Assembly (NCBI GenBank): GCA_963832025.1
Contig: CAWHSF010000003.1
Span: 79,665 to 143,664, forward strand
Origin: Candidatus Nomurabacteria bacterium
GTDB lineage: Bacteria > Patescibacteriota > Minisyncoccia > Phycocordibacterales > UBA9973
Reading direction: 5' to 3'
Length of the DNA: 64,000 bases
Positions 1 through 64,000 of the stretch are shown one piece after another. Made by a program: the position numbers and the translations under genes. The notes below the pieces were generated by a model. The model did not search any database. It was not told the DNA's origin and saw only the letters and a program-made list of their open reading frames with translations. Positions within the stretch are counted from its first letter, which is position 1; each line of letters begins with the position of its first letter.

Positions 1-234
1 TCACTGACGAGTCAGAATTCAACCGAAATCGAATCCTTCAACCTCTCCCATCTATGCTACGCAGACAAAAAACATGCTCAATATCAAGTTATAGTAAAGC
101 TTCTAGGGTCTTTTCGTCTAACTGCAGGTAACCGGCATCTTCACCGGTATTGTATTTTCACCGAGCTGGTCCCCGAGACAGTTCTCCAGTCATTACACCA
201 TTCGTGCGCGTCGGAACTTACCCGACAAGGATTG

Positions 235-273
<39 letters not shown>

Positions 274-1163
274 AGGGCTTATATCAGTCACCATATAATA
301 TTGCTACCATACAACGTCGATATTTGACCTTCTGGCATTGGTCAGGTGTCACCCCCTATACATCCTCTTGCGAGTTCGCAGGGAGCTGTGTTTTTGGTAA
401 ACAGTTGCCAGAGATACTTTCGCTGCGGCCCCTCGACTCGGTGCTAAGCACCTCGCTCGGACCTTCGGCCCAAAACATTTTTCAATATTTCTAGGCTGAA
501 AGTCCTGAGAGAGATACGCATATCAATCGAAGGGCAAGCCTTATCCCGAAGTTACGGCTGCTTTTTTGCCGAGTTCCTTGGGGACCACTCACTCGTTCGT
601 CTTGGTCTACTCGACCTGATCACCTGTGTCGGTTTGCGGTACGGATTCTATATTTATAAGTTTAGAGAGTTTTCTTGGAAGCGTGCTTTGTATCATTATC
701 CTCTGCCGAAGCGAAAACTTTTTGCTTCTCTTTCATGCGCCATTTAAGGCACTCTACGGATTTTCCTATAGAGCATCAATCAAGACACAAACTCAAATCC
801 AATAATGAGCGATACATACTACACTCCGTCACTCCCGTCACTAAATACAGAAGTCAGGGAATATTAACCCTGTGTCCATCGGGTGCGGCTTTCGCCATTC
901 CCTTAGGCCCGACTAACCCTTGGCTGATAGACATTGCCAAGGAAACCTTGATCTTTCGACGTGGGGGTTCTCACCCCATTGCGGTTACTTGTGCCAACAT
1001 TCTTACTTCCACACGCTCCAGAAGCTCTCACGGTCTTCCTTCACAGCAGAGTGGAACACTCTCCTACCACTCGTAGACTTCATCAAGAAGCCAAGCAACT
1101 ATTCTTGATTAGAAATAATTGCTTAGCAATGTAAATATTTTATACTCTCTCACTTGAGAGAGC

Positions 1164-1280
1164 TGGCGGGGATGGTGGGACTCGAACCCACGATCTCCAA
1201 GTTTGAATACATGGCCTTTACTTATGATACCAGCCACTTCTTCTCCACTGGCGCTCTAACCAACTAAGCCACAACCCCGC
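1164..1280 (-). tRNA. tRNA-like unit with ~40-nt expansion in the anticodon-arm region; anticodon not assignable
   Basis: Minus strand: acceptor GGGGTTG/CATCCCC (one T-T mismatch), D arm GCTT-AGTTGGTTA-GAGC, T arm GTGGG-TTCGAGT-CCCAC, 3' GCCA. About 115 nt instead of 76. Confidence 0.35.
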
Positions 1281-1319
1281 GTTTTCTGCGAACAAAGACT
1301 TTAATTTAGATTTAAGAAT

Positions 1320-1420
1320 TGGTCGGACCTGGGCAGATTGAACTGCCACTCCCTGAAGTTTACGGGTTAGCACTTCATGGCATAGGAACGCTCTTTCCAA
1401 CTACCCAAGAGCCAGGTCCG
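1320..1420 (-). tRNA. tRNA-like unit with ~25-nt expansion in the anticodon-arm region; possible GCC anticodon in a non-canonical context
   Basis: Minus strand: 7-8 bp acceptor (C)GGACCTG/CAGGTCC(G) followed by ACCA, D arm CTCTT...AAGAG, T arm GGCAG-TTCAAT-CTGCC (6-nt loop). Internal 6-bp hairpin TGAAGT/ACTTCA. 101 nt. Confidence 0.35.
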
Positions 1421-1450
1421 TAAAACTTTAAATCTAAATTCCAATTGGAT

Positions 1451-1524
1451 TGGCGTTCCAGGGATTCGAACCCTGATATTCGGCTCCAGAGGCCGGTGTC
1501 CTGCCGTTGAACGAGGCGAACGCT
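1451..1524 (-). tRNA. tRNA, anticodon loop CUCUGGA (CUG, Gln by position), atypical D arm
   Basis: Minus strand, 74 nt: acceptor AGCGTTC/GAACGCC (A1-C72 mismatch), anticodon stem CGGC/GCCG, variable ATAT, perfect T arm CAGGG-TTCGAAT-CCCTG. Confidence 0.55.
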
Positions 1525-2332
1525 TTTGAAGTTGAAAAAGTTACTATGCTTGTTTTCACCAGCACACTAATTTCTCAACTCCTTCCAATTTTTTACTAAA
1601 ACAAAGAACAATTTTTTCTTGATGAAGTCTACGAATCCTCAAATTCGGTAATATACTTAGCCCCAATTATTTTCGGCGCAAAATCTCTAGATGAGTGAGC
1701 TGTTACGCTATCTTTAAAGGATGGCTGCTTCTAAGCCAACCTCCTCATTGTTAAAGAAATCTCACCTTCTTGTCTTACACTTAGTATATATTTAGGGACC
1801 TTAAATGAGATCCGGGCTGTTTCCCTTTTGACCAATGGAGCTTAGCCCCCACGGCCTAACTGCCGAGCTATGGTCTCTGGTATTCGGAGTTTGATAGGTT
1901 TCGCGAGATTTCTCCCTGTCGAGACCTTCCAGTGCTCTACCCCCAGAGGAAACACTCGACGCTAGCCCAAAAGCTATTTCGGAGAGAACCAGCTATTACC
2001 AGGTTCGATTAGCTTTTCACTCCTTACCACAAGTCATCGGAAGACGTTGTACGATCTACCCGTTCGGACCTCCACAGATCTTTCGACCTACTTCATCCTG
2101 CTCATGGCAAGCTCACCTGGCTTCGGGTCTTATGCATGCTACTATCAATTAAGATAGCGCGCTATTAACACTCGGTTTCCCTTTGGTTCTGTGGTTTTAG
2201 TCCACTTACCAGCAGCATGAATAAACTCGTTGGCTCATTCTTCAATAGGCACGCTGTCGCAGATCCGAAGACCTGCTTCAACTCCTTGTAGACATATGGT
2301 TTCAGGTCTATTTCACCGCCCTAATCGGGCTG

Positions 2333-2369
<37 letters not shown>

Positions 2370-3000
2370 ATCTTTAAGAATATTTAGTCTTAGCGGTTAG
2401 TTCCGGCTGGATTCCCCCGGCCATTCATGTCCTGGGGTACTCAAGAATAACAATAAAAGAGATAAGAAATTTTCGCTTACAGGACTATCACCCTCTATGG
2501 TGTTGCTTTCCAGCAACTTAAGCTAATAACTTATTTTTTAACTCCTCTTTAAATAAATAAAACATTGTCTACCTTACAACCCCCATCGTATTGCTACTGA
2601 CGGTTTGGGCTCCTTCCTTTTCGCTCGCCGCTACTAAGGAAATGCATATTTGTTTCTTTTCCTCCTGGTACTGAGATGTTTCACTTCCCAGGGTGCGCTC
2701 TTTTATCATAAAGATAAAAATTATCAAGGTTTACTTGATAGGGTTTCCCCATTCGGAAATCTCCGGATCAAAGGTTGCTAAGCACCTCCCCGAAGCTTAT
2801 CGCAGCAACGCCACGTCCTTCATCGCTTCTTAAAGTCAAGGCATCCACCGTACGCCCTTAAATTTCCTGTTAGGAAATTTGAAAACCACATCCCGACTTT
2901 ACGCCGGGAAAAAACAAAGCTAGACTCAAACTTTTTTCACGACCGCTCGTTACTAAAATATTTGCCTTAGCTTTTTTCTGTCTGGGCTAAAAGACCCATC

Positions 3001-3029
3001 TTAATACCCGACAGATTTTCAATTTTCAA
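3001..3029 (-). promoter_or_regulatory. candidate sigma70-type promoter for the 23S gene
   Basis: Minus-sense TTGAAA (3024-3029), 17-nt spacer, TATTAA (3001-3006). Lies ~130 nt upstream of the 23S 5' end, inside a tandem ttgaaaa(t) repeat. Confidence 0.3.
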
Positions 3030-3054
3030 TTTTCAAACCGTCCTGATTTTTCCA

Positions 3055-3078
3055 CAAAAAAAACCGCTTTTGAGCGGC
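3055..3078 (-). terminator. rho-independent terminator (minus sense)
   Basis: Hairpin ccgcttttgagcgg (3064-3077) followed on the minus strand by a T8 run (3056-3063). Confidence 0.45.
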
Positions 3079-3178
3079 CTTCACAGACAAAGAAAGTCTG
3101 CTCTTAGCGCCGCCTTCTTAAACTGTTTCTTGTGATTATCATACTGATTAAACGAGTATAATCTATAACAAAAAAGAT

Positions 3179-3310
3179 GTCAACCCGGTAGTAGAGCTTT
3201 GCGATGTGTATAACACATTCCGACCTTTTGCTCGGAATATCGCAAAGTCTCACTACCGGGTCAACCTTGTAAACAAAACTAAAAAAGCACCTCTTTTGAG
3301 GTGCTTTTTT
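3179..3310 (+). ncRNA. candidate small structured RNA (~130 nt), family unknown
   Basis: Perfect TATAAT at 3167-3172. Outer stem acccggtag/ctaccgggt (3183-3191/3253-3261) and ctttgcgat/atcgcaaag (3197-3205/3239-3247) encloses hairpins atgtgtataacacat and attccga...tcggaat. Ends in an intrinsic terminator at 3286-3310. No ORF. Confidence 0.35.
3281..3310. terminator. bidirectional intrinsic terminator
   Basis: aaaaaagcacctc-tttt-gaggtgctttttt; A-run and T-run flank an 8-bp GC-rich stem. Sits directly downstream of the minus-strand CDS ending at 3331. Confidence 0.6.
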
Positions 3311-3330
3311 AGTCTCTAAACTATTAAATT

Positions 3331-4023
3331 TTATTTCTCGTAAGTTGAATGTTCGCCGAGTTTGGAAATCAAACGTCCGGCTGCTTCCTTTCCACCCAAG
3401 CCGAAAGCGAGAGCGCCAGAGAGCGCCAGCATCGCTACTAAGCCTGTGAAGAGAATACTCATGTAATCACCGAGGCCAAGTTTGCCGAGCACGATGATGA
3501 TTGCAAAAATCCAAATGGCATATTTGGCAACCATGGAAAGCATGTGTGCTGATTTCAAATTTACAGATTTTGCGGTAGCTAAAACAAGTTTAGCTAATCC
3601 TTCAGAAACGATAGCTGCGATAATCAAGACAAAAGCTGCGATGACGACTTGTGGTAAAAATCCAAGCACCCCGTCACTCAAAAAAGATGACACATCTGTC
3701 AAACCGACCAAGGAAAGAGAAGGAAGAAGGAAAACGATAATTACAAACCATCTGACGACTTCTCCGACAAAATATCCGGAGTTTAAATTTACTCCAGCCC
3801 TTTTAAAGAAGCTGTCTGCTCCGACAGAAGAGAAGAGGCTATCAATTTTTAAACTACTGAAAACTTGCTGAATGGCTTTGGAAATAAGTGAACCCAAAAG
3901 CCAACCGATTATAAAGAAAACAACCGCTAGGATAAGTCTTGGTGCAAATTGCACAAAACCAAACCACAAACCTTGAAGGGATGTGTTAAAAACGTCACCC
4001 CATGTCATCCAAATATTACTCAT
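3331..4023 (-). CDS. multi-pass membrane protein with repeated conserved-TM-helix modules (MscS N-terminal-like)
   Basis: 230-aa ORF with several long hydrophobic helices and a terminator downstream. Family assignment from sequence pattern only. Confidence 0.55.
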   Translation of the reverse strand: MSNIWMTWGDVFNTSLQGLWFGFVQFAPRLILAVVFFIIGWLLGSLISKAIQQVFSSLKIDSLFSSVGADSFFKRAGVNLNSGYFVGEVVRWFVIIVFLLPSLSLVGLTDVSSFLSDGVLGFLPQVVIAAFVLIIAAIVSEGLAKLVLATAKSVNLKSAHMLSMVAKYAIWIFAIIIVLGKLGLGDYMSILFTGLVAMLALSGALAFGLGGKEAAGRLISKLGEHSTYEK

Positions 4024-4134
4024 AAAATATTATAGTTATTAATAAAACTTACTAATAAATCCGGGTTCGACCCCCGCCTGCAACGCTGTGCGTAAGCACT
4101 GCGGGCAGGTTATAAAAGTTGTATGATTATTATA

Positions 4135-4200
4135 GCAGTTTCTAGACCTTTTTTAAGGCTTGTGTGGATAACTTCTTGCGTTAGGTCTTGCCTAACGCAG
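4135..4200. repeat. 38-nt unit (gcagtttctagaccttttttaaggcttgtgtggataac, 4135-4172) plus REP hairpin tgcgttagg-tcttg-cctaacgca (4177-4199)
   Basis: The 38-mer recurs exactly at 5971-6008 and the hairpin recurs at 5951-5973. The hairpin overlaps the RAYT stop codon. Confidence 0.9.
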
Positions 4201-4851
4201 AGCTAACCAATCAAAAATCTCTTCAATAAATGAGGATTTGTTGGGAAAGTATTTCGGAAATTCTTCTATATTTAAAATCTTGCTCTGAATTCTTTTTTCT
4301 CCAACAAAATCTAGATAGCTTGAGTAGGTATATTTATTTAAATAATTGATGGCTTCTTTTTTGTTTTTAATCCCCCTTTCTTTCCAATCTCTCTGAATAA
4401 GTTTTATTGGGTTTAAATGTATATAAGAAAATAAATATTTCAGATGCTGATCTATGCTTGTATGCTGAGATTTAAATTTACCTTCAAATAATCCACCTGT
4501 TCTTTTATATTTTTTATTGTAATACATTGAATAAGCAGTGCTCAATTTTTGCATAAATTTACTTATTCCACCTTCAACTTTTTCAGTGATTAGTATATGA
4601 AAATGATTTGGCATAATACAATATGCTCCAATACCAACTAGAAGATTTTTTCTCTCTAGCTCATAAACATTAAAATTGATATCTCTATTTAAATCGTAAA
4701 AATTAAAACTTTGATTTGAGTTTGAAACATAGAGTAAGGAAATAAATCTTAAATAATCTCCCTTATCGTGAAAAATTTTCTGTTTACTATTTCCACGATT
4801 ATAGAGGTGATAATACTCACCTTGAGCAAAATTAGTTTCTCTAAAAGACAT
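4192..4851 (-). CDS. rayT: REP-associated tyrosine transposase (RAYT; IS200/IS605 Y1 HUH family)
   Basis: YHLYNRG N-terminal block, HUH motif PNHFHIL, GGLFEGKFKS block, catalytic-Tyr block YIHLNP. Flanked by oppositely oriented REP hairpins. Confidence 0.8.
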   Translation of the reverse strand: MSFRETNFAQGEYYHLYNRGNSKQKIFHDKGDYLRFISLLYVSNSNQSFNFYDLNRDINFNVYELERKNLLVGIGAYCIMPNHFHILITEKVEGGISKFMQKLSTAYSMYYNKKYKRTGGLFEGKFKSQHTSIDQHLKYLFSYIHLNPIKLIQRDWKERGIKNKKEAINYLNKYTYSSYLDFVGEKRIQSKILNIEEFPKYFPNKSSFIEEIFDWLALR

Positions 4852-4872
4852 ATAAATATACTATCAAACATT

Positions 4873-4900
4873 CTCTGCGTTAGGCAAGGCCTAACGCAAG
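4873..4900. repeat. REP hairpin tgcgttagg-caagg-cctaacgca, inverted relative to copies at 4177 and 5951
   Basis: Same 9-bp stem as the 4177-4199 copy; the loop is nearly its reverse complement. Confidence 0.85.
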
Positions 4901-4908
4901 TAAATATT

Positions 4909-5934
4909 TTATTGTTTTACTTTATGAACACAATTTTCTTGAAATCCAGATCCTTGTCCACCATCTTGAATATAAATTCTTCCTCCATTTGGCAATGCAT
5001 CCCATTTCTCATACGGAGGCTTAAGAGAATCTCCTTTACCTTGCGGCGTCTCCCAAGCACTAGTATCTTTCAATAATTTTTCTTTCATTACCTTTTCTAC
5101 CACCTTACGTATCAATGCTGGATCCTGAATAAGTTGTTCTGAAAAAGCTCTTGCTATTGATTCTGGCAACACTATTTCAACACTTAAGCATTGTCCTTGT
5201 CTGCCCGTATAATCTCTCCATTCAGTTTGAGGAATTTGATAAGTAATTCTTACTGCTGGTTCATTTTTTCCAGCGCTAACAATCTCACTATGAAGTACTG
5301 GTTGATATTTCCCTGTAGCTTTTCTTTCGATGCGATCTGGAGTACTTCCCACACCAAACACTCCCTTTCTGCCTTTTATGGTTGATTCCTCATAAACCTC
5401 TTTCATTTCGGGACGAATATCAATAATTTCTCTAATACCATGTTCTTCAACTAATACATTTTTTAAAGTTTTCCCCTGGTTAACATCATTTCTTGAGAGA
5501 AAAACGTGTTCCATCGTTTTCAATGCAGAAGAAGGCATATGCCCATCTTGAATGCGTGTTGAAAGATCTCCAAATCCAGCATATCCTGTTGAGGATAAAT
5601 TTTGTGGAACCGATGTGAATATTCTTATACCACCATCTTGAAGCACCGTATTTATTGTTTTCTCGCGAGATTTTTGTTGCTCAGTCTGACTTTCAACACC
5701 CAGTTTTTTATGCAGAGCTTCCATCTCGGCTTCTTTCTTTTTTCTATTATGCTCTTCTGATTTACGCCAAAGTTCATCCAACTTTCTCCGACTTTCTTCT
5801 AACTCTTGTTCGCTCATTGCATTGCTGGGTGGTTTCTTCTCTGGTGTTTTTTTATATTCCATAGCCCTTGAAAAATCCAGTGTTCCATCTGGTTTTCTTT
5901 CAACACCTACAAAAAGTTTTTTCTCTAGACTCAT
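4909..5934 (-). CDS. hypothetical protein (341 aa), Lys/Glu-rich N-terminal region, no recognisable domain
   Basis: Long uninterrupted ORF bounded on both sides by REP hairpins. Confidence 0.55.
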   Translation of the reverse strand: MSLEKKLFVGVERKPDGTLDFSRAMEYKKTPEKKPPSNAMSEQELEESRRKLDELWRKSEEHNRKKKEAEMEALHKKLGVESQTEQQKSREKTINTVLQDGGIRIFTSVPQNLSSTGYAGFGDLSTRIQDGHMPSSALKTMEHVFLSRNDVNQGKTLKNVLVEEHGIREIIDIRPEMKEVYEESTIKGRKGVFGVGSTPDRIERKATGKYQPVLHSEIVSAGKNEPAVRITYQIPQTEWRDYTGRQGQCLSVEIVLPESIARAFSEQLIQDPALIRKVVEKVMKEKLLKDTSAWETPQGKGDSLKPPYEKWDALPNGGRIYIQDGGQGSGFQENCVHKVKQ

Positions 5935-5950
5935 AATAAAATTAATGTCT

Positions 5951-6016
5951 TGCGTTAGGTCTTGCCTAACGCAGTTTCTAGACCTTTTTTAAGGCTTGTG
6001 TGGATAACCCCCACAC
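5951..6016. repeat. REP hairpin (5951-5973), second copy of the 38-nt unit (5971-6008), then CCCCCACAC-family arm
   Basis: Exact repeat of 4135-4172. gtgtggataacccccacac is itself a hairpin. ccccacacttattgcaaag (6008-6030) pairs with ctttgcgataagtgtggggg (6057-6079). Confidence 0.9.
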
Positions 6017-6048
6017 TTATTGCAAAGATGCTCAAAAGAGCTTTATTT

Positions 6049-6633
6049 TTATAACTTCTTTGCGATAAGTGTGGGGGATAACTCTTTTGCCTGCAAAAGC
6101 ACTTCATGCGGGTAATCTAAAATATCCCGAACTAGCTTGTCGTACATATTTAGCCTATAAAGAAACTCTTTGGTTTCAAAAATTGCATAGACAAGTTCGG
6201 CTCCAATTTCCGCTTCAAGTTTGCGCATACCTTCTTCTATTTTTCCACGTTTCATTTTGTCTCCGACAATCAACAAATCCACTCGACTATCGTCGTTTTT
6301 AATAAAAACACCAGAAACTATGACCAGTTTTACTCGTCCAGCTTTTTTAAAAGTATCCAAGATAGTTTCTCTGTTTAAACTGTCTGAACGAACCAATAAA
6401 TCCTCAAATTCTTCACCATATTTGAAAGAAAAATTGAAAGACCAGCTTACGTCACGCTTTTTTATAAAACCAACAGAAGAAAGCAGTTTGAGTTCACGAC
6501 GAACGATACCGGGGTTTACTCTACTTCTTTTGACAATCTCTTTACTGGAAAAACCTTTATGTTTATTGAGTAGAAAGAGTCGCATGATCTTCACCCGGGC
6601 CGCATTACCCAATATTTTTTCTAGAATTTCCAT
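6049..6633 (-). CDS. winged-helix (ArsR-like) DNA-binding protein with a C-terminal nucleotidyltransferase-like domain
   Basis: N-terminal ARVKIMRLFLLN...SSKEIVKRSRVNPGIVRRELKLLSSVGFIKKR pattern. C-terminal half is a mixed alpha/beta region (VDLLIVGD). Confidence 0.5.
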   Translation of the reverse strand: MEILEKILGNAARVKIMRLFLLNKHKGFSSKEIVKRSRVNPGIVRRELKLLSSVGFIKKRDVSWSFNFSFKYGEEFEDLLVRSDSLNRETILDTFKKAGRVKLVIVSGVFIKNDDSRVDLLIVGDKMKRGKIEEGMRKLEAEIGAELVYAIFETKEFLYRLNMYDKLVRDILDYPHEVLLQAKELSPTLIAKKL

Positions 6634-6679
6634 CTATGCATTGTATCGCTTTCGCTAAAAAAATCAAGGAGAAAATGGA

Positions 6680-6716
6680 GACGTTCGACACCCGCCAGAG
6701 GCGGATGTCGAACGTC
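6680..6716. repeat. 37-nt nested palindrome gacgttcgacacccgcc-aga-ggcggatgtcgaacgtc
   Basis: Inverted-orientation relative of 26661-26697. Lies ~45 nt upstream of the 6633 start codon. Confidence 0.85.
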
Positions 6717-6742
6717 TGGAATTTAATTCTAATACAGTATAT

Positions 6743-9586
6743 TTAATTATGAATCTCAACCGAGCCTTCTGGGTAATTATAGAGCAGAATTCCATTTAAG
6801 TTGCCGATATTATTGCCATTTATATCATCCCAGATAAAACTAGCTTCTGAGCCTAAACCTTCTGATTCACCTATGCTTGTGTCTGCACTTGCTCCTGTAC
6901 CCAAAGTACCGGAAATATTTGCATGAATTTCAAAAGTCTTGGATTGACCAGCTCCAATTCTATAATGATTACCACTACTCCAAGTTTGGTCGCACTCATT
7001 TGTTGGAGTAGTGCCTGAGCAAGAAGAAGTAAGATTTGGAAGAGCAACTCCGTTAGTATCAGTAAGATTTATGGCAGTTATATTGGCTGTACTATTTGCA
7101 CCAGCATTAAGCGACGCGACTACTGGAATTTTAGCCAAGGCGATATCACCGGAAGTGTCAGCGGTCACAGTAAGTGTTCCAAGAAAAACTCTAGTTCCAG
7201 CCGTCAGAGTTACGTTTGAAGATGCTAAGGTTATATTAGGCTTCGAACCAACAAGTGTCATGAAAGGAGAAGCAACTGAAAGATTGTTTAGATATGCAAC
7301 ACTGCTACCAGAAGTATATTTTACAGTGGTGAGAATAATAAAGGCCGAACCAGAAGGAATACCATTTGGCCCAACTGGTGCATAAGAAATGTAAGCAACA
7401 ACATCTGCACCTCCCCCACTAGCAGGAACTGGAATATTTAAACCAGTAAGATATGCAGTACCTCCGACAGCTGGAGCGGTCACTCCATTAACCGTAACTG
7501 AAGTAACATTGCCGTTAACAGTGGCACCTATACCATTCGTAGCAAATTTCAGTTCAGTGATAGTTGAGGCACTACCATTTGAAGCAAAATTAAAATCAAC
7601 CTTCGCAGCATTCTGAGCCCCTACTGTATTTCCTACCGCAATATATTGAGAAGCAGTTGAGTTGCTTGAGACTATAATTGGAGAAGAGAGAACAGAAATT
7701 GTGGTAGTCGTTCCGGAAACAACATTGAACCCATTACTTGTGCCACAAATAGTTGTGCCGGTTTCACAAACTTTAACGGTATAATAACCTACCGCAAACG
7801 AGCTTGGAATTGCCACACTATATGAGGAACCCGAAACACCAGTCGCAAGAATTGTGTTTGTCATTGATTTATCAAAGTACGAAATGTCATATTTATGTGC
7901 GCTTGTAGGACAAACACCACCAGATAAACTAACTGGACAAGCTCCAAACTGAGCTATGGGTGTGATGTCTACCCAACTGATTGTGTGTGTTGAACCTTGT
8001 GCCCATTGTGCGCTACTAGTTGAGGAAGTAATGGTAATTGCTGGAGTCGTTGGCGTTGTTGTTAAAACATTCACTGTCGCAGAAGCACTAGCTGAAACGC
8101 CAGCACTATTTGTACAAGTAACAGAATAATTAGTTGTATTAGTTAAAGTTCCGGTATTAATAGTACCGGACAAACTGTTGGCTCCATTCCAACTATTGTA
8201 ACAAGAAGTTGCATTTGTAGAATTCCAAGTCAAAGTGCTTGAACTACCGTAGGCTATACTCGTTGGATTAGCAACTAAAGTTATAGTTGGAGCTTGGGTT
8301 GTCGTTCCACTGGTTACTGTAAATGACACTGAGTTGCTTGCACCGTTTGCATTTAGCACATATATAGAATAAGTTCCCGGTAATATATTTGTTTCAAAAT
8401 TACTTGAACAGGAAGAAGATTGTACTCCGGGACAACCGCCAGTTGGAATTGTCACTGTCATTGAACTATCATTTGTCACTTGCAAAGTACCATTGTTAAA
8501 ATAATTTGGACCTAATAATTGAGCTGAGGTGGAACCAGATAACCACACACCATATTGTTCACCACCAGTTAATCCCGAAAGAGAACTAAATCCACTACCA
8601 GTTATTGTAACTTGAGTTCCAGTCGGACCTGAGGCTGGAGACAGAGAACTGATAGTCACTGAAGAGGTTGTTGTTGTTGAAACTGGTGTCGTAAATGTTA
8701 CTCCATTCAAAACATTCTTTAATGCAGTAATATCAGCATTATTTACATCCGTGATGCCATTTGACCCCACACTACCGGCAGAAACCTGATCACCAAGATA
8801 AAATTCATAACAATTTCCATTTGTATAACCTGAATAGCTGTATCTATTAAATTCTGTTCCAGCAGCAGCGCTTCCAGCGGAAGTCCAGTTAAAAGGAACC
8901 CCATCAATAGTCGTCGTACCCATACCAGGTGTGCTATTATTTTGCGGATTCAAAGCTAGACATTGAGTTGCATTTAATTGTTGGGTATTTATACTCAAAT
9001 TCAGATATGCCCCATCGAAATCTGTGCTTGGGTATGAAGTTGCAGGAATCTCTACAGTAACTAGAGAAGTTGAATTTGCTAGTTCACCAATTCCATAATC
9101 ACCCAAGGGGTTATTGCTTGTACCTAGAGCACCATTACCCAATTTTTCTGTCCAAGTATTTGGATAGTTAAAACTAACTCCATAAGTACTGTTTGAATAA
9201 GTTTGTGTTGGTGAAACTGGAGTGACTGGTACTATAGGCAAAGGATGTGTTTTGTAATATTGAGTTGCGGCGGCGGCAGTAATTTTTCCATAAATACCGT
9301 CAATCTTGCCGACAGAAAAACCGGCGTTCTCTAGCATTTGTTGAAAGGCCAAAACAGCAGCTCCCCTTGCGCCAATTTGAAATGTCGGAGCAGAAGGAGT
9401 AGTACTACTGGAATTATTTTGCGTTGTAGTAGTCGAACAAGGCTGGCCTGTCAAATAGCTAAACTTATCTCCCGGGGCACAAGCTGAAGGAGTAGTAGGA
9501 GTTGTGCTACAAAGCTGACCGGTCGTGGTGCTATATGGACCAGCACCATTACAACCTGAATCATATGCACTTACCTTTGGAGCCAA
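6743..9586 (-). CDS. large secreted surface protein: Cys-motif repeats, peptidoglycan-binding (PG_binding_1-like) domain, IPT/TIG- and Ig-like beta-sandwich repeats
   Basis: 947-aa ORF. GARGAAVLAFQQMLENAGFSVGKIDGIYG resembles PG-binding; VTISSLSPASGPTGTQVTITGSGF is IPT-like. A signal-peptide-like ATG at 9648 (MKKHIVFSFRFCFIP...) is one nt out of frame across a T-run near 9588. Confidence 0.6.
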   Translation of the reverse strand: MAPKVSAYDSGCNGAGPYSTTTGQLCSTTPTTPSACAPGDKFSYLTGQPCSTTTTQNNSSSTTPSAPTFQIGARGAAVLAFQQMLENAGFSVGKIDGIYGKITAAAATQYYKTHPLPIVPVTPVSPTQTYSNSTYGVSFNYPNTWTEKLGNGALGTSNNPLGDYGIGELANSTSLVTVEIPATSYPSTDFDGAYLNLSINTQQLNATQCLALNPQNNSTPGMGTTTIDGVPFNWTSAGSAAAGTEFNRYSYSGYTNGNCYEFYLGDQVSAGSVGSNGITDVNNADITALKNVLNGVTFTTPVSTTTTSSVTISSLSPASGPTGTQVTITGSGFSSLSGLTGGEQYGVWLSGSTSAQLLGPNYFNNGTLQVTNDSSMTVTIPTGGCPGVQSSSCSSNFETNILPGTYSIYVLNANGASNSVSFTVTSGTTTQAPTITLVANPTSIAYGSSSTLTWNSTNATSCYNSWNGANSLSGTINTGTLTNTTNYSVTCTNSAGVSASASATVNVLTTTPTTPAITITSSTSSAQWAQGSTHTISWVDITPIAQFGACPVSLSGGVCPTSAHKYDISYFDKSMTNTILATGVSGSSYSVAIPSSFAVGYYTVKVCETGTTICGTSNGFNVVSGTTTTISVLSSPIIVSSNSTASQYIAVGNTVGAQNAAKVDFNFASNGSASTITELKFATNGIGATVNGNVTSVTVNGVTAPAVGGTAYLTGLNIPVPASGGGADVVAYISYAPVGPNGIPSGSAFIILTTVKYTSGSSVAYLNNLSVASPFMTLVGSKPNITLASSNVTLTAGTRVFLGTLTVTADTSGDIALAKIPVVASLNAGANSTANITAINLTDTNGVALPNLTSSCSGTTPTNECDQTWSSGNHYRIGAGQSKTFEIHANISGTLGTGASADTSIGESEGLGSEASFIWDDINGNNIGNLNGILLYNYPEGSVEIHN

Positions 9587-9687
9587 AAGAACTTAATAAA
9601 ATTAGGGATAAAACAAAAACGAAACGAAAACACAATGTGTTTTTTCATATATATAATGATATAACTCACACCTATGGTTGTCAAACC

Positions 9688-11454
9688 TCAGTGCTGATAA
9701 AATCCTCTCGCTTCAGAGTCTGGAAGCATGATTAGATTCACGTTTTTTGCTTTGCAAAGTTCAATAACCTTTTCGTCATTCACTGAACCACTTGTAGAAA
9801 AAATAGTTTTGATTCCGCGATTAATCAAAACTTCCGGCGCGTCGGGAAAAGGAAAAAAACTATCGCTGTAAGCAACAGCGTTTTCTAGGTCTGCTGTTTC
9901 TTCAAGAGGCAGAAGCAAATTTTTCAGCTTTCCTCCATCCTCCGGATGGACCCTTCCGCTAGAAAAATTTGCTTCTGCCTCTTTTCGAAATTTAGCTGCA
10001 TCATCTGCACGAAAAATAGCAAGCTTGGCGGCGCCGACACGATCTTGCTGTCCGACACCGTTTCCATATAGCCTACCTTCTTTGACGATAGTTATCGTGT
10101 TACTATTTGAGGTGCATCCAATGGCCCAAGCTAAAATAACGTCTTTCAAGATATTCTCAGGCACACCCGCCGTCGCTAAAGCTATGTCGGGTAAGAAAGT
10201 ATAGTTTGGCTGGGTTAAAAATCCGCCCCGCACATAACGAATTCTGGAAGTTAAGTCCAAGGAAGACAATCCTGCTTTTTCAATTACCGGATTTACCAAA
10301 ATTCTACACTTTCCTTTTTTGCGAGACAAAATTTCCACAGCTTCGGCAGAAAATGAAGGTGCGGCGACAATGTCTAGTAAACGTCTCCCCTCACCTGCAT
10401 ATTTATGGATAAGTTCTTCCGCAATTTTTTCGTCAACATTAAAATTCAACATAACTGAACCACCGAAAATTGCGCGCAAATCACCCAAGAGCATTCTATC
10501 TATTGCTAGAGTCGCCTCGGCTGTGTGTTTTTCTGAAGGAGTGGCTGAGCGGAGCGAGGTACCGAGCGACTGAGGAAAAACATCAGCCGAGGCGACCCCC
10601 ACTCCGCAAGCGTTCCCATGTTTGGCGCCGATAGCAACATGTGGAACTTTCGCAAAATTCTTCTCAAAACCAGCACCAACGTGCGTCATCGTTTGCATCA
10701 TTCGGTCTATATCACAAATATTGTTGTAAGAAAGCGGACTGCCAGCCACGAGTTGCCAGTTATGAATTGCCAAAGGGTCATTTTTTATATTTAAATTTTC
10801 GTAAAGACTCGCTGGTTTTTGATAAGCATTTTCTCCGTAGGCGCATTCTAATTTTTTCTGACCCAAAACACCACGATATTCTCCACCACTATGATACTTA
10901 CCAGAAAGCAAACAATATCTTGAGACAATTATTTCCGCTTTGGCGGCTAAATTATTTAAAAATTCTTCGCGATCGGGTTCACCATTTTTTAGCCATTCAA
11001 TCACTTTCGTTCTATCTGCCGGATCGCAAATAGTTATACGTCTGCCTTTCGCCGCCGAACGAAGCATTGTCGGACCGCCGATATCTGTTTTTTCTATCAC
11101 TGACTCTCGTGTTGCATTTGGATTTTTCGTTTCTTCTTCTAGTGGATACAAATCACAGCAGACCAAATCAATCCAAGGTATCTTATATTTTTCTAGTTCT
11201 GCTAAATGTTCCGGAGTATCGAGCGCTAAAAGTCCGCCGTGAATTTTCGGATGCAAGGTCACAACCCGATGGCTCAAAACAGCCGGAAAGCCAGTAATCT
11301 CTGCGACATCAGTAACCGGCACTCCAGCTTCGGATAAATATTTTGCGGTACCACCGGAAGAAATTATTTTCCAACCTAAAGTAACTAAATTTTCGGCAAA
11401 TTCTTTTATACCTGTTTTATCATATACGGAAATGAGAGCTATTTTTTGTTTCAT
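9688..11454 (-). CDS. purH: bifunctional AICAR transformylase / IMP cyclohydrolase
   Basis: MGS-like N-terminus KIALISVYDKTGI...SSGGTAKYL, AICARFT blocks DIGGPTMLRSAAKG and HGNACGV. Start taken at the internal Met (MKQKIAL). Confidence 0.9.
   Translation of the reverse strand: MKQKIALISVYDKTGIKEFAENLVTLGWKIISSGGTAKYLSEAGVPVTDVAEITGFPAVLSHRVVTLHPKIHGGLLALDTPEHLAELEKYKIPWIDLVCCDLYPLEEETKNPNATRESVIEKTDIGGPTMLRSAAKGRRITICDPADRTKVIEWLKNGEPDREEFLNNLAAKAEIIVSRYCLLSGKYHSGGEYRGVLGQKKLECAYGENAYQKPASLYENLNIKNDPLAIHNWQLVAGSPLSYNNICDIDRMMQTMTHVGAGFEKNFAKVPHVAIGAKHGNACGVGVASADVFPQSLGTSLRSATPSEKHTAEATLAIDRMLLGDLRAIFGGSVMLNFNVDEKIAEELIHKYAGEGRRLLDIVAAPSFSAEAVEILSRKKGKCRILVNPVIEKAGLSSLDLTSRIRYVRGGFLTQPNYTFLPDIALATAGVPENILKDVILAWAIGCTSNSNTITIVKEGRLYGNGVGQQDRVGAAKLAIFRADDAAKFRKEAEANFSSGRVHPEDGGKLKNLLLPLEETADLENAVAYSDSFFPFPDAPEVLINRGIKTIFSTSGSVNDEKVIELCKAKNVNLIMLPDSEARGFYQH
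10511..10596. repeat. ~86-nt palindromic element inside purH (GTCGCC...GGCGAC family)
   Basis: Perfect 13-bp termini gtcgcctcggctg / cagccgaggcgac. Encodes ~29 extra residues, ASADVFPQSLGTSLRSATPSEKHTAEATL. Confidence 0.75.
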
Positions 11455-11461
11455 AAAAAAT

Positions 11462-11485
11462 AAAAATACCCGTACGGGTATTTTT
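11462..11485. terminator. bidirectional hairpin terminator downstream of rplL
   Basis: aaaaatacccgtacgggtattttt. Confidence 0.5.
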
Positions 11486-11617
11486 ATTTTAGTACTTTCA
11501 GCGTATGAAAGCAATTATTGTTTTATTTCAACTCCACTTTGGCTACACGTAAATTTCTGCTGAAATTTCGCGCAGCCCCGCCTCAGCGCCGTCGCGCTTC
11601 CGGCCGAAAAATTGAAC

Positions 11618-11986
11618 CTATTTTAGTTCAATTTTTCCTCCAGCTGCTTCTACCTTTTTCTTCAAATCTTCAGCTTCCGCTTTCTTCATTCCGTCTTTCA
11701 ATGTCGAAGGAGCGGCATCAACTAAGTCTTTTGCATCTTTCAAGCCAAGACCGAGAGCTTCTTTGACTACTTTCATTACCGCAATTTTTTGTTCACCAGC
11801 TGAAGCGAGAACAACAGTAAATGCGTCTTTTTCTTCAGTTGCATCGGCAGCTCCAGCAGCAGGACCTGCAACTGCGACAGCCGCAGCGGATACTCCGAAT
11901 TTTTCTTCCAAAGCTTTTACCAAAGCGTGAAGGTCGGCAACGGACATTGTTTCTATTTGTTTTATAAGATCTGCAAATTTTTCCAT
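11618..11986 (-). CDS. rplL: 50S ribosomal protein L7/L12
   Basis: 122 aa with Ala-rich hinge and C-terminal [19 protein letters not shown]...[14 protein letters not shown]. Confidence 0.95.
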
Positions 11987-12006
11987 AAAATTTTATAATT
12001 TAATTA

Positions 12007-12489
12007 TTAATTTTTCGACTGTGCTATTTGGTCCAAGACAACCGCGAAACGTTGGATTGGAGAATTGATAAGATTGACGAACTGCGCATAGAGAACTTCA
12101 CGACTTGGAATCATCGCTATTTCCATCATCGCCTCTTTACCAAGAAATTTTCCATCAAAAATTCCTCCGATAATTTCCAAAATTCCTTTATGGGTTTTTT
12201 GAAAATTATAAATTTCTCGAGCAGAAGATGTGGCATCCTTAGAATATGCGACAGCAACTTCACCGGAAAGCTCAGGAATTTCTCCCGCCGCTTTGCCCGT
12301 AAGTGCGCGCTTGAGCAAAGTTTTTCGGCCAACTTTATAGCTGACACCCTGCCCTCGTAAAGCACTTCGTAGACTAGTCTCATCGCTTACTTTTAAACCA
12401 TGGAAATTTACAAAGACCATTGATTCAGAACCTTTTATAGCCCCCTCAAAGTCTTTTATCATTTCTTCTTTTTTTGATTTTTGTAACAT
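12007..12489 (-). CDS. rplJ: 50S ribosomal protein L10
   Basis: Directly upstream of rplL. L10-like sequence starts at the internal Met (MLQKSKKEEMI...); residues upstream of it are leader sequence. Confidence 0.85.
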   Translation of the reverse strand: MLQKSKKEEMIKDFEGAIKGSESMVFVNFHGLKVSDETSLRSALRGQGVSYKVGRKTLLKRALTGKAAGEIPELSGEVAVAYSKDATSSAREIYNFQKTHKGILEIIGGIFDGKFLGKEAMMEIAMIPSREVLYAQFVNLINSPIQRFAVVLDQIAQSKN

Positions 12490-12658
12490 AATTTTTTCTA
12501 TTTTTCCAATAAAAAAACGGCTTTCGCCGCAAGCTTGTCCCGCCTCTGGAGGATTTTCATCCAACAATAAACGGAATATCGACCCACTAAATAGGACTTA
12601 TTGTTTGCCTATCTTCTCTGCGGTAAATACAATATAGCACAAATTTACTACTTTGCAA
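12490..12658 (-). promoter_or_regulatory. rplJL promoter plus ~135-nt leader (possible L10 autoregulatory leader)
   Basis: Minus-sense TTGCAA (12653-12658), 16-nt spacer, TATATT (12631-12636). Followed by a long untranslated, partly GC-rich leader. Confidence 0.4.
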
Positions 12659-12785
12659 CCTGAACGGAATTTGTCGTGGCCGATGCTCCATTTTGTTCAA
12701 GATAATTCACTAAGATAACCCCAGCCATCCCGAAAACAATTATCACCAGAAAAAGAAATAGCGCTTTTAAAAAGTGTTTAACCAT
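12648..12785 (-). CDS. possible small membrane protein (45 aa)
   Basis: MVKHFLKALFLFLVIIVFGMAGVILVNYLEQ... has one TM helix. TATAAT (12795-12800, minus sense) lies 9 nt upstream of the ATG. Below the ORF-track size cutoff. Confidence 0.3.
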   Translation of the reverse strand: MVKHFLKALFLFLVIIVFGMAGVILVNYLEQNGASATTNSVQVAK

Positions 12786-12810
12786 CGTGTTTTCATTATA
12801 GCATAAGAGC

Positions 12811-12846
12811 CCTGTGGAAAAACCTCCAGACGTTGGACGTCTGGAG
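12811..12846. repeat. GTGGAAAAACC flank plus 23-nt palindrome ctccagacgttggacgtctggag (12824-12846)
   Basis: Core family member, also seen at 17177, 20219, 21729, 22213, 32351 and 35289. Confidence 0.9.
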
Positions 12847-12847
12847 T

Positions 12848-15800
12848 CTAACTCGGAATACTCACATTGATTACGTAAGGAGAAAGGTAATCATCGTATT
12901 CATTGCCTAGAGTATCTTGGATATGAACTTTCAAACGAAACGTTCCGTTTTGTAACAGTCCCCCTTTTGACAAAATACCGTCCCAAGTCTTGGTGCAAGT
13001 ATTAGTGCCATCAACACAACCGGCTCCGGATTGAAATAATTTATAAATACTTGCATCGTCTACGTTTTCAATTTTAACAGACATCCAATTTACATTTTCA
13101 TTCGCGGACAAAAAAAGTGTTAGGTTGTTTGTTAAGGGATTAGTTGTTATATCTCCTGCGATATTGTTGAATGTATAGCTGGTGATTAAAGGTGAGGAAA
13201 CTTGAGCAGGTGGAGACGGAGGATTAGGATTTGGGGCGACTGTTACTGTTACAATATAATTTTGTGTAGAATTATCTTCCGCGGTTACTGTATAAGTGAC
13301 CGGGCTGGTAAAATTCTGAGCTGTTATATTACTCGGACTGATTGAAGCCTTATCGGAAATTGTAATCGTGGGTACCAAAGACGTCACGTCAGTTCCATAC
13401 GGAACGGTCAAAGAAATAGTGTGATTACTTTCATCGACAACACCGACAATACTTGGATTTGAGCCCAAAAAATTAAAAGAGGAAATTATTTTAGCAGAAC
13501 TAAATTGCGGAACTGATTCATTTACAATATAAACAGTTCCGTCGCCACTTTTTATGCCATTTCCGTTAGTACCACTTGCCACAGTTGTGCCTGTAAATGA
13601 TGATGTTTGATAATAAATAGCGATTCTTCCTCCGCCACCTGGACCATAACATATATACGGACAAAATAGCCCTCCACCATTCGCTTGAAAACTTCCTGCA
13701 CCACTCAAGGTATTTGTCGTTATATAAATACTTCCACCACTTGAGGTATTGGCTCCATTGGCTGAGATTGTGCCATTGTTTATAATTGAATTAGCAATAA
13801 ATCGTATGGCGCCTCCTCCTGCGGCATGAGATCCATTACCTCCGCTACCTAAATCTGTCGGCATAGTAGAAGAACCGTATGTCGATGTCGAAGTGTTTAA
13901 ATATCCTACTCCACCATAACTCGCCCCGGCATAATATGGATTAGGATTATTTGGGTCGTAAACAGCCGTAGGAGCTCCGGGTCCAGCAGCTACTCCATAA
14001 CCTTTTGCATCAGCAGAAATGAATGAACCAGAATCAACATTAATATTCTGGATTGCTAAAGAAATCGTTTGCCCCGGAATAATAGAAAGAGAAGAATTTC
14101 CAACCACACTTAAATAACTAGATGTAATTTGTTCGGTACCTGAGAGAGTTAAAGTAGAATTTCTGTTCACCATCAACGTCGGAGCATTTAGTATCTCGCC
14201 TTTTGCTAAAGTAAAAGATGAATTTTGATCAACAATAAAATTATTTTTAGCTGTGATGGTCACCCCATCTTCCGATGTAACTACGGCACCATTTGAAATA
14301 TAAATATCATTGAATAAGAATGGTGCATCTGCTTGAAGAAATTTCCACGATGAACCAGTCAAGAAAAGGTCATCTGTTGATTCATTAAAAAGACCGACGG
14401 TGCCACTTTGCCCGCAAGATTCCGTGTAGCTATCATAACTCCCACATCCTCCTTTCGCATCTATCGTTCCACTGAAATTTGAATTTTGATAATGAACAGC
14501 TATTCGTCCTCCGCCTCCGGGACTTTTGAAATAACCCGATGCCAGAAGATTGCCACCATTCGCATGCACAACACCATTTCCTGTTATGTCATCTGCATTT
14601 ATATAGATACTGCCACCACTACTTGAAGTATTTCCATCGGCAGAAATAATTCCATTGTCAGTAAGAGCACCAGAGACTGCAAGATAGATAGCTCCCCCGC
14701 CACTCGATGCGCCTCCACTTCCTAAATCCATCGGCTTGGTGGCTGAGCCATATGTCGTAGAATAAGAAACACCGCTAAAACTAAATCCACCGTAACTCGC
14801 CCCGACAGAATATTCGGAAGAGATTCCGGGTCCGCTATTTTGACCATATCCTTGTCCATTGGCAGAAATAGAAGAACCAGGATCAATAGTAATATTCTGT
14901 GCATTGATTTTTACTCCCTTGAAAGAATTTGAGGAATTTGGATCACCCTGTAATGTTAAAGTTGCATTATTGGTGATTACCAAGTCTTCATAAGTATATT
15001 CTCCTGAAACCAAAGTAGTATTTTGATCTATTGTTGTAATATCGTGTGAAGGCTGTGGATTTGTTGGTGGAGTATTAGTATCGGAACCTGAGTCCGATGG
15101 TGGATTGGTCGTCGATCCATTTTGATCTGCTGGGTTCTGGTCTGTGCCGGAAGAAGTATTTGACGAGGAATTGTCAGGAGAAGAGTCTGTGGAATTTGAA
15201 GAACTATCATCTGTCGATGATGTATTTTGTGCTGATTGGGGATTTCCTGTTGTTGTTCCAGTAATTGTTCCAGGATTATCTTCCGGAATAGACGTCGTAA
15301 TTTCTCCTCCACCTCCTTTGCCGATAAATGAAGGAAAAGAAGAAACAGGCGGAGCTAATGAGATAATATTTCCGGTGGAAGTATCCTGAAGTGCGGGAGG
15401 TTGTTCGGCTGATGGAGAATTTACTGTTGTATCATTTGTAGTAGGGCTACTCGGCGGCGTCATTTGATTAAGCGCATTTATCGCGTCCCCACTATCATTA
15501 ACCGCTAAATTATTTATATCGTTTGCAGCCGGAGCAAAAAAAGAAGAAACGGAAGAAATTGCCGAACCGGTAATATTTGCAGTTGTATTGCCTACAGCAA
15601 CAGCAACACTACTCACACCATTGGCTACATAAACGAGAGCATCTTGTGCTGTAATTGTCACAGGGTCGAGAATAGACAAAACAGTACCTTGAATTTTCTG
15701 CGCTAGGGTTAATTTCGGGGGGTTGATACAAAGAGAATTTTCATCTTGAATATTATTATTTTTTAATTTATTTAAAGAAGTTTTTATATCAGACACAATT

Positions 15801-16489
15801 CGGTCACCCTCATAGTTTAAATAAATTTTTAAAAAATCGTGTCCCATTCCACCATCGTCGCTACTTTTAAAATCTATATGCACATTGGGTTTTAAAATAT
15901 TTGTAAAAGGTGCCTTAGCTACGGCCCCAGCAATTACATTATCTGTATCGGAAGTTAAATACAAACCATCTCCAGCCACATGAGTGGCTGGAGATGCCAG
16001 ACTATAAACACCAATAGACTCACTCGGAACGCCACCGGACATATCAGCAACAGCATCATAGAAAGTGTTAGCATAGAAATTTCCCTGTGAATGCCCAACA
16101 AGTAAAAGTTTTTGCGTAGCCACTTTAGTACTTGCATCCGTAAGCATTTGAGCAAAATCTGAATCCTGCACATCAAACGAATTTTGGTCGAAATATTTTT
16201 GCAAAACAGAATCCAAAGAATCGATAATCACACCGTGAGTCGGATTGAGAACATAATCAACGATAAGTGGTTGGTTGTTGTAAGTTGTATTATTAAGTTT
16301 CCTCGCAAGAGCAATCGAATTGTCTCTTGCTCCTGCATCATATGTTAATACGCCATTTACTGTTAATATTGTATATCCGCTTTTTGAACATTGATTGTAT
16401 GCTAGAGACAATTTTGGAATAAAAAATAAAACAAGAAACATTAAACAACTAATAACTTTGCCATATTTTTTTATTAAATTATTTATCAT
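12848..16489 (-). CDS. 1213-aa secreted protein: signal peptide, lipase-like alpha/beta-hydrolase domain, low-complexity linker, duplicated Gly-rich beta-helix module, Ig-like domains
   Basis: Nucleophile-elbow LLLVGHSQGNFY. S/T/N/P-rich stretch. Two paralogous ~150-aa modules (GYG..SGPG...ASYGG...DLGSGG...GGGAI...SSGGSIYI...GGGGRIA..YQ). Stop abuts the repeat at 12846. Confidence 0.6.
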   Translation of the reverse strand: MINNLIKKYGKVISCLMFLVLFFIPKLSLAYNQCSKSGYTILTVNGVLTYDAGARDNSIALARKLNNTTYNNQPLIVDYVLNPTHGVIIDSLDSVLQKYFDQNSFDVQDSDFAQMLTDASTKVATQKLLLVGHSQGNFYANTFYDAVADMSGGVPSESIGVYSLASPATHVAGDGLYLTSDTDNVIAGAVAKAPFTNILKPNVHIDFKSSDDGGMGHDFLKIYLNYEGDRIVSDIKTSLNKLKNNNIQDENSLCINPPKLTLAQKIQGTVLSILDPVTITAQDALVYVANGVSSVAVAVGNTTANITGSAISSVSSFFAPAANDINNLAVNDSGDAINALNQMTPPSSPTTNDTTVNSPSAEQPPALQDTSTGNIISLAPPVSSFPSFIGKGGGGEITTSIPEDNPGTITGTTTGNPQSAQNTSSTDDSSSNSTDSSPDNSSSNTSSGTDQNPADQNGSTTNPPSDSGSDTNTPPTNPQPSHDITTIDQNTTLVSGEYTYEDLVITNNATLTLQGDPNSSNSFKGVKINAQNITIDPGSSISANGQGYGQNSGPGISSEYSVGASYGGFSFSGVSYSTTYGSATKPMDLGSGGASSGGGAIYLAVSGALTDNGIISADGNTSSSGGSIYINADDITGNGVVHANGGNLLASGYFKSPGGGGRIAVHYQNSNFSGTIDAKGGCGSYDSYTESCGQSGTVGLFNESTDDLFLTGSSWKFLQADAPFLFNDIYISNGAVVTSEDGVTITAKNNFIVDQNSSFTLAKGEILNAPTLMVNRNSTLTLSGTEQITSSYLSVVGNSSLSIIPGQTISLAIQNINVDSGSFISADAKGYGVAAGPGAPTAVYDPNNPNPYYAGASYGGVGYLNTSTSTYGSSTMPTDLGSGGNGSHAAGGGAIRFIANSIINNGTISANGANTSSGGSIYITTNTLSGAGSFQANGGGLFCPYICYGPGGGGRIAIYYQTSSFTGTTVASGTNGNGIKSGDGTVYIVNESVPQFSSAKIISSFNFLGSNPSIVGVVDESNHTISLTVPYGTDVTSLVPTITISDKASISPSNITAQNFTSPVTYTVTAEDNSTQNYIVTVTVAPNPNPPSPPAQVSSPLITSYTFNNIAGDITTNPLTNNLTLFLSANENVNWMSVKIENVDDASIYKLFQSGAGCVDGTNTCTKTWDGILSKGGLLQNGTFRLKVHIQDTLGNEYDDYLSPYVINVSIPS

Positions 16490-16498
16490 TTTTTTACT

Positions 16499-17032
16499 TT
16501 AGTTTGGTAAAGTTTTTAAATTCACATCACAACCATGTTGTAATTCAAAACTTTCTATTAGATTGTCAAAATTTGTTTTTATGTATTTTCTCTTTGTTGT
16601 ATTTAGCTGTTTATTGTCAACAAAAGTAATATATGCTTGAATCTTTTGGATATCATCATTACTTTTAGGAACAATTTCCCCAACACAATCAAACGCTCTG
16701 GAATATTCTTCTCCTGCAATTACCGTTGCTATTTGCTTGTTGACAACTGGCTCTGTTTCTTCGGTTTGTAATAAAAGTGCATACTGCAAAAGTACTGCTC
16801 TGGTTTTGGCAGAATCGGGATACGCATTGAAAATCGCAAGTTCCACGTCATCGCGAATGCCATTGTCATTTGCATCAACCCCAGCAATCGTCTGGTCGGC
16901 CAAGGTTCCAGGGTCAGGTGGCAGATTTGTGCCTATCACGTCGTCCAAGGTGAGTTTGGTATTATGGATTTTTTCCACTTCCTGCATTTGTCTTGGCATC
17001 ATTTTTGGATTTAATAAAAAGATAAACTCCAC
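16499..17032 (-). CDS. hypothetical protein; probably membrane-anchored if joined to an upstream out-of-frame segment
   Basis: 177-aa ORF. An ATG at 17132 opens a TM-helix segment (MEKIKIFFTRKIFKILMWAFLILVGLYLVLG...) that is out of frame across an A-run near 17005. Confidence 0.5.
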   Translation of the reverse strand: MEFIFLLNPKMMPRQMQEVEKIHNTKLTLDDVIGTNLPPDPGTLADQTIAGVDANDNGIRDDVELAIFNAYPDSAKTRAVLLQYALLLQTEETEPVVNKQIATVIAGEEYSRAFDCVGEIVPKSNDDIQKIQAYITFVDNKQLNTTKRKYIKTNFDNLIESFELQHGCDVNLKTLPN

Positions 17033-17164
17033 GAGCGATACCTAGGACAAGATACAGCCCGACTAAAATCAAAAAAGCCCACATTAATATTTTAAAAATT
17101 TTGCGCGTAAAAAATATTTTTATTTTTTCCATTATTAAATTGTATGCCGAAGATAAAATTGCAG

Positions 17165-17279
17165 AAGTGGAAAAACCTCCAGACGTTGGACGTCTGTAAG
17201 GATACAGACGTCCAACGTCTGGAGGCTGATGTTGGACATCTGCTAAAGCAGGTGTACAACATCATTCAACGTCTGGAGG
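17165..17279. repeat. composite repeat: GTGGAAAAACC, 49-nt double palindrome (17177-17225), gatgttggacatctgctaaagcaggtgtacaacatc (17228-17263), aacgtctggagg
   Basis: Members of two families fused. Lies ~33 nt upstream of the 17132 ATG. Confidence 0.9.
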
Positions 17280-17288
17280 TGCTAAAAC

Positions 17289-17316
17289 AAAAAACCACCC
17301 TCTGGGTGGTTTTTTG
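17289..17316. terminator. bidirectional terminator aaaaaaccaccc-tct-gggtggtttttt
   Basis: Downstream of the minus-strand gene ending at 17335. The same hairpin type recurs at 21806-21835 and 22296-22325. Confidence 0.6.
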
Positions 17317-17334
17317 TTTTGTTTTTAATAATAA

Positions 17335-19241
17335 CTACTGACCCATTCCATTCATCAATGCTTTGGTCTTTGGACCAACCAAACCATCAGCTGTGAGTCC
17401 ATGAGCTTTCTGCCATTGCTTGATGATAGCAATCGTTTTCGAACCGAGCCATCCATCGACAGCCAAATTAAGATTCAAATTTTTATTCAAGAACATTTGA
17501 AGTTGTTTGACTGCATCACCCTTGCTACCGTTTTTCAAAACTGTTGTTCCGAAATTGTAGGTTGTGGTGGTAGTTGTAGTCGTGCCATTGTTGTTCATTG
17601 TCGTTGTGGTCACAGAAACACCACCAGCACATGATTGACCTGTAGTAGGACTAAACCAGTATTTGAGGAACAACCTGGAACCGACCCAGATGGAGTAACT
17701 GTAATGACTGGAGTAGAGTTGGGGTTGTGGTAACTGGAGTCGTGGTTGGGGTGGTTGTGGTCGTAGTAGTCGTGGTTGTTGTGGTAGAAGAACCTGAACC
17801 GCCACCCATATTTAGTTGTCCTCCACCGCCGCCAGTAACATAACAAGTCTGTGTCGTATCTGGAGTAATAGTAAATGTTGAACCTGTACCAGTGATTGTC
17901 ACTATAGTTATTAAACATGGAAGCAGTACAAGTCTGAGGAGCAACGACTGCACCACCGTCAACATTGTTTAATGGATATCCATTAGGCGATGTAAGTGTG
18001 AAGGTGCCACTTGCAGATATTTCAGCAATAGTACTACCACCAATGTTTATAGAAGTAACTGTTGAACCGCTCGAAACTGTGTAGTTGTGACCACCCATGA
18101 CTACTGTGAAGACACCGGTAAAGGTAGGAGTAGCTACAGTTTTTAGTCCACTACCACTCAAAGTAAGATTGAAGTAAGGTACAGCTAGAACTGTTTGAGA
18201 ACCAGCTGCGTTGTAATTTACAGTGTTTCCAGTTGCAGTTGCAGTAAATGTTCCCATCGCCGAAGTTCCACCAATGTTCAAAGTCGCGCCTGCGCCGTTG
18301 GTAAGAGCTCCTGAGCCAGAGAGGGCTGTCGTTACCGTCAAGGTTCCATTGTTCGTATACGTTCCAGTAACCGCCAAAGAAGGAATGGAAACCGTTCCTG
18401 TAATAGTTTTAGTTGTTCCGCTCAGAGTATATACGCCTGTGCCGGCAGTTAAAGTACCGCTGTCGGCAAGATTTCCGCCGATACCCACCGTATAGGTGGA
18501 GTTGGCCACAGTGGCCCCGCTATCTATTGTGAGATTGCCAGCAAGAGATGTGCTTGCGCCCAAGGTGAGAGTGCCGGAAGTTGGTTCCATGTTGCCAAAC
18601 GTGTACGCACCGTTTACAGCGCTAGTGCCTGTAGTAAAAAATCCGGAAGTAGCACTCATGCTCACAGTTCCACCCGCAGAAAGAGTACCGCCATTCATAG
18701 TAATATACCCGTTGCTGGTAGTGGTGAGCTGAGCTTTAGCCAATGTACCAGTAAAAGTAATATTTCCATTAACTGTCAAAATTGAGTTTGATGTCAATAC
18801 TGAATTTCCACCAGAACCTCCGTTCATCGCTAGGCTTCCAGTATTTATGGAAGCGAGAGTATCGGTTATGGTAGAGTTACCGGTGCCCGAAGAACCAGCA
18901 AAGGTCAGAGCTCCTGTGATTACGAGATAAGAACCAGAGTTGAGCGTAATCGCATTTGAAGCGTTTACAGGATCTTGCAAGGTTACCGATGCCGCCACGG
19001 CAGGGGTACTCAAATCATTGGCACTCGTTATCGTCACAGTGACGCCAGCTGGGATAATAACACTATCAGCAGACGTAGGGACTACTCCCCCGCAGCCACT
19101 CCAAGTGCCCGTATCGCTCCAGTTTCCTGTAGCTGCGGTACATGTATTTGCTGCATGCACATTACTTACGCCAACAAAACTAAAAAAAGCGAAAACAAAA
19201 ACAAAAATTCCCACACTTAACAATAATTTATTTTTTAACAT
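17335..19241 (-). pseudogene. secreted beta-helix surface protein with C-terminal PG-binding domain, at least 3 frameshifts near 17650-17930
   Basis: Signal peptide MLKNKLLLSVGIFVFVFAFFSFVGVSNVHA. C-terminal GSKGDAVKQLQMFLN...HGLTADGLVGPKT. Coding sense jumps between the three listed ORFs (17610-19241, 17651-17965, 17335-17805). Confidence 0.6.
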
Positions 19242-19363
19242 TATTTTTAATTTTAATAATAAACATAAAAGAAAAATCTTTGATTCTCGACCAGAAGAAT
19301 CAAATTAGAACACACTTATTATACAATAGATTAATTCATGAAGAAATGGTGAGAATAAGCCCC

Positions 19364-19410
19364 TGTGGATAACCCCCACACCTTTTGTTTTAAACGAAAG
19401 GTATGGGTTA
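19364..19410. repeat. ctgtggataac plus CCCCCACAC-family hairpin (cccacaccttt / aaaggtatggg)
   Basis: Immediately 3' of the second RAYT gene's stop codon. Confidence 0.8.
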
Positions 19411-19413
19411 ATT

Positions 19414-20097
19414 TTATACTTCCTGTGACAGCTCTTCTTCCAGCCCCAGAAAAGAAGAAACTTCTTTTCTTTGTTCCCTAATTACAGAGGACACCTTTAG
19501 GCACTCATTCTTGAAGTTATTGTTGGTACCAAAAAAACTGAGCAGGTTCTTCGCTTCTTTTTTGGACACAACATTAAAATCCATGTTTTCGTATTCAGCA
19601 TCACTGGACAAAATCAACTCCCGCTTTTCTTCGGGAATATTGTGAATCATGTGATTGATATTCACATATGGAAAAATTTTCAAAAAATATTTATTGTTTT
19701 TAATTAAGCTTGATTTAAACCTGCCTTGAAACAAAGCGCCATTCCTTTTATGCACCAAATTGAAATATTTCGTATAGCCACCGAGTAATCTTTTTAAAAA
19801 TTCGGAGATGCCTCCATCTACTTCTTGTTTTAAAATAAAATGAAAGTGATTCGGATTGAGACAATAACAAACAACAGCAACTAAGTTCCCTTCCTTGCTT
19901 TTTCTTTTCAAGCGTCGAGAAAATAACTTGTCTCGTGAATTGTCCCTGATACTACCAACCGGATAAATTTTATTGAATTGTTTTATGCTCAAAACAAAAC
20001 GATTGAGGTCCTTCTTATTCATAAAGATATCCCTCTTATCGACTCCTCTGTTGTAAATGTGATAATACTCGTTAGTTACAAGCGGATGTTTTCTCAT
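19414..20097 (-). CDS. rayT: REP-associated tyrosine transposase (RAYT-like, HUH Y1 family), second copy
   Basis: YYHIYNRGV, HUH motif NPNHFHFIL, GALFQGRFKS. Tyr block is degenerate (PYVNINHMIH). Start taken at the internal Met. Confidence 0.7.
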   Translation of the reverse strand: MRKHPLVTNEYYHIYNRGVDKRDIFMNKKDLNRFVLSIKQFNKIYPVGSIRDNSRDKLFSRRLKRKSKEGNLVAVVCYCLNPNHFHFILKQEVDGGISEFLKRLLGGYTKYFNLVHKRNGALFQGRFKSSLIKNNKYFLKIFPYVNINHMIHNIPEEKRELILSSDAEYENMDFNVVSKKEAKNLLSFFGTNNNFKNECLKVSSVIREQRKEVSSFLGLEEELSQEV

Positions 20098-20206
20098 AAA
20101 ATAATAAAAAATTTCTAGAGGAACGCGACCAGAAATTAAAAACAATTTATAAAAACTAAGCTTAATTAAGCTATTTAGTAATCATAGCGAAAAACTTCAT
20201 GAAGTC

Positions 20207-20266
20207 ATGTGGATAACCCTCCAGACGTTGGACGTCTGTAAGCTTACAGACGTCCAACGTCTGGAG
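20207..20266. repeat. catgtggataacc flank plus perfect 48-nt palindrome (20219-20266)
   Basis: ctccagacgttggacgtctgtaag|cttacagacgtccaacgtctggag. An identical copy sits at 35289-35336. Confidence 0.95.
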
Positions 20267-20276
20267 CTAGAACTAG

Positions 20277-20474
20277 TTACCAGGGGTAGCCGAAGAGAAG
20301 CAAGAGAACGAGGATGACGATAAAAAGGATGAGTAGGACATACACAAGATGCATCCAATCCGTGGGACGATTGTGTTTGGTCATGTAATTTTTATATATA
20401 TCAAGGCCTTTGTGGAAAATAAGAATCGGCAGGATGGCTATCAAAAACCAGGCTTTAAATAATATTTCAAACAT
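20277..20474 (-). CDS. small two-TM membrane protein (65 aa)
   Basis: Two hydrophobic helices; bounded by palindromic elements on both sides. Confidence 0.45.
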   Translation of the reverse strand: MFEILFKAWFLIAILPILIFHKGLDIYKNYMTKHNRPTDWMHLVYVLLILFIVILVLLLLFGYPW

Positions 20475-20502
20475 GGATTAATGATAGCAAAATTGGGAAA
20501 AA

Positions 20503-20610
20503 AACAAAACAGACGTTGGACGTCTGTTTTGTTTAGAACGCAGGCGTTGGACGCTTATAAGATGTTGGACAACTGCTAAAGCAGGTATACAACATCACGT
20601 ACAACGTCTC
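20503..20610. repeat. composite repeat: long hairpin aaacaaaacagacgt-tgg-acgtctgttttgttt, gcgttggacgc, gatgttggacaactgctaaagcaggtatacaacatc (20561-20596)
   Basis: Same families as at 17165-17279. Confidence 0.85.
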
Positions 20611-20613
20611 CTA

Positions 20614-21111
20614 TTATTTTTCCAAGGTAATCGTGGCGACGTTTTGGGAAGTTCCACAGTCTACCATGAACGTTGCGGGCAACTTTGCGCTGGAAAGTTG
20701 AATGATTTTAAAGCCATAAGCTTTAATGCTGAATACTGAACCGATGTGCACGGTACGTGCAACCGGAGCGCGGTTATCAACCATTAAATATGCATTGTTT
20801 TTGAAAATTAAGTTTGAAGGGCTGGCTAGAGCCTGACAATTGGTATCGAGCTGGAGACGAGCATCGGCATATTTTACTAATGCATCTGTATAACTGATAG
20901 AGACAGCTTTACCGGCGTTTATATCACCAGTGGTGGTGTCTTCAGTAGAGGTCGGCGTAAGCGCAGTTTGGTCTGTCGGATTCACTCCGGTGTTATTGGT
21001 CATAACCGAAGAATCTGATATATGTCTAACCCATATAATTAAAGCAATAACGACCACTACTACGACGACTGTCCAAATCCACATATTCTTTTTTTTGTTT
21101 TCTGTTTCCAT
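20614..21111 (-). CDS. membrane-anchored hypothetical protein (165 aa)
   Basis: N-terminal TM helix WIWTVVVVVVVIALIIWV followed by a Thr-rich linker and a beta-rich domain. Confidence 0.55.
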   Translation of the reverse strand: METENKKKNMWIWTVVVVVVVIALIIWVRHISDSSVMTNNTGVNPTDQTALTPTSTEDTTTGDINAGKAVSISYTDALVKYADARLQLDTNCQALASPSNLIFKNNAYLMVDNRAPVARTVHIGSVFSIKAYGFKIIQLSSAKLPATFMVDCGTSQNVATITLEK

Positions 21112-21310
21112 TCACATTTGAAGTAAAAGAGTATTTTTTGCTTTTACTTTATTTAAATAATAATCAAAAACGTTTTTCCCCGTAAGAACCTTGTTATATA
21201 AACTTCTAACGGGATTCATAAAAACTGACCAAACTTAATGATAAACAGTATAAGTATACCATTATTATACATGACGTAGTAGCTTCATGAATATTACACG
21301 AACCGCACCT

Positions 21311-21393
21311 GGGGATAACCTTGAAGACGTTGTACACCTGCTTTAACAGTTGTCCAACGTCTGAAAACAAAAAAGCCCCTTAGGGGGCTTTTT
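21311..21393. repeat. ggggataacc flank, agacgttgtacacctgctttaacagttgtccaacgtct (21325-21362), terminator aaaaaagcccc-tta-ggggcttttt
   Basis: Inverted-orientation member of the GTTGGACA...TGTACAAC family. Confidence 0.85.
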
Positions 21394-21402
21394 ATTTAAA
21401 TT

Positions 21403-21696
21403 TTATTTTCTTTTTTTCTCAAGGTTATAGACCCTACTGGAAAGTTCATCAAGAGCAAACCTGGATGGAAAACGGTCTGCTAAACTAATGATATCGTGAC
21501 GAATGTTTTTATAATTTTGCTGAACTTCAATAAAGTTATTTTCTAGTACATCTAATCGATTTTCCACACTATTAAATCCCTTGGCAACAGAAATGGCTAA
21601 GGAGTCCACTGTTTTGATAAGGGTGTTAACTTTTGAATTTAGATTGTTTTCTTTTGCGACAACCTTTCTCATGTTTTCCATTATACCAATCTTCAT
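21403..21696 (-). CDS. small coiled-coil protein (97 aa)
   Basis: Heptad-like sequence with no TM helix; bounded by repeats. Confidence 0.5.
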   Translation of the reverse strand: MKIGIMENMRKVVAKENNLNSKVNTLIKTVDSLAISVAKGFNSVENRLDVLENNFIEVQQNYKNIRHDIISLADRFPSRFALDELSSRVYNLEKKRK

Positions 21697-21717
21697 TTGG
21701 GGTGCAATTGATAAAAA

Positions 21718-21835
21718 AGTGGATAACCCTCCAGACGTTGGACGTCTGTAAGGTTACAGACGTCCACGTCTGGAGACTCCCCTTTTGGGGTGCTCCTAAG
21801 ACGCAAAAAACCACCCCCGAAGGATTGGTTTTTTG
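21718..21835. repeat. ~118-nt composite: agtggataacc, 47-nt double palindrome (21729-21775, 1-nt deletion), ccccttttgggg...aagacgcaaaaaacc-hairpin-ttttttg
   Basis: Same layout as 22203-22325. Confidence 0.9.
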
Positions 21836-21907
21836 AACTTAGTATATAATGCATCCGCAATTTTATCGTACTTTGTACTGATAAATAATAAGCTGTGATT
21901 GTTTTTA

Positions 21908-22198
21908 TTATGTAACTAACTTAATTCCGACTTTTTCTGCGATTGGTTTTATCCATTCTTCATGTCTATTTATCTGATTTTTTATAGCAGCATATTCTAA
22001 TGTTAAGTCACCTATTGATTTTGCAACAGAATCACTGGAAATAATGACGCCCTGAACGAGCTCTTTTAAATCTCCCAAGTCGCTTTTAACCTCTTCAACA
22101 TCTTTCTTTGAAGCAAGGACGGAAGTGAGTCTATCTATATCTTTATCATCTAACATTTCCCCATTATAGCAACTAAAATGGTTTGCGCAAATTAACAA
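21908..22198 (-). CDS. small coiled-coil protein (start possibly at the internal Met at 22156)
   Basis: MLDDKDIDRLTSVLASKKDVEEVKSDLGDLKELVQG...; bounded by repeats. Confidence 0.5.
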   Translation of the reverse strand: MLICANHFSCYNGEMLDDKDIDRLTSVLASKKDVEEVKSDLGDLKELVQGVIISSDSVAKSIGDLTLEYAAIKNQINRHEEWIKPIAEKVGIKLVT

Positions 22199-22202
22199 AT
22201 AA

Positions 22203-22325
22203 GTGCATAAACCTCCAGACGTTGGACGTCTGTAAGAGTCCGGACGTCCAACGTCTGGAGGGCCCCGTTTGGGGTGGCTCCTCCAAGACGCAAAAAACCA
22301 CCCCGGTAAGGGGTGGTTTTTTGTT
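22203..22325. repeat. ~120-nt composite: gtgcataaacc, 48-nt double palindrome (22213-22260), ccccgtttgggg...aagacgcaaaaaaccacccc-ggtaa-ggggtggttttttg
   Basis: Second copy of the 21718-21835 layout. The terminator hairpin is perfect here. Confidence 0.9.
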
Positions 22326-22369
22326 TCTCGTTTTTTAAGCGAGAGGCTAATAGAATGTTCGACTTTCTA

Positions 22370-25300
22370 TTAGTTATGAATACTAACTGATCCACTTGGG
22401 TAAGCGTATAGTGCAGAACCAGTAGACCTGATGTAGGAGTACCACCAGTTGTAGCAACACTGACTGACGTTACGCCACCGTTGATATCATCCCATACGAA
22501 GTAGCTGAAGTACCAAGACTTACAGAAGCAGTTGCACTTGTACCAAAGGTAGAACCAGTGAAGTTCGCATGAATTTCAAAGGTCTTTGAAGTTACCTGCT
22601 GAGATTCTGTAGTGGTTAGCAGTTGTCAGAACCGAAGACCTTCGGAAGCAGTAGCACTGGTAGTACCAGAAGTGTTTGTAGCAGTGAAAGTTTGCAAGAG
22701 TAACACCGTTAGTATCAGTAAGTGTTACGATCCAGGTGCAGCGATAACTGGAGTTCCACTAGTACCAGCGTTAAGTGAAACACTTAATGGGATTTCACTA
22801 AGAGCGATATCACCACCATTGTCTGCTGTAACAGTTACTGTTCCAAGAAGAACACTGTTTCCGTTGGTAAGAGCTTGAGTTGAAGCATTCAAAGTAATTG
22901 TTGGCTTTGAACCGACAAGAGTAAGATCAGTACCAGGCACTGAAGGAGCTAAGTAAGAAGTAGTACTTCCTGTCTGGTATTGAACATATTCAAGAAGAAT
23001 TTGTCCTGTTGATCCAGAAGCAACACCACCGTTTGTATTGACAGGTCCAAAGGACATGAACACAGGAACAGTGACACCGGAAGGATTGTTAGGAACAAGA
23101 ATGCTTGAACCTGTTGCACCAGTAATAGATGAAACGTATGCAATACCATTGTTAAAGATGCAGAACCTGTAGCAACACCTGGACTATTTAGAGCAACACC
23201 AGTGACACCACTAGTTGCAAGCTTGTAAATAGTTGAAGGAACACCAGCAGCAATAGACAGTTGCACTTGTAGATCCAAGAACCAACGGAGTGGTAAGGTT
23301 TACTGTCAAAGTTGACAGAACCGTGTGCAGTAACTGTACCAACAGCATTAGTACCACCATAGATACCAGTTGTAGTGATAGATTATATTATCACCAGTTG
23401 TAATACAAGTCTACCAGAAGTAGTTGCAATTACAGTTGAACCAGTTGAAGTAAGTCCAGCACCTGAAGTAGTAGCATGCAGTACGTCTCACTTACTCACA
23501 GTCAATAGCAGCAAATTTAAGACCTAGAATAGTTGCTGTACCTGTTGAAGCAACAAAGTTATATGTCTCTTGAGCTGCATTTGTAGCACCAGTACCAGCA
23601 GTTGAAATGTATTGAGCATTAGTTGATGCACTTCCAACAATGTAGGGTAACCTAACGTACCTACGCCGAGTGCATTGTTTGACCGCAACAGTATGTAGGA
23701 GTTAATGGAACTCGTGAGATTGCACCGACAGCTGTACAAGTCCAAGATCTGTAACAAGGTTACCCGTGTTAGTTGAACCTAAGTTAGCCAATGACATTAA
23801 CAGTCTGTGAGCCACCTGCAGGAATAACAAAGTTCGTTGAGAACGTGTTCAGATGCAGTAGGTTGACCGATTGGTGTAATAGTTCCTGGAACACCAGAAA
23901 TGACTCAAAGTTGAGAAGTTAGTAATCGGAGTAAATATGCAACAGTAACTAGCTGTTAGTACCAGTAGTTGAACAGAGGCCAATAATCAAACTGTTAACT
24001 TGAACTGCCTTCAGAAGTACTGTTGTTCTGAAGTGTGAATGAACCAATCTCTGCACCAGAAGTATTTGGACTGATTGTTTGACCCAAGTAACCGGTATTT
24101 GTACCGAGAGTCAAGGAACCAGTCGCAATAGTCATTGCGTTAGATGCTGGGAATGATAATCAGAAGTATTTGTCTGACCAGACGTCATACCTTGATAATC
24201 ACCGACTGGAATGTAAATTCCAGTAGTGGTTGTTCCAACTGGAATCGAGTACCAGAAGTGTATTTAATCCACCGCTATTTACTAGGTCAGCATGAATCTG
24301 GAATGTTCAGTCGTCCCTCCAGCAATAGTAAGGTTTGAACCTGGATTGAATATCAATGGAGTAATCGCACAAGAACCAGCAGTGGTAGAATACTGCATTT
24401 TGGCTTGAGCCAACTGGGGCACCATTGTAGTAAAGAGTAACATTACTCAATGCTGCAATCCAGGGTCATAGTTGTGGTAATACTACAGCATGCTATGCAT
24501 TTGACCAGGAAGTAACTTGTGGAGTAACATAAATCGTATTGACTTTTACATTTTCTCCGTATGAAGCAAAATGAATCCACCAATAGCAACATTGGTTGCA
24601 CCACCAGTAACGTTAGTATGTGAATTAAATGCAGGATCAGTTGAAGCACTAGTGAACCTGGTTGAATCTGGAACAGACCTGCCATTGTTTGAGAGAATAT
24701 TGCTTGGTTTGGACCCAACACTGAAACATTTACGCCAACTTGTGAGTCTGTAACCATAAGGTCAGATGCATTTTGGAGTGAAAGTTGAGCAGTACGAGCA
24801 GAACCATTTACAATATCACCGCGAACTTCAAGAGTTGTAGCACCAGTAATCATAGTATAAGGATTTGAAGTTAAATCAAATGCGATATAACCCATAGAAT
24901 TGATACCAGTTGAAGTTGCGATTTGAACGCCATTTGCGTAAAGTCCAAGATTTGCAAATGAATTTGCTGGAGCTGAACCGATGACATCAAAATTTGCACT
25001 CTTCAACAATACTGAGTGAAGGGAAACAGTTACAGGAGCTGACCAAAGAGATAACGCTGGTTGTTCCAGCTGATAGTTGACTTTTAAAGTGCATGCATCA
25101 CTGTATTTGCCACCAACACTTACTGTTGAAAGAATACCTAAACCACTGTTGATGTAGAAAGAATTACCAGCGACACTTACAGTGTTGGCTGAGCCACCAC
25201 TAACCGTGTAACTAGTAAGAACTACTTGAACTGTAGATTCAGTATTAGGTTGTTGAAGATACGATATCAGCGTGAACAGAAACATCAAGTGAACCATTTA

Positions 25301-26054
25301 CAGCGATGTTTAGACCGTTGAAAATGATTTGACCCAATGTGAATTGATAGAAGCTGCGTCTGTCAAACGAGTATTACCACTATATAGGTATACGTTTGGG
25401 AAGACTGGGTTATCTGAAATTCCTGTTCTCTGTAATGTAAGTTGTGTAAGTGTTCCTGTTCCAGTGAACATAAAGTGAGCCAAGTCAGCAGTAGCTTGAC
25501 CTTGGATAAGGTTGCCAGCTGCTGGATTGTCTGTAGCAAGAGAAACAGTTAGAGGACCAGTTGATGTAACCGGTACGCCACTTGAACATGGTTGACCAGT
25601 CAATGAACTATATCCTGTAGATGAGACACATCCTGCTGGAAGAGTCGTAGTGGTGGTCGTTGTGCCAGTTGAACAGGTTGCGCCAGTTGTAGGACTGAAT
25701 CCTGAAGTTGAAGTACAACCTGCTGGAAGGCTCATAGTCATACCGCCACCAAATGCAGCGAGAGACTTAGGACCGAATACTCCATCAGCTGTCAAACCTT
25801 CCTTTGTCTGCCAAGCTTCAACAGCGGCTTTGGTTTTTGGACCGAAGCTACCATCGGAAGTAATACCGAGAGCAGTCTGAAGGATCATAACTTCAGCATG
25901 ATATGTGGAACCAACTCTCAAGGTGTGTGTGATTGAAGTAACAGTTGCTGTTTGTGCAGCAGCTGTATTAACAGCGAGAACACCAGCAACCTACAAGCAA
26001 AACTGCAGCAATCATAACTCCAAGAAAGAATTTTGATTTTAATAAATTACTCAT
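22370..26054 (-). pseudogene. heavily decayed paralog of the 6743-9586 surface protein (signal peptide, PG-binding domain, Cys motifs, beta-sandwich repeats)
   Basis: Fragments in all three minus frames: N-terminus MSNLLKSKFFLGVMIAAVLL then a stop; ILQTALGITSDGSFGPKTKAAVEAWQ; LVGSKPTITLNAS...TVTVTADNGGDIALSEIPL (compare LVGSKPNITLASS...TLTVTADTSGDIALAKIPV); C-terminus LYAYPSGSVSIHN-stop at 22370. No ORF of 60 aa or more across most of 23280-24440. Confidence 0.75.
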
Positions 26055-26520
26055 AAAATTTTTCTAATTTATCCTTCGACAAAATTTGCTTCGCAAATAA
26101 TTTGTCTCAGGATGCTACGCCATTAATTAGTTTCGACAAAACTAAAAGCGTATTTTTTTCCTATCGTTAATCATCACCTACTAATAACTAATAATTTTTA
26201 ATAATGAAGCAGATGAATAAAAAACGAACAGAGATAAACAAACATTGAAAAACGAAACACAAAATTTTACAAAATAAAATGTGAGTTATTTCATAAAACT
26301 TTTATTCAGTTTTCAATGACCTTTCTTTTACCCTTTTAAATCTTCCAAGTGATTGAAAAATCTAATCAGGCTATCTATCCTCCTTTGAGATTTTTTCGAC
26401 GAAATCGCAAACGAAAATAAATATTTTCTACAAACAAATCTATGTGCACAGAAAACACAGCGTGTGCTTCTGTAAACATAAACACATTATAATATGTAGC
26501 TCTAAAATAGAGCAATATAT

Positions 26521-26700
26521 TATGTGGATAACTCGCCATGTAGGCGAGCCACTCCAGCTATATGTTCTCATACTTTTATACGGATTGCAAGGAGAAATGG
26601 GTGCTTTGAGATAAATAGGAGCGCCGAGACGTTGGACGTCAGCTGGAGATTCAAATTCATGACGTTGGACATCCGCCTCTGGCGGGTGTCCAACGTCTAG
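26521..26700. repeat. repeat cluster: atgtggataac plus tcgcc-atgta-ggcga hairpin, gagacgttggacgtc, 37-nt gacgttggacatccgcc-tct-ggcgggtgtccaacgtc (26661-26697)
   Basis: Three family members in 180 nt; the last is the partner of 6680-6716. Confidence 0.85.
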
Positions 26701-26711
26701 TTTCTTTAGCT

Positions 26712-27578
26712 CTATTTCAAAAAATATCTACTCCAACGCTTCTCTCCGGTCTTATCAAGGACGTTGTCTTTTACCATAGAAACTAGCTCGCGCTGCAATG
26801 TCTTTTCACTGCAAACTATAAGGACATTAAATTTTTCAGTGTGTGCTTGGGCTTTGTCCTTTATGTCCTTTATGGTAGCTCCCCCTGTTATTGTTTTAAT
26901 TATAGCTATGATGCTTTCACGTCGCTGTCTTTTAAGAATATTAAACCCCGCATCAAATCCTTCACGGGCAGAGATATTTTTATCGGACACAGAAATATGT
27001 CTTAGGGCTTTCAATAAAGTGCTTCCCTTTTGAACGCCAAGATTGGTGGAATTGTGATGTCCGATAACCTGACGTCGGACATCTGCTAAAGCAGGTGTCC
27101 GACGTCTCTCCTCATCGAGAGTAGAATTTGCAAAAAATTCTGCTAAATTTATCTCCTTGTTTGATATATCAGCCTTGTTTGTGGAATCCAAAATAGATTG
27201 ATTCAATTCAGAAAATTCCTTCTTTAAGATATTGCAATTCATCTCGGAAATAATATTCACCGCGGAAGCAATCTCTAAAAAGGACATGATTTCGGCTATC
27301 TTGTTACTCATAAAAGACAATGTGTGCCCGGTATTATTTCGTTGTAATAAATGTATGTCCGTTATGATTTCAGCGCCCAATGTCCTTAATTTATTTCTTA
27401 GAGGTTCGTCTTTGTCTATGATGTCCGTAACCATGTAAAGAGCTGTAATTAGCTTATCTGTTTTAGTATAAGAACCCACCATAAAAATCGCTGTTTGGTA
27501 TGGAACAGGCACAGAGGAAGAAGTGTCTTTTACAGAGTTTTTATTAGAGTCCTTGAGATTTTTTTCATCTCTAAACAT
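26712..27578 (-). CDS. hypothetical protein (288 aa) with probable C-terminal winged-helix domain
   Basis: C-terminal ...SEKTLQRELVSMVKDNVLDKTGEKRWSRYFLK pattern. Contains an in-frame palindromic insert. Confidence 0.55.
   Translation of the reverse strand: MFRDEKNLKDSNKNSVKDTSSSVPVPYQTAIFMVGSYTKTDKLITALYMVTDIIDKDEPLRNKLRTLGAEIITDIHLLQRNNTGHTLSFMSNKIAEIMSFLEIASAVNIISEMNCNILKKEFSELNQSILDSTNKADISNKEINLAEFFANSTLDEERRRTPALADVRRQVIGHHNSTNLGVQKGSTLLKALRHISVSDKNISAREGFDAGFNILKRQRRESIIAIIKTITGGATIKDIKDKAQAHTEKFNVLIVCSEKTLQRELVSMVKDNVLDKTGEKRWSRYFLK
27071..27106. repeat. 36-nt palindrome gacgtcggacatctgctaaagcaggtgtccgacgtc inside the 288-aa ORF
   Basis: Same core (ctgctaaagcag) as the intergenic copies at 17228 and 20561. 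Preceded by cgataacc. 12 codons (RRTPALADVRRQ). Confidence 0.85.
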
Positions 27579-27591
27579 TTGTCCATTATAT

Positions 27592-27637
27592 ACACCCCCA
27601 CACTTTTTGCAAGTCCTTTAAAAAAGTGTGGGGGTGT
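27592..27637. repeat. CCCCCACAC-family hairpin with perfect 17-bp arms
   Basis: acacccccacacttttt (27592-27608) / aaaaagtgtgggggtgt (27621-27637). Confidence 0.9.
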
Positions 27638-27671
27638 GGGACAAGAAAAAAGCAAGGGAATTTTAAGAGAC

Positions 27672-27743
27672 GTTGCTAAAATTTTTTCCTCCTGCACCCT
27701 CCCCTTCGGGGTGGGAACCTCGGAGATAAAAAATTTTAGCAAC
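27672..27743. repeat. 72-nt hairpin: ~21-bp AT-rich stem capped by a GC-rich tetraloop hairpin
   Basis: gttgctaaaattttttcctcc / ggagataaaaaattttagcaac with core caccctcccc-ttcg-gggtggg. Confidence 0.7.
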
Positions 27744-27797
27744 TTCTCTTTTTTAACTTTTATTCTAATTTAAAGAATTGTGTTAAAATATTCCTAT

Positions 27798-30029
27798 ATG
27801 GCAAAAAATAAGAAAAACAATTCCAATGATAAAAAATCTTCCGGATTAAAAACTCAAACCAAACATGGAATTGTCGCAGTCATTTTTTTTGTACTCGCAT
27901 TATTTCTCTTGATGTCGATGTCGGTGTTTAATGTGGCAGGAGTGGCGGGGAAAAATGTTTATCAATTTTTAGATCTTCTTTTCGGATACGGTTACGTTCT
28001 CTTACCAATTCTTTTTATCTTACTCGGAATTTCTTTTATCAAATCAGAAGTGCCAGACATCGGATGGGTTCGCACTCTCTCCGGGATATTGTTTTTGCTT
28101 TCAAGTTTGGGAATTATTGATATCGCTTCCGGTAAAGGTGTCCATGGAGGCGGACTCCTGGGAGAAATTTTATCGACTCCATTTGTCGCGCTTTTTGATA
28201 TTTATGCAAGTTTAATTTTTCTCGGAGCACTCCTCATAATTTCAATTTTGATAATGTTTGACACCAAACCAAACTTCGCGCCATTTTTTGCAAAAATTTG
28301 GTCATTCTTTAAAAAAGAAAAAGGAGAAGAGGCAAATAAATCGGAACTGAACAAAAATGAACTGGAGGAAGTGGCAAAATCTATGCCAGAGGAAGAAGAA
28401 AAAGAAAATGCAAAAGAAAGTGCTACCGATAAAATAAAAAATGCGCTGGGTGTAGGTAAAAAAGCAGAAGAAAAAACAGAAGAGGAAGAAATGCCGATTA
28501 GAAAAAGGAAAAGTACTTTGAGCTCTTATACCCCTCCCTCGATTGATCTTCTCGAAGAAGACAAAGGCAAACCAAACACCGGTGATATCAAAGCGAATGC
28601 AAACATCATCAAACGAACGCTTGCAAACTTTGGCATTGAAGTGGAAATGGATGAAATAACCATCGGACCGACCGTCACCCGTTATGCTTTGAAACCAGCC
28701 GAAGGAGTGAAACTTTCGCGCATCGTAGGTTTGCAAAACGATTTGGCTCTGTCGCTCGCCGCACATCCGATACGTATAGAAGCACCGATTCCGGGAAAAA
28801 GTTTAGTCGGTATTGAAATTCCAAATAAATCAAAATCTATTGTTGGGCTCGCCACTCTTCTCTCCGATGAGAAGTTCCAAAATTCTCCAAAACCTTTGAC
28901 GATTGCCTTGGGTAGAAATATTTCCGGCAAAGCAACTTTTGGGAATCTGGCGAAGATGCCACACGTGCTCGTCGCCGGAACTACCGGTTCTGGAAAATCA
29001 GTAACCATTCACTCCATGATAACTTCCCTACTGTATAGAAATGGCCCAGATGATTTGAAACTCATATTGATAGACCCAAAACGCGTCGAGTTAACTTTGT
29101 ACAATAATATTCCGCATCTGCTGACGCCGGTAATCACCGAAGCAAAGAAAACAATTCTCGCTTTGAAATGGGCAGCCAAAGAAATGGACCGCCGTTATGA
29201 TATCTTGGAAGCCGAATCTGTGCGAGACATAGAGTCTTACCATAAAAATGTTTTTGATAAAAATCCTAAAAAGACTACCAAAAATAGTGATGGAGTAGAA
29301 GAGGAAATAAATGCAGACCGCATGCCATACATCGTCATCATCATAGACGAATTAGCAGATATTATGAGCAGTTACCCGAGAGAGCTGGAAGCTGCGATTG
29401 TCCGCCTAGCCCAAATGTCTAGAGCGGTCGGAATCCATTTAATACTTTCTACTCAACGCCCAGAGGTTAATGTTATCACTGGACTCATAAAAGCCAACAT
29501 TCCAGCCCGCGTCGCTTTGAAAGTTTCTTCACAAGTAGATTCACGCACGATATTGGATGCTGGAGGAGCGGAAAAACTTTTGGGCGCCGGCGATATGTTG
29601 TACTCTTCAGGGGAAGCTCAACCAGAAAGATTGCAAAGCGCATTTATTTCCGAAACAGAAGTAAAAAAAGTGGTGAAGTATTTAGCCGATGCTTATCGTG
29701 ATGAAGTATCCGAAGAAATAACTTTGACTGCAGGCTCTATCTCGGCTGATAAAAGTATTTTTGAAGCTTCACTCGAAGATAATGGCGAAGAAGATGACGA
29801 CGAACTATACGAAGAGGCCAGAGCTTGTGTAATAGAAGCAGGTAAAGCATCCACATCTTATCTGCAAAGAAAATTAAAACTTGGATACGCGAGAGCCGCC
29901 CGACTGATGGATGTACTCGAAGAACGCGGAGTTATCGGACCAGGAGACGGAGCAAAACCAAGAGAAGTGCTGGAAAAAATTGAGCACACAGAAAATGGAG
30001 ACCTGCCTGCCGGCAGGCAGGGAATGTGA
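27798..30029 (+). CDS. ftsK: DNA translocase FtsK/SpoIIIE
   Basis: N-terminal TM helices, Walker A GTTGSGKS, motor domain, gamma winged helix YLQRKLKLGYARAARLMDVLEERGVIGP. TGTTAAAAT extended -10 (27781-27789) lies 8 nt before the ATG. Confidence 0.9.
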   Translation: MAKNKKNNSNDKKSSGLKTQTKHGIVAVIFFVLALFLLMSMSVFNVAGVAGKNVYQFLDLLFGYGYVLLPILFILLGISFIKSEVPDIGWVRTLSGILFLLSSLGIIDIASGKGVHGGGLLGEILSTPFVALFDIYASLIFLGALLIISILIMFDTKPNFAPFFAKIWSFFKKEKGEEANKSELNKNELEEVAKSMPEEEEKENAKESATDKIKNALGVGKKAEEKTEEEEMPIRKRKSTLSSYTPPSIDLLEEDKGKPNTGDIKANANIIKRTLANFGIEVEMDEITIGPTVTRYALKPAEGVKLSRIVGLQNDLALSLAAHPIRIEAPIPGKSLVGIEIPNKSKSIVGLATLLSDEKFQNSPKPLTIALGRNISGKATFGNLAKMPHVLVAGTTGSGKSVTIHSMITSLLYRNGPDDLKLILIDPKRVELTLYNNIPHLLTPVITEAKKTILALKWAAKEMDRRYDILEAESVRDIESYHKNVFDKNPKKTTKNSDGVEEEINADRMPYIVIIIDELADIMSSYPRELEAAIVRLAQMSRAVGIHLILSTQRPEVNVITGLIKANIPARVALKVSSQVDSRTILDAGGAEKLLGAGDMLYSSGEAQPERLQSAFISETEVKKVVKYLADAYRDEVSEEITLTAGSISADKSIFEASLEDNGEEDDDELYEEARACVIEAGKASTSYLQRKLKLGYARAARLMDVLEERGVIGPGDGAKPREVLEKIEHTENGDLPAGRQGM
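30003..30022. repeat. perfect 20-nt GC palindrome cctgcctgccggcaggcagg
   Basis: Self-complementary. Encodes the last ftsK residues (LPAGRQ) just before the stop. Confidence 0.9.
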
Positions 30030-30030
30030 T

Positions 30031-30402
30031 ATGAATACCAATGCAAAAAAAATAGTAAAAATAGGAGGTATGACTATTTTTTTTCTGGTAATTATACTTT
30101 ACGCTTTTTTTCGCTCAAGGGATTTGATTTTCGGAGTACAAGTCATGAATGTAGACATAAATGGAGCACCAATACAATCAGGAGCCACTATCACCGACAA
30201 CACAGTAGAGATAACCGGTGTCGCGAGAAATGCAATAGATTTAACCTTGGATGGCCGAGCAATATCGGTGAACCAAGCCGGAAATTTTGATGAGACAATT
30301 GCGCTTCTGCCGGGTTATAATATAATCAATATTAGAGCAAAAGATAAGTTTGGACATGTGGATGAAAAAAATTATCAATTAATGCATGTTGTAGGGCAGT
30401 AG
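30031..30402 (+). CDS. membrane-anchored hypothetical protein with Ig-like fold (123 aa)
   Basis: Start at MNTNAKKIVKIGGMTIFFLVIILYAF (TM helix); the longer ORF-track start overlaps ftsK. Confidence 0.55.
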   Translation: MNTNAKKIVKIGGMTIFFLVIILYAFFRSRDLIFGVQVMNVDINGAPIQSGATITDNTVEITGVARNAIDLTLDGRAISVNQAGNFDETIALLPGYNIINIRAKDKFGHVDEKNYQLMHVVGQ

Positions 30403-30479
30403 TTACTTTTATTCAGGTCCTCGGTCCTCCGGGGCCCCACACCCCGGCCAGACCATTCATAAAAGCAACTACTACCCTA
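30392..30479. repeat. ~88-nt imperfect hairpin: 28-nt AT-rich arms, GC-rich core ccgggg-ccccaca-ccccgg
   Basis: tagggcagtagttacttttattcaggtc / gaccattcataaaagcaactactacccta. Overlaps the stop codon at 30400-30402. Confidence 0.7.
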
Positions 30480-30489
30480 TAACTAAATA

Positions 30490-30649
30490 TTTTTAAATTC
30501 GTTGAAGGTGTAGTTTTTGAGAGACCTTGCGCAGGTCATTCGACTCTGAGAGTCTCAGACTCGAATGAGCGGGTAGCCGAGCAGGAACAAATTTTCAGCA
30601 GAAAATTATGTATGTCGAGCAAAAACTATACCGAGAAAGAATTTAAAAA
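30490..30649. other. 160-nt nested inverted-repeat element directly upstream of recA (MITE-like or structured 5' region)
   Basis: Termini tttttaaattc / gaatttaaaaa and tagtttttg / caaaaacta. Inner hairpins gacct-tgcgc-aggtc and cattcgactctgagagtctcagactcgaatg. Confidence 0.55.
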
Positions 30650-30660
30650 ACGTAAATTAT

Positions 30661-31709
30661 ATGCAAAAGAAAAAAGAAAAGAAGGCGGACAAGACAATGG
30701 GAGGTGAAGATGCGACAGTTTTAAATGACACCCTGAAAGCTATCCAGACAAAGTTTGGAGAAGGCGCAATCATGAAATTTGGTGATTCTCCAAAAGTGGA
30801 TATCAATGTCATCCCGACCGGTTCAATCGGACTGGACATGGCGCTCGGTATCGGTGGAATTCCTCGAGGGAGAATCATTGAAATATTTGGACCGGAATCT
30901 TCCGGAAGACTACCCTTTCACTGCACATCGTGGCCGAAGCGCAAAAAAAAGGTGGTGTCTGCGCATACATTGATGCTGAACACGCCATGGATCCGGACTA
31001 TACAAAAAAACTCGGCGTCAACATAAATGATTTACTTATTTCTCAACCGGACAACGGCGAACAAGCACTGGAAATAGTAGAGAGTCTCGTGCGAACAGGA
31101 AAAATTGATGTCATCGTGGTGGACTCGGTAGCTGCGCTCACCCCCAAAGATGAAATTGAAGGAGATATGGGAGCATACCATGTCGGCAAGCAAGCGCGCC
31201 TGATGTCGCAAGCGCTTCGCAAATTGACCGCCATCGTCGCCCGTTCGAAAACTGTCGTAATTTTCATCAACCAAATACGCATGCAAATCGGAGTGATGTT
31301 TGGCAATCCGGAAACGACTCCCGGAGGAAAGGCTTTAAAATTTTATACTTCGGTTCGACTCGACATTCGCAAAATTGCGCAGATTAAAAAAGGAGAAGAA
31401 GTCGTCGGCGGACGCACTCGGGTGAAAGTGGTGAAAAACAAAGTTGCCGCACCATTCAAACAAACGGAATTTGATATCATTTACAACGAAGGCATTTCCA
31501 AAGAAGGCGAATTGATGGCCTTGGGAGAAAAATATAAAATCATTGAGAAAAGTGGCAACTCATACTTTTATACACCCGCGGGTGAAGGAAAGGAAAAGAT
31601 AAAATTGGGTGTTGGTTACGATTCCACTCGAAAATTCTTGAAAGAAGAAAAAAAGATTTCCGAACAAATCTTAAAAGAAATTAAAAAGAAGTTTGCGGAA
31701 GAGGCATAA
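30661..31709 (+). CDS. recA: recombinase RecA (apparent -1 indel in the P-loop codons near 30904)
   Basis: GPESSG then a frame change, then [50 protein letters not shown]. Restoring one A in tccggaa(a)gact gives GPESSGKTT. Confidence 0.9.
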
Positions 31710-31725
31710 AAAAAGATTATAAAAA

Positions 31726-31756
31726 CCAAAAAATTTGCCAAAAGCAAATTTTTTGG
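31726..31756 (+). terminator. recA terminator hairpin
   Basis: ccaaaaaatttgc-caaaa-gcaaattttttgg. Confidence 0.6.
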
Positions 31757-31768
31757 TAGTATGGAGAG

Positions 31769-32350
31769 ATGTCACAATTACAATACAATGAAATTCGCGA
31801 GAAGAAAATCATTATTCATGACGATGAGCCGTGCGAGGTCGTGGAGTCCCATGTCGCCCGCACTCAGCAACGCAAACCGCAAAACCAGGTAAAACTAAGA
31901 AGCTTAATTTCCGGCAAGGTCTTCCCTGCCACTTTCCACGTTTCCGATTCAGCCGATGAAGCAGATATGGAGAAACGCGAAGTTACTTTCCTGTATCACA
32001 ATAAGGGTGAATATTGGTTTTGTGATCCCACAGACAAAAGTAAAAGATTTAAACTGGACGAAGCATTGCTCGGAGATACGGTAAAATTTTTAAAAGAAAA
32101 CAGCAATGTCACCGCTTTGGTTTGGACAAACGAAGACGAAGAAGAAAAAATCATCAAATTAAGCATGCCTATCAAAATGGAATTTAAGGTAAAAGAAGCT
32201 CCGCCGGCGGTGCGCGGAGACACTTCTAAGGGAGGGATCAAGGTTATCATTTTAGAAAATGGAGCCAAGCTCAATGCTCCGATGTTCGTAAACGAAGGAG
32301 ATATCATTCGGGTAAATACGGAAACCGGAGATTACGTGGAGCGAGTCTAG
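31769..32350 (+). CDS. efp: elongation factor P
   Basis: 193 aa with an EF-P three-domain pattern, ending GDIIRVNTETGDYVERV. TAGTAT lies 6 nt upstream of the ATG. Confidence 0.85.
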   Translation: MSQLQYNEIREKKIIIHDDEPCEVVESHVARTQQRKPQNQVKLRSLISGKVFPATFHVSDSADEADMEKREVTFLYHNKGEYWFCDPTDKSKRFKLDEALLGDTVKFLKENSNVTALVWTNEDEEEKIIKLSMPIKMEFKVKEAPPAVRGDTSKGGIKVIILENGAKLNAPMFVNEGDIIRVNTETGDYVERV

Positions 32351-32384
32351 CTCCAGACGTCCAACGTCTGGAGGTTTATCCACA
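32350..32384. repeat. 23-nt palindrome ctccagacgtccaacgtctggag plus gtttatccaca (perfect TTATCCACA), reverse orientation
   Basis: Mirror image of the 12811-12846 element. Confidence 0.9.
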
Positions 32385-32387
32385 ATC

Positions 32388-32416
32388 AAAAAATCCCCTT
32401 TCGGGGATTTTTTGAT
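32388..32416. terminator. bidirectional terminator aaaaaatcccc-tttc-ggggatttttt
   Basis: The same hairpin is repeated at 34013-34040. Confidence 0.65.
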
Positions 32417-33435
32417 TACTTACCTATTATAAAATTTTTATTTAAATAATAAGTCACATAACCTACACCTATCACAAAAAATCCTACAAATATCAAAGAA
32501 ACAGGCCATCCAACAGAATTAACAAAATATTTTGAAGTAAGTTTTATAATATGAGCCATTAAAAACAAAGCTCCAAACAAAAGCATCGACTGACTCTTTA
32601 GATAAACGCTGGCATAAAAAGCTACAAAAATTAAAGCAATAAAAATTATATCGAAAAATCCTCCGACAAGAATACCTGAACCCAAAATAGCTAATGTGCC
32701 AAAACCATAAAGTACATTTTGAATGGCTTTTTTTTCTTTTCCATCCGCAGAATCCACAGCGACAGCAATAGATTTGTAACCATAAGATATAAGAATATAA
32801 GAAAATCCCCAAAGCATAGTGGCCCATTTCAACAAATCAGAATTAAATTGTGGTGGAAACATTTGCAACAAGAATGAAAAGTAAGCCCACGAAGCAAAAC
32901 CTATGGTAATTAAAATTAAAATATTTTTTTTATTAACAAGGCAGGCAGCTCCAAAAATTAAAAATAAAAGACAGGCGGAAAAAAACGTGTATGGCCAAAC
33001 AAAATTAATATTGGCTTCGTGTAAGAGAACATATATCCCTAAGGGGGCAAGCGCTGCAGAGATAGTAAACATAACCTGAGAAAGCATTCTTTGAGATGGT
33101 TGGTAAAGAAAAAAGGCCAGAACGTAAGTCACAAGAGAAATACCCAAAGTCACCGAAACACGACCTGAAAATCCTATTTGTGTCCAATTTTGACTAATCA
33201 AAATTATCACACCAACCAAAACAATCATCGCACCAATTCCATAAAAAGTATGGATTAAGTTTTTTGAGTTTTCTTCTTTGCTCGAAGGTTGCTGAGGAGG
33301 GACCGGAATAAAGTTTGAAGCTGTATTATTAGGAGTGGCAGAACTGTCATTTATCAAAGTCATTAAATCTGCCTTAGAAATTTTACCGTTTTCCAATTGT
33401 CCTTGTATTAACGAAATAATTTGCTGTTTATCCAT
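32416..33435 (-). CDS. multi-pass membrane protein (339 aa; soluble N-terminal helix then ~9 TM helices)
   Basis: Hydrophobicity pattern only. Confidence 0.55.
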   Translation of the reverse strand: MDKQQIISLIQGQLENGKISKADLMTLINDSSATPNNTASNFIPVPPQQPSSKEENSKNLIHTFYGIGAMIVLVGVIILISQNWTQIGFSGRVSVTLGISLVTYVLAFFLYQPSQRMLSQVMFTISAALAPLGIYVLLHEANINFVWPYTFFSACLLFLIFGAACLVNKKNILILITIGFASWAYFSFLLQMFPPQFNSDLLKWATMLWGFSYILISYGYKSIAVAVDSADGKEKKAIQNVLYGFGTLAILGSGILVGGFFDIIFIALIFVAFYASVYLKSQSMLLFGALFLMAHIIKLTSKYFVNSVGWPVSLIFVGFFVIGVGYVTYYLNKNFIIGK

Positions 33436-33439
33436 ATAT

Positions 33440-33970
33440 TTATTTTATCCAACCAAGAAATTTAAAATTATTTGAATAATAATCACTTCCACTCACATTT
33501 AAGCCGTCTAAACTTTTTGAAGCATTACCTTTAGCAATGACATATCCATTTTGATTACTATTAGAACCAAATAAAGCAAAAATTCCTTCATTGCTGTATT
33601 GATATTTCACGATATATCCATCAGGCGAAGAGGGTCCTGGGTCAACAACAATATTTTTTACATCATTAAAATCAACCTGATGCGTAGAATTATCTTTTAC
33701 ATTATAAATAAATAGCGGTGGATTAATGGCAGTATTAGAAGCGACATATCCCTTAGCAACCGGTAGAGGGCTTAATACAAGAAAGTTGTTTTGAACTGCA
33801 TAAGTGTTTGTGTATAGTTGATTGTTATAATAAGAATTTGCATTGGAGTAAAGAAAATCATACTGTGGTTTTATAAACCAATTAGGAACAAAAATAACAA
33901 TAGAAATTATGAGAATGAAAAAAACTGGCAACGCAATCCCCACAACTAGAGGCAAGTTTTTTATTTTCAT
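33440..33970 (-). CDS. membrane-anchored hypothetical protein
   Basis: Start at MKIKNLPLVVGIALPVFFILIISIVIF (TM helix). Confidence 0.5.
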   Translation of the reverse strand: MKIKNLPLVVGIALPVFFILIISIVIFVPNWFIKPQYDFLYSNANSYYNNQLYTNTYAVQNNFLVLSPLPVAKGYVASNTAINPPLFIYNVKDNSTHQVDFNDVKNIVVDPGPSSPDGYIVKYQYSNEGIFALFGSNSNQNGYVIAKGNASKSLDGLNVSGSDYYSNNFKFLGWIK

Positions 33971-34012
33971 ATACTTACATTTATTATACCAAGATATTAA
34001 TCTCTTCACAAA

Positions 34013-34040
34013 CTAAAAATCCCCTTTCGGGGATTTTTAG
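34013..34040. terminator. bidirectional terminator, second copy of atcccctttcggggat
   Basis: ctaaaaatcccctttcggggatttttag. Confidence 0.65.
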
Positions 34041-34045
34041 TTTCT

Positions 34046-34246
34046 TTATTTAACTACAAAAGGAAGCAAGCCGAGGAATCGAGCGTGTTTGATGGCGTTT
34101 GCCAAAGCGCGTTGGTTTTTGGAAGTTACCCCGCTGCGTTTATGGCTCACAATCTTACCATTTGGATTTAAAAATTTCTTTAGAATTTCTATATCCTTGT
34201 AATCTATATATTTTATATTGTTGGCTGAAAAATAATCTTGTCTCAT
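34046..34246 (-). CDS. rpsR: 30S ribosomal protein S18
   Basis: 66 aa, IDYKDIEILKKFLNPNGKIVSHKRSGVTSKNQRALANAIKHARFLGLLPF. Confidence 0.9.
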   Translation of the reverse strand: MRQDYFSANNIKYIDYKDIEILKKFLNPNGKIVSHKRSGVTSKNQRALANAIKHARFLGLLPFVVK

Positions 34247-34258
34247 AAATTTTTATTA

Positions 34259-34708
34259 TTAAAAAGGTATATCCTCCGGATTAATATCTTCTTCTGGGTA
34301 TTCTATTGCATCTACTTCTCCTTCAGATGCCGGAGCTTTTGAACCGACACTATTCGTACCTCCACTTGCCGTGTTAGCTCCCTTTGGACCAAACTGTGTG
34401 CGATCCGCAACTATCTCGGTGCGATATTTTTTCTCTCCACTCGTTTTATCATCCCAACTACGTGTCTGCATTCTGCCTTCAACTAAAATAGAACTTCCTT
34501 TTTTCATATATTGTGCGACGGTTTCTGCTTGACGTCCAAACACGACAACGTTGTGATAATCGGCTGATTCTTGGCGAGCGCCATTCTTGTCTTTCCAAAC
34601 ACGATTGGTGGCCAAAGAAAATGTGCAAACTTTTATACCGGAAGGCAAAGAACGAAGTTCCGGGTCGCGAGTAAGGTTTCCTATTACAATTGCTTTGTTT
34701 AAATACAT
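34259..34708 (-). CDS. ssb: single-stranded DNA-binding protein
   Basis: OB-fold N-terminus MYLNKAIVIGNLTRDPELR and acidic tail ending DIPF. Sits in the conserved rpsF-ssb-rpsR order. Confidence 0.9.
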   Translation of the reverse strand: MYLNKAIVIGNLTRDPELRSLPSGIKVCTFSLATNRVWKDKNGARQESADYHNVVVFGRQAETVAQYMKKGSSILVEGRMQTRSWDDKTSGEKKYRTEIVADRTQFGPKGANTASGGTNSVGSKAPASEGEVDAIEYPEEDINPEDIPF

Positions 34709-34726
34709 GGTTAAAAAAATTTACAA

Positions 34727-35251
34727 TTACACTGCTACTAAGGCATCGATCTCTTTATCAATTTCTTCTTTGTTTATAGGGGTAACATTTTCAACATCAT
34801 CATTTTTGGCTTTAAATCTTTTATGTGTGGCATCTCTACCAACAAATCTCTTTGCCGCAATAGTATTTTCTTTAACTGTCTTTAATATTAAAAATCGGAT
34901 AACATTTGGGTCTAAATCCATTTTCTTTTTCAACTCTAAAACTTTATCTGAGTCCATAGTAAATTTAACCCAGCCAAAATATGCAGAGTTAAATTTATTT
35001 CGTACGTTCGCCACGGTTTTTACCATAGAATAAGCGAGTGGCGTCAGTTTCGGCATTTCATCGGAGATATGAACACCTCCCAAAGAAGACACCAGTTCTT
35101 TCAAATTGCCGAAAACAGTCGGAACGTTGACTTCCTCAATTGTAGGCACTAAAAGATAACCAAGCTCATAAACTCTGTTGTTTGTTTCTTCCGTAATTTC
35201 ATTTGCGTCTTTTATTTCGACGTCTTTTTCACTTGACTGCATGAATCTCAT
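34727..35251 (-). CDS. rpsF: 30S ribosomal protein S6 (with terminal extensions)
   Basis: YELGYLLVP... core, positioned upstream of ssb and rpsR. Confidence 0.75.
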   Translation of the reverse strand: MRFMQSSEKDVEIKDANEITEETNNRVYELGYLLVPTIEEVNVPTVFGNLKELVSSLGGVHISDEMPKLTPLAYSMVKTVANVRNKFNSAYFGWVKFTMDSDKVLELKKKMDLDPNVIRFLILKTVKENTIAAKRFVGRDATHKRFKAKNDDVENVTPINKEEIDKEIDALVAV

Positions 35252-35285
35252 ACTAGCAAAAAGCCCTGAAAAAGTAAAGTTTATT

Positions 35286-35346
35286 ACCCTCCAGACGTTG
35301 GACGTCTGTAAGCTTACAGACGTCCAACGTCTGGAGGTTTATCCCC
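35286..35346. repeat. perfect 48-nt palindrome (35289-35336) plus gtttatcccc flank
   Basis: Identical to 20219-20266. Lies ~35 nt upstream of the rpsF start. Confidence 0.95.
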
Positions 35347-35350
35347 AACA

Positions 35351-36214
35351 TTAAATTTTGAATAGTCTTTTGGCGTTTGCGATAATAGCTCCTGCCACTT
35401 CCGCTTCGGAAAGGTTTTTAATTTCAGCGATTTTTTTCACAATTTCTTGCACATACACAGGTTCATTGCGTTTGCCACGATACGGCACCGGCGCCACATA
35501 AGGCGCATCGGTCTCGGACATAATCATATCAAGTGGAGTATTTTTTATAACTTCATCATAATCATGCGTAAAGGTTATAACCGGTAAAAGAAAGAGTGAA
35601 ACCAAAATCTAAAAATGCTTTCGCTGTATTCCAGTCACCCGCAAAAAAATGCACGTCGCCTTTTACTTTGGAATATTTTTTTAAAAGCTCCAATGCATCC
35701 ATGTAAGCATTTTGGGTTGCTTGTGGTGAGCCCGTCGAACCATTGCGAATGTGCAACATGAGTGGCTTGTTAAATTCGTTCGCAAGTTCTATTTGCGCGA
35801 TAAAAGCTTCCTTTTGTTTTGAGATTGATTCTTCTTCTAAGCGATAATAATCCAACCCACATTCACCTATCGCAACTATTTTCTTATTTGCTTTTTCATC
35901 TTTTAAAAGTTCCCGATAAATATTTTTATCAAAAATTTCTCCACGTGAAGTAAATTCACCACCTTCTTCTCCTAATTCTTGTTTATCATGAAAAGAAGCG
36001 CCGGTATGTATCGGATGTAAACCAACAATCGCATAAACTCCTTCTTCATATTTATGCGCCAACGTCTACGGCATTTTTGGAAGTATCCGCTTGCGTGCCG
36101 ACATTTATCACCCAAGTATCATTATCCAAGGCGCGTTTAATAACGACATCTCTGTCTTCATCAAATGCTTTGAAATTAACGTGTGCTGTGAATGTCTATG
36201 TATTTTGGGGTCAT
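35351..36214 (-). pseudogene. tatD: TatD-family metal-dependent hydrolase with at least 3 frame disruptions
   Basis: MTPKYIDIHS(H)VNF..., HKYEEGVYAIVGLHPIH, GECGLDYY, PLMLHIRN, DAPYVAPVPYRGKRNEP spread over three frames (breaks near 36190, 36065, 35590). Confidence 0.7.
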
Positions 36215-36226
36215 AATTTAATTCAA

Positions 36227-36277
36227 GACCCCCTCCTTTCTCCTCCCCCTTAGTAAGGGGGAGGCTGGGTGGGGGTC
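36227..36277. repeat. 51-nt GC-rich palindrome gaccccctcctttctcctccccc-ttagtaa-gggggaggctgggtgggggtc
   Basis: Family copies at 36638-36677 and 37232-37283. Confidence 0.9.
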
Positions 36278-36628
36278 AACTTAGTTTGCTAAAAATTTTT
36301 TGTATAACCCCTTCAATATTAGTATTTATCTCTGTGTTTGTAAAACGTAAAACTTTTATATTAAGACCTTTAAAATAATTGCTTCTTACTTTGTCATATT
36401 CTTTAGCTTCTTTTTCAAAATGTTGTGAACCATCAATTTCAATTACCAATTCTTTGACGGACAATAAAAATCAGCAATGTATCCTCCAATACTATGCTGT
36501 CTTCTAAATTTAAAACCCAATTGCTCTCTGCGTAGTCGTGACCATAATAAAATTTCTTGCGGGGTTTGATTGCTTCTTAAGTCAACTCGTCTATCTTTCA
36601 GCTTTAAAATGTTATATACAACTGTCAT
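36276..36628 (-). pseudogene. DUF559 (Vsr-like endonuclease fold) protein, one frameshift near 36450
   Basis: LRSNQTPQEILLWSRLRREQLGFKFRRQHSIGGYIADFYCP then ELVIEIDGSQH...LRFTN in a second frame. Confidence 0.65.
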
Positions 36629-36637
36629 TGGTATTTT

Positions 36638-36677
36638 AGCTCCTCCGCCTTAGTAAGGGGGAGGTTAGGAGGGGGTC
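36638..36677. repeat. second copy of the CCCCTTAGTAAGGGGG family (shorter left arm)
   Basis: agctcctccgcc-ttagtaa-gggggaggttaggagggggtc. Confidence 0.85.
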
Positions 36678-37231
36678 TAAAGTTTTATCCAAAATCTAAG
36701 TTTACTAGGCTCGCCGTTTTCACCAGGAACTTCATTTTCCAAAACTCCACCATTGGCCTCAATAATTTTTCTTGAACCCATGTTTGTACTATCACAAGTA
36801 AGTAAAACTTTTTCTAGGCCCAAGTCACGAGCTTTTGGTAAAATAAGGGCAAGAGCCTTTTCTCCGTAACCTAATTTTCTTTTGGATGGACGGATTGCGT
36901 ATCCTATATGACCACCAACCTTTAAAAGATTTTCATTGAGTTTATGTCTCAAAGAAACTCTCCCAGCATATCCATCTTTATCAATTACCCAGTATGTAGT
37001 TTGCGGAACATAATCTGACTGTATATTCACACCTTGTGATTCATCCTTTAAATGTTTAATAAGATTGGGAAAATCATTTTTCGTCTCTTCTTCGCTCTCA
37101 TCTAATTCTGTTCCTTCTTTCCGAAACTCTTCCAATGCAGATAAATAACTATCCTTATACTTTACAGAAGGTTCTTGAATTTCACACTCTACTTTCTTTT
37201 GTTCTGGTTTTATTTTTTCCATAAACTTCAA
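36677..37231 (-). CDS. GNAT-family N-acetyltransferase
   Basis: HIGYAIRPSKRKLGYGEKALALILPKARDLGLEKVLLTCDSTNMGSRKIIEANGG. Confidence 0.75.
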   Translation of the reverse strand: MKFMEKIKPEQKKVECEIQEPSVKYKDSYLSALEEFRKEGTELDESEEETKNDFPNLIKHLKDESQGVNIQSDYVPQTTYWVIDKDGYAGRVSLRHKLNENLLKVGGHIGYAIRPSKRKLGYGEKALALILPKARDLGLEKVLLTCDSTNMGSRKIIEANGGVLENEVPGENGEPSKLRFWIKL

Positions 37232-37283
37232 GATCCCCCTCCTTTCTCCTCCCCCTTAGTAAGGGGGAGGCTGGGTAGGGGTC
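37232..37283. repeat. third copy of the CCCCTTAGTAAGGGGG family
   Basis: Nearly identical to 36227-36277. Confidence 0.9.
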
Positions 37284-37286
37284 TCT

Positions 37287-38732
37287 TTATTCTTTTCTTA
37301 AAAACAAAGGCTTCTCTGGCTTTTTATTTTCTTTGATTAATTTTTTGAGTAAAATATTTGTCTCCGGCATTATCGGATTTAACATACGAGCGATAGTGTA
37401 TAGACGCAAAATCATTTCCGTAATTAATTCTTTTCCTTTTTTCTCATCAACTTTTACAACTTTAAATGGCTCTGTCGTTTGAATAAACTTATCTAGTTCT
37501 CCAATCTCATTCCAGACAAAATCTGCTGCTTGTTTTACATCAAATTTTTCATAAAAAGTGAAGTACTCTGCAAAATCAGATTTTTCCGGAATCTCCGGAC
37601 ATTTTTCCAAATATTTTTCCGACAAGGTTAAAATTCTCGAAGCTAAGTTTCCCAAACCATTCGCAAGTCCTGCATTGTAAGCTTCTTTAAATCTCTCTAT
37701 AGTAAATGGGCTGTCTTCGAAGGAAGAAACTTCACGTAGAAGAAAATAGCGAAGCGCATCGATTCCATATTCCGATACGACATCTCTGGGGTCTATGACA
37801 TTTCCCAAAGTTTTAGACATTCTTACTCCGTTTTCCCCGGTAATAAAACCGTCCACCACTATCTGATGTGAATTCGGTAATTCTGCGGCAAAAAGCATGG
37901 CTTGCCACATGGCACCTTGAAAACGCGTATTATCTTTTCCGCAGTATTGTGTAGGATGTCCATCTATCCAATATTTTTTAAATTGTTCCGTATTTTCGGG
38001 CCAGCCCAGAGTAGAAATATAATTGACCAGCGCATCAAACCAGACATACATAACATGCTCATTGTCTCCAGGCACCTCTATTCCCCAAGGCATTTTTGCT
38101 TTTAATCGGGAAATAGAAAAATCTTGCAATCCATTCTTAACAAAATTCTTTATCTCATTATAGCGAAAATCTGGAACAATAAAATTTGGATTCTTTTCAT
38201 AAAAATGTAGAAGCTTCCCTCCAAAAGCGGAATATTTGAAAAAATAATTTTCTTCTTTGATTATTTCTACGGGACGGCCAGGATGAAGCAAACACTCCCC
38301 TTGTTCATTTAATTCGGAATCGGTCTTTTCGCTTTCACACCCGACACAGTATTTTGCTTCGTAATTTTTTTTGTAAATATAACCATTTTTATTAACAATT
38401 TTCCAAAACTCTTGAGTGGCTTTCACGTGATGTTCATCTGTCGTACGAACGAAGTGAACACTTTCATTTATACCAAACATTTTTAGTTGTTCTTTAAATG
38501 TTTCAAAACCTTGGTCCACAAAAGCTTGAACGGTTAAACCGCTCTCTTGCGCTTTTTCGTAAATTTTTATTCCATGTTCATCCGTACCGGTATTAAAGTA
38601 TACATCCTCTCCAAGTAATGCTTTATACCGAGCAATTGCATCTGCGCGCACAAGCTCAAGCGCATGACCCAAATGAAGAGGTGCATTTACATATGGAAGA
38701 GTCGTCGTGATGTAGAAACTATTTTTTTTCAT
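37287..38732 (-). CDS. metG: methionine--tRNA ligase (short form)
   Basis: PYVNAPLHLGH (HIGH class) and RMSKTLGN (KMSKS). Confidence 0.9.
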   Translation of the reverse strand: MKKNSFYITTTLPYVNAPLHLGHALELVRADAIARYKALLGEDVYFNTGTDEHGIKIYEKAQESGLTVQAFVDQGFETFKEQLKMFGINESVHFVRTTDEHHVKATQEFWKIVNKNGYIYKKNYEAKYCVGCESEKTDSELNEQGECLLHPGRPVEIIKEENYFFKYSAFGGKLLHFYEKNPNFIVPDFRYNEIKNFVKNGLQDFSISRLKAKMPWGIEVPGDNEHVMYVWFDALVNYISTLGWPENTEQFKKYWIDGHPTQYCGKDNTRFQGAMWQAMLFAAELPNSHQIVVDGFITGENGVRMSKTLGNVIDPRDVVSEYGIDALRYFLLREVSSFEDSPFTIERFKEAYNAGLANGLGNLASRILTLSEKYLEKCPEIPEKSDFAEYFTFYEKFDVKQAADFVWNEIGELDKFIQTTEPFKVVKVDEKKGKELITEMILRLYTIARMLNPIMPETNILLKKLIKENKKPEKPLFLRKE

Positions 38733-39798
38733 TGTTTATTTTTAAAGAATGTTTCTTTTTTTCCAGGTCTCCAAGAAACTCCATTACAAAAACAGAAACC
38801 GGGATGGCGAGAACCAATCCCCAGAAACCACCCAACTTGAAACCAATCAAGGCCGCAATTATCACCACCAGCGGAGAAAGTCCTACCACGCTTCGGATAA
38901 CCAACGGGGAAAAAAGAAAAACTTCAAATTGGTGAAGGATGATATACAACAAAGCGACCGCTAGTGCGCTACCGGTGCCTCCGGAAAGATAAGAAAAATA
39001 CACAGCCGGAATCAGCGCAATTAAAATACCATATGGGATGAGTTCCATTGCACCCGCAATCAAAGCGAGAAGAAGCGCGTATTGTATGCCCAAAAGAGAC
39101 AGCATCAAATATGTCAAAATAGCGATCAGGACGCCGAGAAGCATTTGTCCTTTCATCCACAGAGCAATTTTTCTGCGTGAACGATGCCACAAGTCCACTG
39201 CGTATTCTTCATGTTCTACCGGCAAAATAATTCTTAAAAAATTTTCCATGCCATTTTCTTGGATTGAAAGATAAAAAGAAATTAAAATTATGAGTACAAC
39301 ATTAAAAATACTGCCAAAGGCCGCGGTAAGAACTTGGAAAAATCCACCGGAAAGATTTTCAATAAAAGTATTGGAAGTAGAAACCAGAGTCGTCAAAGAT
39401 AAGCTGTGAGAGAGATTGTTGACGATATCTTTTGCGCCGCCAAAAGCATCGTTGCTAAAATAATTTAAAATTGGAGAATTCGGCACATAGGACGACAAGA
39501 AAGTGGAAAAATTATAAACTTCCGTTATCAAAAGCGGCGCAAAAAGATAAAACAGCAAAGCGAGAAGAAGAATTGTGCAAATATATAAAATGACTACAGC
39601 CAAAACTCTGTTTATTTTAAGTTTCTTGAAGTAAGGGATGCCTGACTCCACAAAAGAAGAGATAATTATGGCAGTCAAAATAACCAGCATTATTTCTCTC
39701 AAATACCAGAACAAATAAAATGCCAACGCCACCAAAAAGAAGCGGATTATCGTTCCGAGAGAGATGGTCGTAGTGTTTGCATTATTCTTTTCAAACAT
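38719..39798 (-). CDS. AI-2E family transporter (PerM/UPF0118)
   Basis: 8-TM pattern with ...AGAMELIPYGILIALIPAV... block. Confidence 0.75.
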   Translation of the reverse strand: MFEKNNANTTTISLGTIIRFFLVALAFYLFWYLREIMLVILTAIIISSFVESGIPYFKKLKINRVLAVVILYICTILLLALLFYLFAPLLITEVYNFSTFLSSYVPNSPILNYFSNDAFGGAKDIVNNLSHSLSLTTLVSTSNTFIENLSGGFFQVLTAAFGSIFNVVLIILISFYLSIQENGMENFLRIILPVEHEEYAVDLWHRSRRKIALWMKGQMLLGVLIAILTYLMLSLLGIQYALLLALIAGAMELIPYGILIALIPAVYFSYLSGGTGSALAVALLYIILHQFEVFLFSPLVIRSVVGLSPLVVIIAALIGFKLGGFWGLVLAIPVSVFVMEFLGDLEKKKHSLKINNEKK

Positions 39799-39820
39799 AT
39801 GAACATATTACCACAAAATA

Positions 39821-39870
39821 CACCTCTCCCCAACCCCTCTCCTTGCCAAGGAGAGGGGCAAGGGTGGGGT
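39821..39870. repeat. 50-nt GC-rich palindrome ...cccctctcc-ttgccaa-ggagagggg...
   Basis: A relative lies inside ileS at 46949-47006. Confidence 0.85.
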
Positions 39871-39874
39871 TTAA

Positions 39875-41143
39875 TTAGAATTTTAGAATCTTCAAAAACT
39901 TGGATTTATCTTTAAAAGGCCCGATGAGCGCCATATTTAACTTGTCATCTTTAAAAATCTGCTTGGCTAAGTTTTGAATTTGCAGAGCCGTGACTTTGCG
40001 TATTTCGGCTGATTTTTCTTCTATATTTTTTAGTTCACGTTTCAAAAGTTCCTGCCCACCATAAAAATTGGCGATATCATCGCTAGACTCCAAGGAAAGT
40101 TTCATGTTGCCGATTATATATTCTTTCACTTTGTTCAATTCTTCTTCGCTTATTTTTTTTGTTTTTAATAAGTTGCATTCAACTAACACCGCTTTTATTA
40201 CTTCTTCAATTCTTTTATTATCTACGCCGGCAGAAATTTGAAAAAAGCCGTGATCCGTATAAGCATCGTTATAAGCGCGAACATAGTAACCGACGCCCAT
40301 CTCTTCGCGCAGTTTTTGAAACAGGCGCGAGCTCATTCCTCCTCCGAGTGCGCAACCGAGTACGGAAAGTATCGCGTTTTTTTTATCAAACAAACCATAA
40401 CTGCGAACTCCTAAAACAAAATGAGTTTGATCGGTCTCTTTGAATTTCAGCAAAACCTGCGGGCGAGTCTGAATTTCTTTTACTTTCAATTTGCCTTTTT
40501 TCTTGCCGCGGGAAACTTTTCCAAAAATTTTATTTACCTCATTCATCACCTCACGCTCCGTCACCGCTCCGGCGACGACTAGCACGGTTGCCTCCGGCAA
40601 ATAATGATCTTTTTTATAAGCAACAAAATCATCCCGTTTCATTTCTAAAACATTTTTCTTTTCACCGGCAATGTTCCACCCCGCAGGCTGGTCACCATAG
40701 AGTAACTGCATCAACAAATCCTGGACGTGCCTCTGAGGCACGTCTTCATACATATTTATCTCCTCAATAATCACACCTTTTTCTTTTTGCATTTCAGCTT
40801 CCGGAAAAGTGGAATTTAAATAAATATCGGAAATAATATCAAAAATTTTATGGAAATGTTTCGCGTCCGATTTGGCATAATATCCGGTATATTCCTGCGC
40901 CGTGAAAGCATTGTACTGACTGCCGAGCGCGTCCAATTCCTTTGATATATCAATTGCTTTTGGTCTTTTTATCGTCCCTTTGAAACACATATGCTCCAAA
41001 AAATGTGAAATTCCGTTCACCTTTTTTGTTTCGTATTTTGAACCGGCTTCAACCAGAACCAATACCGTCGCTGTCGGATTGTCTTTCATTGGTATCGTTA
41101 CAACACGCAATCCGTTTTTTAAAACTTTTTTTGAGAATTTCAT
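39875..41143 (-). CDS. M16-family zinc peptidase (pitrilysin-like)
   Basis: Inverted zinc motif HFLEH plus a downstream Glu region. Confidence 0.8.
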   Translation of the reverse strand: MKFSKKVLKNGLRVVTIPMKDNPTATVLVLVEAGSKYETKKVNGISHFLEHMCFKGTIKRPKAIDISKELDALGSQYNAFTAQEYTGYYAKSDAKHFHKIFDIISDIYLNSTFPEAEMQKEKGVIIEEINMYEDVPQRHVQDLLMQLLYGDQPAGWNIAGEKKNVLEMKRDDFVAYKKDHYLPEATVLVVAGAVTEREVMNEVNKIFGKVSRGKKKGKLKVKEIQTRPQVLLKFKETDQTHFVLGVRSYGLFDKKNAILSVLGCALGGGMSSRLFQKLREEMGVGYYVRAYNDAYTDHGFFQISAGVDNKRIEEVIKAVLVECNLLKTKKISEEELNKVKEYIIGNMKLSLESSDDIANFYGGQELLKRELKNIEEKSAEIRKVTALQIQNLAKQIFKDDKLNMALIGPFKDKSKFLKILKF

Positions 41144-41146
41144 TTT

Positions 41147-41578
41147 TTATATTAATTTATCTTTATATAACGCTAATTCTTTTAGTGTTTGAGAGTGGAG
41201 TGGCTGAGGTAAGTTGTCTAATGTAAACCACCCAATTTCATCAAATTTATGCGGTTCGCCGTTTTTTATTTCTTTTGGTTCAACCAGCACTGAAAAATGA
41301 AATTGTATCCAGTGAACCTTTTTCCCATTTTGCTCCCGAAAATTATCGTTGAACCCAATAAAAGAATATTGTATGTTCAGGGCACAATACTCTTCCTTTA
41401 CTTCTTTGCGAAGAGTTTCTTCGACTGTGTCGCCAAAATCTATTCCACCTCCACCAAAATCCCAACAACCATGTTCGTCGCGACAATTTATTCCTCGCTT
41501 GTTCATTACATAATTTCCTTTGCCGTCATGGCAATAGTACGAAACCCCAACTCCGATGTAATCAATCCCTTTTTCCAT
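41147..41578 (-). CDS. NUDIX hydrolase
   Basis: Nudix box GGGGIDFGDTVEETLRKEVKEEYC. Confidence 0.8.
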   Translation of the reverse strand: MEKGIDYIGVGVSYYCHDGKGNYVMNKRGINCRDEHGCWDFGGGGIDFGDTVEETLRKEVKEEYCALNIQYSFIGFNDNFREQNGKKVHWIQFHFSVLVEPKEIKNGEPHKFDEIGWFTLDNLPQPLHSQTLKELALYKDKLI

Positions 41579-41579
41579 C

Positions 41580-42896
41580 TTAGATTTTTTCCTTGATATA
41601 ATTTTTTAAATCGGATACTTTTACCCTCTCTTGTTTGCCTGTGTCACGGTCGCGAACAGTCACGGTGTCGTCGGTAAGTGTGTCAAAGTCAATTACGATG
41701 CAAAATGGTGTACCAATTTCATCCTGACGGCGATAGCGTTTGCCGATATTGCCATTGTCATCCCAAGCAACTCTTCCGAATTCTGCTTTGAGTAGAGCGT
41801 AAACTTTTGTTTTAGCATATTCCACGAGTTCTGGTTTATTTTTTAAAAGCGGAGATACTGCGCAAATAACCGGCGCAATACTCGGTTTAAATTTTAAATA
41901 GGAACGAATTTCGTTTTCTTTCTTCGTCTTCCGTATATGCAGACAAAAGCAAAACAAGCACGGTGCGATCCACACCAAAAGTCGGTTCTATCACGTGCGG
42001 AACCATTTTTTCGGAGTTTTCTTCGTCAATATATTCGAGTTTGTGTTGTTTTAAATCAAAATCCGTACGATAGGCAAGTCCAAAAAGTTCTTTTCTGCCG
42101 AAAGGAAAATCAAATTCAAAATCAACTGTGCGGCTAGAGTAATGCGCCCTATCTTCTTTCGCCACCTCAAGCTCGTGGACCTTACTCATATCTATACCTA
42201 CTTCTTCCATCCAATCCAGCATCTCCCCTTTCCAGTATTCAAAATATTTCTCCCAATCGGTCGGGCGAATAAAATACTCAATTTCCATTTGCTCAAATTC
42301 TCGAGCGCGAAAAATGAAAATCTCGCGGAGTAATTTCATTTCGAAAAGCTTTGCCGATTTGCGCCATGCCAAAAGGAAGCTTCGGATGAAAAGCATCCAC
42401 AGTATTTTTAAAATTCACAAACATCCCTTGCGCGGTTTCTGGACGCAGATAAGAAGTCGCACTGGAATCATCGGAGTGCGCCGACTTTTGTCTGAAACAT
42501 CATGTTAAATTGTCTGGCTTCACCTAATTTTCCGCCACAATTTGGACATTTGATTTTATCTTTTTCTATTTGGTCTGCGCGAAATTTCGAATGACATTTT
42601 TCACACTCCACCATAGGGTCAGCGAAGCCAGCCACGTGACCGGACGCTTGCCAGACTTCTTGACGCATCAAAATTGCCGCATCCACGCCATACATATCCA
42701 TCCTGCTATCGACAAATTTTTTCCACCAATTTTGTTTAATATTATTTTTGAGAGCCACACCGAAATGCCCCCAATCAAAAGTGCCTCCGAGCCCTCCGTA
42801 AATTTCCGAACCTTGAAAAATAAATCCTCGCCTCTTGCAAAGCGAAACTATTTTTTCCATCAAATCATTTTTATCTCTTTTTTCTTCTTCTGCCAT
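41580..42896 (-). CDS. glyQS: glycine--tRNA ligase (dimeric GlyQS type), 3 apparent frameshifts
   Basis: [13 protein letters not shown]; [23 protein letters not shown] readable only in a shifted frame near 42400-42465; [14 protein letters not shown]; C-terminal anticodon-binding block. Breaks near 42465, 42320, 41925. Confidence 0.85.
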
Positions 42897-42915
42897 TTTT
42901 ATTTTTTACTTAATT

Positions 42916-44850
42916 TTAATGACTTACGACAGTGGCTTCCGGAGCAGAAAATGTGGGGTCGCTGGTGAGATTGGTATTGAGACTACCTTTATCCACACTT
43001 ACATTTACATTAGCAAAATCATCATGTCCAGTCAAAATTGCATCGTTCAAAATAATTGGCGTAGTGTTGACTTGCGAAATGGAAGGATTGAGAGAAACCT
43101 GGAAAGACACGGAGCGTGGAACACCAGTGATGCCTGTCCCTGCCACCACCCTATCTACATTCCAAACTATGGCTCTGGTGGAAGCATTGTAAGTTAAATT
43201 TTCAGTTGCCGGTAAAAATGATCCTACAAAGTTTGCCCATGCAGGTAAAGAAGAAGTAACTTGTACGTTAGAAATGCTATTGGCGGTATTAGAAATGGTC
43301 CAGACTACCGTATAAGTGGTAGTTTTACCGACAGTCGGCGGAAGCGGACCAGTGTTGGTAAAAAGTCCAGAACCGTAAAGTGCTTTACTGGATAATCCAA
43401 CATCGGAAATAATATTTATGCTTGCCGAAGAAGAGTTGGCTAGATTGTTTACCGCAAACCCAGAAGCGGATTGTTGTCCAGAAATATCCACTTCTATATT
43501 TATGGAAGGATTGGAAAGTATCCCGCCCGAAGCAGATACCAGTGAAAGTGGAGACAGGGAAAAACTCAAGTTGCCCGAATCGCCAGGATTTACTTGTGCG
43601 AGCCCACCCACGCCAGTTTTATCCCAAGTGATAGTATCTGTCGATGAGTCATAAAAACCTTCCGGCACGAGAATCGTGCTACGGTCAAATGCATTGCCGG
43701 AAAGTTTTGCTTGTATTTGTAAATTGTCTACTTGGGTATCTAGATTATTTATATATTGAATCTGCCCGTTAATAATTGACTGGTCATTTACCGCATAAGT
43801 GCCTTGCGAAACACCGTTGATGGAAAGATCTGCTTCCACGAAAGGTTTTTGAATAGTTACGACTTGTTGCATGGAATTATAGACAACATCAATCTCTGAT
43901 TTGTTGGTGCTAGATTGCGAACCACTAGACACGTTAAAAGTTTTTTGGTCTCCGTTAAAAACACCAATCATTTTACCAGAGATAGCAATGTCGTGTTCTG
44001 AACCGGGAGCCAGGTTGCCTAAATTCCAAACATCGTTGCCAAAAGAAGGCGCTGGCGTTGCTGATAAAAATTGAAAACCGACTGGGTAGTCAAGCTTTAC
44101 GAGTATACCTGGGGCTGTGGTAGTGGAATTGAGTGTCGCTTTCACATCCAAGGTTATGGTTTGGTTTGGACTAATACTTTGAGGCGCATCAACCGATAAA
44201 TTTATAGGAGTGGAATTTATTGTTACATTGTATGGTTGGTCTTTGACGAAAATAGCATTCGAGCCGGCAACACTGTATTCAAGAGAAATTGTTATCGGAA
44301 CGACACTGCCCTGTTCGCCGAAAAGAATCGGATTTAAATTTTCATTTACAACAGTCCCGGCCGAAATAGTGCCGATGGACAAACGAGTAGTCACCGTGTC
44401 GGAAGGCGAACTCGAGCTCGAACCTTTGGGATAGCTCATGACGAGGTCTGCAAGCTCTAGCGAAGAATTGTTTTTATTGGTAATACCGACAACAAGTGGA
44501 AGCTCTTGTCCCCCGGCAGTAGAATTATTACCGAGAATAGCAATATCAATATTGTTATTGGAAACAGTGTTGCCTCCGATAAAAAATACATAACCTGCAT
44601 ATCCCAATGCCAAGATAAAGATAATAATGGAAAAAATAAAAAACTTTTTGAAAAAAGATGTTTTCATAAAAAATTTATGTCCGCTTGTGGGACTGCCTGT
44701 TTCATCCACCTTCCAAGAGTCTACAACTGTTTTCGGTGGTAAAGGAGAAAAAACGTCTCTATGTTCTATTTGAGTCTTGTAATTCTTGCTGAATAATTTA
44801 CTTTTTAGGTCCTCTAGCCTATTGAGGTTGTTTCTATCATCGAGCGGCAT
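42916..44850 (-). CDS. membrane-anchored protein (644 aa) with repeated beta-sandwich-like domains
   Basis: One TM helix (FFIFSIIIFILALGYAGYVFFIGG), then Ser/Thr/Asn-rich repeats. Confidence 0.55.
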   Translation of the reverse strand: MPLDDRNNLNRLEDLKSKLFSKNYKTQIEHRDVFSPLPPKTVVDSWKVDETGSPTSGHKFFMKTSFFKKFFIFSIIIFILALGYAGYVFFIGGNTVSNNNIDIAILGNNSTAGGQELPLVVGITNKNNSSLELADLVMSYPKGSSSSSPSDTVTTRLSIGTISAGTVVNENLNPILFGEQGSVVPITISLEYSVAGSNAIFVKDQPYNVTINSTPINLSVDAPQSISPNQTITLDVKATLNSTTTAPGILVKLDYPVGFQFLSATPAPSFGNDVWNLGNLAPGSEHDIAISGKMIGVFNGDQKTFNVSSGSQSSTNKSEIDVVYNSMQQVVTIQKPFVEADLSINGVSQGTYAVNDQSIINGQIQYINNLDTQVDNLQIQAKLSGNAFDRSTILVPEGFYDSSTDTITWDKTGVGGLAQVNPGDSGNLSFSLSPLSLVSASGGILSNPSINIEVDISGQQSASGFAVNNLANSSSASINIISDVGLSSKALYGSGLFTNTGPLPPTVGKTTTYTVVWTISNTANSISNVQVTSSLPAWANFVGSFLPATENLTYNASTRAIVWNVDRVVAGTGITGVPRSVSFQVSLNPSISQVNTTPIILNDAILTGHDDFANVNVSVDKGSLNTNLTSDPTFSAPEATVVSH

Positions 44851-44906
44851 ATGAGTATTGTATCACTCTGAACGAAATTTTAGAAATTTCCTACTGGGTA
44901 AGTATT

Positions 44907-45488
44907 TTAGAGATGTGTCTCTTTTAGAGCCTTGTTTATTTGACGCAATACTTCCATTCTGGATTTAGAAATTTCAAATATTAATTCTTGCTCAAATGGA
45001 GATTTGATAAGGTTTTGCAAAGTTTCGTCTCCTCCGATATATCCGAGGTTGTTTAAAATACGCAAAACTAAAACTGCTTCAATGTTTCGTAAGTCTTCCT
45101 TATTTTCTATTTTTTCTAGAACAGATAAACCATTTATTAAATCAATAAATAAAGTTTCATTGGGTTCAACTCCGGCAAGTAATCTTTTTAATAAATTTGC
45201 GATATTATAAAACACCTGAAAAGTTTCTCGATTTTTAGAGAGTGCTTCAAGCCTATTTGTTTTTGATGCGCTGGTCACTCGCCAAAAATCACGCCCTTGA
45301 ACTAGATCAATTTTTACGTAAGCAAAATCTTGCAAAATAAAACGTAATTTTGAAGACATTTTGCGCACACCTTGCGCCGAAGCATAAATCATTCCGAGTT
45401 CACGAGTGAAAATGGAATAATATTTTCCCGTTTCGCCGAAATTTTTACTTCCCAATATTAAACCTTCTGTGTGATAAATATGGTGCAT
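44907..45488 (-). CDS. recO: DNA repair protein RecO (short)
   Basis: N-terminal OB pattern HTEGLILGSKNFGETGKYYSIFTRELGMIYASAQGVRK. Confidence 0.75.
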   Translation of the reverse strand: MHHIYHTEGLILGSKNFGETGKYYSIFTRELGMIYASAQGVRKMSSKLRFILQDFAYVKIDLVQGRDFWRVTSASKTNRLEALSKNRETFQVFYNIANLLKRLLAGVEPNETLFIDLINGLSVLEKIENKEDLRNIEAVLVLRILNNLGYIGGDETLQNLIKSPFEQELIFEISKSRMEVLRQINKALKETHL

Positions 45489-46132
45489 TAAAATTCTTCT
45501 TCTTTTCTATCTTCAAAATTTTTAAAATCAATATTAAATAGCGATAAAGATAAATGACATATTCTGTGAGTGAGATCAATGCCAGATTGATTCAGCATTC
45601 CATCGTGCACAGGAAAACAAACTTGTGGCTTTACTTCTAAGGCATATTTTATTGCATCTTTTATTTTAGCCCAGGGACCAGCGACCGGCAATGCCAGAAT
45701 TTCTATTTTTTTCTTTGGATTATAAAAGGCGTCTCCGGGATAAAATAATCTTTTATCAATAATATAGCCGGTGTTTAGTACCTGTCCGTAATCTTGAAAA
45801 ATCTCTTCATGTTTGCAATCATGAGCTTCAATATCTATCCCGAGAATTTCTTTTGAAATTTTGTTTTCTAAGACTTCATATTTTATACTTTCAACATCGA
45901 GTAACTTCCCAACGCCGTCATTCGTAATTATTTTTACATCTGGATTATTCGCTAAAATTTCTTTTAGTGAATCAATGTGAAAATGATCTCCGTGTTCATG
46001 AGTTATTAAAATTAAATCAATATTTTTTTCTTTTGATTGTTCGTCAACAGCATAAGACCCCGGATCAGTCATTATTCTCTTCCCATTTGTTTCTATCACT
46101 AAACAACAATGCCCTAGTTTTTTGATTTTCAT
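45488..46132 (-). CDS. MBL-fold metallo-hydrolase
   Basis: ILITHEHGDHFH motif. Confidence 0.75.
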   Translation of the reverse strand: MKIKKLGHCCLVIETNGKRIMTDPGSYAVDEQSKEKNIDLILITHEHGDHFHIDSLKEILANNPDVKIITNDGVGKLLDVESIKYEVLENKISKEILGIDIEAHDCKHEEIFQDYGQVLNTGYIIDKRLFYPGDAFYNPKKKIEILALPVAGPWAKIKDAIKYALEVKPQVCFPVHDGMLNQSGIDLTHRICHLSLSLFNIDFKNFEDRKEEEF

Positions 46133-46134
46133 AG

Positions 46135-49100
46135 TTATATTTTCTCAATCTTTACCTTGAAAAGCAAATCGTCGATTTTGATTTCTTCGCCATCTGTCGG
46201 TCCATCTGGGCCAACTTTTATTTCGCGAGCATTCAAAGCCTTCATTAATGATTTTTCATCACTTTTTATTAAATTCTCACCAGCAGGACCAGTCGCACCA
46301 CTAATAATAATGATATCACTTGGTATAAGATTTTTTTCTTTCCTTATATCTTGAAGTGCACGTATAAATTCACGACGATTTCCTTCTAATTTAAGTTCTG
46401 GCGTCATATTTGTGTTTAATGTATAAAATCCTGTACCTGTATAATTTTTTACATTTATTTCTTCTTTGATAATTTCAGCATAACTACCTAAGACTGCTGG
46501 TCCCGTCGCTTCAGAGAGAACTTGTCGAACTGGAATATTTTTTTGCTGTCTTTCTTTGAGCAAAATGGAAACACTATCCCTTGCTTGCGCCATTTTTTCA
46601 ATCGCTTCTCTATCAACTTTCTCCGCTTTAGGCCAATTTTCTAAATGCACGCTTTCTTTATTTTTTTCATTTTTTAATTTCAACCAGATGTCTTCTGCAG
46701 AAAATGGAGCAAATGGAGCCATAACTTTTGCCAGAGTTTTTAACACAAAGTATAGAGTTTGCTTCGCCTCTTTGTCTCCTTCTTTAATTCTTTCTCGAGA
46801 GCGCCGTAAATACCAGGTGGATAGGTCTCCAACAAAATCACGAATCGCACGTGTGGGTTCAAGTAATTTATACTCATTTAAATTATCAGTAGAAAGTTTT
46901 ACTAATTCATTCAATCTAGCCAAAATCCACTGGTCTAGAATATTTGACTTCTCCCCCGACCCCTCTCCAAAAAGTTTTTTGGAGAGGGGTGAAGGGGTGA
47001 GGTGGGTTTCTTCTAAACTTTTATCTCGATAAAGTTCGTAAAATGCCAAAACATTGTAAAGTAATCCAAAAACTTGCTGGTGTAAAAGAGAAACAGTTTT
47101 CTCATCGAAGTTTTTAGATTCTCCCGGCTGATTGACGGAATACATCCACAAACGAAGCGTATCCACGCCATATTTATCCATTGCACTCCACGGATCCACA
47201 ATATTGCCGAGTGATTTGGACATTTTCTTGCCTTTGGCATCAAGCAGGTGCCCAAGACAAATCACGTTTTTATAGGCCAATCCCCGCCCCATCAAAACTC
47301 CAACGGCGTGTAAGGTATAAAACCATCCTCTGGTCTGATCTATCGCTTCAGAAATAAAATCTGCCGGATATCCCGCTCCATCCACCCATTTTTTGTTTTC
47401 AAAGGGGTAATGGTCTTGCGCAAAGGGCATGGCGCCAGAATCGAGCCAAACATCCATGACTTCTTTGGTGCGTACAAGATTTCCTCCGCATTCACAAACA
47501 AGCTTTACTTCGTCAATGTATGGCCGATGCAAATCAAGCTCATAATTTTCGTTGTGAGGAATTGGGATAAAATCTATCTTGTGAAGTTCTGCAGTTTTGT
47601 CGTGACATTCTTTATCAAAAATTTCTTCTGAGCGTTTTTTATTTGCTCCTTCGACAACGGCTGGAGCAACTTCGAGTGAAAAACCATGAGATACAATTAG
47701 AATATTTTCATTTTTATACTTTTCTTCGAGTTCATATAAAAACTTTCCGATTCGATTCTTGGCATCTTGGAAGCTTTCACCTTCTGGATTTTTTACATCA
47801 AAATCCCAACCATTTTCTGTCATGTAGTTGTTGTATTCACTACCGTGTTTGCCAGAAAAATTTCCAAATCCGAATTCACGAAGTTCATCTCGAAAAATTA
47901 TTTCATCTTTAGGGAAGCCTATCTTGTCAGAAATAATTTCAGCTGTTTCTTTGGTCCGAAGAAGTGGTGAAGCAAAAATCATTGCTATTTTTTTGCTGGA
48001 AAGTTCTTTCGCGTGCTTTTCTGTTTCCAAGCGCCCTTTGACAGTAAGAGGATAGACGCCCAATTCATCTGAATAAATATTTATTACATTGTTTTCTGCT
48101 TCGCCATGTCGCATGACAAAATATTTATTGCCAGATTTCTTGGTTTTTTGCTTCAGTTCTTCCACACTCCCGACAACTTCAAGCTTTTTACATTTTTCAC
48201 AAGCCCAAACCGGAAGCGGAGTGCCCCAGTATCGTTCGCGTGAGATTGCCCAATCTTTTATCTCGCGAAGCCATTCGCCAAAACGCCCATCGCGGATATG
48301 TGAAGGTTCCCAATTTATTTTTTTATTCTCGGCAATCATTTTTTCCTTGATTTTCGGATCGGAAACTTTGATATACCAAGAATCTCGTGCGTAATAAATA
48401 AGCGCGGTGTGGCAACGCCAACAATGCGGATAGGAGTGTTCATATTTTTCTTTTTTAAACAAAAGTCCGCGGTGCGCCAAATCTTTGATGACATCCACCG
48501 CCACTTCTTCGTCGCGAACAAATCTGCCTTCAAATATTCCGGTCCCTGCCAAAAATTTTCCATCCAGGCCAACCAAATGATGTTTTGGCAAACCAACCTT
48601 TGTTCCCAACACAAAATCATCTTGTCCATACATCACTGCCGTATGCACCACGCCGGTACCGTCTTCGGTCGTGACAAAATCTGCCGGATAAACTTTGTAA
48701 GCCTTTTCCATTTTATGCTTCTCGGTTTCAAAAATCGTGTTTGAGAGAAATGGGTAAAGCGGTTCGTATTCCAGGCCAATCAAATCTTTGCCTTTCATTT
48801 CTTCTATAATTTCATATTCGCCTTCAACTATAGAAAGTCGTGCCTTGGCTAAAATTAAAATTTCATTTCCAACTTTAATTTTTACGTAATCAAGTTTTTC
48901 TCCCACAGCCAGCGCCACATTGCCCGGCAGAGTCCAAGGAGTTGTCGTCCATGCGAGAACATAGGTGTCGTCAGTCGCCGCAGAAGAATTCTTCGGCATT
49001 ACTCCACCCTCTGGGCGGAACCTTCCGCCTTCAGAATTCTTCTGCGGCGACGCGACGACTTTAAATTTTACGGTCACCGACAAATCTTTCACATCTTCAT

Positions 49101-49695
49101 ATCCTTGCGCAAGTTCGTGCGAAGAAAGAGAAGTTCCGCATCTTGGGCACCAAGGCACAACTTTATAATCTTTATAAAGTAATTTCTGTTCATTTATTTT
49201 TTTTACAATATTCCAGACCGATTCAATGTAGCTATTATGATAAGTGACATATGCGTTTTTTTGGTCTACCCAATATCCAATACGCTTAGTAAATTTATTC
49301 CAAACTTCCAGATATTCCCAGACAGATTCTTTACATTCTTGGTTGAATTTCGCAATACCGTATTCTTCAATTCCCTTTTTTGAATTCAAGCCAAGTTTTT
49401 TCTCCACCTGAAGCTCTACCGGCAACCCTTGCGTATCCCATCCACCTTTTCTACGCACATGAAAACCCTGCATCGTTTTATATCGCGGAATCACATCCTT
49501 AAATGCTCGCGCTTCTAAATGGTGTATTCCTGGCTTGCCATTTGCTGTTGGCGGACCTTCGTAAAAAATAAATTCTTTTTCCCCTTCCGTTTGCTTTAGA
49601 GATTTATCGAAAATTTTATTCTCTTTCCAAAATTCCAAAATGCGTTCCTCGCGCAAAGCAGTCTCACTTTTTTTGTTTTCTAGATTTTCAGCCAT
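46135..49695 (-). CDS. ileS: isoleucine--tRNA ligase with an inserted histidine-phosphatase domain and two palindromic-element inserts
   Basis: PTANGKPGIHH, editing-domain WTTTPWTLPGN, KMSKSLGN, Zn-type CxxC pairs. 1186 aa. Confidence 0.9.
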   Translation of the reverse strand: MAENLENKKSETALREERILEFWKENKIFDKSLKQTEGEKEFIFYEGPPTANGKPGIHHLEARAFKDVIPRYKTMQGFHVRRKGGWDTQGLPVELQVEKKLGLNSKKGIEEYGIAKFNQECKESVWEYLEVWNKFTKRIGYWVDQKNAYVTYHNSYIESVWNIVKKINEQKLLYKDYKVVPWCPRCGTSLSSHELAQGYEDVKDLSVTVKFKVVASPQKNSEGGRFRPEGGVMPKNSSAATDDTYVLAWTTTPWTLPGNVALAVGEKLDYVKIKVGNEILILAKARLSIVEGEYEIIEEMKGKDLIGLEYEPLYPFLSNTIFETEKHKMEKAYKVYPADFVTTEDGTGVVHTAVMYGQDDFVLGTKVGLPKHHLVGLDGKFLAGTGIFEGRFVRDEEVAVDVIKDLAHRGLLFKKEKYEHSYPHCWRCHTALIYYARDSWYIKVSDPKIKEKMIAENKKINWEPSHIRDGRFGEWLREIKDWAISRERYWGTPLPVWACEKCKKLEVVGSVEELKQKTKKSGNKYFVMRHGEAENNVINIYSDELGVYPLTVKGRLETEKHAKELSSKKIAMIFASPLLRTKETAEIISDKIGFPKDEIIFRDELREFGFGNFSGKHGSEYNNYMTENGWDFDVKNPEGESFQDAKNRIGKFLYELEEKYKNENILIVSHGFSLEVAPAVVEGANKKRSEEIFDKECHDKTAELHKIDFIPIPHNENYELDLHRPYIDEVKLVCECGGNLVRTKEVMDVWLDSGAMPFAQDHYPFENKKWVDGAGYPADFISEAIDQTRGWFYTLHAVGVLMGRGLAYKNVICLGHLLDAKGKKMSKSLGNIVDPWSAMDKYGVDTLRLWMYSVNQPGESKNFDEKTVSLLHQQVFGLLYNVLAFYELYRDKSLEETHLTPSPLSKKLFGEGSGEKSNILDQWILARLNELVKLSTDNLNEYKLLEPTRAIRDFVGDLSTWYLRRSRERIKEGDKEAKQTLYFVLKTLAKVMAPFAPFSAEDIWLKLKNEKNKESVHLENWPKAEKVDREAIEKMAQARDSVSILLKERQQKNIPVRQVLSEATGPAVLGSYAEIIKEEINVKNYTGTGFYTLNTNMTPELKLEGNRREFIRALQDIRKEKNLIPSDIIIISGATGPAGENLIKSDEKSLMKALNAREIKVGPDGPTDGEEIKIDDLLFKVKIEKI
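46949..47006. repeat. GC-rich palindrome cccctctccaaaaa-gt-tttttggagagggg with flanks, inside ileS
   Basis: Family of 39821-39870. Encodes ...LTPSPLSKKLFGEGSGEKS... Confidence 0.8.
48974..49051. repeat. 78-nt palindromic element with perfect 19-bp termini inside ileS (GTCGCC...GGCGAC family)
   Basis: gtcgccgcagaagaattct (48974-48992) / agaattcttctgcggcgac (49033-49051). Inner hairpin ggcggaa-cc-ttccgcc. Exactly 26 codons. Confidence 0.9.
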
Positions 49696-49727
49696 TATTG
49701 GCTGATTTTAACATAAAATATAGATTT

Positions 49728-51391
49728 TTACATCTTTCTTGGAGCCTCTATGCCCAGGAGATGTAAGCCATTTTTCATCACAAAAGAAAACGCATAAGTC
49801 AGAGCTACTTTGTATGGAGAAGTTTCGTCTGCTTTATTTACGATTACATTGTTCCCATAAAAACTATTGAAGGAGCGAGCGACTTCGATTAAATAGTTTG
49901 CAATATGATGCGGTTCGTATGCAGATACAGAACGAGCGACAACTTCTGGAAACTTATACAACATTTTTTCTACTTCAAAAATTTCATTTGGAACATTTTC
50001 AAAATCTGGAATAATATTTTCCTTTTGCGCTTTTTCTAAAACAGAATTTGCTCGAGTGTAAGAATACTGCAAGTATGGACCGGAGTCTCCTTCAAAAGAA
50101 ATAGATTTTTCAAAATCATAAATTATATCTCCGCCAATTCCCTGTTTTAATATTGAATACTTGATTGCAGACACCGCCACCGCAGAAACAATACTTTCTC
50201 TTTCTTCTTCGGAAAATTCTCGGTCGCTCATTTTTTGAAATACTGCTTCTCGTGCATCAGCAATCAATGATTCTCCAGTAACTGCATTCCCTTTTCTAGA
50301 GCCCATCTTGCCAGTAGTTAACCTCATCATGCCGTGCGTGATGTGTTTCATTCTATTTTCGAATTCTGGATAAATTAGAGAAAGGGCTTTTGCCACTACG
50401 CGCATATAGTCCGCTTGTTCGTTTGCCGTAATGACAATAGACAAATCCATGTTTGGTTCAGTTTTAAACTTTTCTTCACTCAAACCGAGTTCTTTTGTCT
50501 CATAAGTCGGCAAGCCCGCAGATGTGATAAAAACTCTTGTATGCAGTTTCGGATCATGTTTTTCGGCTTTAAAGACAACTGCTCCATCAGATTCCTCAAA
50601 AACTTTACCCATGTTATCCTGAACAATGTCTCGGCCGATATCTGCCATCGCGCTTTCTAAAAAGTAATAATCAAATTTTGTGCCAAGCATCTTATATAAG
50701 TCTTCAAAAGCTTCCATCGTCACTTTAAAACCCCAGTCATAAACTTGATTTACTTCTTCGTCTTCTCTCTTGTAAATTCTTTGGTTCAAAATATCAATTT
50801 CTTTTTTGGCTTCAGGGTCTTCCTCGTAGGCTTTACACCTAACACATAAGAGTCTCCAATATATTGCGCGAGAATGGCAACAGGGGCATCCATATCTTTC
50901 GGCATCCCCTTTTTCTGCATACCATAAAACGCTTTGGCCACATGAAGTCCAACATCTCCTTGATAATTTGCACGCGCGACATCTGCCCCAGCGTGTTCTA
51001 AAATTCTGGCGATGGATTCGCCGATGGCGTTTGTCATCAAGTGACCGATATGAAAAGGTTTGAAAGGGTTCGGGTCGGTATATTCAACCATGAATTTTTT
51101 TCCTTTCATGAGATTGTTTTTCCCGACATCTGCCCCTTTACCCAAAATTTCTTCAATACTTTTACTAAAAAATTCGCGAGAAAGATGGAAATTTATAAAC
51201 CTGTCAATTACTTCTATCTTTCCTATCTCAGATATCTTATGTGTGTCTAGTTTTTTGAAATATTCTTCCGCGTTTTCGGAGGTTGAGATAAAAGTATAAT
51301 CGCCATTCTTTATGTCTTTGGGATGCACCAAAACAAAATCTCCTTCGATTTTCAAAATTTCTTTTATCCAATTTTTTATTTTGTCTTCCAT
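49728..51391 (-). CDS. argS: arginine--tRNA ligase (one apparent frameshift near 50800)
   Basis: PFHIGHLMTNAIGE (HIGH) and a DALR-type C-terminus. Restoring one A in gtaaa(a)gcc joins ...LGVKAYEEDPEAKKEIDILNQRIY... Confidence 0.88.
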
Positions 51392-51402
51392 CTTATTTGA
51401 TT

Positions 51403-51825
51403 TTACTTTTTTCCCGTACTGCCAAATTTGCCTTCGCCACGAGCTGATTCACTCAAGGTGTCTGTCTCAACAATTTCCGCTATCTCCACAGGCACAATCA
51501 CCAGTTGGGCAACTTTATCTCCCTCCTCAAAAGTATAAGGCTTATCAGATAGATTTACCAATAGTGTATTGTATTCACCTCTATATCCTGCATCAAAAAC
51601 ACCCCCTGTGTGAACAAATCCTTCTTTAGAAATACTACTTTTATCCATAATTATCGCTCCATAACCTTCGGGAAATTCTAAAGCAAATCCGTGCCAAAAA
51701 CGATAATGCTCTCCTGGTTTAACTGTCACTGTCTCCATGGAATATACATCCATACCCACATCCCCCGGGTGGTGGTATTTCGGCAATTTTGCATTTTCTT
51801 TTAATTTTTTAACTTTGAGAATCAT
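51403..51825 (-). CDS. dut: dUTP diphosphatase
   Basis: GDVGMDVYS, GVFDAGYRGE, C-terminal RGEGKFGSTG. Confidence 0.88.
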   Translation of the reverse strand: MILKVKKLKENAKLPKYHHPGDVGMDVYSMETVTVKPGEHYRFWHGFALEFPEGYGAIIMDKSSISKEGFVHTGGVFDAGYRGEYNTLLVNLSDKPYTFEEGDKVAQLVIVPVEIAEIVETDTLSESARGEGKFGSTGKK

Positions 51826-52507
51826 TTGATAATTTTTTTAACTTTTTCATAAATCATTTCGTGAATTTGCTCACGAGACAGCATTTCTCCATTTTTCGAA
51901 CATTCTATTTTTATAAAATGTTTCAAAAGCTTTGAAAGCCAAACTGCACTCTTGATGGAATTTTTCTTGAACTCCAAATCGACTTCGTGTACATCTTTTT
52001 TGTTGCCTGAATATTTGCGAACAGAAGTTTTGTTTCTTTTTTTAATTAAAACCTCCACTAGCGAAAGTGGCAAGGAAAGATAAAAAGTAATGTCGGGACG
52101 AGGAATTTTAAAAACATCATATTCCAGTTCATCCAGCCACTTGATAAAACTGCACGCTTTTTAGCATTCGCAATTTTCCCGCCTTGGTGAATCTGATTTG
52201 CAGAAACATATCTATCCAGCACAACCATATAACCTGCTTTTAAATATTTTTTTATTTCTTCCGAGGATTCCCATCTATCGGCAGCGTAAAGAACCGAAAC
52301 TATTTTGGGGTGAACGTTTATGAAATTATAATATTGCTCGGTTAAACAATGCCCGATAAATCCTCCGATAAAATTTTCGTAATGAGGAAAATGAATTGTT
52401 TTTACTTTATAGCCATCTTTTTTAAGCTTCTTTGATAAAAGATTTATTTGCGTGGTTTTTCCGCTTCCATCCGTGCCGTCTATTACAATAAGTTTGCCTT
52501 TTACCAT
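51822..52507 (-). CDS. tmk: thymidylate kinase (one apparent frameshift near 52160)
   Basis: P-loop IDGTDGSGKTT, LDRYV. The second half (FIKWLDELEYDVFKIPRPDITFYL...) is in another frame across a T-run. Confidence 0.85.
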
Positions 52508-52543
52508 ACAGAAAATATAGCAGAAAAAGGGGTAAATTGAAAA

Positions 52544-53272
52544 TTACTTCCCTGAGATTGAATAACCACCATCAACCAAAATTGTTTGTCCAGTTATAAA
52601 ACTAGCCTTATCGCCCGCCAAGAATAAAATCGCTTCTGCAATTTCTTCTGGCTGTGCAATCCTGCTAAGCAGATTGTCTTTGGCTTGTGTTTGAACTTGC
52701 TCATTCCAAGTTTTCGCAATTGGGGTATCAGTAAAACCTGGTGCGACCGCGTTGACTAGAATATTTGGAGCAAATTGCTTGGCTAACACAGATGTAAGAT
52801 TCACAATAGCTGCCTTTGAAGCAGAATATGAACATTCCCTGACGTTGTATAAAATCCACGGATTGAGGCAATATTTACTATTCTTCCATAATTATTTTTC
52901 TGCATTTCGGGAATAACTGCTTTAACAAAAATGGGTTGTACCCAAAACATTTGTTTTGAAAACATCCAACCAAACTTCATCCGTCAATTTTAGAAATTTT
53001 TGGTTAAGAGAAATCCCCGCAGAGTTTACAAGGATATCAATTCTTTTTATTTTCTCCAGAATTCTGCTTACTTCAGATTCTACAGATGCTTTGTCTGTGA
53101 TATCGCAAAAAATATATTCACACTCTAGTTCCTTAGCTAGATTTTTTAAATCCTCGCTTTCATTTCTGCCATGCAATATCACATTGGCTCCATACCCTTT
53201 TGCCAAACGCGCAGTCGCCGCCCCAATTCCGGATGATGACCCAGTAATTAAAATAATTTTATTTTTTAACAT
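52544..53272 (-). CDS. short-chain dehydrogenase/reductase (at least 2 apparent frameshifts)
   Basis: TGSSSGIG, NSAG. The YSASKAA catalytic motif is readable only in a third frame near 52830-52850. Confidence 0.75.
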
Positions 53273-53326
53273 AATTTTATTTTTTATACAAACTTTTTTG
53301 GTATTGGAAAATTTTTCGCCAAAGCT

Positions 53327-54531
53327 TTAATTTCTTTGTGAACTTTGTTCTTTTATTTTTTTATTATCTTTATTTTTGAGCGTCATAATCATGAGCTCTG
53401 CCACACGTTTACACTCTTTCTCTTTAAATCCACGCGTCGTAATTGCCGGTGTGCCAAAACGAATACCGGAAGGATCCATCGGCTTGCGGACATCGCCCGC
53501 AATTGAATTCATGTTTAAAGTAATTCCAACTTCGTCGAGCACTGTCTGCGCTTCTTTGCCGGTCACCCCCAAAGAACCAAAAACATCAGCTAAAATAAGG
53601 TGATTTTCAGTTCCGCCGCCAATCATCCGAATTTTATTCTTCTTAAATACTTCTGCCATTGCTTTAGCATTTTTCAAAATTTGCTTTGCATATTTTTTAT
53701 ATTTTGGCGTCATCGCTTCTCCAAAAGCCACAGCTTTGGCAGCAATCGTGTGCATATGTGGACCACCTTGAATTCCTGGGAAAATCGATTTATCAATTTT
53801 TTTTGCAATCTCTTCGCTTTCACGAGTAAGAATTATTCCTCCGCGCGGACCACGAAGTGTTTTGTGTGTAGTGGAAGTGATAATATCAAAACCATCATCA
53901 AACGGATTGCGAAGAACTCCGGCTGCAATCAGACCTGCAATGTGTGCCATGTCTGCCATGGTGACAGCTCCTACTTCATGCGCAATATCTGCGAATTTTT
54001 TATAATTCAAAGTTTTTGGATACGCAGAAAATCCAGCCAAAATTATTTTTGGTTTATGTTCTTTAGCAAGTCGGCGAAGATTTCATCATAATCAATTTCT
54101 CCCGTATCAGGATCTTTCATTTTATATCCGATAAATTTATATATTTTGGCAGGCAGGGTGAGAGGATGTCCATGGGTAAGATGTCCGCCATGGGACAAAT
54201 CCATGCCGAGTACTGTGTCCCCTGGTTCCAAGAGTGCAGCATAAACAGCTAAATTTGCGGGTGCGCCGGAATGCGGTTGAACATTGGCATATTTGCATTT
54301 AAATAATTTACAAACACGTTCAATTGCAAGCTTTCGACTTGATCGGTCCAGTCTTGTCCCCCATAATAACGACTGCCCAGGATACCCTTCGGAATATTTA
54401 TTTGTGAAAACAGAACCATTAGCTTTTAATACATCTTCTGAGACATAGTTCTCGGAAGGGATGAGTTCTAATCCTTCCGCTTGTCTCTTTTCCTCACCTT
54501 TTATTAACTTTTCAATTAGTTTGTCATGCAT
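53327..54531 (-). CDS. glyA: serine hydroxymethyltransferase (one apparent frameshift near 54050)
   Basis: SENYVSEDVL, GGHLTHGH, TTHKTLRGPRGG. TAGTAT lies 6 nt upstream of the ATG. Confidence 0.9.
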
Positions 54532-54588
54532 ATAAATATACTATCACAAAGCATAAATAATGGTAATATTTTGTATAATTAATCGTCA

Positions 54589-54597
54589 TGTTATAAT
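54589..54597 (+). promoter_or_regulatory. extended -10 element TGTTATAAT upstream of the SOD-like gene
   Basis: Perfect TGnTATAAT 33 nt upstream of the ATG at 54631. Confidence 0.4.
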
Positions 54598-54630
54598 GTA
54601 AACCCATTATTAATTAATAATTAAAATTAT

Positions 54631-55224
54631 ATGGAAAAATTTATCGAACAAAAATTTAATATCGGGCCTTTAAAAGGTATCTCAGCCAAAAATATTGAGG
54701 AACATTTAAAGCTATATTCAGGCTATGTAAAGAATTTTAATTTAATATTTGAGAAACTTGGAGAACTGATGGCTGACCCTGAGAAAAATGCTTATGTTAT
54801 CGGTGAACTTCACCGCCGAATCGGTTTTGAATTTAACGGTATGAGAAATCATGAATATTATTTCAAATCTTTGGAAGGTGGACCAAAGCCACTTCCGGAA
54901 AATTCACAATTAAAAAAAGCCGTAGAAAAAGTAGCAGGCTCAATGGAAAATGCAATGATGGGTTTCAAAACTCTAGCCATGACTCGTGGAATCGGCTGGG
55001 CAATGCTCTACTGGGATAAACAATCAAAACAATTTATTCCTACGTGGGTGGACGAGCAACATTTGGGACAATTGAATGGGCTTTCATATGTTCTCGGCAT
55101 TGATATGTGGGAACATGCATATGTCTATGATTACCCAACTTCCGAAAAGAAAAAATATATAGAAGCTTTTTTTGAAAATCTAAATTGGGAAGTCATCGAA
55201 GAAAATTTTAGAAAGGCACAGTAA
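54631..55224 (+). CDS. Fe/Mn-family superoxide dismutase-like protein
   Basis: C-terminal metal-ligand block GIDMWEHAYVYDY and an NH motif in FNGMRNHEYYF. The N-terminal HHxKHH block is degenerate. Confidence 0.65.
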   Translation: MEKFIEQKFNIGPLKGISAKNIEEHLKLYSGYVKNFNLIFEKLGELMADPEKNAYVIGELHRRIGFEFNGMRNHEYYFKSLEGGPKPLPENSQLKKAVEKVAGSMENAMMGFKTLAMTRGIGWAMLYWDKQSKQFIPTWVDEQHLGQLNGLSYVLGIDMWEHAYVYDYPTSEKKKYIEAFFENLNWEVIEENFRKAQ

Positions 55225-56710
55225 AGAAACTTTTGATACTTTTCCAAAAAAGCAAATAAATAAAATATGCGTAGATTAAAAGTGTCAGGAAAAATGAAAA
55301 ATTAGACATGGTAAAAGTGGCAAATGAAAAATTGGAAAATAAATTAATGACCCACAATTGATAATGCAACAAATAATACGATATATAAGCGAAAGGAACA
55401 GCCAGTACATTGGACAACAGTCCGACAAAGCCGGTCAGAAAACCAAAAATAATCGTCATCGGGAAAAATGGCATAATTAAAATATTCGCCGGCAGGGTGA
55501 CGAAGGAAAAGGTTCCCATGTCGTAAAGAATAAATGGAGCAACAAAAATATAGATGGCAAAAGTCATCGTAATGATATCACGCAAACCAAAACGCTCTGG
55601 CACCCACAGAAAATATTTTTCAATTTTCGGCACAAAAAATATGATAGCAATTGTCCCGACAAAAGAAAGCTGAAAAGAAGCATCGTAAACCAAAACGAAC
55701 GGGTTTAGAAGAACCATCACAACACCAGTCAAAATGAGTGCTCGCGCCACATCATAATTTCTGCCGGTCACGCGAGCAAAGAGTGCCAAAGTAGCCATAA
55801 TTCCGGCTCTCACGGCGCTCGCCGCACCACCAGTCATTAAGACAAAACACCACACTGCCAAAATACCTATCCAAATACTAAAAATTACAGGCAAAAAGGA
55901 AAATAGTTTTATAAACCAGCCAGCCACCATCGTAACTTTGTAGCCGGAAAGCGTGACAAGATGTATCATGCCGGTATCTATAAAACTTTGCTTTAACGTT
56001 TGGTCAAAATTGGATTTTTCACCGAGCATCAATCCCCCGGCAAAAATAGATTCCGGGCTAGGAATCAAAAAATTTATTTTGTCCAAGAATTTTTCTTTCA
56101 GAGAAAAGAGAGCGCTCTTAATAATGTTACCATCGCCTTCTTTGATAATTTGAATCTGCGGATAGCTTGCGAGATATAAAATTCCGTCTTTGCGTAAATA
56201 ATTTATATAATCAAAAGTTTTTCCTTCGTCGGTTAAAAAATTATCCGGTTTTTTTAGTTTGCCCGTAAAATTTATCGCATCTCCATATTTAAAACTTTGG
56301 CTCAAATCTGTGGAAACCAAAACTTTTGTTGAAAAAGGTTGTACACCGGGAGCACCCGATGTCCAACCTTGAGAAATTTCCACTGTGAGTAATTGATTTG
56401 TCTGCCTGACATCCGGTTCGTCCATAATTTCTCCTTGAAATGTTTGCGTTTGCCCAACCTTTGACTCAAAAATTTTAGGCGCGCCTATATCAACCATGTG
56501 AAATCTAAAAATTCCAAAGCAAAGAGCTAAAATAAAAACTGAAGTTATAATCCCCCAGTTATTATTTTCAATAACAATAAAGAATAAAAATAAACCAGTA
56601 AAAATTAGTACGAATAAAATAATTAAATATAAATTCACAAAAACAAAAGAGCGTAATAAAACTCCCAATAAAAACCCAAAACAAATTGAATAGAAAATTC
56701 TATCCCGCAT
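55208..56710 (-). CDS. comEC: ComEC/Rec2 DNA internalisation channel (no beta-lactamase domain)
   Basis: DUF4131-like N-terminus (FDYINYLRKDGI) followed by a multi-TM competence domain. Confidence 0.8.
   Translation of the reverse strand: MRDRIFYSICFGFLLGVLLRSFVFVNLYLIILFVLIFTGLFLFFIVIENNNWGIITSVFILALCFGIFRFHMVDIGAPKIFESKVGQTQTFQGEIMDEPDVRQTNQLLTVEISQGWTSGAPGVQPFSTKVLVSTDLSQSFKYGDAINFTGKLKKPDNFLTDEGKTFDYINYLRKDGILYLASYPQIQIIKEGDGNIIKSALFSLKEKFLDKINFLIPSPESIFAGGLMLGEKSNFDQTLKQSFIDTGMIHLVTLSGYKVTMVAGWFIKLFSFLPVIFSIWIGILAVWCFVLMTGGAASAVRAGIMATLALFARVTGRNYDVARALILTGVVMVLLNPFVLVYDASFQLSFVGTIAIIFFVPKIEKYFLWVPERFGLRDIITMTFAIYIFVAPFILYDMGTFSFVTLPANILIMPFFPMTIIFGFLTGFVGLLSNVLAVPFAYISYYLLHYQLWVINLFSNFSFATFTMSNFSFFLTLLIYAYFIYLLFWKSIKSFFTVPF
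56338..56369. repeat. 32-nt palindrome ggttgtacaccgggagcacccgatgtccaacc inside comEC
   Basis: Arms match the GTTGGACATC...GGTGTACAAC family (17228, 20561) with a different core hairpin, cggg-agca-cccg. Encodes GWTSGAPGVQP. Confidence 0.75.
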
Positions 56711-56719
56711 TTAAATTAA

Positions 56720-57210
56720 TTATTTTTTAAGTTCTACTGGTTCACCTTCCGCAAAACTGGTCGCTATTTCGTCGGCTCGTTCATTCCATTTATCTTCATT
56801 GTGTCCTTTGACATAAGTCCATTTTGGTTTTATCTCCAGGACGAGTCCGTAAAGCTCTTCCCAAAGTTCGCGATTTAGAACAGGTTTTTTTGCCGCATTG
56901 CGCCAGTTATTTTTTTGCCAATTAAAAATCCATTCAGTAATTCCCAAAATTACATATTTTGAATCCGAAATAATTTCAATATCTTTTTCAGCTAGGCAAG
57001 GCCTGCTGAAGGCCTAGTTGAAATTTTGTTTACATATTTTAAGGCTTCTATTGGCGCAGTTAGTTCCATTTGATTATTGGTGGCATGGTCCGTCCTGCCA
57101 CCCAATTCAGTTATTTTCTTCCCTTGCAAGACAATCGCTCCCCACCCTGCTTTGCCTGGATTTCCTTTCGCTGCTCCATCCGTATAAATAATTATTTTTT
57201 CTTGTTTCAT
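56720..57210 (-). CDS. rnhA: ribonuclease HI, interrupted at a REP-like palindrome
   Basis: IYTDGAAKGNPGKAGWG, NNQMEL, ISDSKYV, GHNEDKWNERADE. The two ORFs meet at 56992-57017. Confidence 0.85.
56992..57017. repeat. 26-nt REP-like element ctaggcaaggcctgctgaaggcctag at the rnhA break
   Basis: Shares taggcaaggcct with the RAYT-flanking hairpin at 4876-4898. Contains TAG in both reading frames. Confidence 0.65.
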
Positions 57211-57212
57211 GG

Positions 57213-59006
57213 TTAATAAATGTCTTCTATCCTCAATCTTAACTCTTCTCTGCCTCTAAATCTAGATAAGTCAAAAGTTGCAAGCAAATCCACTCTGAGT
57301 CCTAGGGAAAGTTGTTTTTTGAAAGAATCAATGTTGGAGAAAAAAGAAATTGCCGTAGCATTACTCTTGTTGTCATCCGAAAAAGTAATTTCTAAATGCT
57401 CTCCGGAACCATTCTTGCCGAATTTTTTTAATTTTTCTATTTTCACTCCTTCAAAGAGAAAAACTGGCTTTGGATTCCCTAGTCCAAAGGGTTCCATCTT
57501 CTCCAGTTCACGCCAATTTTTCATATTTACAATATTAAGACTAGATTTAATATCGTGATTAACATCTTTTTCTATTTTGTCCCCGCCTACGCGGGCAGGT
57601 CTTTTCACTTTATGAAAAGATTTCGCAAGCGCTTCTTCCAAGAAATGAATTTTATCTTCATGCACCGTAAAACCTCCAGCCAATTCATGTCCACCGAAAT
57701 CTAAGAAGGAATCCTTACTGTCTTCCATGAGTTCCACAATAGAGACTGAACCATCACTACGACAGGAACCTTTAATGCAATTATTTTCATCTTTACCCCA
57801 GACAAAAACTGGTTTTTTGTGTTGGTCGGAAATTTTTCCAGCCACCAAGCCGAGCACCCCCACTCGCCAGCCAGGATTACCGATAACTATTACCTCTTTA
57901 TTTTCTCGCATGGGATCTGCATCAAACTTTTTATTTACCTCACGCATGATTCCCGTAACAATACTTTTTCTTTCATCATTTATTTTTGATAAATGGTCCG
58001 CAAGCACTCCACCCTCTTTCGCATCTACTGTGGAAAGAAGTTCATAAGCTCGCATCGGGTCATCCATTCGGGAGGCAGCATTTAATCTGGGAGTAACCAT
58101 AAAACCAATATCATCGGGCGACAAATATCTTTGGTCAATATTCATTTTGGCAAGAAGTTTTTGTAACCCTGGACGTGGAGATTTTTTCAGAACTTTCATG
58201 CCAAAATATGCGATAGCTCTGTTTTCGCCCGTTAAAGGAACCATATCGGAAAGCGTCGCCAGACCAGCCATGTCCAGCATCCATTTTTCAAAGCCATGAC
58301 TAGGGGCAGAGGGCAGTAAAGTTTTAGCAGCCGAGGACTGTCTGAGCAGAGCGAGTTCCGCAGGCAAGAAAATTTTGCTGTCCTCTACTCCCCCGGCTTC
58401 TTCTATGTATTTTATTAATCCCTGTATCAATTTAAAAACCACGCCAGCACCGCAAAGCATTTTTTCGGGGTAATCATCTGTCTTTGGATTCAAAATTGCA
58501 TAAGCTTTGGGTAATTTTTCTTGAGGCAAGTGGTGGTCTGTAATTATGACATCAATTCCCTCTTTTTTTGCTTGCGCAACTTCTTCTACCGCTGTAATTC
58601 CCAAATCAATTGTAATCAAAAGTTTTACTTTTGATTCTGCAAACTGTTTGACTGCCTCCATATTTAACCCATATCCCTCAGAATTTCTTTGGGGAATGTA
58701 AACCCCCACACCAAAATCTTTGGTGTGGGGGTAAACTTCGACGGGAACACCAATTTTTTTAAAGAAATCACTTAAGATAACTGCCCCCGGAATACCGTCA
58801 CAATCATAGTCCGCATAGATAATTATCTTTTCTTTTGCTGTTATAGCCTCAAATATACGAGAACAAGCCTTTGACATGTCCTTCATTAAAAATGGGTCGT
58901 GAAAATCTCGCTCGTAATTTGGATTTAAAAATATTTCAGCTTGTCCCAAGTCAGTAATCCCTCTTTTTTCTAAAATTGTTCGGAGTAATTCGGCATACTT
59001 TTGCAT
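57213..59006 (-). CDS. recJ: single-stranded-DNA exonuclease RecJ
   Basis: YADYDCDG, ITDHH, DHHA1 block GGHELAGG. Confidence 0.9.
   Translation of the reverse strand: MQKYAELLRTILEKRGITDLGQAEIFLNPNYERDFHDPFLMKDMSKACSRIFEAITAKEKIIIYADYDCDGIPGAVILSDFFKKIGVPVEVYPHTKDFGVGVYIPQRNSEGYGLNMEAVKQFAESKVKLLITIDLGITAVEEVAQAKKEGIDVIITDHHLPQEKLPKAYAILNPKTDDYPEKMLCGAGVVFKLIQGLIKYIEEAGGVEDSKIFLPAELALLRQSSAAKTLLPSAPSHGFEKWMLDMAGLATLSDMVPLTGENRAIAYFGMKVLKKSPRPGLQKLLAKMNIDQRYLSPDDIGFMVTPRLNAASRMDDPMRAYELLSTVDAKEGGVLADHLSKINDERKSIVTGIMREVNKKFDADPMRENKEVIVIGNPGWRVGVLGLVAGKISDQHKKPVFVWGKDENNCIKGSCRSDGSVSIVELMEDSKDSFLDFGGHELAGGFTVHEDKIHFLEEALAKSFHKVKRPARVGGDKIEKDVNHDIKSSLNIVNMKNWRELEKMEPFGLGNPKPVFLFEGVKIEKLKKFGKNGSGEHLEITFSDDNKSNATAISFFSNIDSFKKQLSLGLRVDLLATFDLSRFRGREELRLRIEDIY
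58702..58732. repeat. 31-nt CCCCCACAC-family palindrome inside recJ
   Basis: acccccacaccaaa-atc-tttggtgtgggggt. Encodes ...YPHTKDFGVGVY... between the DYDCDG region and IPQRNSEGYG. Confidence 0.85.
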
Positions 59007-59043
59007 AAATGCAATTTTAACATACTTTGCTATAATCTATCAT

Positions 59044-59448
59044 ATGGAGAATTGTATTTTTTGCAAAATTTCAAAAGGGGAAATATTACCTGATAAGATT
59101 TATGAGGATAAAAACTTTTTAGCTTTTCTTGATATTAAACCAGTTTCTCACGGACATATTCTAATAATTCCAAAAGAACATATTGTCTGGATGCAAGATG
59201 CGAATGATGAAACAATTTCAAAAATTTTTATACTGACTAAAAAAATAATGGTTGCCATGAAGAAAGGTTTGAAATGCGATTTTGTGCTCGAAAGCGTTGC
59301 CGGCAACGAAGTTCCTCATTTTCATATTCATTTAATTCCTAGATATCTTAACGATGGTTTACAAGAATTTCCAAGAATTGAATATAGTAGTGACGAACAT
59401 CAAAAAGAAATTAAAGAAAAAATTATTGCAGAGCTTGCCCGTCCTTAG
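59044..59448 (+). CDS. HIT-family nucleotide hydrolase
   Basis: Histidine triad HFHIHLIPR. TATAAT (59031-59036) lies 7 nt upstream of the ATG. Confidence 0.85.
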   Translation: MENCIFCKISKGEILPDKIYEDKNFLAFLDIKPVSHGHILIIPKEHIVWMQDANDETISKIFILTKKIMVAMKKGLKCDFVLESVAGNEVPHFHIHLIPRYLNDGLQEFPRIEYSSDEHQKEIKEKIIAELARP

Positions 59449-59450
59449 CT

Positions 59451-60473
59451 TTAGCGATGGAGGGCTTTAATTCCCGGCAAGGTTCCGTTTGCCAAGAAAT
59501 CCAAGGTGGCTCCGCCCCCGGTAGAAACAAAGGAAAATTTCTTTTGCATTTTCATTTCGGAGATTAGAGCCACTGTATCTCCTCCACCGATAATACTTTC
59601 GGCTTTACTGTTCCCGACAAATTTCAATATTTTTTTTGTTGCCATTGCGCCACCATCCTCATACTTGCCAAGTGGACCATTCCATAGAATGAGTTTGGAT
59701 TTTTTAATAACTGCTTCAAGATTTTTTACCGATTCTTTCCCGATATCGATGATGGCCTCTTTTTTTGTCACAAAATCAGTAGGTAAAATTAGCTTTTTAT
59801 TCTTTAAAATTCCTCCGATTCCGTAATTTGTGTCATCAACAAGAGATTTACCTACATTATATCCTTTAGCTTTTAAAAAATCATTTGCCAGAGCTCCACC
59901 GACAAAAACATGGTCGGCTAATTTTAAATATTTTTTAATTAAAGGCATTTTGGTGGAAAATTTAGCTCCGCCTAGAATAAACAGGAATGGATGTTTAGGA
60001 TTTTTAAAAGCGTGCGATAAATTTTTTACTTCTTCTTCTAATTGAAAACCGGCATAAGCAGGCAGAAGTTTAGGCAAGAGAACAATTGAAGCATGAGCTC
60101 GGTGGGAAACCGAAAAAGCATCATTTACGTAAATGTCTCCCATTTTTGCCAGTTTTTTGGCAAAAAACAAATCGTTCTTTATTTCTCCCGGGAATTTTCT
60201 GACATTTTCAAAAAAGGTAACTTTGTCTTTCTTTATTTTTGAAATTTTAAAAAAACTGTTAATCACTGGGGTTAGGCTGGCTGTCCCATCTTTGCCCAGA
60301 TGTGTAATTAAAATTATCTTTGCGCCTTTTTTAAGTAAAAAATTTACGGTGGGAAGGGCAGCTTTAATACGAAAATTATCTTCTATAATGCCATTTTTCA
60401 TCGGCACATTAAAATCGACTCTAAGTAGCACTGTTTTTCCTTTTAAATTTTTTATTTGTCTAATGCTTCGCAT
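59451..60473 (-). CDS. pgk: phosphoglycerate kinase (short)
   Basis: LLRVDFNVP, DAFSVSHRAHAS, GGGDTV, STGGGATL. Confidence 0.88.
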   Translation of the reverse strand: MRSIRQIKNLKGKTVLLRVDFNVPMKNGIIEDNFRIKAALPTVNFLLKKGAKIILITHLGKDGTASLTPVINSFFKISKIKKDKVTFFENVRKFPGEIKNDLFFAKKLAKMGDIYVNDAFSVSHRAHASIVLLPKLLPAYAGFQLEEEVKNLSHAFKNPKHPFLFILGGAKFSTKMPLIKKYLKLADHVFVGGALANDFLKAKGYNVGKSLVDDTNYGIGGILKNKKLILPTDFVTKKEAIIDIGKESVKNLEAVIKKSKLILWNGPLGKYEDGGAMATKKILKFVGNSKAESIIGGGDTVALISEMKMQKKFSFVSTGGGATLDFLANGTLPGIKALHR

Positions 60474-61231
60474 ATTTTTACAATTTGTGAAAACTTTTTC
60501 GCATCCAAAGAAGCGCGACCGACCAAGAGACCATCCACTCCGCCATTTTTCAAAAAATTTTCGGCATCTTTTTCATTTACCGAACCGCCGTAAAGAATTT
60601 TTATCTTTCCCGCATCTTTCCCAAATTTATCAAAAAGGTTTCTGCGAATAAAAATAGCCATTTCACTGGAATCATTTGCTGTGGCATCTTTTCTGTCTTT
60701 TGTCGTAGAGATGGCCCAAATCGGCTCATAAGCGACAATTATTTTATGCGCAGAATTTTTTGAAACTCCTGCTAAGCAACTTTCCAACTGTGTTTTGATT
60801 AAATTGAAATAATCATGAGCTTCATCTCGTACGTTCTCTCCCACACATAAAACTGGTCGGAGTCCCATCGCAAGAGATGATTTTATTTTTTTATTTATAT
60901 CATTATTCGTTTCTCCCAAAGCTCTCCTCTCCGAATGGCCCAATATCACATATCTAACACCAATATTGTAAAGCATCTCAGCTGAAACTTCTCCAGTGGA
61001 AGCGCCCACATCTCCAGGAAAAGTGTTTTGCGCTCCCAGCATTATTTTTTGGGAAATTTTTTTTAGTTTTTGCAAATACAAAAACGGTGGGCAGACAATA
61101 ATTTCTGTTTTTTTGATACCAATAACATTCTTGGCCGTATCGTTAAACAATCTTTCCGCTTCTTTCAGGGAACGTGGATTCATTTTCCAATTAGCGCAGA
61201 TTATTTTTTTTGTAATTTTACTCTTTATCAT
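60452..61231 (-). CDS. tpiA: triose-phosphate isomerase
   Basis: CANWKMN, LGHSERR, AYEPIWAI, YGGSV. Confidence 0.88.
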   Translation of the reverse strand: MIKSKITKKIICANWKMNPRSLKEAERLFNDTAKNVIGIKKTEIIVCPPFLYLQKLKKISQKIMLGAQNTFPGDVGASTGEVSAEMLYNIGVRYVILGHSERRALGETNNDINKKIKSSLAMGLRPVLCVGENVRDEAHDYFNLIKTQLESCLAGVSKNSAHKIIVAYEPIWAISTTKDRKDATANDSSEMAIFIRRNLFDKFGKDAGKIKILYGGSVNEKDAENFLKNGGVDGLLVGRASLDAKKFSQIVKICEALDK

Positions 61232-61267
61232 ATAGCAAATTATATCATAATGCGTTAAAATATAAAC

Positions 61268-63052
61268 ATGAATCAAAAGGGTTTTTCTCTTGTTGAAAGC
61301 CTGGTGGCTATAGCGATTTTTGTGACGATGGCTCTAGTAGTAACTGAAGCAATTTTTTTAATTTACAAAGATGCAGCCACAAATTGGCAAAACATTACCA
61401 TTTCTTCTTTAGCAAGACAGTACCTGGAAGATGCAAGAAATATTCCCTATGCTCAGATAGGAACAATTCAAGGAAATCCTCATGGTAATTTGCCGGATGC
61501 TTTTAATCCAAATACCACAACCATCAGCAACACAACTTATCAAATCTATTATGAAGTGACTTATGTGGATGATCCAGCCGATGGCACAGCGCTCCTTGGC
61601 ACTGACTCCGCCCCAGATGATTACAAGCAAGTAAAATTATCGGTCAAAAACGTAACCACCGGCCAAATAGACAGTTTTGTCACAAATATTGTCCCTAGTG
61701 GATTGGAAAATATGACGAATGGCGGTTCACTTTCTTTGAGTGTCATAGATGCAGTGGGTCAACCGGTAGCAGGTGCAACAATAAATATCACTAACAATTT
61801 ATTAAATCCGAGCATAAATTTATCAAGAATAAGTGATGCAAACGGAAATTGGGTTGAAGTTGGATTGCCTGACAGTGTTAATGGTTACCATATTGTTGTG
61901 ACAAAAAATGGTTATTCCACTGATCAAACTTACCCGATAACTGGACAAAATCCGAGTCCGATAAAGCCGGATGCAACGATTGCGAACGGACAAGTCACAA
62001 AAATAAGTTTTGCAATTGATCAAACTAGTAATTTAACTTTTAACACCTTAAATCAAACTTGTGGTCCTATTTCTGGAGTTGGAATGGAAATCAAAGGAGC
62101 AAAATTAATCGGCACTCCAAACGTTGTAAAATACGACAACACTTTCACGTCAAACGGTAGCGGGCAAGTGACCCTCAACAATATCGAATGGGATAATTAT
62201 ACCCCCGCCCTGACTGGTAACACTTACATGATTTACGGCTCTTCCCCCATTCAACAAATTAATCTCCTGCCAAACACAACCCAGCTCTTTAATTTAATTC
62301 TTGGCACGAAAACCACAAATAGCTTATTGGTAATTGTAAAAAATTCATCAACCGGCAATCCGATAGAAGGAGCAACCGTGAACCTGACAAATAGTAGCCC
62401 TTCGGTAAACACAAGCGGAGTGACTGGTGGAAGTTTATGGAGCCAACAGTATTGGAACGGAGGTTCTGGACAAGCAAACTGGAGCGATACGACAAAATAC
62501 TGGGCAGACAGCGGAGGAATAAGCACCACAAACACTCCCCTCGCCATCCGACTCTTAACCAGTAACGGACAAACCGTGGTAAATTCCGCCTATTTGGATT
62601 CATCAACTTTTGACACGGGGAGTGGAAGCACTACTTATACCACCCTAAACTGGCAACCAACTTCACAAAGTCCTGCCGCGACCGTTAAGTTTCAAATAGC
62701 TACCAACAACGACAATGCCACTTGGAATTTTATCGGCCCAGATGGAACATCGGGAACATATTATACGACATCAGGTTCAAGCATAGGTTCTGCCAACAAC
62801 AATAATCGATACGTGAGATATAGAGCTTTTCTTTCAACAACCAACAACACGCAGAATCCTACGATTACCAGCGTCGGCGTCAATTATGTTTCCGGCTGTT
62901 TTACGCCAGGACAAGTTTTCTTTCCTGGGCTCACATCTTCGACATATTATGGAGTAGCCACAAGCATGACAGGCTACACGACAAAAACAGTTTCTAACTT
63001 GAGCATAAGTGGCTATCAGGTATTACAAGTATTGTTAACACCAAGTTCATGA
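61268..63052 (+). CDS. large type IV pilin-like protein (prepilin N-terminus plus CarboxypepD_reg-like repeats)
   Basis: MNQKGFSLVESLVAIAIFV prepilin-type cleavage/methylation motif. TAAAAT lies 6 nt upstream of the ATG. Confidence 0.75.
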   Translation: MNQKGFSLVESLVAIAIFVTMALVVTEAIFLIYKDAATNWQNITISSLARQYLEDARNIPYAQIGTIQGNPHGNLPDAFNPNTTTISNTTYQIYYEVTYVDDPADGTALLGTDSAPDDYKQVKLSVKNVTTGQIDSFVTNIVPSGLENMTNGGSLSLSVIDAVGQPVAGATINITNNLLNPSINLSRISDANGNWVEVGLPDSVNGYHIVVTKNGYSTDQTYPITGQNPSPIKPDATIANGQVTKISFAIDQTSNLTFNTLNQTCGPISGVGMEIKGAKLIGTPNVVKYDNTFTSNGSGQVTLNNIEWDNYTPALTGNTYMIYGSSPIQQINLLPNTTQLFNLILGTKTTNSLLVIVKNSSTGNPIEGATVNLTNSSPSVNTSGVTGGSLWSQQYWNGGSGQANWSDTTKYWADSGGISTTNTPLAIRLLTSNGQTVVNSAYLDSSTFDTGSGSTTYTTLNWQPTSQSPAATVKFQIATNNDNATWNFIGPDGTSGTYYTTSGSSIGSANNNNRYVRYRAFLSTTNNTQNPTITSVGVNYVSGCFTPGQVFFPGLTSSTYYGVATSMTGYTTKTVSNLSISGYQVLQVLLTPSS

Positions 63053-63663
63053 GGAAAAAATCCGGATTTACTTTAATAGAAACACTTTTAACCATATTTA
63101 TATTCGGTCTTTTGATGATGGGAACAACATTAATGATAAAAGATATTTTTTCGGTCAGTGAGCAACAAAATGGAATTCTTTCAAACACCAATCAAGCTAC
63201 TTTAATTTCCAGCACCTTTGCCAACGAGATTCGTAATGCGACCTACGGAGCAAATGGCGCGTATCCGATAAATCAAGCGAGTAATACCCAATTGATTTTT
63301 TATTCTACCGGAGATAACACAAATGGAACCGTATCACAAATCCGATATTACATATCTGGGAATACTTTATATAAAGGCGTTACCAATCCTGGAGGTAGTC
63401 CCTTGTCTTATGTCGGGCAAACAGAAAATATCACCACTCTATCCACGCAGATGTCTATGGGCAATAATCCTTTATTTTATTATTATGATGGAACTTATAA
63501 TGGAAGTGGCAGTGCTTTGACTCAACCGGTTAACATTAATGCGATAAGATTTATAAAAATAAATTTAATAGTCAATAAAGATGTCACGCCTACCGGTGCC
63601 AGCACCTTTACCGTAACTGCCGGAGCAAGCATTAGAAATTTAAAAACAAATTTAGGTAATTAG
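63049..63663 (+). CDS. type IV pilin-like / pseudopilin protein
   Basis: MRKKSGFTLIETLLTIFIFGLL motif. ATGA overlap with the upstream gene. Confidence 0.75.
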   Translation: MRKKSGFTLIETLLTIFIFGLLMMGTTLMIKDIFSVSEQQNGILSNTNQATLISSTFANEIRNATYGANGAYPINQASNTQLIFYSTGDNTNGTVSQIRYYISGNTLYKGVTNPGGSPLSYVGQTENITTLSTQMSMGNNPLFYYYDGTYNGSGSALTQPVNINAIRFIKINLIVNKDVTPTGASTFTVTAGASIRNLKTNLGN

Positions 63664-63668
63664 AAATT

Positions 63669-64000
63669 ATGTCAAAGCAAAATCAAAAAAATAATGGCGA
63701 TGTCTTGGTGCTTTTGCTGATTATTATTGCGGTTTTCTCAATCGTGATGCCACCAATAATTTCTTGGGCTATCACTACGAATAATTTAATCAAGGAAACT
63801 GTCAGTAAAGAACAAGCTTTACAGATAGCAGAGGCTGGAATAAATTATTACCAATGGCATTTGGCGCATTTCCCCACTGACTACAAAGATGGCACAAATA
63901 CAAACGGACCTTATGTGCATAATTACGTAGATACAGACACACAAAATATTTTAGGGCAATATAGTTTGACTATCACTCCACCATCCAACGGAAGCACAAT
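63669..64000 (+). CDS. PilX-like minor pilin / pilus assembly protein, partial (runs off the window)
   Basis: MSKQNQKNNGDVLVLLLIIIAVFSIVMPP...KEQALQIAEAGINYYQWHLA. Open to the window end and not in the ORF track. Confidence 0.5.
   Translation, partial: MSKQNQKNNGDVLVLLLIIIAVFSIVMPPIISWAITTNNLIKETVSKEQALQIAEAGINYYQWHLAHFPTDYKDGTNTNGPYVHNYVDTDTQNILGQYSLTITPPSNGST

Follow-up and report, generated by a model that had tools for sequence, protein, structure and literature searches.

What are the palindromes that recur across this stretch of a Candidatus Nomurabacteria genome, and does a protein recognise them? An initial annotation of the window, by which we mean the whole 64,000 nt stretch analysed here, had described a basic unit, CTCCAGACGT-TGG-ACGTCTGGAG, together with its doubles, and this description was borne out; the doubles measure 47–48 nt. 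A search with the pattern CTCCAGACGTNNNACGTCTGGAG, allowing up to 2 mismatches, found 11 matches in the window (12824, 17177/17202, 20219/20244, 21729, 22213/22238, 32351 and 35289/35314) against 0.00 expected from 100 shuffles. The arm decamer gave 23 matches against 3.1 expected, and the 16-mer AGACGTCCAACGTCTG is found 11 times in the 64 kb. The unit is a hairpin of 7–10 bp with a 3 nt loop (CAGACGT-TGG-ACGTCTG). The doubles consist of two inverted units separated by 4–8 nt, and can form one long hairpin or, alternatively, two short ones. When folded as single-stranded DNA, every element was far more stable than shuffled sequence (z −4.2 to −12.9). Of the 32 intergenic gaps that are at least 40 nt long, 12 contain units, doubles or the longer second-layer elements, and only 12.3 % of the window is intergenic.

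The gene at 19414–20097 (minus strand) was overlooked in the initial annotation. Its 227 aa product is a RAYT-type transposase, belonging to the Y1 HUH tyrosine transposases, on the basis of Pfam and NCBIfam matches, conserved residues and predicted fold. It scores 23.0 bits against Pfam Y1_Tnp, equal to the 23 bit cutoff, and E=2e-6 against NCBIfam REP_Tyr_transpos, which is under the cutoff of that model. The HUH motif is H84-F-H86, the candidate catalytic tyrosine is Y144 in YVNIN, with Y144 and N148 invariant, and an LFQGRFKS motif is present. For the AlphaFold model (pLDDT 79, pTM 0.77), the best PDB fold match, with E=1.1e-5, is 4ER8, in which the E. coli RAYT is in complex with a REP hairpin; the TnpA structures of IS608 and ISDra2 come next. 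JGI and NCBI name the homologues (n=3067) RayT or REP-associated tyrosine transposase, and the motifs NHFH, FQ and Y[IV]xLN and the SS tail follow the pattern of TnpA_Y1 subclass 2.1, or Bertels Group 1. As homologues of 63–80 % identity share the same neighbourhood, namely the RAYT gene, a gene for approximately 210 aa and one for an Ig-like protein of approximately 1100–1260 aa, the RAYT gene looks vertically inherited, which is typical of RAYTs (PMC5581495). L10 lies further along from the Ig-like gene wherever the homologous locus extends that far.

Among the loci used, only the RAYT-anchored L113–L123 are unbiased; those from the contig scan had been picked by the hairpin motif itself. 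Hairpins of the same design, with the apex GT-TGG-AC, lie within 200 nt of the RAYT homologue in 11/11 loci that have one, representing 10 genomes, and in most they are found on both sides. The stems differ from genome to genome (CAGACGT, TAGACGT, CGGACGT, CGGGTGT, CAGGGGT, GTAGCGGT and CAGGTAT) and covary, seven of the nine pairs having changed on both sides with 98.9 % of cells paired. The covariation score was reached by none of 500 shuffles, and slid controls were 25–43 % paired. In addition, the hairpin of the same genome is found in frame inside the transposase gene, approximately 15 codons ahead of the HUH motif; L117, L120, L121 and L015 have an intact internal copy and L033 and L122 a near-intact one, that of the window has decayed, and its site corresponds to residues 58–67, a low-confidence loop of the AlphaFold model. 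The apex and inner 5 bp are kept across many genomes, a pattern that a host function, as opposed to transposase specificity, could explain. Given that RAYT homologues are flanked by hairpins of the same design with covarying stems, we identify the doubles as REPINs and the singles as REPs, with the different cores defining subfamilies. The earlier suggestion of a protein-recognised stem is thus supported in a specific form, since the window encodes a RAYT and its homologues are flanked by covarying hairpins everywhere examined; this Y1 transposase is the likely protein.

A second paralogue, RAYT2 (219 aa; 4192–4851, minus strand), matches Y1_Tnp at 1.6e-9, contains the motifs NHFH, LFEGKFKS and YIHLNP, and shares 37 % identity with RAYT across 151 aligned residues. 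It has its own hairpin class, with the loop CAAGA. One copy, TGCGTTAGG-CAAGA-CCTAACGCA followed by AGTTATCCACACA, is at the 3′ side of RAYT2 (4177–4199, minus strand), and a second (5951–5973, minus strand), preceded by a duplicated 38 nt box segment, is at the opposite end of the RAYT2 segment. This class also flanks a third lineage in L015. The segment of approximately 2 kb is missing from three syntenic relatives and includes a further gene (4909–5934, 341 aa) for which no significant Pfam match was found.

Two of the single REPs in the window directly follow genes. The REP at 12824–12846 (plus strand, TGG loop, z −5.5) is 1 nt past the stop codon of the gene at 12848–16489, and GGTTTTTCCACA is beside it at 12811–12822 on the minus strand, on which it comes after the REP. 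The REP at 32351–32373 (plus strand, z −6.9) begins at the first base past the EF-P stop codon and is directly followed by the box GTTTATCCACA (32374–32384); its loop is CCA, so that relative to the unit at 12824 it is reverse-complemented. A third (20502–20534, plus strand) has a stem extended by A/T runs, AAACAAAACAGACGT-TGG-ACGTCTGTTTTGTTT, that has a terminator-like shape on both strands, and a degenerate core, GACGT-TGG-ACGTC, is found at 26628–26640 (plus strand). The REPINs, to which no strand was assigned, include the first of a cluster at 17177–17224 (spacer TAAGGATA; −30.3 kcal/mol, z −12.9) and a perfect 24+24 palindrome at 20219–20266, 120 nt upstream of the RAYT start (−27.4 kcal/mol, z −10.9). 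The REPIN at 21729–21775 is 47 nt owing to a 1 nt deletion in the right arm and has a box at 21719–21728, and that at 22213–22260 has a diverged inner right arm (GTCCGGAC) with a box-like GGTTTATGCAC at 22202–22212. The last, at 35289–35336, adjoins a box-like GTTTATCCCCA (35337–35347) and, as had been reported, is identical to the copy at 20219–20266 (48/48). A DnaA-box-like TTATCCACA motif lies at a constant offset beside many copies; in the form GGTTATCCACA (20208–20218, minus strand) it abuts the REPIN at 20219, with the offset from the core fixed at 6 nt. The loop is asymmetric and oriented, with CCA towards the box in 14/14 cases.

The coordinates previously given for the second-layer forms were all correct, and their description as conserved outer arms with exchangeable centres is accurate. 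The arms CCAGACGTTGGAC and GTCCAACGTCTGG are common to all of the long forms, which have GTCTGTAAGCTTACAGAC, ATCTGCTAAAGCAGGT or ATCCGCCTCTGGCGGGT as the centre. Four copies in the window have the centre CTGC-TAAA-GCAG (subfamily 2a), at 17227–17264 (plus strand, arms GATGTTGGACA and TGTACAACATC, z −5.8), 20561–20596, 21325–21362 (inverted, minus strand, with the box GGTTATCCCC at 21311–21320) and 27071–27106 (plus strand, z −7.7). The last has compensatory arm changes (GTCGGAC/GTCCGAC) and is in frame within the ORF at 26712–27578, where it encodes RRRTPALADVRRQ. Two have the centre CCGCC-TCT-GGCGG (subfamily 2b), at 26661–26697 (plus strand; −20.1 kcal/mol, z −8.9) and 6679–6717 (inverted, minus strand; −19.7 kcal/mol, z −8.3), the latter also with compensatory arm changes (GTTCGAC/GTCGAAC). 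The 2a and 2b forms keep the 13 nt arms and differ in the structured spacer. As both centre types are multi-copy in the window and the related genome JARLIG MAG_BO118 has the CCGCC-type centre in the same composite setting (once in L064, twice in L070), they are propagated subfamilies, and repeated re-invention, one of two origins proposed earlier, was not supported. REP dimers with different structured spacers have been described among classical REPs (PMC3733652). What had looked like swappable cores are therefore the differing spacers of REPIN subfamilies, some of which also occur in a related genome.

Nested insertion, the other proposed origin, is plausible from the sequence arrangement at two sites but not at the remainder. 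At 17212–17280, a 13 nt CAACGTCTGGAGG is duplicated with one copy on each side of the inner element; the 3′ REP remnant read at 17268–17280 (plus strand) repeats 17212–17224, so that a 13 nt direct repeat flanks the 2a element on both sides. At 20540–20611 (plus strand, z −5.2), the outer half-arms CAGGCGTTGGAC and GTACAACGTCTCC enclose the 2a element at 20561–20596. Two intragenic sequences formerly included in the family were rejected and are probably coincidence. The first (40723–40744) has only GACGT/ACGTC in common with the family and encodes a stretch of a Peptidase_M16 domain that, compared with the Pfam profile, contains no additional residues, and the second (56338–56376) is within a ComEC DUF4131 domain that shows no insertion, with 162 residues for 160 profile positions.

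There are signs of recent copying and turnover. The identical REPINs at 20219 and 35289 have different flanks, the REP at 32351 and its adjoining box are absent from the orthologous site in the syntenic L006, and all three indels of >1.5 kb relative to relatives are bounded by these hairpins. Long forms are also dispersed in other genomes, being found in at least 10 separate 8 kb blocks in JARLIG MAG_BO118, at least 10 in CAZKWN and at least eight in JBAYFP. The L006 site orthologous to 35289 (3471–3520) also contains a REPIN, which differs in its outer stem and spacer, and elements at orthologous positions also fit selection for a local function.

We consider it probable (approximately 0.7) that the palindromes are a REP/REPIN population, i.e. 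short non-autonomous hairpins, belonging to the RAYT-type transposase at 19414–20097. That this RAYT mobilises them we infer by analogy with the E. coli RAYT and with IS608 and ISDra2. The hairpin would form in transiently single-stranded DNA, and the transposase would recognise the shape of the stem and the conserved apex GT-TGG-AC, then cleave and rejoin beside the hairpin via Tyr144 and the HUH-bound metal. REP units would in this way be copied or moved into intergenic DNA, with a preference for sites directly past stop codons and beside a TTATCCACA-like box.

The location of the copies raises a different possibility, namely that the hairpins are host cis-acting elements (3′-UTR RNA stabilisers, termination or insulation signals where genes are closely packed, or conserved host protein sites) and the transposase is incidental or domesticated. 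Copies lie 0–1 nt past a stop codon (12824 and 32351) or near one (20219 and 35289), the A/T-extended stem at 20502–20534 resembles a bidirectional terminator, and both the REPIN retained at the orthologous L006 site and the apex conserved in many genomes would be expected. However, most copies lack a T tract, and separate canonical terminators adjoin (17283–17321, 21370–21393, 22290–22324, 32384–32417 and 34010–34043). The order at several sites is gene, terminator, REP, so that the REP would be transcribed only via read-through. An Rfam search with the elements matched no families, and the local stem variant flanking every transposase homologue and the internal copies would be left unexplained. 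We regard this explanation as unlikely.

A promoter regulon, in which the hairpins are double-stranded operators for a dimeric regulator and the TTATCCACA box serves DnaA, appears considerably less probable still. The box does equal the DnaA-box consensus, the exact 9-mer occurring seven times in the window, six of them intergenic, and the downstream genes have extended −10 promoters (TGnTATAAT) with elements and boxes 20–40 nt upstream. Yet the distance to the −10 element varies from 12 to 40 nt, and the REP and box at 32351 and 35337 either separate convergent genes or are not on the promoter strand. Other features that argue against operators are the length of the palindromes (up to 48 nt) and their nested alternatives, the occurrence of several stem variants and three types of spacer in one genome, the oriented, asymmetric loop, and compensatory changes that span the entire stem and extend to positions well away from the centre. 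Finally, the idea that the shared arms are a low-complexity coincidence and the sub-families unrelated would apply at most to the intragenic look-alikes at 40723 and 56338; for the family, it is refuted by the match counts relative to expectation, the 13 nt arms common to the subfamilies and the recurrence of the same composites in a related genome.

The REP/REPIN reading can be set against known systems. CGTC-tagged REPs, RPE, Correia/NEMIS and other MITEs are likewise small palindromic intergenic repeats, some in frame inside genes. However, CGTC REPs have an unpaired terminal CGTC, 8–9 bp stems starting with A-T pairs, 4–5 nt loops and no linked transposase, whereas here CGTC is part of the stem and loops have 3 nt, and MITEs are 100–300 bp with terminal inverted repeats and target-site duplications. 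Members of IS200/IS605 (IS608 and ISDra2) share the protein fold and have subterminal hairpins recognised as single-stranded DNA; they insert beside a short specific target, a possible analogy to the constant box offset. Unlike them, the window genes have no TnpB partner, have a Y---N rather than a Y---Q motif and are single and syntenic rather than present as multiple near-identical copies, and the repeats are dispersed without the gene. In TnpA_Y1 subclass 2.4 from Cyanobacteria and Bacteroidetes (PMC6006769), the transposase gene likewise contains the cognate REP in frame, at a site that encodes a surface loop, but the signature differs (WQ, YIxNNP) and the REPs carry GT[AG]G, some as a ‘double foot’.

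By motif (NH[YF]H, FQ, Y[IV]xLN(P)), proximal C-terminal tail with SS, size of approximately 220–240 aa and low copy number, the window proteins resemble TnpA_Y1 subclass 2.1/TIRYT (Quentin et al. 2018, PMC6006769; Di Nocera et al. 2013, PMC3733652), though the distal HTH domain resembling Bac_DnaA_C that many members contain is missing. No REPs were found for subclass 2.1/Group 1 (PMC6006769), Group 1 flanking 16-mers are only mildly repeated (PMC5581495), and published accounts of this subclass describe either no REPs or long TIRs with the consensus GGGG[AT][CG]A[CG] (PMC6006769, PMC3733652); the window proteins, in contrast, are flanked by true dispersed hairpin repeats.

The Proteobacterial REP/REPIN-RAYT systems, i.e. 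E. coli REP/BIME with TnpA_REP/YafM and the Pseudomonas REPINs (Bertels & Rainey 2011; Nunvar 2010; Ton-Hoang 2012; Messing 2012), differ in that the window repeats lack the canonical 5′ GT[AG]G tag and have a 3 nt loop, the conserved apex GT-TGG-AC and a TTATCCACA-like box at constant offset. With a spacer of only 4–8 nt, the REPIN here is a near-perfect 48 nt palindrome. The transposase is, by its motifs, of subclass 2.1/Group 1 and not of the REP-associated groups 2 and 3, and the host is a member of the Patescibacteria (CPR). In both, short imperfect palindromes are dispersed in intergenic DNA, often right past stop codons, inverted units pair into longer hairpins, and several subfamilies and spacer types occur per genome. 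As in a REPtron, a Y1 HUH transposase gene in conserved synteny has its own repeats at its flanks; the repeat sequence covaries with the transposase lineage, and the top structural match of the window protein is 4ER8. The locus, from a bacterium with a tiny genome, would extend the known REP/REPIN-RAYT system to a phylum, and to a transposase subgroup, in which it was previously undescribed.

The palindromes described in the initial annotation as a nested family, with conserved outer arms around exchangeable inner hairpins, constitute a real repeat family. In the window, the 23 nt unit CTCCAGACGT-NNN-ACGTCTGGAG (up to 2 mismatches allowed) was matched 11 times against 0.00 expected from dinucleotide-preserving shuffles, and for the arm decamer GTTGGACATC, with up to one mismatch allowed, 23 occurrences compare with 3.1 expected. 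The five doubles are near-perfect palindromes of 47–48 nt with arms of 23–24 nt and 0–4 nt between them, their folding energies range from −27 to −30 kcal/mol (z −11 to −13), and those at 20219 and 35289 are, as had been reported, identical (48/48). Folded as single-stranded DNA, all of the elements perform far better than shuffled sequences (z −4.2 to −12.9). Of the 32 intergenic gaps, 12 contain elements; intergenic sequence makes up 12.3 % of the window. A scan of genome contigs, for which loci were picked by the motif itself, revealed at least 8–12 separate repeat-bearing blocks in each of the related MAGs among the matches listed. An over-represented extragenic palindromic unit is what the broad REP/REPIN definition of Bertels & Rainey describes, and the doubles, with two inverted, nearby units able to fold as one long hairpin, are REPINs. 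Two further hairpins that had been assigned to the family, at 40723 (in the M16 peptidase gene) and 56338 (in ComEC), were left out because they share little sequence with it, and the domain stretches in which they lie have no residues beyond those of the Pfam profiles.

Two other identities for the repeats were considered and rejected. Ordinary intrinsic terminators do not account for the main role, as most copies are without a T tract and separate canonical terminators lie nearby; T-rich tails follow only the elements at 17177–17224, 26661–26697 and 20502–20534, and the family does not conform to the definition of an intrinsic terminator. A known RNA family was also discarded, as Rfam gave no match at gathering thresholds and the region from 12.5 to 36 kb yielded only chance sub-threshold matches.

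The second layer of elements in the initial annotation was likewise recovered in place. All long forms have in common the 13 nt arms CCAGACGTTGGAC and GTCCAACGTCTGG and differ at the centre, which is GTCTGTAAGCTTACAGAC in type 1, the inverted double (5 copies in the window), ATCTGCTAAAGCAGGT in subfamily 2a (4 copies) and ATCCGCCTCTGGCGGGT in subfamily 2b (2 copies). Compensatory changes are present in the arms of some copies (GTCGGAC/GTCCGAC at 27071 and GTTCGAC/GTCGAAC at 6679). The 2b centre is found again in the related JARLIG MAG_BO118 (loci L064 and L070) in the same composite context, in the order half-REP, T, 2b, GG/GA and then full REP; hence, the centres represent propagated subfamilies. 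Several structured spacers likewise coexist among classical REP dimers (PMC3733652). Insertion of one element into another is plausible at two sites only, namely 17212–17280, where a 2a element is bracketed by the 13 nt stretch CAACGTCTGGAGG on either side, and 20540–20611, where outer half-arms enclose a 2a element. Both of the supposed basic units could have been derived from the double by deletion between internal 7 nt direct repeats (CAGACGT or ACGTCTG). A 2a REPIN (RRRTPALADVRRQ) also lies in frame between the two halves of a 288 aa ORF without Pfam matches (26712–27578, reverse strand), which either carries a REP within a linker or arose by fusion of two ORFs through the element.

The earlier reading had missed the RAYT-type gene, for a Y1 HUH tyrosine transposase, at 19414–20097 on the reverse strand. 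The product matches Pfam Y1_Tnp, and its score against the NCBIfam REP-associated tyrosine transposase model (NF047646 equivalog) is 27.7 bits, below the 80-bit cutoff; this score makes it a remote relative of the curated family and not one of its equivalogs. It includes the motifs YHIYNRG, NPNHFHFIL (HUH), YTKYFN...LFQGRFKS and PYVNIN. In an alignment of 34 homologues, H84, H86, Y144 and N148 are invariant, as is the HUH stretch N83-H84-F85-H86, while the P of the Y---NP motif is replaced by H or Y in the RAYT clade. An HUH motif together with a catalytic Tyr motif is the combination that defines RAYT/TnpA_REP (TnpA_Y1 class 2). The AlphaFold model (pLDDT 79, pTM 0.77) has a predicted IS200-like Y1 transposase fold, the top Foldseek match being 4ER8 (E=1.1e-5, probability 1.00), the E. 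coli REP-associated tyrosine transposase with bound REP hairpin, followed by 2A6M, 2VJV and 2XQC, from the IS608 and ISDra2 TnpA. Searches of solved structures by sequence, with the single protein and then with a profile, gave no meaningful match, and the fold search alone was successful.

In total, 3067 homologues were found, some named 'REP element-mobilizing transposase RayT' (JGI) or, in some NCBI records, 'REP-associated tyrosine transposase'; an identical protein was found on a single contig, of 430,556 bp. The gene has the low copy number and conserved synteny of a RAYT and appears to be vertically inherited, with the same neighbour genes around it in the window and in L070, L113, L116, L117, L121 and L123. 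Downstream of it, a conserved gene of ~210 aa is represented in the window (16499–17132, reverse strand) by two overlapping ORFs in different frames (16962–17132 and 16499–17032), which points to a frameshift or an error in sequencing.

A type 1 double lies 120 nt upstream of the RAYT gene in the window. When the RAYT was compared by tblastn with the loci from the motif scan, homologues were identified in L070 (80 % identity), L033 (74 %), L094 (65 %) and L015 (42 %), and seven more loci (L113, L116, L117 and L120–L123) are free of motif bias because they were retrieved via the protein alone. Hairpins of the same design were present within 200 nt of the RAYT gene in 11/11 loci, usually on both sides (L070, L094, L033, L113, L116, L117, L120 and L121) and on one side only in L122 and L123; they are also repeated elsewhere in these loci. 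A cognate RAYT gene flanked by its own hairpin repeats constitutes a REPtron. The hairpin is CAGACGT-TGG-ACGTCTG in the window, L070, L094 and L033, TAGACGT-CCA-ACGTCTA in L116, CGGACGT-CCA-ACGTCCG in L120 and L121, CGGGTGT-TGG-ACACCCG in L117, CAGGGGT-CCA-ACCCCTG in L122, GTAGCGGT-CCA-ACCGCTAC in L123 and CAGGTAT-CCG-ATACCTG in L113. Using one representative per genome, both partners have changed in seven of nine stem pairs, and 98.9 % of cells are paired; none of 500 shuffles scored as high, and pairing fell to 25–43 % when the partner was slid. The covariation and retained pairing indicate that the hairpin is structurally constrained, and the genome-specific stems indicate that its sequence tracks the genome holding the transposase.

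Several homologues also include their own genome's hairpin within the RAYT gene, in frame and approximately 15 codons before the HUH motif. The internal stems are perfect over 16 and 20 bp in L117 and L121, where they encode PSGVGHPT and DSDVGRPN, and the internal hairpin is intact in L120 and L015, near-intact in L033 and L122, and decayed in the window, L070, L116 and L123. The segment corresponds to a low-confidence loop, residues 58–67, of the RAYT model.

Organism labels are used here as given in the records. The closest relatives among the matches listed are MAGs labelled Candidatus Paceibacterota or Nomurabacteria (Patescibacteria/CPR), and a MAG labelled 'Saccharibacteria' (CAZKWN) shows synteny with the window, to which it is probably closely related. 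The gene content of the window includes a partial 23S rRNA gene, ribosomal proteins L10 and S6, EF-P and SSB. Matches from outside the CPR in the motif scan (Saprospiraceae, Planctomycetia and others) were set aside as a different element, being inverted TTGGACG arrays or isolated chance matches. In L047, L031, L068, L072, L083, L092 and others, tandem TTGGACG heptamers on one side face their complement on the other, and these long inverted arrays are a different, possibly interesting repeat type.

A second paralogue, RAYT2 (4192–4851, reverse strand), is 37 % identical to RAYT over 151 aligned residues and includes the motifs NHFH, LFEGKFKS and YIHLNP, the last retaining the P. It is flanked by two copies of the hairpin TGCGTTAGG-CAAGA-CCTAACGCA. 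The apex reads AGG-CAAGA-CCT in the window, L055 and L081 and GG-CAAGA-CC in L015; hairpins with the CAAGA apex on other stems are present in L055 and L081, and three lie around and inside the L015 homologue. In L015 (3558–6716, in a Nomurabacteria MAG), the RAYT homologue is located between ftsA and ftsZ, with CAAGA-loop hairpins flanking it and internal to it. The ~2 kb RAYT2 segment (4047–6075) is missing from three syntenic relatives, L084, L014 and L081, and at its ends are direct copies of the CAAGA-loop hairpin and a 38 nt duplication (GTTATCCACACAAGCCTTAAAAAAGGTCTAGAAACTGC). An IS605-type cassette was rejected for RAYT2, as the 341 aa ORF in the segment (4909–5934) contains no TnpB domain and no significant Pfam domain.

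Comparison with relatives shows signs of turnover at other positions. The REP and adjoining DnaA-box-like motif at 32351 are missing from the orthologous EF-P 3′ end in L006, and the L006 counterpart of the REPIN at 35289 has another outer stem and spacer. The cluster downstream of RAYT consists of type 1, 2a and a remnant in the window, and of a half-REP, 2b and a single unit in L070. Such hairpins bound all three indels of >1.5 kb relative to relatives (4047–6075, 17197–19447 and 32350–34013). The flanks of the two REPINs that are identical at 48/48 positions are unrelated, as expected if they were recently copied. Near-identical terminator hairpins (AAAAATCCCCTTTCGGGGATTTTT) at 32384–32417 and 34010–34043 bracket a 1.66 kb segment with two genes, for a DUF2157 membrane protein and a 189 aa ORF; in L006 the segment is missing and one terminator copy is present instead.

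Many repeat copies adjoin the motif G(G/T)TTATCCAC(A), the consensus of the E. coli DnaA box. That consensus is given as TT[AT]TNCACA in PMC6006769. Of 74 oriented AGACGT-CCA-ACGTCT cores, 14 are followed by a box that begins at precisely 6 nt from the core, against ~0.5 expected, a count that covers six loci (window, L033, L060, L070, L084 and L094) from five genomes, as L070 and L084 are neighbouring blocks on a single JARLIG contig. In the JBAYFP genome (L062, L094 and L098), the box is inside the REPIN loop instead. Exact copies of TTATCCACA number seven in the window, six of them intergenic, with sites at 4163–4171, 5999–6007, 19364–19372, 20208–20216, 26523–26531 and 32376–32384, in addition to near-matches. 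At 4164, 6000 and 19365 the box is beside hairpins unrelated to the main family, and at 26524 in the window and 1965–1980 in L084 it stands alone without a hairpin. It is usually 12–40 nt upstream of an extended −10 (TGnTATAAT) that lies 6–9 nt before an ATG, and most boxes share the strand of the gene downstream. Beside the two REPINs of identical sequence, the boxes have 2 of 11 positions different and, hence, the box is probably not copied together with the hairpin; it may serve as a target for insertion or be a host site close to promoters.

It is unlikely, in our estimate, that the hairpin and adjacent TTATCCACA box form a two-part module used by the cell, beyond a selfish repeat. In such a module, the RAYT clade of the 'REP-less' subclass 2.1 would no longer have the DnaA-C-like domain with which its relatives bind DNA, the RAYT would act at DnaA-box-like sites, bound by host DnaA or another factor, just upstream of promoters, and the in-frame hairpin would give the enzyme a means of sensing or regulating its own gene. 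If true, this would connect REP biology in minimal CPR genomes with promoter architecture or the binding of replication initiators. Reading of the box by a DnaA-C-like domain of the RAYT itself was rejected: Pfam searches for such a C-terminal domain gave no match at E values up to 10, the C-terminus is modelled as a helix pair only, with no DnaA match, and the tail is too short.

Many genes in the window appear to be leaderless or nearly so, with an extended −10 (TGnTATAAT or TACAAT) 6–9 nt upstream of the ATG and no Shine–Dalgarno sequence (12786–12800, 17133–17145, 21697–21712 and 22199–22215). The ~600 nt downstream of the box and TATTATAAT promoter at 26524 (25922–26520) contain no ORF of ≥80 aa and no Rfam match, and may be an unannotated small gene or non-coding RNA. 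A third hairpin motif, CCCCCACAC...GTGTGGGGG, is found at 6012–6076, 19355–19410 and 27592–27637, and two of the three copies terminate in GTGTGGGGGTTATCCACA. The 23S rRNA match (1–2871, reverse strand) covers model positions 1–2195 in 2871 nt, an excess of ~680 nt, and in the related L084 a shorter stretch takes the place of ~1189–1595. The extra segment includes, on the rRNA strand, two tRNA-like structures (Rfam tRNA, 48.8 and 37.1 bits), especially at 1167–1278 and 1454–1521, one of them with a 49 nt insert in the anticodon arm; ARAGORN called neither in this segment. The segment may be an rRNA intervening sequence with tRNA-like processing signals.

The family itself is well supported, and we place at roughly 70 % the probability that the repeats are a REP/REPIN population cognate to the RAYT-type transposase; binding, cleavage, mobility and transcription of the system we infer. 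To our knowledge, work on REP/REPIN-RAYT systems has been confined almost entirely to Proteobacteria and Cyanobacteria, and CPR genomes are among the smallest and most streamlined in bacteria, where persistent repeats are least expected. In the full-text literature searched, no link of RAYT/REPIN or 'REP-associated tyrosine' to Patescibacteria was found. What is added here is a widespread Patescibacteria clade of the large transposase subgroup 2.1/Group 1, represented by the 3067 homologues found, with the full REPtron signature of co-evolving hairpins on either side of the gene and an internal copy. With a 7 bp stem, a 3 nt loop and clear covariation, it offers a compact natural system for hairpin reading by a Y1 transposase, and the fixed-offset DnaA-box-like motif is a concrete lead. 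The repeats could serve as strain-typing markers and account for assembly breaks in CPR MAGs.

The system resembles known REP/REPIN-RAYT systems in its over-represented palindromic unit, its inverted doublets and the flanked low-copy Y1 transposase in conserved synteny. An IS200/IS605 element would be expected to have a Y---Q motif, tnpB beside it and several near-identical copies, none of which is seen here: the RAYT motif is Y---N, its neighbours are without a TnpB domain and the two paralogues in the window are 37 % identical over 151 aligned residues. In canonical GTAG REPs, the foot of the hairpin carries a GT[AG]G tetranucleotide that is unpaired, whereas the window elements lack it and are flanked by CTC/GAG or variable paired bases. 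The CGTC REPs (Di Nocera 2013) have a terminal unpaired CGTC, an 8–9 bp stem that begins with A-T pairs, a 4–5 nt loop and a CCA tail; in the window elements, which fall outside that definition, CGTC is part of the stem and the loop has only 3 nt. The motifs NHFH, LFQGRF, YV[NH]xN and LSSxxEY, taken from alignments of RAYT and its homologues, were compared with the signature of TnpA_Y1 subclass 2.1 in Table 1 of PMC6006769 (NH[YF]H / FQ / Y[IV]HLNP, SS tail), and by these motifs, rather than by a tree, RAYT fits subclass 2.1/Bertels Group 1, though without the distal C-terminal HTH (Bac_DnaA_C-like) of that subclass. No REPs were found for subclass 2.1 (PMC6006769), whereas here hairpin repeats flank the gene at every one of the loci compared. 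Similarly, the 16-mers flanking Group 1 genes are only mildly repeated, at ~12 per replicon (PMC5581495), whereas one 16-mer of the present family occurs 11 times in 64 kb.

Follow-up and report, generated by a model that had tools for sequence, protein, structure and literature searches.

A probable REPIN-RAYT system in Paceibacterota, with repeats at the edges of gene modules that differ between relatives

Bacteria have few mobile repeats that are long-lived and vertically inherited. REP-RAYT systems belong to these, and their role for the host is still an open question. To our knowledge, the RAYTs studied so far mobilize REPINs and not genes. Whole-gene modules that differ between genomes in one slot are seen in other settings—i.e. 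the minimal mobile elements of Neisseria and the pdif modules of Acinetobacter, which rely on homology of flanking genes after transformation or on XerC/D sites. REPIN-RAYT systems have been described in Pseudomonas and Enterobacteria (Nunvar 2010; Bertels & Rainey 2011, PMC3116915; Bertels 2017, PMC5581495), the structure of the E. coli RAYT has been determined (4er8; PMC3479197), and in known REPs the hairpin foot bears a conserved tetranucleotide, GTAG or CGTC (PMC3733652, PMC6006769). No report of such a system in CPR bacteria was found in the searchable literature. Here, we analyze a window (the whole stretch of 64,000 nucleotides) from a tiny, uncultured member of Paceibacterota that holds a comparable locus. 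As in Pseudomonas and Enterobacteria, a vertically inherited, syntenic HUH/Tyr homologue is flanked by its own short palindromes, these are doubled to hairpin-forming REPINs, copies are dispersed and mostly extragenic, the hairpin sequence covaries with the RAYT lineage, and a short conserved motif lies by the hairpin.

The protein at the center of the locus, RAYT2, is an HUH/Tyr transposase homologue that is inherited vertically, keeps its synteny, and shows housekeeping-like genomic behavior. Its Pfam Y1_Tnp score (23.0 bits) falls precisely at the cut-off of 23, its NCBIfam REP_Tyr_transpos equivalog score is below threshold (28 bits vs a cut-off of 80), and sequence searches of the PDB returned nothing significant. 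The 49 homologues compared all share the HUH motif (H84-F85-H86) and Tyr144, and the top Foldseek PDB match of the AF2 model (pLDDT 79, pTM 0.78) is the E. coli RAYT bound to REP (4er8_A; E = 2.9e-5, probability 1.0), with the TnpA proteins of IS608 and ISDra2 as the next-best folds. In more than 20 Paceibacterota species, RAYT2 lies at an equivalent syntenic position (protein identity 58–81%), and the order FtsK-p288-surface genes-(small genes)-RAYT-p177-p1213-L10-L12-PurH-p194-MscS is found in many species. The window carries two divergent members of the family, RAYT1 and RAYT2, with ~31–37% identity between them.

The first-pass annotation had described a cassette-like layout of five small genes parted by palindromes beside RAYT2, and this is confirmed, as is the gene order it gave on the minus strand—i.e. 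p96, p97, p165, p65, and RAYT2, all co-oriented (Table 1). The five are long-term residents of one syntenic locus, and their relative order is mostly fixed. The gene p65 is a conserved RAYT neighbor with homologues that adjoin RAYT in several relatives (L002, L003, L005, L009, L014, L020, L097, and others), and p165, which is 98% identical to L087 in DNA, has homologues at the same locus in many relatives, either upstream or downstream of RAYT. In L009 and L020, homologues of p96 (43% identity) stand in the equivalent place, and a p96-like gene is found in L089; p96 has no family match in Pfam or NCBIfam. Its ATG lies 6 nt past the -10 box, and its mRNA is thus probably leaderless. The likely start of p97 is the ATG at 21672. 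This gene has only 4 homologues among 5.8 billion proteins, its DNA is 96% identical to L087 in the 3′ half and diverged in the 5′ half, and comparison with p96 revealed no sequence similarity between the two.

Table 1. Positions of genes, repeats, and spacer elements in the window
Feature	Position	Strand	Description
Terminator hairpin	22290..22324	-	First element of spacer block a; 15-bp stem then T-run
REPIN-a and head variant GGTTTATGCAC	22203..22262	-	19-bp arms 22212-22261; head 22213-22203
p96	22156-21908	-	82-aa predicted coiled-coil protein
DUF2283 (antitoxin-like) gene remnant	21832..21898	-	5′ end, fused to terminator; in p96-p97 spacer
Spacer block b	21719..21835	-	Terminator, small hairpin, REPIN-b 21729-21775, head GGTTATCCAC 21728-21719
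p97	21696/21672-21403	-	89-97-aa predicted coiled-coil protein
p97-p165 spacer	21311..21393	-	Terminator 21370-21393, REP-A variant hairpin 21326-21363, degenerate head GGTTATCCCC 21320-21311
p165	21111-20614	-	Protein with N-terminal membrane anchor
REP-A variant cluster	20502..20611	-	Ends in REP hairpin extended by A/T runs
p65	20474-20277	-	Small protein, two hydrophobic stretches
Perfect 48-nt REPIN and head GGTTATCCAC	REPIN 20219-20266, head 20218-20209	-	Upstream side of RAYT2
RAYT2	20097-19414	-	227 aa, HUH/Tyr (Y1) transposase-like protein
Different hairpin (CCCATACCTTT...AAAGGTGTGGG) and head GGTTATCCAC	19365..19407	-	Upstream of p543 promoter
Mosaic spacer upstream of p177	17167..17326	-	Terminator, REP-A variant, REPIN 17177-17224, head GTTTTTCCAC 17176-17167
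RAYT1 unit	4135..6083	-	hpB - p341 - inverted hpB - RAYT1 - hpB
REP-A near core genes	12813-12849; 35276-35344; 32346-32384		L10 operon; TatD/S6 gap; past EF-P

A single palindrome family, REP-A (core CAGACGTTGGACGTCTG), separates all five genes of the array and often takes the form of a 48-nt REPIN with the motif GGTTATCCAC, here called the head, behind it. The core CAGACGTTGGACGTC has 34 matches in the 64-kb window with up to 3 mismatches, vs 0.68 expected, and perfect and near-perfect inverted doublets (REPINs) are among the copies present. Of the array gaps, 5/5 contain REP-A cores, compared with 6/26 of the remaining gaps ≥40 nt (Fisher p = 0.003); counted over the 64 kb, they lie in 11/31 intergenic gaps and one coding sequence. 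REP-A is not specific to accessory genes, since copies also stand beside the core genes L10, S6, and EF-P and within coding sequences. The REPIN upstream of RAYT2 is perfect, with gapless arms (20219–20242 and 20243–20266) that are 100% complementary, and folds as ssDNA at -28 kcal/mol (z = -11.8). Downstream of RAYT2 the window has a different hairpin with a head, and the next REPIN in that direction lies beyond p543; in relatives, the same REP is found on both sides of RAYT. At nearly every RAYT2-family locus (more than 20 Paceibacterota species), RAYT is flanked by hairpins with a 3-nt loop, and in many orthologues a REP copy sits within the RAYT coding sequence itself. The loop region GTTGGAC is kept across species, and all 10 stem pairs vary on both sides among the 49 distinct hairpins compared.

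The spacers are mosaics of a terminator, a small hairpin, a REPIN, the head motif, and a promoter. The head consensus GGTT(A/T)TCCAC(A), also written as the 10-mer GTGGA(A/T)AACC, resembles a DnaA box and is kept beside hairpins of unlike sequence; some REP copies are without it (the purH REPIN of L002 at 17195–17243, and copies in L010 and L012). The motif GTGGATAACC had been placed before each gene, which is true in part: it is perfect only at 19365, 20209, and 21719, degenerate at 21311 and 22203, and absent before p65. A hairpin terminator after each gene is likewise only partly borne out. Specifically, a canonical hairpin and T-run follow the large upstream gene and p97, and p165 is followed by a REP hairpin with a T-run; p96 has an imperfect hairpin and T-run seen by eye that the scan did not call, and p65 and RAYT2 have none. 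The promoter/terminator scan of the array called two terminators and only the RAYT2 promoter, and a TATAAT-like -10 box can be read by eye 6–80 nt upstream of each small gene.

The last two spacer blocks are paralogous, as had been noticed earlier (21706–21835 vs 22190–22323, 84% identical over 135 nt). The terminator that opens block a follows the large upstream surface-protein gene and is orthologous after the same gene in L002, L087, and L089. REPIN-a folds at -24 kcal/mol (z = -7.8) and is followed by a -10 box, TATAAT, at 22168–22163; the corresponding values for REPIN-b are z = -8.7 and a -10 box at 21685–21680. The DUF2283 remnant is 91% identical to positions 981–1047 of L089, the start of an intact 73-aa DUF2283 gene, and the p97–p165 spacer (z = -5.5) is identical in L087. 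The REP hairpin at 20502–20534 (-15.3 kcal/mol, z = -7.4) looks like a terminator. The hairpin at 19365..19407 is weak (z = -2.6), and from the 19365 head onward the DNA is homologous to L089, where a REPIN stands before the head.

The pattern was also said to recur at 4.1–6.0 kb and 36.2–37.3 kb; the palindrome families there are different ones. The RAYT1 unit at the first site is bounded by a perfect 38-nt direct repeat (4135–4172 = 5971–6008), includes an unrelated 341-aa gene, and has matching terminal hairpins; compared with other genomes it is an insertion. The interval 4135..6083 also has a further hairpin element, which sits in the 3′ end of p194 at the native junction of GAGTTATCC and ACACA, and the p194 GAGTTATCC site is empty in L002 and L009.

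The check proposed in the first-pass annotation, a comparison with relatives for gain, loss, or reordering at the palindromes, gave a positive result. L087 is without RAYT2 and p543 (window 20208–17224), and one REPIN and head is left at the junction. This is a single hybrid unit, both flanking alignments overlap inside its 57 nt, and the breakpoints are the REPIN and head at 20209..20266 and the spacer at 17167..17326. At the place of p96, L087 has a 137-aa gene and a beta-lactamase-fold gene, flanked by a perfect 32-nt REP and head direct repeat. In L089, p165-p65-RAYT2 are absent and the gap is bounded by two head motifs, while in L095 the order of RAYT and p65 is swapped (p65 lies downstream of RAYT), with a REPIN or REP variant at every junction. 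One breakpoint between the window and L087 lies off the REPs, in the middle of p97, and the perfect 44-nt direct repeat on either side of the TA pair in L002 is a terminator, not a REP. Three contigs of one species (L097–L099, 98–100% identical), the only strain-level set, show no variation. The other relatives are separate species with a core-gene DNA identity of ~75–82%, and the number and order of events are therefore uncertain. REPs also fill almost every spacer here, so gene-level indels meet a REP to some degree whatever their cause.

We regard these findings as probably reflecting a clade-specific REP/REPIN-RAYT system of Paceibacterota that marks a plastic locus. The cognate repeat of RAYT2 would be a short hairpin with a GTTGGAC loop region; as a rule it is doubled to a 48-nt REPIN, and as a rule the head comes next. 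Together with stacked terminators and promoters, such repeats would fill the spacers between independently transcribed resident small genes by RAYT, and the repeated REPIN and head units would serve as breakpoints where whole gene modules are lost, replaced, duplicated, or permuted. Recombination between direct copies could yield a deletion or a circle, with re-entry at another copy, and such inter-copy recombination at REPINs accounts for the changes most simply. We infer that the REPIN copies cause the rearrangements; the acting enzyme may be RecA-type recombination, replication slippage at hairpins, or RAYT.

A more direct role of the transposase, as proposed in the earlier annotation, is RAYT-mediated capture or shuffling of cassettes, with which the module changes at palindromes agree and the fixed gene order and REPs at core genes do not. 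RAYT2 might cut ssDNA at hairpin and head; a segment lying between two such sites would then leave as a circle and enter again by another site. We consider this unlikely, and equally so the parallel in which RAYT-driven mobilization is an HUH-based equivalent of integron cassettes or of the 'peel and paste' of IS200/IS605 elements. The hairpin and head do bound modules on both sides, and homology across contexts stops at the ...CCAC 3′ end (21719, 20209) and inside the head at 22209. The perfect repeat around the two L087 genes, the L095 swap, and the hairpin element placed exactly at the native p194 site fit as well, and RAYT2 retains its catalytic HUH and Tyr and an IS608-like fold. As read from the sequence, however, there is no target remnant 5′ of any REP-A copy, and headless REPINs exist. 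The small genes hold their mostly fixed order at a single locus across species, none was found at an unrelated locus, L097–L099 are invariant, and REP-A adjoins core genes and sits in coding sequences. The boldest version, with REPIN and head units as candidate ssDNA recombination sites at which a resident RAYT would excise and re-insert modules as an HUH counterpart of the integron, appears quite improbable.

Another view is that REPs are ordinary selfish or regulatory intergenic elements (terminators, mRNA stabilizers) and the indels are unrelated to repeats, which is very unlikely; just as poor are the chances that the array is a mere run of short independent genes with long spacers. The REP-A copies beside L10, TatD/S6, and EF-P and within coding sequences would suit it, as would the terminators in REP-bearing spacers and the breakpoints away from REPs (mid-p97; the L002 TA-pair repeat), but the RAYT2 and p543 difference leaves exactly one hybrid unit in L087, at least 3 further independent module differences are bounded by a REP or REPIN, mostly with a head, and REP-A is locally enriched in the array gaps. 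It is extremely improbable that the system is mainly regulatory, with GGTTATCCACA as a putative host protein-binding box or promoter-proximal element, and we give as little credence to hairpin, box, and promoter blocks being reused as 'mobile promoters' before unrelated genes. The spacing from head to -10 box ranges from 0 to ~41 nt and heads at 32376 and 35337 (plus strand) have no downstream gene, even though GGTTATCCACA fits the DnaA-box consensus TT[A/T]TNCACA, all array heads are oriented along transcription, and a promoter-bearing block is duplicated before unrelated genes in the window and L089. AGTTATCCACA also stands free of any hairpin at conserved positions: in 6 genomes it lies upstream of the large surface gene, and in the relatives examined it lies ~100 nt before the MscS-like gene, including where there is another gene between them. 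A regulatory function would in any case be compatible with the REP-RAYT explanation.

With this locus, REP-RAYT systems are extended to CPR/Patescibacteria. Across ~80 orthologous loci, the hairpin stem varies between species and the loop is constant, and the adjacent 10-mer is also conserved in closer relatives (RAYT identity ~58% or more); together these offer a clear recognition code open to biochemistry. The locus also gives concrete, sequence-level cases of whole genes lost, replaced, or permuted exactly at REPINs, in host genomes that otherwise hold very few mobile elements. A role of RAYT would make this a new way of shuffling genes; if RAYT has no role, the locus is still a clean natural case of reduced genomes with repeat-mediated modular plasticity. 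Were the RAYT recombination-site reading true, minimal-genome CPR would have a built-in shuffling of small surface and toxin-antitoxin genes beside a domesticated transposase.

Compared with known REPIN-RAYT systems, the host here is a CPR bacterium and RAYT2 is below the NCBIfam RAYT cut-off. The GTAG tetranucleotide is absent at REP-A hairpins, which have the analogous, longer head GTGGA(A/T)AACC instead. The GTTGGAC loop region is fixed across species, a REP lies inside the coding sequence of many RAYT orthologues, and REPINs stand at the edges of gene modules that differ between relatives. The spacers resemble the BIMEs of E. coli and the NIMEs of Neisseria (dRS3/RS arrays; PMC3184786, PMC3733652) in being mosaics of small repeats and terminators associated with recombination and locus plasticity; in contrast to these, the mosaic is tied to an adjacent RAYT, contains promoters, and parts single small genes.

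With IS200/IS605 elements (IS608, ISDra2; 2a6m, 2vjv, 2xm3), the locus shares the transposase fold and, by analogy, may share recognition of a hairpin and short adjacent motif; one hairpin element is inserted right at a copy of the motif, and the RAYT1 unit has matching terminal hairpins. By contrast, a 38-nt direct repeat borders the RAYT1 unit, a feature not produced by IS200/IS605 elements, and the unit includes an unrelated gene. RAYT2 does not behave as a hopping, multi-copy element, and its one syntenic locus across species rules it out as an IS200/IS605 insertion sequence.

Integron arrays, in which IntI recombines attC hairpins as single strands, also consist of co-oriented small genes each followed by a hairpin-forming repeat, adjoin an enzyme that processes DNA as folded single strands, and vary in content between genomes. 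However, no attI or attC architecture is apparent at the present locus. Among the window ORFs scanned, none matched an integrase family in Pfam, and no attC-like site was noticed. Unlike promoterless integron cassettes, the genes have their own promoters (by eye) and terminators, and most of the 'cassettes' are conserved residents in conserved order. The lack of an integrase match in the ORFs scanned, these promoters, and REPINs shared with sites outside the array speak against an integron. Finally, in contrast to minimal mobile elements and pdif modules, the shared boundaries of the differing modules at this locus are REPIN and head units.

The layout of co-oriented small genes separated by palindromes is real, since the core of the palindrome family in the array spacers, REP-A (CAGACGTTGGACGTCTG), matches the 64-kb window at 34 places, with 0.68 expected by chance. 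Copies or variants of REP-A are present in all five array spacers. The palindrome upstream of RAYT2, the REP-associated tyrosine transposase gene of the array, is perfect over 48 nt (20219-20266) and scores -28 kcal/mol as single-stranded DNA (z = -11.8). The spacers are mosaics of a terminator, a small GC-rich hairpin, a REPIN (i.e. an inverted REP doublet), a "head" (a short conserved motif adjoining the 3' side of the hairpin), and a -10 box. The two on either side of p96 share 84% identity across 135 nt, in keeping with the paralogous blocks described in the first-pass annotation, and their counterparts in the related locus L089 are near-identical by eye. Tandem duplication as the sole origin of p96 and p97 was rejected, because the proteins fail to align at all. 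Part of the p96-p97 spacer (21898-21832) matches the beginning of an intact DUF2283 gene in L089 at 91% identity, so that a gene remnant lies within this spacer. The claim that a motif, GTGGATAACC, and a terminator accompany every gene is only partly right. The motif, which is GGTTATCCAC on the coding strand and lies immediately 3' of the palindrome, has three perfect and two degenerate copies in the region, and p65 has none upstream.

Of the window's 31 intergenic gaps that are 40 nt or longer, 11 contain REP-A cores, including 5/5 array gaps and 6/26 others (Fisher P = 0.003; P = 0.014 within 1-37 kb only), and none occur among the densely arranged operons at 37-64 kb. REP-A is not limited to accessory genes, as copies also lie next to L10/L12, S6, and EF-P genes. 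Rfam searches with the palindromes gave only sub-threshold chance matches. The same pattern had also been claimed at 4.1-6.0 kb and 36.2-37.3 kb, where we find other palindrome families. Specifically, the first region carries GCGTTAGG-N5-CCTAACGC, with three copies all within the RAYT1 unit (the second RAYT locus), and in the second, CCTCCCCCTTAGTAAGGGGGAGG and its relatives surround a GNAT gene together with a putatively DUF559-like split ORF (36276-36628). In L089, this family is stacked with other palindromes to form duplicated spacers of ~330 nt. REPINs can also be headless, and some are intragenic, in frame within window p288 and twice within the gene of a core enzyme (purH of L002). The intragenic ones add peptides such as PDVGRLEASRRPTSG, which recalls the Rickettsia palindromic elements.

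Coordinates of features in the window and in related loci (window numbering unless a locus is named)
Feature	Position	Strand	Remark
p96	22156-21908	minus	first gene in transcription order
p97	21696/21672-21403	minus	second gene
p165	21111-20614	minus	third gene; N-terminal membrane anchor
p65	20474-20277	minus	fourth gene; two hydrophobic stretches
RAYT2	20097-19414	minus	fifth gene; 227 aa
REP-A copy	12813-12849		upstream of L10/L12 operon
REP-A copy	35276-35344		between TatD and ribosomal protein S6
REP-A copy	32346-32384		after EF-P
REP-A copy	27069		within p288 coding sequence
In-frame REPINs	27069-27121; L002 17195-17243, 17993-18048		p288; purH (L002)
CCTCCCCCTTAGTAAGGGGGAGG-family palindromes	36229-36277, 36629-36677, 37235-37283; L089 330-550, 1265-1455		
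RAYT1 unit	4135-6083		divergent second RAYT, rare 341-aa gene, three private hairpins; at p194 3' end
Hairpin-less AGTTATCCACA	26524-26533, 4164-4173, 6000-6009		before large surface/MscS-like gene
Hairpin-less AGTTATCCACA, relatives	L007 4058; L087 1465; L009 3458; L015 14016; L024 15261		
REP hairpin inside RAYT gene	L016 10173-10207; L018 10178-10202; L003 10161; L014 and L021 10182; L022 9639; L030 10186; L032 317		
Frameshift-split genes	49728-51391, 53327-54531, 30661-31709, 35351-36062, 41580-42396, 22395-26600, 17335-19241		ArgRS, SHMT, RecA, TatD, class II tRNA synthetase, large surface genes

For RAYT2, the Pfam Y1_Tnp score equals the cut-off of that family (23.0 bits), and the NCBIfam RAYT score falls short of its own (28 bits; cut-off 80). 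Its HUH motif (H84-F85-H86) and tyrosine Y144 within PYVNxN are invariant in an alignment of 49 homologues. The AlphaFold model (pLDDT 79, pTM 0.78) best matches 4er8, the E. coli REP-associated tyrosine transposase with its REP hairpin (E = 2.9e-5), followed by the IS608 and ISDra2 transposases; only this fold search succeeded, as PDB sequence searches with RAYT2 alone or a 13-sequence profile found nothing significant. There are more than 3000 homologues, and those with a source name all belong to Paceibacterota, Nomurabacteria, or other Patescibacteria, with some sources calling them RayT.

Analyses of 80 genome loci with RAYT2 homologues, and of further contigs, reveal a conserved neighbourhood in species with RAYT identity of at least about 58%, i.e. 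FtsK, p288, large surface proteins, small genes, RAYT, p177, p1213-like, L10, L12, (PurH), p194, and an MscS-like channel. Given this single neighbourhood across species, RAYT2 looks vertically inherited, which is how RAYTs have been described (PMC5581495). Hairpins with 3-nt loops flank the RAYT on one or both sides at nearly every locus. Their stems vary by species (e.g. CAGACGT, CAGGTAT, CGGGTGT, TAGAGGT, AATCGGT, and AGATAGGGGC), with all 10 stem pairs changed on both sides across 49 distinct hairpins; as these were preselected for pairing, the diversity of pair types is informative and the percentage paired is not. GTTGGAC is by far the commonest loop region, being present in 48 of 110 distinct listed hairpins (about 44%). 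Among the 30 closest loci, about 20 have the head, [A/G]GTT[A/T]TCCAC, after hairpins that themselves differ considerably in sequence. Stems that vary while the loop and the adjoining motif are kept would be expected of a REP recognised by a protein, for which the GTAG motif beside the E. coli hairpin is a precedent (PMC3479197, PMC6006769). Many RAYT2 orthologues, but not RAYT2 of the window, also carry their own genome's REP hairpin within the RAYT coding sequence, in a variable, low-confidence loop (about aa 58-68, encoding ...DVGRL/DVGRP...) where it co-varies with the flanking REPs. These copies could reflect autoregulation or recurrent in-frame insertion.

Order of modules at the RAYT locus (big, large surface-protein gene upstream of the array; /, REP or REPIN junction, usually with head)
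Locus	Arrangement
Window	big / p96-(DUF2283 remnant) / p97 / p165 / p65 / RAYT2 / p543 / p177
L087/L088	big / 137aa-beta-lactamase2 / 55aa-p97 / p165 / p65 / p177
L089/L090	big / p96-like-DUF2283 / p97 / p543-like
L002	big / DUF4258-DUF2283 / p165 / p65 / RAYT / p177
L005	big / p65 / RAYT / p177-like
L095	big / RAYT / p65 / p177
L009/L020 (other REP sequences)	big / p96-like-p65 / RAYT / p177
L018/L031	big / RAYT / p165 ... p65

Gain, loss, or reordering of modules at the palindromes had been proposed as a check, and such differences are seen in L087, L089, and L095. The locus varies between species. Within one species, three contigs (98-100% identical) have the same arrangement. L087 is without window segment 20208-17224 (RAYT2 and p543), and has instead a single REPIN with head (9002-9058), in which both flanking alignments overlap and which corresponds to window copies 20266-20209 and 17224-17167. 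Most parsimoniously, the segment was deleted between two directly repeated REPIN copies, because more distant relatives hold a RAYT in this slot. Also in L087, the 137-aa and beta-lactamase-fold genes lie between perfect 32-nt direct repeats (CCAGACGTCCAACGTCTGGAGGGTTTTCCACA). The segment distinguishing the window from L089 (21310-19382; p165-p65-RAYT2) is bounded by two heads, and in L095 the p65 module follows the RAYT rather than preceding it, and has a REP variant and a promoter of its own. Core genes of the window and L087 share only about 75-82% DNA identity, compared with 98% for p165 and 96% for the 3' half of p97, which suggests that segment 21511-20599 (L087 7840-8633) was recently exchanged between lineages, with one breakpoint mid-p97.

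A metagenome scan with p165 found only four loci, all short. Exact-sequence look-ups with p165 and p97 had no match, probably because gene callers used other start codons, and PADLOC assigned no defence family to the small proteins. In p96, p97, and p65, the ATG lies only 6-7 nt past a TATAAT-like box (starts 22156, 21672, and 20474, read from sequence), suggesting leaderless transcripts. Several window genes are split by frameshifts; these splits resemble indel errors of the assembly, not pseudogenes, because the independent contig L001 differs by a 1-nt indel at 17906 within p543.

The RAYT1 unit (1.8 kb) consists of hairpin B, p341, inverted hairpin B, RAYT1, and hairpin B, and is bounded by a perfect 38-nt duplication of native sequence. 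Its site is empty in L002 and L009, where the p194 end (GAGTTATCCACACA) is followed directly by the channel-gene promoter; in the window, a long hairpin element is inserted immediately after GAGTTATCC, and the unit comes next. By this comparison, it is a true insertion adjoining a native head copy. We rejected p341 as a fixed RAYT1 partner in a two-gene IS: its family is rare (24 proteins) and its homologues elsewhere are not beside RAYT genes, so it looks like a passenger or neighbour.

Six genomes keep the AGTTATCCACA form of the head ahead of the large surface gene, and this form is also conserved before the channel gene, including cases with another gene in between; for this reason, the head is apparently also a host promoter-proximal box. 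It fits the DnaA-box consensus, TT[A/T]TNCACA, and REPs may carry, target, or mimic this box. An oriC or DnaA-box cluster was not adopted as the meaning of TTATCCAC, as the motif follows REP hairpins region-wide. Cumulative GC skew has no turning point over the window, and dnaA is absent from the scanned window ORFs.

We favour, and consider likely, a REPIN-RAYT system at a plastic locus, with repeats that mark the rearrangement of whole modules and probably promote it. Recombination between 50-60-nt repeats would yield the observed junctions without the RAYT, as would replication errors at hairpins. The shuffling of cassettes by the RAYT, as first proposed, would account for modules that differ at REP junctions, and would place cleavage at or beside the junction of GGTTATCC and AC. 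The other two processes would give identical junctions. Moreover, p96, p97, p165, p65, and the DUF2283 pair are found repeatedly at this one locus and for the most part keep their order relative to each other, with none of the array genes found at an unrelated locus among the relatives compared. We regard RAYT-catalysed movement as improbable. Around the L002 toxin-antitoxin pair, the directly repeated sequence is a terminator and not a REP. An obligatory head target leaving a copy 5' of each REPIN fits the p194 site and fails for the REP-A copies.

The likeness to integrons, which the first-pass annotation described as formal, goes no further than that. No scanned window ORF matches an integrase Pfam family, no attC-like site was seen, and the array genes have their own promoters. 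We found no paper on REP-RAYT systems in CPR bacteria in the searchable literature. The locus has the structure that defines a REP/REPIN-RAYT system, and its spacers resemble BIME and NIME mosaics. It differs in having a longer head instead of GTAG, a conserved loop, a CPR host, and a protein that falls under the curated RAYT model.

Follow-up and report, generated by a model that had tools for sequence, protein, structure and literature searches.

A histidine phosphatase domain inserted in the catalytic core of isoleucyl-tRNA synthetases of Patescibacteria

In a 64,000-nt stretch of DNA from a Candidatus Nomurabacteria bacterium (contig CAWHSF010000003.1; hereafter, the window), the gene for an otherwise complete isoleucyl-tRNA synthetase (IleRS) carries within its catalytic core a complete branch-1 histidine phosphatase domain of about 190 aa which, judged by its sequence, retains the full catalytic core of that superfamily. 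An initial annotation had proposed a histidine-phosphatase (PGAM-superfamily) domain at this place, and both halves of the proposal are borne out by profile searches (PF00300, E 1e-31, for the insert; TIGR00392 for the host). Within the Rossmann-fold catalytic domain, the insert occupies the tip of CP3, the subdomain that bears the zinc knuckle, without breaking the reading frame, and it is maintained over hundreds of Patescibacteria species. Few enzymes are as well conserved as aminoacyl-tRNA synthetases, and the extra domains known in them serve editing, tRNA binding and, in eukaryotes, signalling. A second, predicted catalytic centre that has long been kept across an uncultured radiation would mean either that aminoacylation in ultra-small cells has an unrecognised need, for which by-product removal, repair and defence are candidates, or that these organisms have a hitherto unseen way of building multifunctional proteins.

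RESULTS

The host gene encodes a complete type-2 IleRS

The window ileS gene (Table 1) is, as first described, an uninterrupted open reading frame, and its product is a Thermus-like, type-2 IleRS. It scores 861.9 bits against the IleRS equivalog TIGR00392, for which the cutoff is 621.4, and its Pfam domains include tRNA-synt_1, Anticodon_1 and DUF5915, so that the domain set is full, comprising the catalytic domain, the CP1 editing domain, the anticodon-binding domain and DUF5915 at the C-terminus. The nearest solved structure is that of Thermus thermophilus IleRS (1ILE; E 1.3e-228), with Priestia megaterium IleRS2 (8C8W) at E 1.9e-228. Both class I signature motifs are present, KMSKS and, at the HIGH position, the non-canonical GIHH; such G/AXHH variants are known from functional IleRS2 (PMC10485003). 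We infer that the protein aminoacylates tRNA-Ile; a second ileS did not come to notice in the 64-kb window. The NCBI family for IleRS with an N-acetyltransferase domain (NF040702) gives 303.9 bits against a cutoff of 1999, in a match that covers the N-terminal synthetase part only, and no GNAT domain was found in the window IleRS with Pfam.

Table 1. Coordinates of ileS, its insert and the flanking genes in the window
Feature	Position	Strand	Basis or remark
recO, downstream	44907..45488	(-)	
MBL-fold hydrolase, downstream	45488..46132	(-)	
ileS, 1186 aa	46135..49695	(-)	uninterrupted ORF and profiles
KMSKS signature loop, aa 824-828	47212..47226	(-)	about 105 residues past the insert
CxC (C734, C736), CP3 zinc knuckle, half 2	47488..47496	(-)	Cys502/Cys504 of 1ILE
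Inserted segment, aa 521-719	47539..48135	(-)	alignment to T. thermophilus IleRS
Core inserted piece, about aa 523-711	47563..48129	(-)	comparison with insert-free close relatives
His_Phos_1 match, aa 526-685	47641..48120	(-)	PF00300
H670, second catalytic His (VSHG)	47686..47688	(-)	
E607, predicted proton donor	47875..47877	(-)	
R580, second phosphate-binding Arg (SPLLRTKETAE)	47956..47958	(-)	
RHG motif: R529, H530 (predicted phospho-acceptor), G531	48103..48111	(-)	
CxxC (C499, C502), CP3 zinc knuckle, half 1	48190..48201	(-)	Cys461/Cys464 of 1ILE
GIHH at the HIGH position, aa 56-59	49519..49530	(-)	non-canonical class I signature (GXHH variant)
argS, directly upstream	49728..51391	(-)	1-nt frameshift

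The insert lies between the halves of the CP3 zinc knuckle

When the window IleRS is aligned with 1ILE, residues 16-520 correspond to 14-482 and residues 720-1032 to 488-798, such that 199 residues occupy the place of five (483-487). Insert-free close relatives define a core piece flanked by ..KKSG and LP.NE..ELDLHRP. Normally the two flanking blocks are only about 10-13 residues apart here, closer than the few tens of residues initially claimed; in one insert-free relative (L094) the loop at the insertion position reads ...KSGGSLPVNEKNELDLHRP... The domain had been located correctly at 47542-48170, except that its start has to be moved by one base, from 48170 to 48171, to be in frame.

The insertion point follows the WxISRxRYWGxPxP block, precedes the half of the catalytic domain with DVWxDSG and KMSKS, and separates the two halves of the zinc knuckle, which are recognisable in 44 (CxxC) and 45 (CxC) of 81 aligned sequences. 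Neither the fold nor the zinc content of CP3 is constant among IleRS structures (PMC7191050). In the same 81-sequence alignment a linker, PxPHNxNYE, is highly conserved, suggesting that the domain is docked in a fixed manner and not loosely tethered. The GC content of the insert is 0.34-0.37, as against 0.44-0.47 in its flanks; that of the C-terminal domain is low too, and base composition is therefore uninformative about a horizontal origin of the insert.

The architecture is widespread in Patescibacteria

The insert was found inside a single long open reading frame, with both junctions conserved, in all 80 related genomes examined, the loci being taken by tblastn-anchored ORF extraction. Moreover, a public protein (P0304), encoded on a 430,556-bp contig, is identical to the window IleRS. 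These observations dispose of the concern that assembly had joined two genes. A survey of IleRS for the same insertion, as had been suggested, detected PF00300 in 113 of the 120 closest type-A IleRS; a pattern search of species-representative genomes returned 313 matching stretches; and among the best matches of at least 300 aa listed from a 50%-identity library, 105 of 106 have a class I synthetase core, all of them IleRS except two ValRS. Several genes of the window are frameshifted (argS, SHMT, Tmk and a class II aminoacyl-tRNA synthetase), which points to assembly errors or a decaying genome.

The initial annotation knew of no such synthetase. Indeed, we found no description of a phosphatase within IleRS in the literature searched on IleRS and aminoacyl-tRNA synthetases, histidine phosphatases and Patescibacteria; nonetheless, the architecture is common in public Patescibacteria genomes and has been annotated automatically, as 'isoleucyl-tRNA synthetase/phosphohistidine phosphatase SixA/...' by JGI. 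Most insert-bearing proteins are named 'class I tRNA ligase family protein' by NCBI; the insert breaks the automatic naming of these IleRS.

The insert is a phosphatase-type histidine phosphatase domain

PF00300 matches the whole protein with 105.5 bits (E 3.8e-30; gathering cutoff 21.7) and the excised segment with 110.2 bits (E 1.3e-31), so that the Pfam check proposed for residues ~520-710 gives a significant match. All the residues expected of the superfamily are present: the RHG motif (residues 529-531), the second Arg, the acidic donor and the second His, the last within LIVSHG; RHG and LIVSHG lie where they had first been placed. Their catalytic roles are assigned from those established in the superfamily. 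R580, E607 and H670 are conserved in 81, 80 (with one Asp) and 81 of the 81 aligned sequences, respectively, and R580 lies outside every search pattern used. R529 and H530 are likewise found in 81 of 81 and G531 in 80 of 81, an invariance that is partly selected, since the RHG stretch belonged to the search pattern.

An AF2 model of residues 495-745 is a confident unit (pLDDT 93.6, pTM 0.89), which answers the proposed AlphaFold check; this confidence applies to the segment, given that single-sequence AlphaFold of all 1186 aa gave a pLDDT of 31.7. With this model, Foldseek returned 288 PDB matches at E <= 0.001 and the alpha/beta fold of the superfamily. The best 50 of the 288 are all histidine phosphatases or mutases, with PspA, PhoE, CobC, a riboflavin-pathway phosphatase (HFP), TIGAR and Rv2419c, which are small-molecule phosphatases, at the top. 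We predict that the domain is active as an enzyme. It is a phosphatase-type member of the superfamily and not a phosphoglycerate mutase, the mutase equivalog cutoffs being missed, which refines the label 'PGAM-like'.

Specific identities were considered and rejected for PspA (NF045917, 66-71 bits, cutoff 350), CobC (TIGR03162, 71-75 bits, cutoff 163; NF011580, 60-64 bits, cutoff 250), GpmB (NF002901, 47-52 bits, cutoff 261) and SixA (TIGR00249, 38.6 bits, cutoff 74.5). All NCBIfam equivalog cutoffs are missed, and no substrate can therefore be transferred to the insert from a named family. RNase H-His_Phos relatives occur among the distant matches (L110, L114).

Phosphatases recur at other sites and in other adenylate-forming enzymes

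Other Patescibacteria IleRS contain one to three copies of the phosphatase distributed over three sites (1, 1b and 2), all of which flank the catalytic domain's KMSKS half. The Arg and His of RHG and the Glu corresponding to E607 are kept in the domains of all three sites, R580 is kept in 250/253, 22/22 and 64/64 domains of sites 1, 1b and 2, and H670 in 252/253, 22/22 and 64/64. Domains of sites 1b and 2 group by site, and the insertions were thus probably independent. In one IleRS (P0249), site 1b is occupied not by the histidine phosphatase but by an embedded HAD_2 domain, which weakly resembles phosphoglycolate phosphatase, PpaX pyrophosphatase and YjjG.

The same subfamily is present in ValRS (P0423, P0064), with up to four copies, and in a fusion with TsaC (P0134) whose junction reads ESGNKYFLMRHA; the ValRS cases comprise a few clusters, and the TsaC fusion a single 3.7-kb contig. 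IleRS, ValRS and TsaC share a chemistry in which ATP is converted to an acyl-adenylate and PPi. Patescibacteria IleRS also carry unrelated inserts, namely GNAT, DUF559, Y1 transposase-like, HD, P-loop kinase (for which the best match, a weak one, is Ser-tRNA(Sec) kinase) and alpha/beta-hydrolase domains. The GNAT, DUF559 and Y1 transposase-like inserts do not fit the clearance of by-products that we consider below.

We had expected insert and host to co-evolve, but the correlation between insert identity and IleRS core identity is near zero. This reflects two core types and a mosaic gene, and not noise. Between types A and B, core identity never exceeds 0.58, whereas insert identity reaches 0.77; in one pair of loci (L003/L020), the inserts are 0.72-0.83 identical and the flanking core 0.23-0.56. 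Related genomes alternate between GXHH and HXGH cores. We conclude that the catalytic core has very probably been exchanged between two IleRS2 clades while the insert was kept at exactly the same position. Such core swapping may distort IleRS-based phylogenies of Patescibacteria.

A free-standing homologue adjoins ileS in some relatives

The neighbourhood of ileS shows conserved synteny, with argS upstream in at least 48 and recO downstream in 64 of 80 loci, and the loci are rich in nucleotide-housekeeping genes (SHMT, NUDIX, Tmk, dUTPase and MazG-like). In several loci (L086, L087/88, L089 and L103), argS and ileS are separated by a free-standing phosphatase gene of ~185 aa, the spacers being 1-30 nt long. 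Its products are 35-46% identical to the insert by BLASTP, in alignments that start at about residue 5 (NKYF) and run almost to the C-terminus, and in L103 the gene adjoins an insert-free ileS of 978 codons. The 80 insert-bearing loci yielded no second His_Phos domain, and neither did the remainder of the window.

Of the five insert-free loci, three have a HAD_2 phosphatase gene right behind ileS, as compared with five of the 81 insert-bearing loci (Fisher p = 0.005), in a sample that is small and in which L091 and L093 are close relatives. This is an enrichment only. A rule by which the insert and a neighbouring HAD gene strictly exclude each other was rejected, because two of the five insert-free loci have no HAD gene and five insert-bearing loci have one. 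The HAD search of the loci revealed no such gene downstream of the window ileS.

DISCUSSION

We propose that the insert derives, very probably, from the free-standing ~185-aa phosphatase gene of the argS-ileS operon, and that selection has, again very probably, acted on a phosphatase activity that is linked to the synthetase either physically or genetically. Such coupling is supported by four observations: the replacement by a HAD domain inside IleRS in one lineage, together with HAD genes beside some insert-free ileS; the use of one subfamily at three IleRS sites; the occurrence of that subfamily in ValRS and fused to TsaC; and retention of the insert through core exchange. Given the homologues in ValRS and TsaC, the HAD stand-ins and the repeated sites, the phosphatase appears to have been favoured by selection as a companion to tRNA enzymes that form adenylates. 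The module would then be an autonomous phosphohydrolase acting on a small phosphorylated compound that is made or used at adenylate-forming sites. The leading candidate would be pyrophosphate, whose hydrolysis would pull the reaction aa + ATP -> aa-AMP + PPi forward; our second choice would be AMP or another by-product nucleotide. That the role is clearance of pyrophosphate or of a nucleotide by-product is a guess, and the pyrophosphate idea is drawn from just two observations, the chemistry that the three hosts have in common and the weak PpaX-like HAD match. In the literature searched, we came across no branch-1 histidine phosphatase with inorganic pyrophosphatase activity. Taken as a whole, from capture of a neighbouring phosphatase through selected coupling to hydrolysis of a small compound, pyrophosphate first, at adenylation sites, this is the account that we favour, at a little under even confidence.

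A wider reading is that the class Ia synthetases IleRS and ValRS, and TsaC, are platforms for in-line accessory enzymes in Patescibacteria, with the phosphatase as an adenylation partner, whether as a pyrophosphatase or nucleotidase or in repair of tRNA ends or of the enzyme; we offer this tentatively and think it rather unlikely to hold in full. If these proposals are true, the insert would represent a new functional class of synthetase domain beside editing and tRNA-binding modules, a pyrophosphatase or nucleotidase would drive amino-acid activation in cells with minimal metabolism, and the exchange of a whole core around a kept insert would show modular recombination inside an essential gene. 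Natural controls are on hand in insert-free relatives, which are 68-70% identical, and in the free-standing homologues.

An alternative possibility, unlikely in our judgement, is that an ordinary housekeeping phosphatase of small molecules, such as a salvage nucleotidase or an enzyme that dephosphorylates phosphoserine or sugar phosphates, was captured from beside ileS into a permissive surface loop. Its function would be independent of aminoacylation, and it would persist owing to the difficulty of exact excision and the convenience of being expressed together with an essential gene. The free-standing gene does directly adjoin ileS, and the abundance of dUTPase, Tmk, NUDIX, MazG-like and SHMT genes means that the phosphatase could serve nucleotide metabolism, its proximity to ileS being a matter of synteny alone. 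Every structural neighbour is a phosphatase of metabolites; the acidity of the domain (net charge -8.9 in the window protein; median -4.9, median pI 5.8) also suits such a function; CP3 is structurally plastic; and the GNAT, DUF559, Y1_Tnp and HD inserts suggest that the IleRS scaffold is generally permissive. Chance capture sits poorly, however, with three probably independent sites and up to three copies per IleRS and four per ValRS, with recurrence in ValRS and TsaC, with non-homologous replacement by HAD phosphatases both within and beside the gene, with retention at the exact position while the catalytic core was replaced, and with a linker that suggests fixed docking.

The phosphatase could instead act on the tRNA, on the synthetase itself or on a phosphorylated inhibitor of IleRS. 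For example, it might unblock a CCA end that carries a 2'/3'-phosphate or pyrophosphate, or reverse phosphorylation by a toxin kinase near the KMSKS loop, as one of a set of safeguards incorporated in an often-attacked enzyme. All three sites flank the KMSKS half; the companion inserts (GNAT, P-loop kinase with its Ser-tRNA(Sec) kinase match, HD and alpha/beta-hydrolase) would fit such a set; the GXHH motif of the window protein is linked to mupirocin hyper-resistance; the alternation of GXHH and HXGH cores suggests that IleRS is under pressure from inhibitors; and some His_Phos members, SixA, PGAM5 and Sts-1, act on proteins. We nonetheless consider a protective role improbable. A cap region of the small-molecule type is kept, the domain is nearer to PspA, PhoE and CobC than to SixA, and a fusion with TsaC does not suit a function specific to KMSKS or IleRS. 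We know of no toxin, kinase or inhibitor in the context of IleRS inserts, and the negative charge is unfavourable, if only as weak evidence, for RNA binding.

It is very improbable that the insert is a cofactor-dependent phosphoglycerate mutase (dPGM), that is, a glycolytic enzyme fused to IleRS. The archaeal-type dPGM family NF038349 is the best NCBIfam match (86-89 bits) and Schizosaccharomyces pombe PGM is among the best PDB sequence matches, yet the cutoff of 225 for NF038349 is missed, as are those for the bacterial dPGM family NF002339 (45-50 bits against 316) and TIGR01258 (26 against 82). The dPGM consensus after the catalytic Glu and His is E-R-H-Y-G and H-G-N-S-L-R; the insert instead reads E607-FGFG and H670-GFSL, has Glu in place of G671 in 27 of 81 sequences, and lacks the C-terminal tail, the Pfam match stopping at position 162 of 194. 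Lastly, a non-catalytic structural or regulatory module, or an artefact of assembly or gene calling, is just as hard to credit, for all the frameshifted genes in the window, since the junctions are conserved across 80 independent assemblies, an identical public protein exists, and catalytic residues that are essentially invariant where the sequences are otherwise ~45% identical would be unexpected of a degenerate scaffold.

The insert shares fold, size (about 190-210 aa) and the R-H-G...R...E...H set with the free-standing phosphoserine phosphatase PspA (4IJ5/4IJ6), PhoE/YhfR (1H2E), the alpha-ribazole phosphatase CobC (6E4B, 6NRU) and HFP (9MMH), with Foldseek E values of ~1e-12, target-normalised TM scores of 0.7-0.78 and sequence E values of 1e-10 to 1e-11, at an identity of only 22-26%. 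Unlike these, it is threaded through a loop of a host enzyme, and its N- and C-termini must therefore be close. Branch-1 domains are also joined to other catalytic domains in the RNase H/acid phosphatase of the Rv2228c type (NF005567, which gives 77-81 bits with the insert against a cutoff of 326) and in 6-phosphofructo-2-kinase/fructose-2,6-bisphosphatase; those fusions are end-to-end, whereas here the domain is internal and its partner is a tRNA synthetase. A functional analogy may be seen in the ATP sulfurylase-APS kinase-pyrophosphatase fusions of some eukaryotes, in which a by-product hydrolase is tethered to an enzyme that makes an adenylate and PPi, although the hydrolase family and the host differ and pyrophosphatase activity of the insert is hypothetical. 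Among synthetases, the CP1 editing domain, CP2 and CP3, and the leucine-specific domain of LeuRS are class Ia modules likewise lodged within a connective-peptide loop of the Rossmann fold, and NF040702 shows that an IleRS in which an enzyme domain, an N-acetyltransferase, is embedded is already known to curators; in all of these, as here, the synthetase is not disrupted by the added module. In contrast to editing, tRNA-binding or GNAT modules, however, the insert described here is predicted to be a complete and unrelated enzyme, with an active site of its own and phosphoryl-transfer chemistry.

The IleRS of the window carries a histidine phosphatase domain in its catalytic core

In the window, CP3 of a complete IleRS is interrupted by a whole histidine phosphatase domain whose catalytic set is intact, and the arrangement is widely conserved. 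As the initial annotation had claimed, ileS is one uninterrupted ORF; its product scores 861.9 bits against TIGR00392 (cutoff 621.4) and contains the Pfam domains tRNA-synt_1, Anticodon_1 and the IleRS C-terminal DUF5915. The proposed phosphatase domain is confirmed by a match to His_Phos_1 (PF00300) at aa 526-685 (E = 3.8e-30, or 1.3e-31 for the segment scanned alone), with the RHG and VSHG motifs where they had been reported, although the reported start coordinate was off frame by one base.

The nearest solved structure is that of Thermus thermophilus (Tt) IleRS (1ILE; E = 1.3e-228). Residues 16-520 of the window protein align with 1ILE 14-482, and residues 720-1032 with 488-798, leaving 199 residues where the Thermus enzyme has five. 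Because the insert falls between the CxxC and CxC motifs of the CP3 zinc knuckle, it lies at the tip of CP3, a subdomain at the periphery of the catalytic fold whose structure is plastic. Close relatives that lack the insert read ...GS.xELKxKSGGxLPxNEKxELDLHRPYID... at this point, and the window reads ...KKSGN[KYF...His_Phos...F.P]IPHNENYELDLHRPYID...; judged against these relatives, the insertion is clean, in-frame and ~188 aa long. Two more short, low-complexity segments of the protein sit in gaps of the Thermus alignment.

Features of the window's ileS and of other genes and ORFs in the window
Feature	Nucleotides	Strand	Residues	Remark
ileS	46135-49695	minus	1-1186	single uninterrupted ORF, 1186 aa
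GIHH	49519-49530		56-59	GXHH variant of class I HIGH
SPQKNSEGGRFRPEGGVMPKNSSAATDD	~48967-49053		~215-243	low-complexity segment, alignment gap
CxxC, C499/C502			499-502	Tt Cys461/464; before insert, CP3 zinc knuckle
RHG motif	48103-48111	minus		His_Phos domain
H670 of VSHG	47686-47688	minus	670	His_Phos domain
CxC, C734/C736			734-736	Tt Cys502/504; after insert, CP3 zinc knuckle
KMSKS loop			824-828	~105 residues past insert
LTPSPLSKKLFGEGSGEKSN	~46942-47001		~899-918	low-complexity segment, alignment gap
argS	49728-51391			two ORFs; 1-nt frameshift at 'gtaaagcc', junction near 50825-50835
SHMT	53327-54531			two frames, 54043-54531 and 53327-54040
Thymidylate kinase	52058-52507			truncated, 149 aa; profile positions 1-99 of 185
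Class II aaRS	41147-42896			several pieces
Very large ORF	12848-16489			1213 aa; DUF5018 match
Very large ORF	6743-9586			947 aa; weak peptidoglycan-binding match

The initial annotation had raised the possibility of an assembly artefact joining two genes. In a scan limited to a single genome for each species, 313 stretches matched, and the best 80 are all from MAGs of Patescibacteria, with the labels Nomura-, Zambryski-, Campbell-, Wolfe- and Tagabacteria, Paceibacterota and Saccharibacteria (the last label probably mistaken). At all 80 loci the match lies inside one long stop-to-stop ORF of ~1100-1390 codons, with the exception of shorter ORFs at two loci (L047 and L069) and of ORFs ending at a contig end. 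Moreover, when only the IleRS core served as query, a public protein of 1186 aa on a contig of 430,556 bp proved identical, and 113 of the 120 closest IleRS had PF00300. Given this architecture in related MAGs and the identical public protein, we reject an artefact. A library of representatives at 50% identity yielded 60 proteins at E <= 1e-30, and a class I synthetase core is present in 105 of the 106 matches listed with at least 300 aa, two of these 105 being ValRS. Among the matches to the IleRS core, most named insert-bearing proteins are called "class I tRNA ligase family protein" by NCBI, and the sole named insert-free relative "isoleucine--tRNA ligase"; apparently, the insert disrupts automatic naming.

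The insert is a predicted phosphatase

R529, H530, R580, E640, R648 and H670 are invariant in an alignment of 81 sequences, with E607 conserved in 80 and N536 in 78. Since NKYFVMRH served as a search pattern in the genome scan, the scan itself accounts for part of the invariance of this stretch; R580, E607 and H670 lie outside every search pattern. Pairwise identity is ~45% for the His_Phos domain versus 58-59% for the catalytic core. For aa 495-745, AlphaFold with a 29-sequence alignment gave a model with a pLDDT of 93.6 and a pTM of 0.89, a confident prediction of a folded unit. Its best PDB neighbours are PspA phosphoserine phosphatase, PhoE, CobC, a riboflavin-pathway histidine phosphatase, TIGAR and Rv2419c, all small-molecule phosphatases of ~200 aa whose fold the insert resembles. 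The insert is acidic (net charge -8.9 in the window; median pI 5.8). It scores below the NCBIfam equivalog cutoffs for dPGM, CobC, PspA, GpmB and SixA, and we therefore assign no substrate by homology. Since it also lacks the residues that we take to be diagnostic of dPGM, we rejected a dPGM reading and class the insert as a predicted phosphatase rather than a mutase.

Probable origin from a neighbouring gene

The gene order in the window is dUTPase - argS - ileS[His_Phos] - MBL hydrolase - recO; of the 80 loci, 48 or more have argS upstream of ileS and 64 have recO downstream. The closest free-standing homologues of the insert are 180-194 aa long and 35-46% identical by BLASTP; their alignments start at about residue 5 (NKYF) and run almost to the homologues' own C-terminus. 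Their gene is directly 3' of argS in all cases with usable DNA, and directly 5' of ileS on four independent contigs (loci L086, L087/88, L089 and L103); at L103, ileS is complete and insert-free, with 978 codons and a continuous tRNA-synt_1 match. We found no second His_Phos gene within the window or at any insert-bearing locus examined. The insert derives from the same subfamily as this free-standing gene, a Rosetta-stone relation, and the simplest reading is that the neighbouring gene moved whole into ileS.

Several other genes in the window are broken (argS, SHMT, thymidylate kinase and a class II aaRS), which suggests assembly indel errors or gene decay; ileS is intact. Past the argS frameshift, the +2 frame continues as AYEEDPEAKKEIDILNQRIYK. 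The argS halves share one frame in the related loci checked where both were found, which makes an unbroken argS ORF probable in those loci.

The insert is retained on two IleRS cores

Two core types of type-2 IleRS (IleRS2) occur at the 80 loci: type A, which counts the window among its 49 sequences (GPPTANGKPGIHH, with the non-canonical GXHH signature, WAISRERYWGTPLP and DVWFDSG) and type B (29 sequences; GPPFATGxPHYGH, WxISRNRYWASPLP and DCWFESG). Type A cores are 0.73-0.76 identical to one another and type B cores 0.60-0.64, against 0.47 across the two types (maximum 0.58); the corresponding values for the insert are 0.45, 0.47 and 0.44, with A-B pairs reaching 0.77. In sliding windows, loci L003 (A) and L020 (B), both with argS upstream and recO downstream, are 0.23-0.56 identical across the core, and 0.72-0.83 identical across the insert as well as a portion of the C-terminal domain, a pattern confirmed by independent pairwise alignment. 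Mosaic ileS genes in which the insert, together with a portion of the C-terminal domain, is 70-83% identical are seen at L003/L020, L012/L022 and L001/L005; in mosaic loci the core (aa ~1-500 and ~740-900) comes from two IleRS2 clades that are at most 58% identical. Given high insert and low core identity in these pairs, either the core was exchanged in place between clades, leaving the insert and C-terminal domain, or the cassette was transferred into precisely the corresponding position of a new core. By either route, the insert is kept under selection. Related genomes have the canonical HYGH type at the same locus instead of the window's GIHH. The core swaps may reflect inhibitor pressure, since GXHH is tied to mupirocin hyper-resistance in type-2 IleRS (PMC10485003).

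Other sites, hosts and phosphatases

His_Phos domains occupy three positions among 384 collected proteins: the CP3 tip, as in the window (site 1; 253 domains), between DxWFxSG and KMSKS (site 1b; 22), and past KMSKS, ahead of the anticodon-binding domain (site 2; 64), with up to three copies per IleRS. Catalytic residues are conserved at all three. The nearest neighbour is in the same site for 19 of the 22 site-1b and 62 of the 64 site-2 domains, indicating clustering by site; site-1 domains are intermixed with free-standing proteins. One two-domain protein of 1419 aa (P0096) is on six contigs, one of 1.06 Mb; among the 120 matches listed for it, ~107 have PF00300, and the named organisms are Gracilibacteria, Peregrinibacteria or Peribacteria, save the two weakest.

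The domain has other hosts. A ValRS of 1140 aa (P0423) has the insert after DTWFSSG, another (P0064) has four tandem copies, and a third (P0174) has a His_Phos of the same subfamily; in P0134, His_Phos is fused to the C-terminus of the threonylcarbamoyl-AMP synthase TsaC/Sua5 (junction ESGNKYFLMRHA). Conversely, IleRS of Patescibacteria contain other domains: GNAT (NCBI already curates a GNAT-bearing IleRS family, NF040702 of NCBIfam), P-loop kinases (AAA_33/AAA_18; weak best match Ser-tRNA(Sec) kinase), HD (within DUF5915), endonuclease-like DUF559, a Y1-transposase-like domain (within the CP1 region) and alpha/beta-hydrolase. IleRS with such in-frame domains (P0189, P0265, P0271, P0249 with HAD_2, P0250, P0201, P0340 and P0239) are from Gracilibacteria, Peregrinibacteria and Paceibacteria. 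IleRS appears to be a hot spot of domain insertion.

The insert is absent from seven of the 120 closest type-A IleRS, which are 68-70% identical. A HAD_2 phosphatase gene (203-204 aa) is 3' of ileS in three of five readable insert-free loci (3 nt after ileS at L091 and L093; after a short 47-codon ORF at L090) and absent in two. The same gene follows ileS in just five of 81 insert-bearing cases (Fisher p = 0.005, in a small sample that includes two closely related loci); beyond L090, L091/L092 and L093, the loci with this gene close behind ileS are L007, L012, L047, L049 and L076. A MazG-like NTP pyrophosphohydrolase gene adjoins at L090 and L095. In another lineage, the IleRS P0249 has an embedded HAD_2 domain where relatives carry His_Phos, with weak NCBIfam matches to phosphoglycolate phosphatase, PpaX pyrophosphatase and YjjG nucleotidase. 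What is conserved appears to be the phosphatase function.

Possible function

We infer that the phosphatase has been selected as a partner of the synthetase, because the genes are adjacent or fused, a non-homologous HAD takes its place, the domain occupies three sites in IleRS, ValRS and TsaC also act as hosts, and the insert was kept when cores were swapped. The main rival to a partner role is that a housekeeping phosphatase was carried along from its locus, which is rich in nucleotide enzymes. Another possibility is that the phosphatase acts as a guardian, on tRNA ends, the KMSKS loop or inhibitors, but the acidic surface and small-molecule-like fold disfavour this.

IleRS, ValRS and TsaC all form an acyl-adenylate from ATP, releasing PPi. 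Given this common chemistry, our guess, a weak one, is that a partner phosphatase would remove a small phosphorylated by-product, with PPi as first candidate and AMP or another nucleotide as second. In our literature search, no branch-1 member of the histidine phosphatase superfamily turned up with pyrophosphatase activity.

The insert-bearing sequences are public, and both domains have been noticed by automatic annotation; a full-text literature search found no account of a phosphatase inside a synthetase. Phosphatase-bearing IleRS are real, widespread and open to experiment. Synthetases with an accessory inserted domain are known, and the IleRS of the window adds a histidine phosphatase to such domains.
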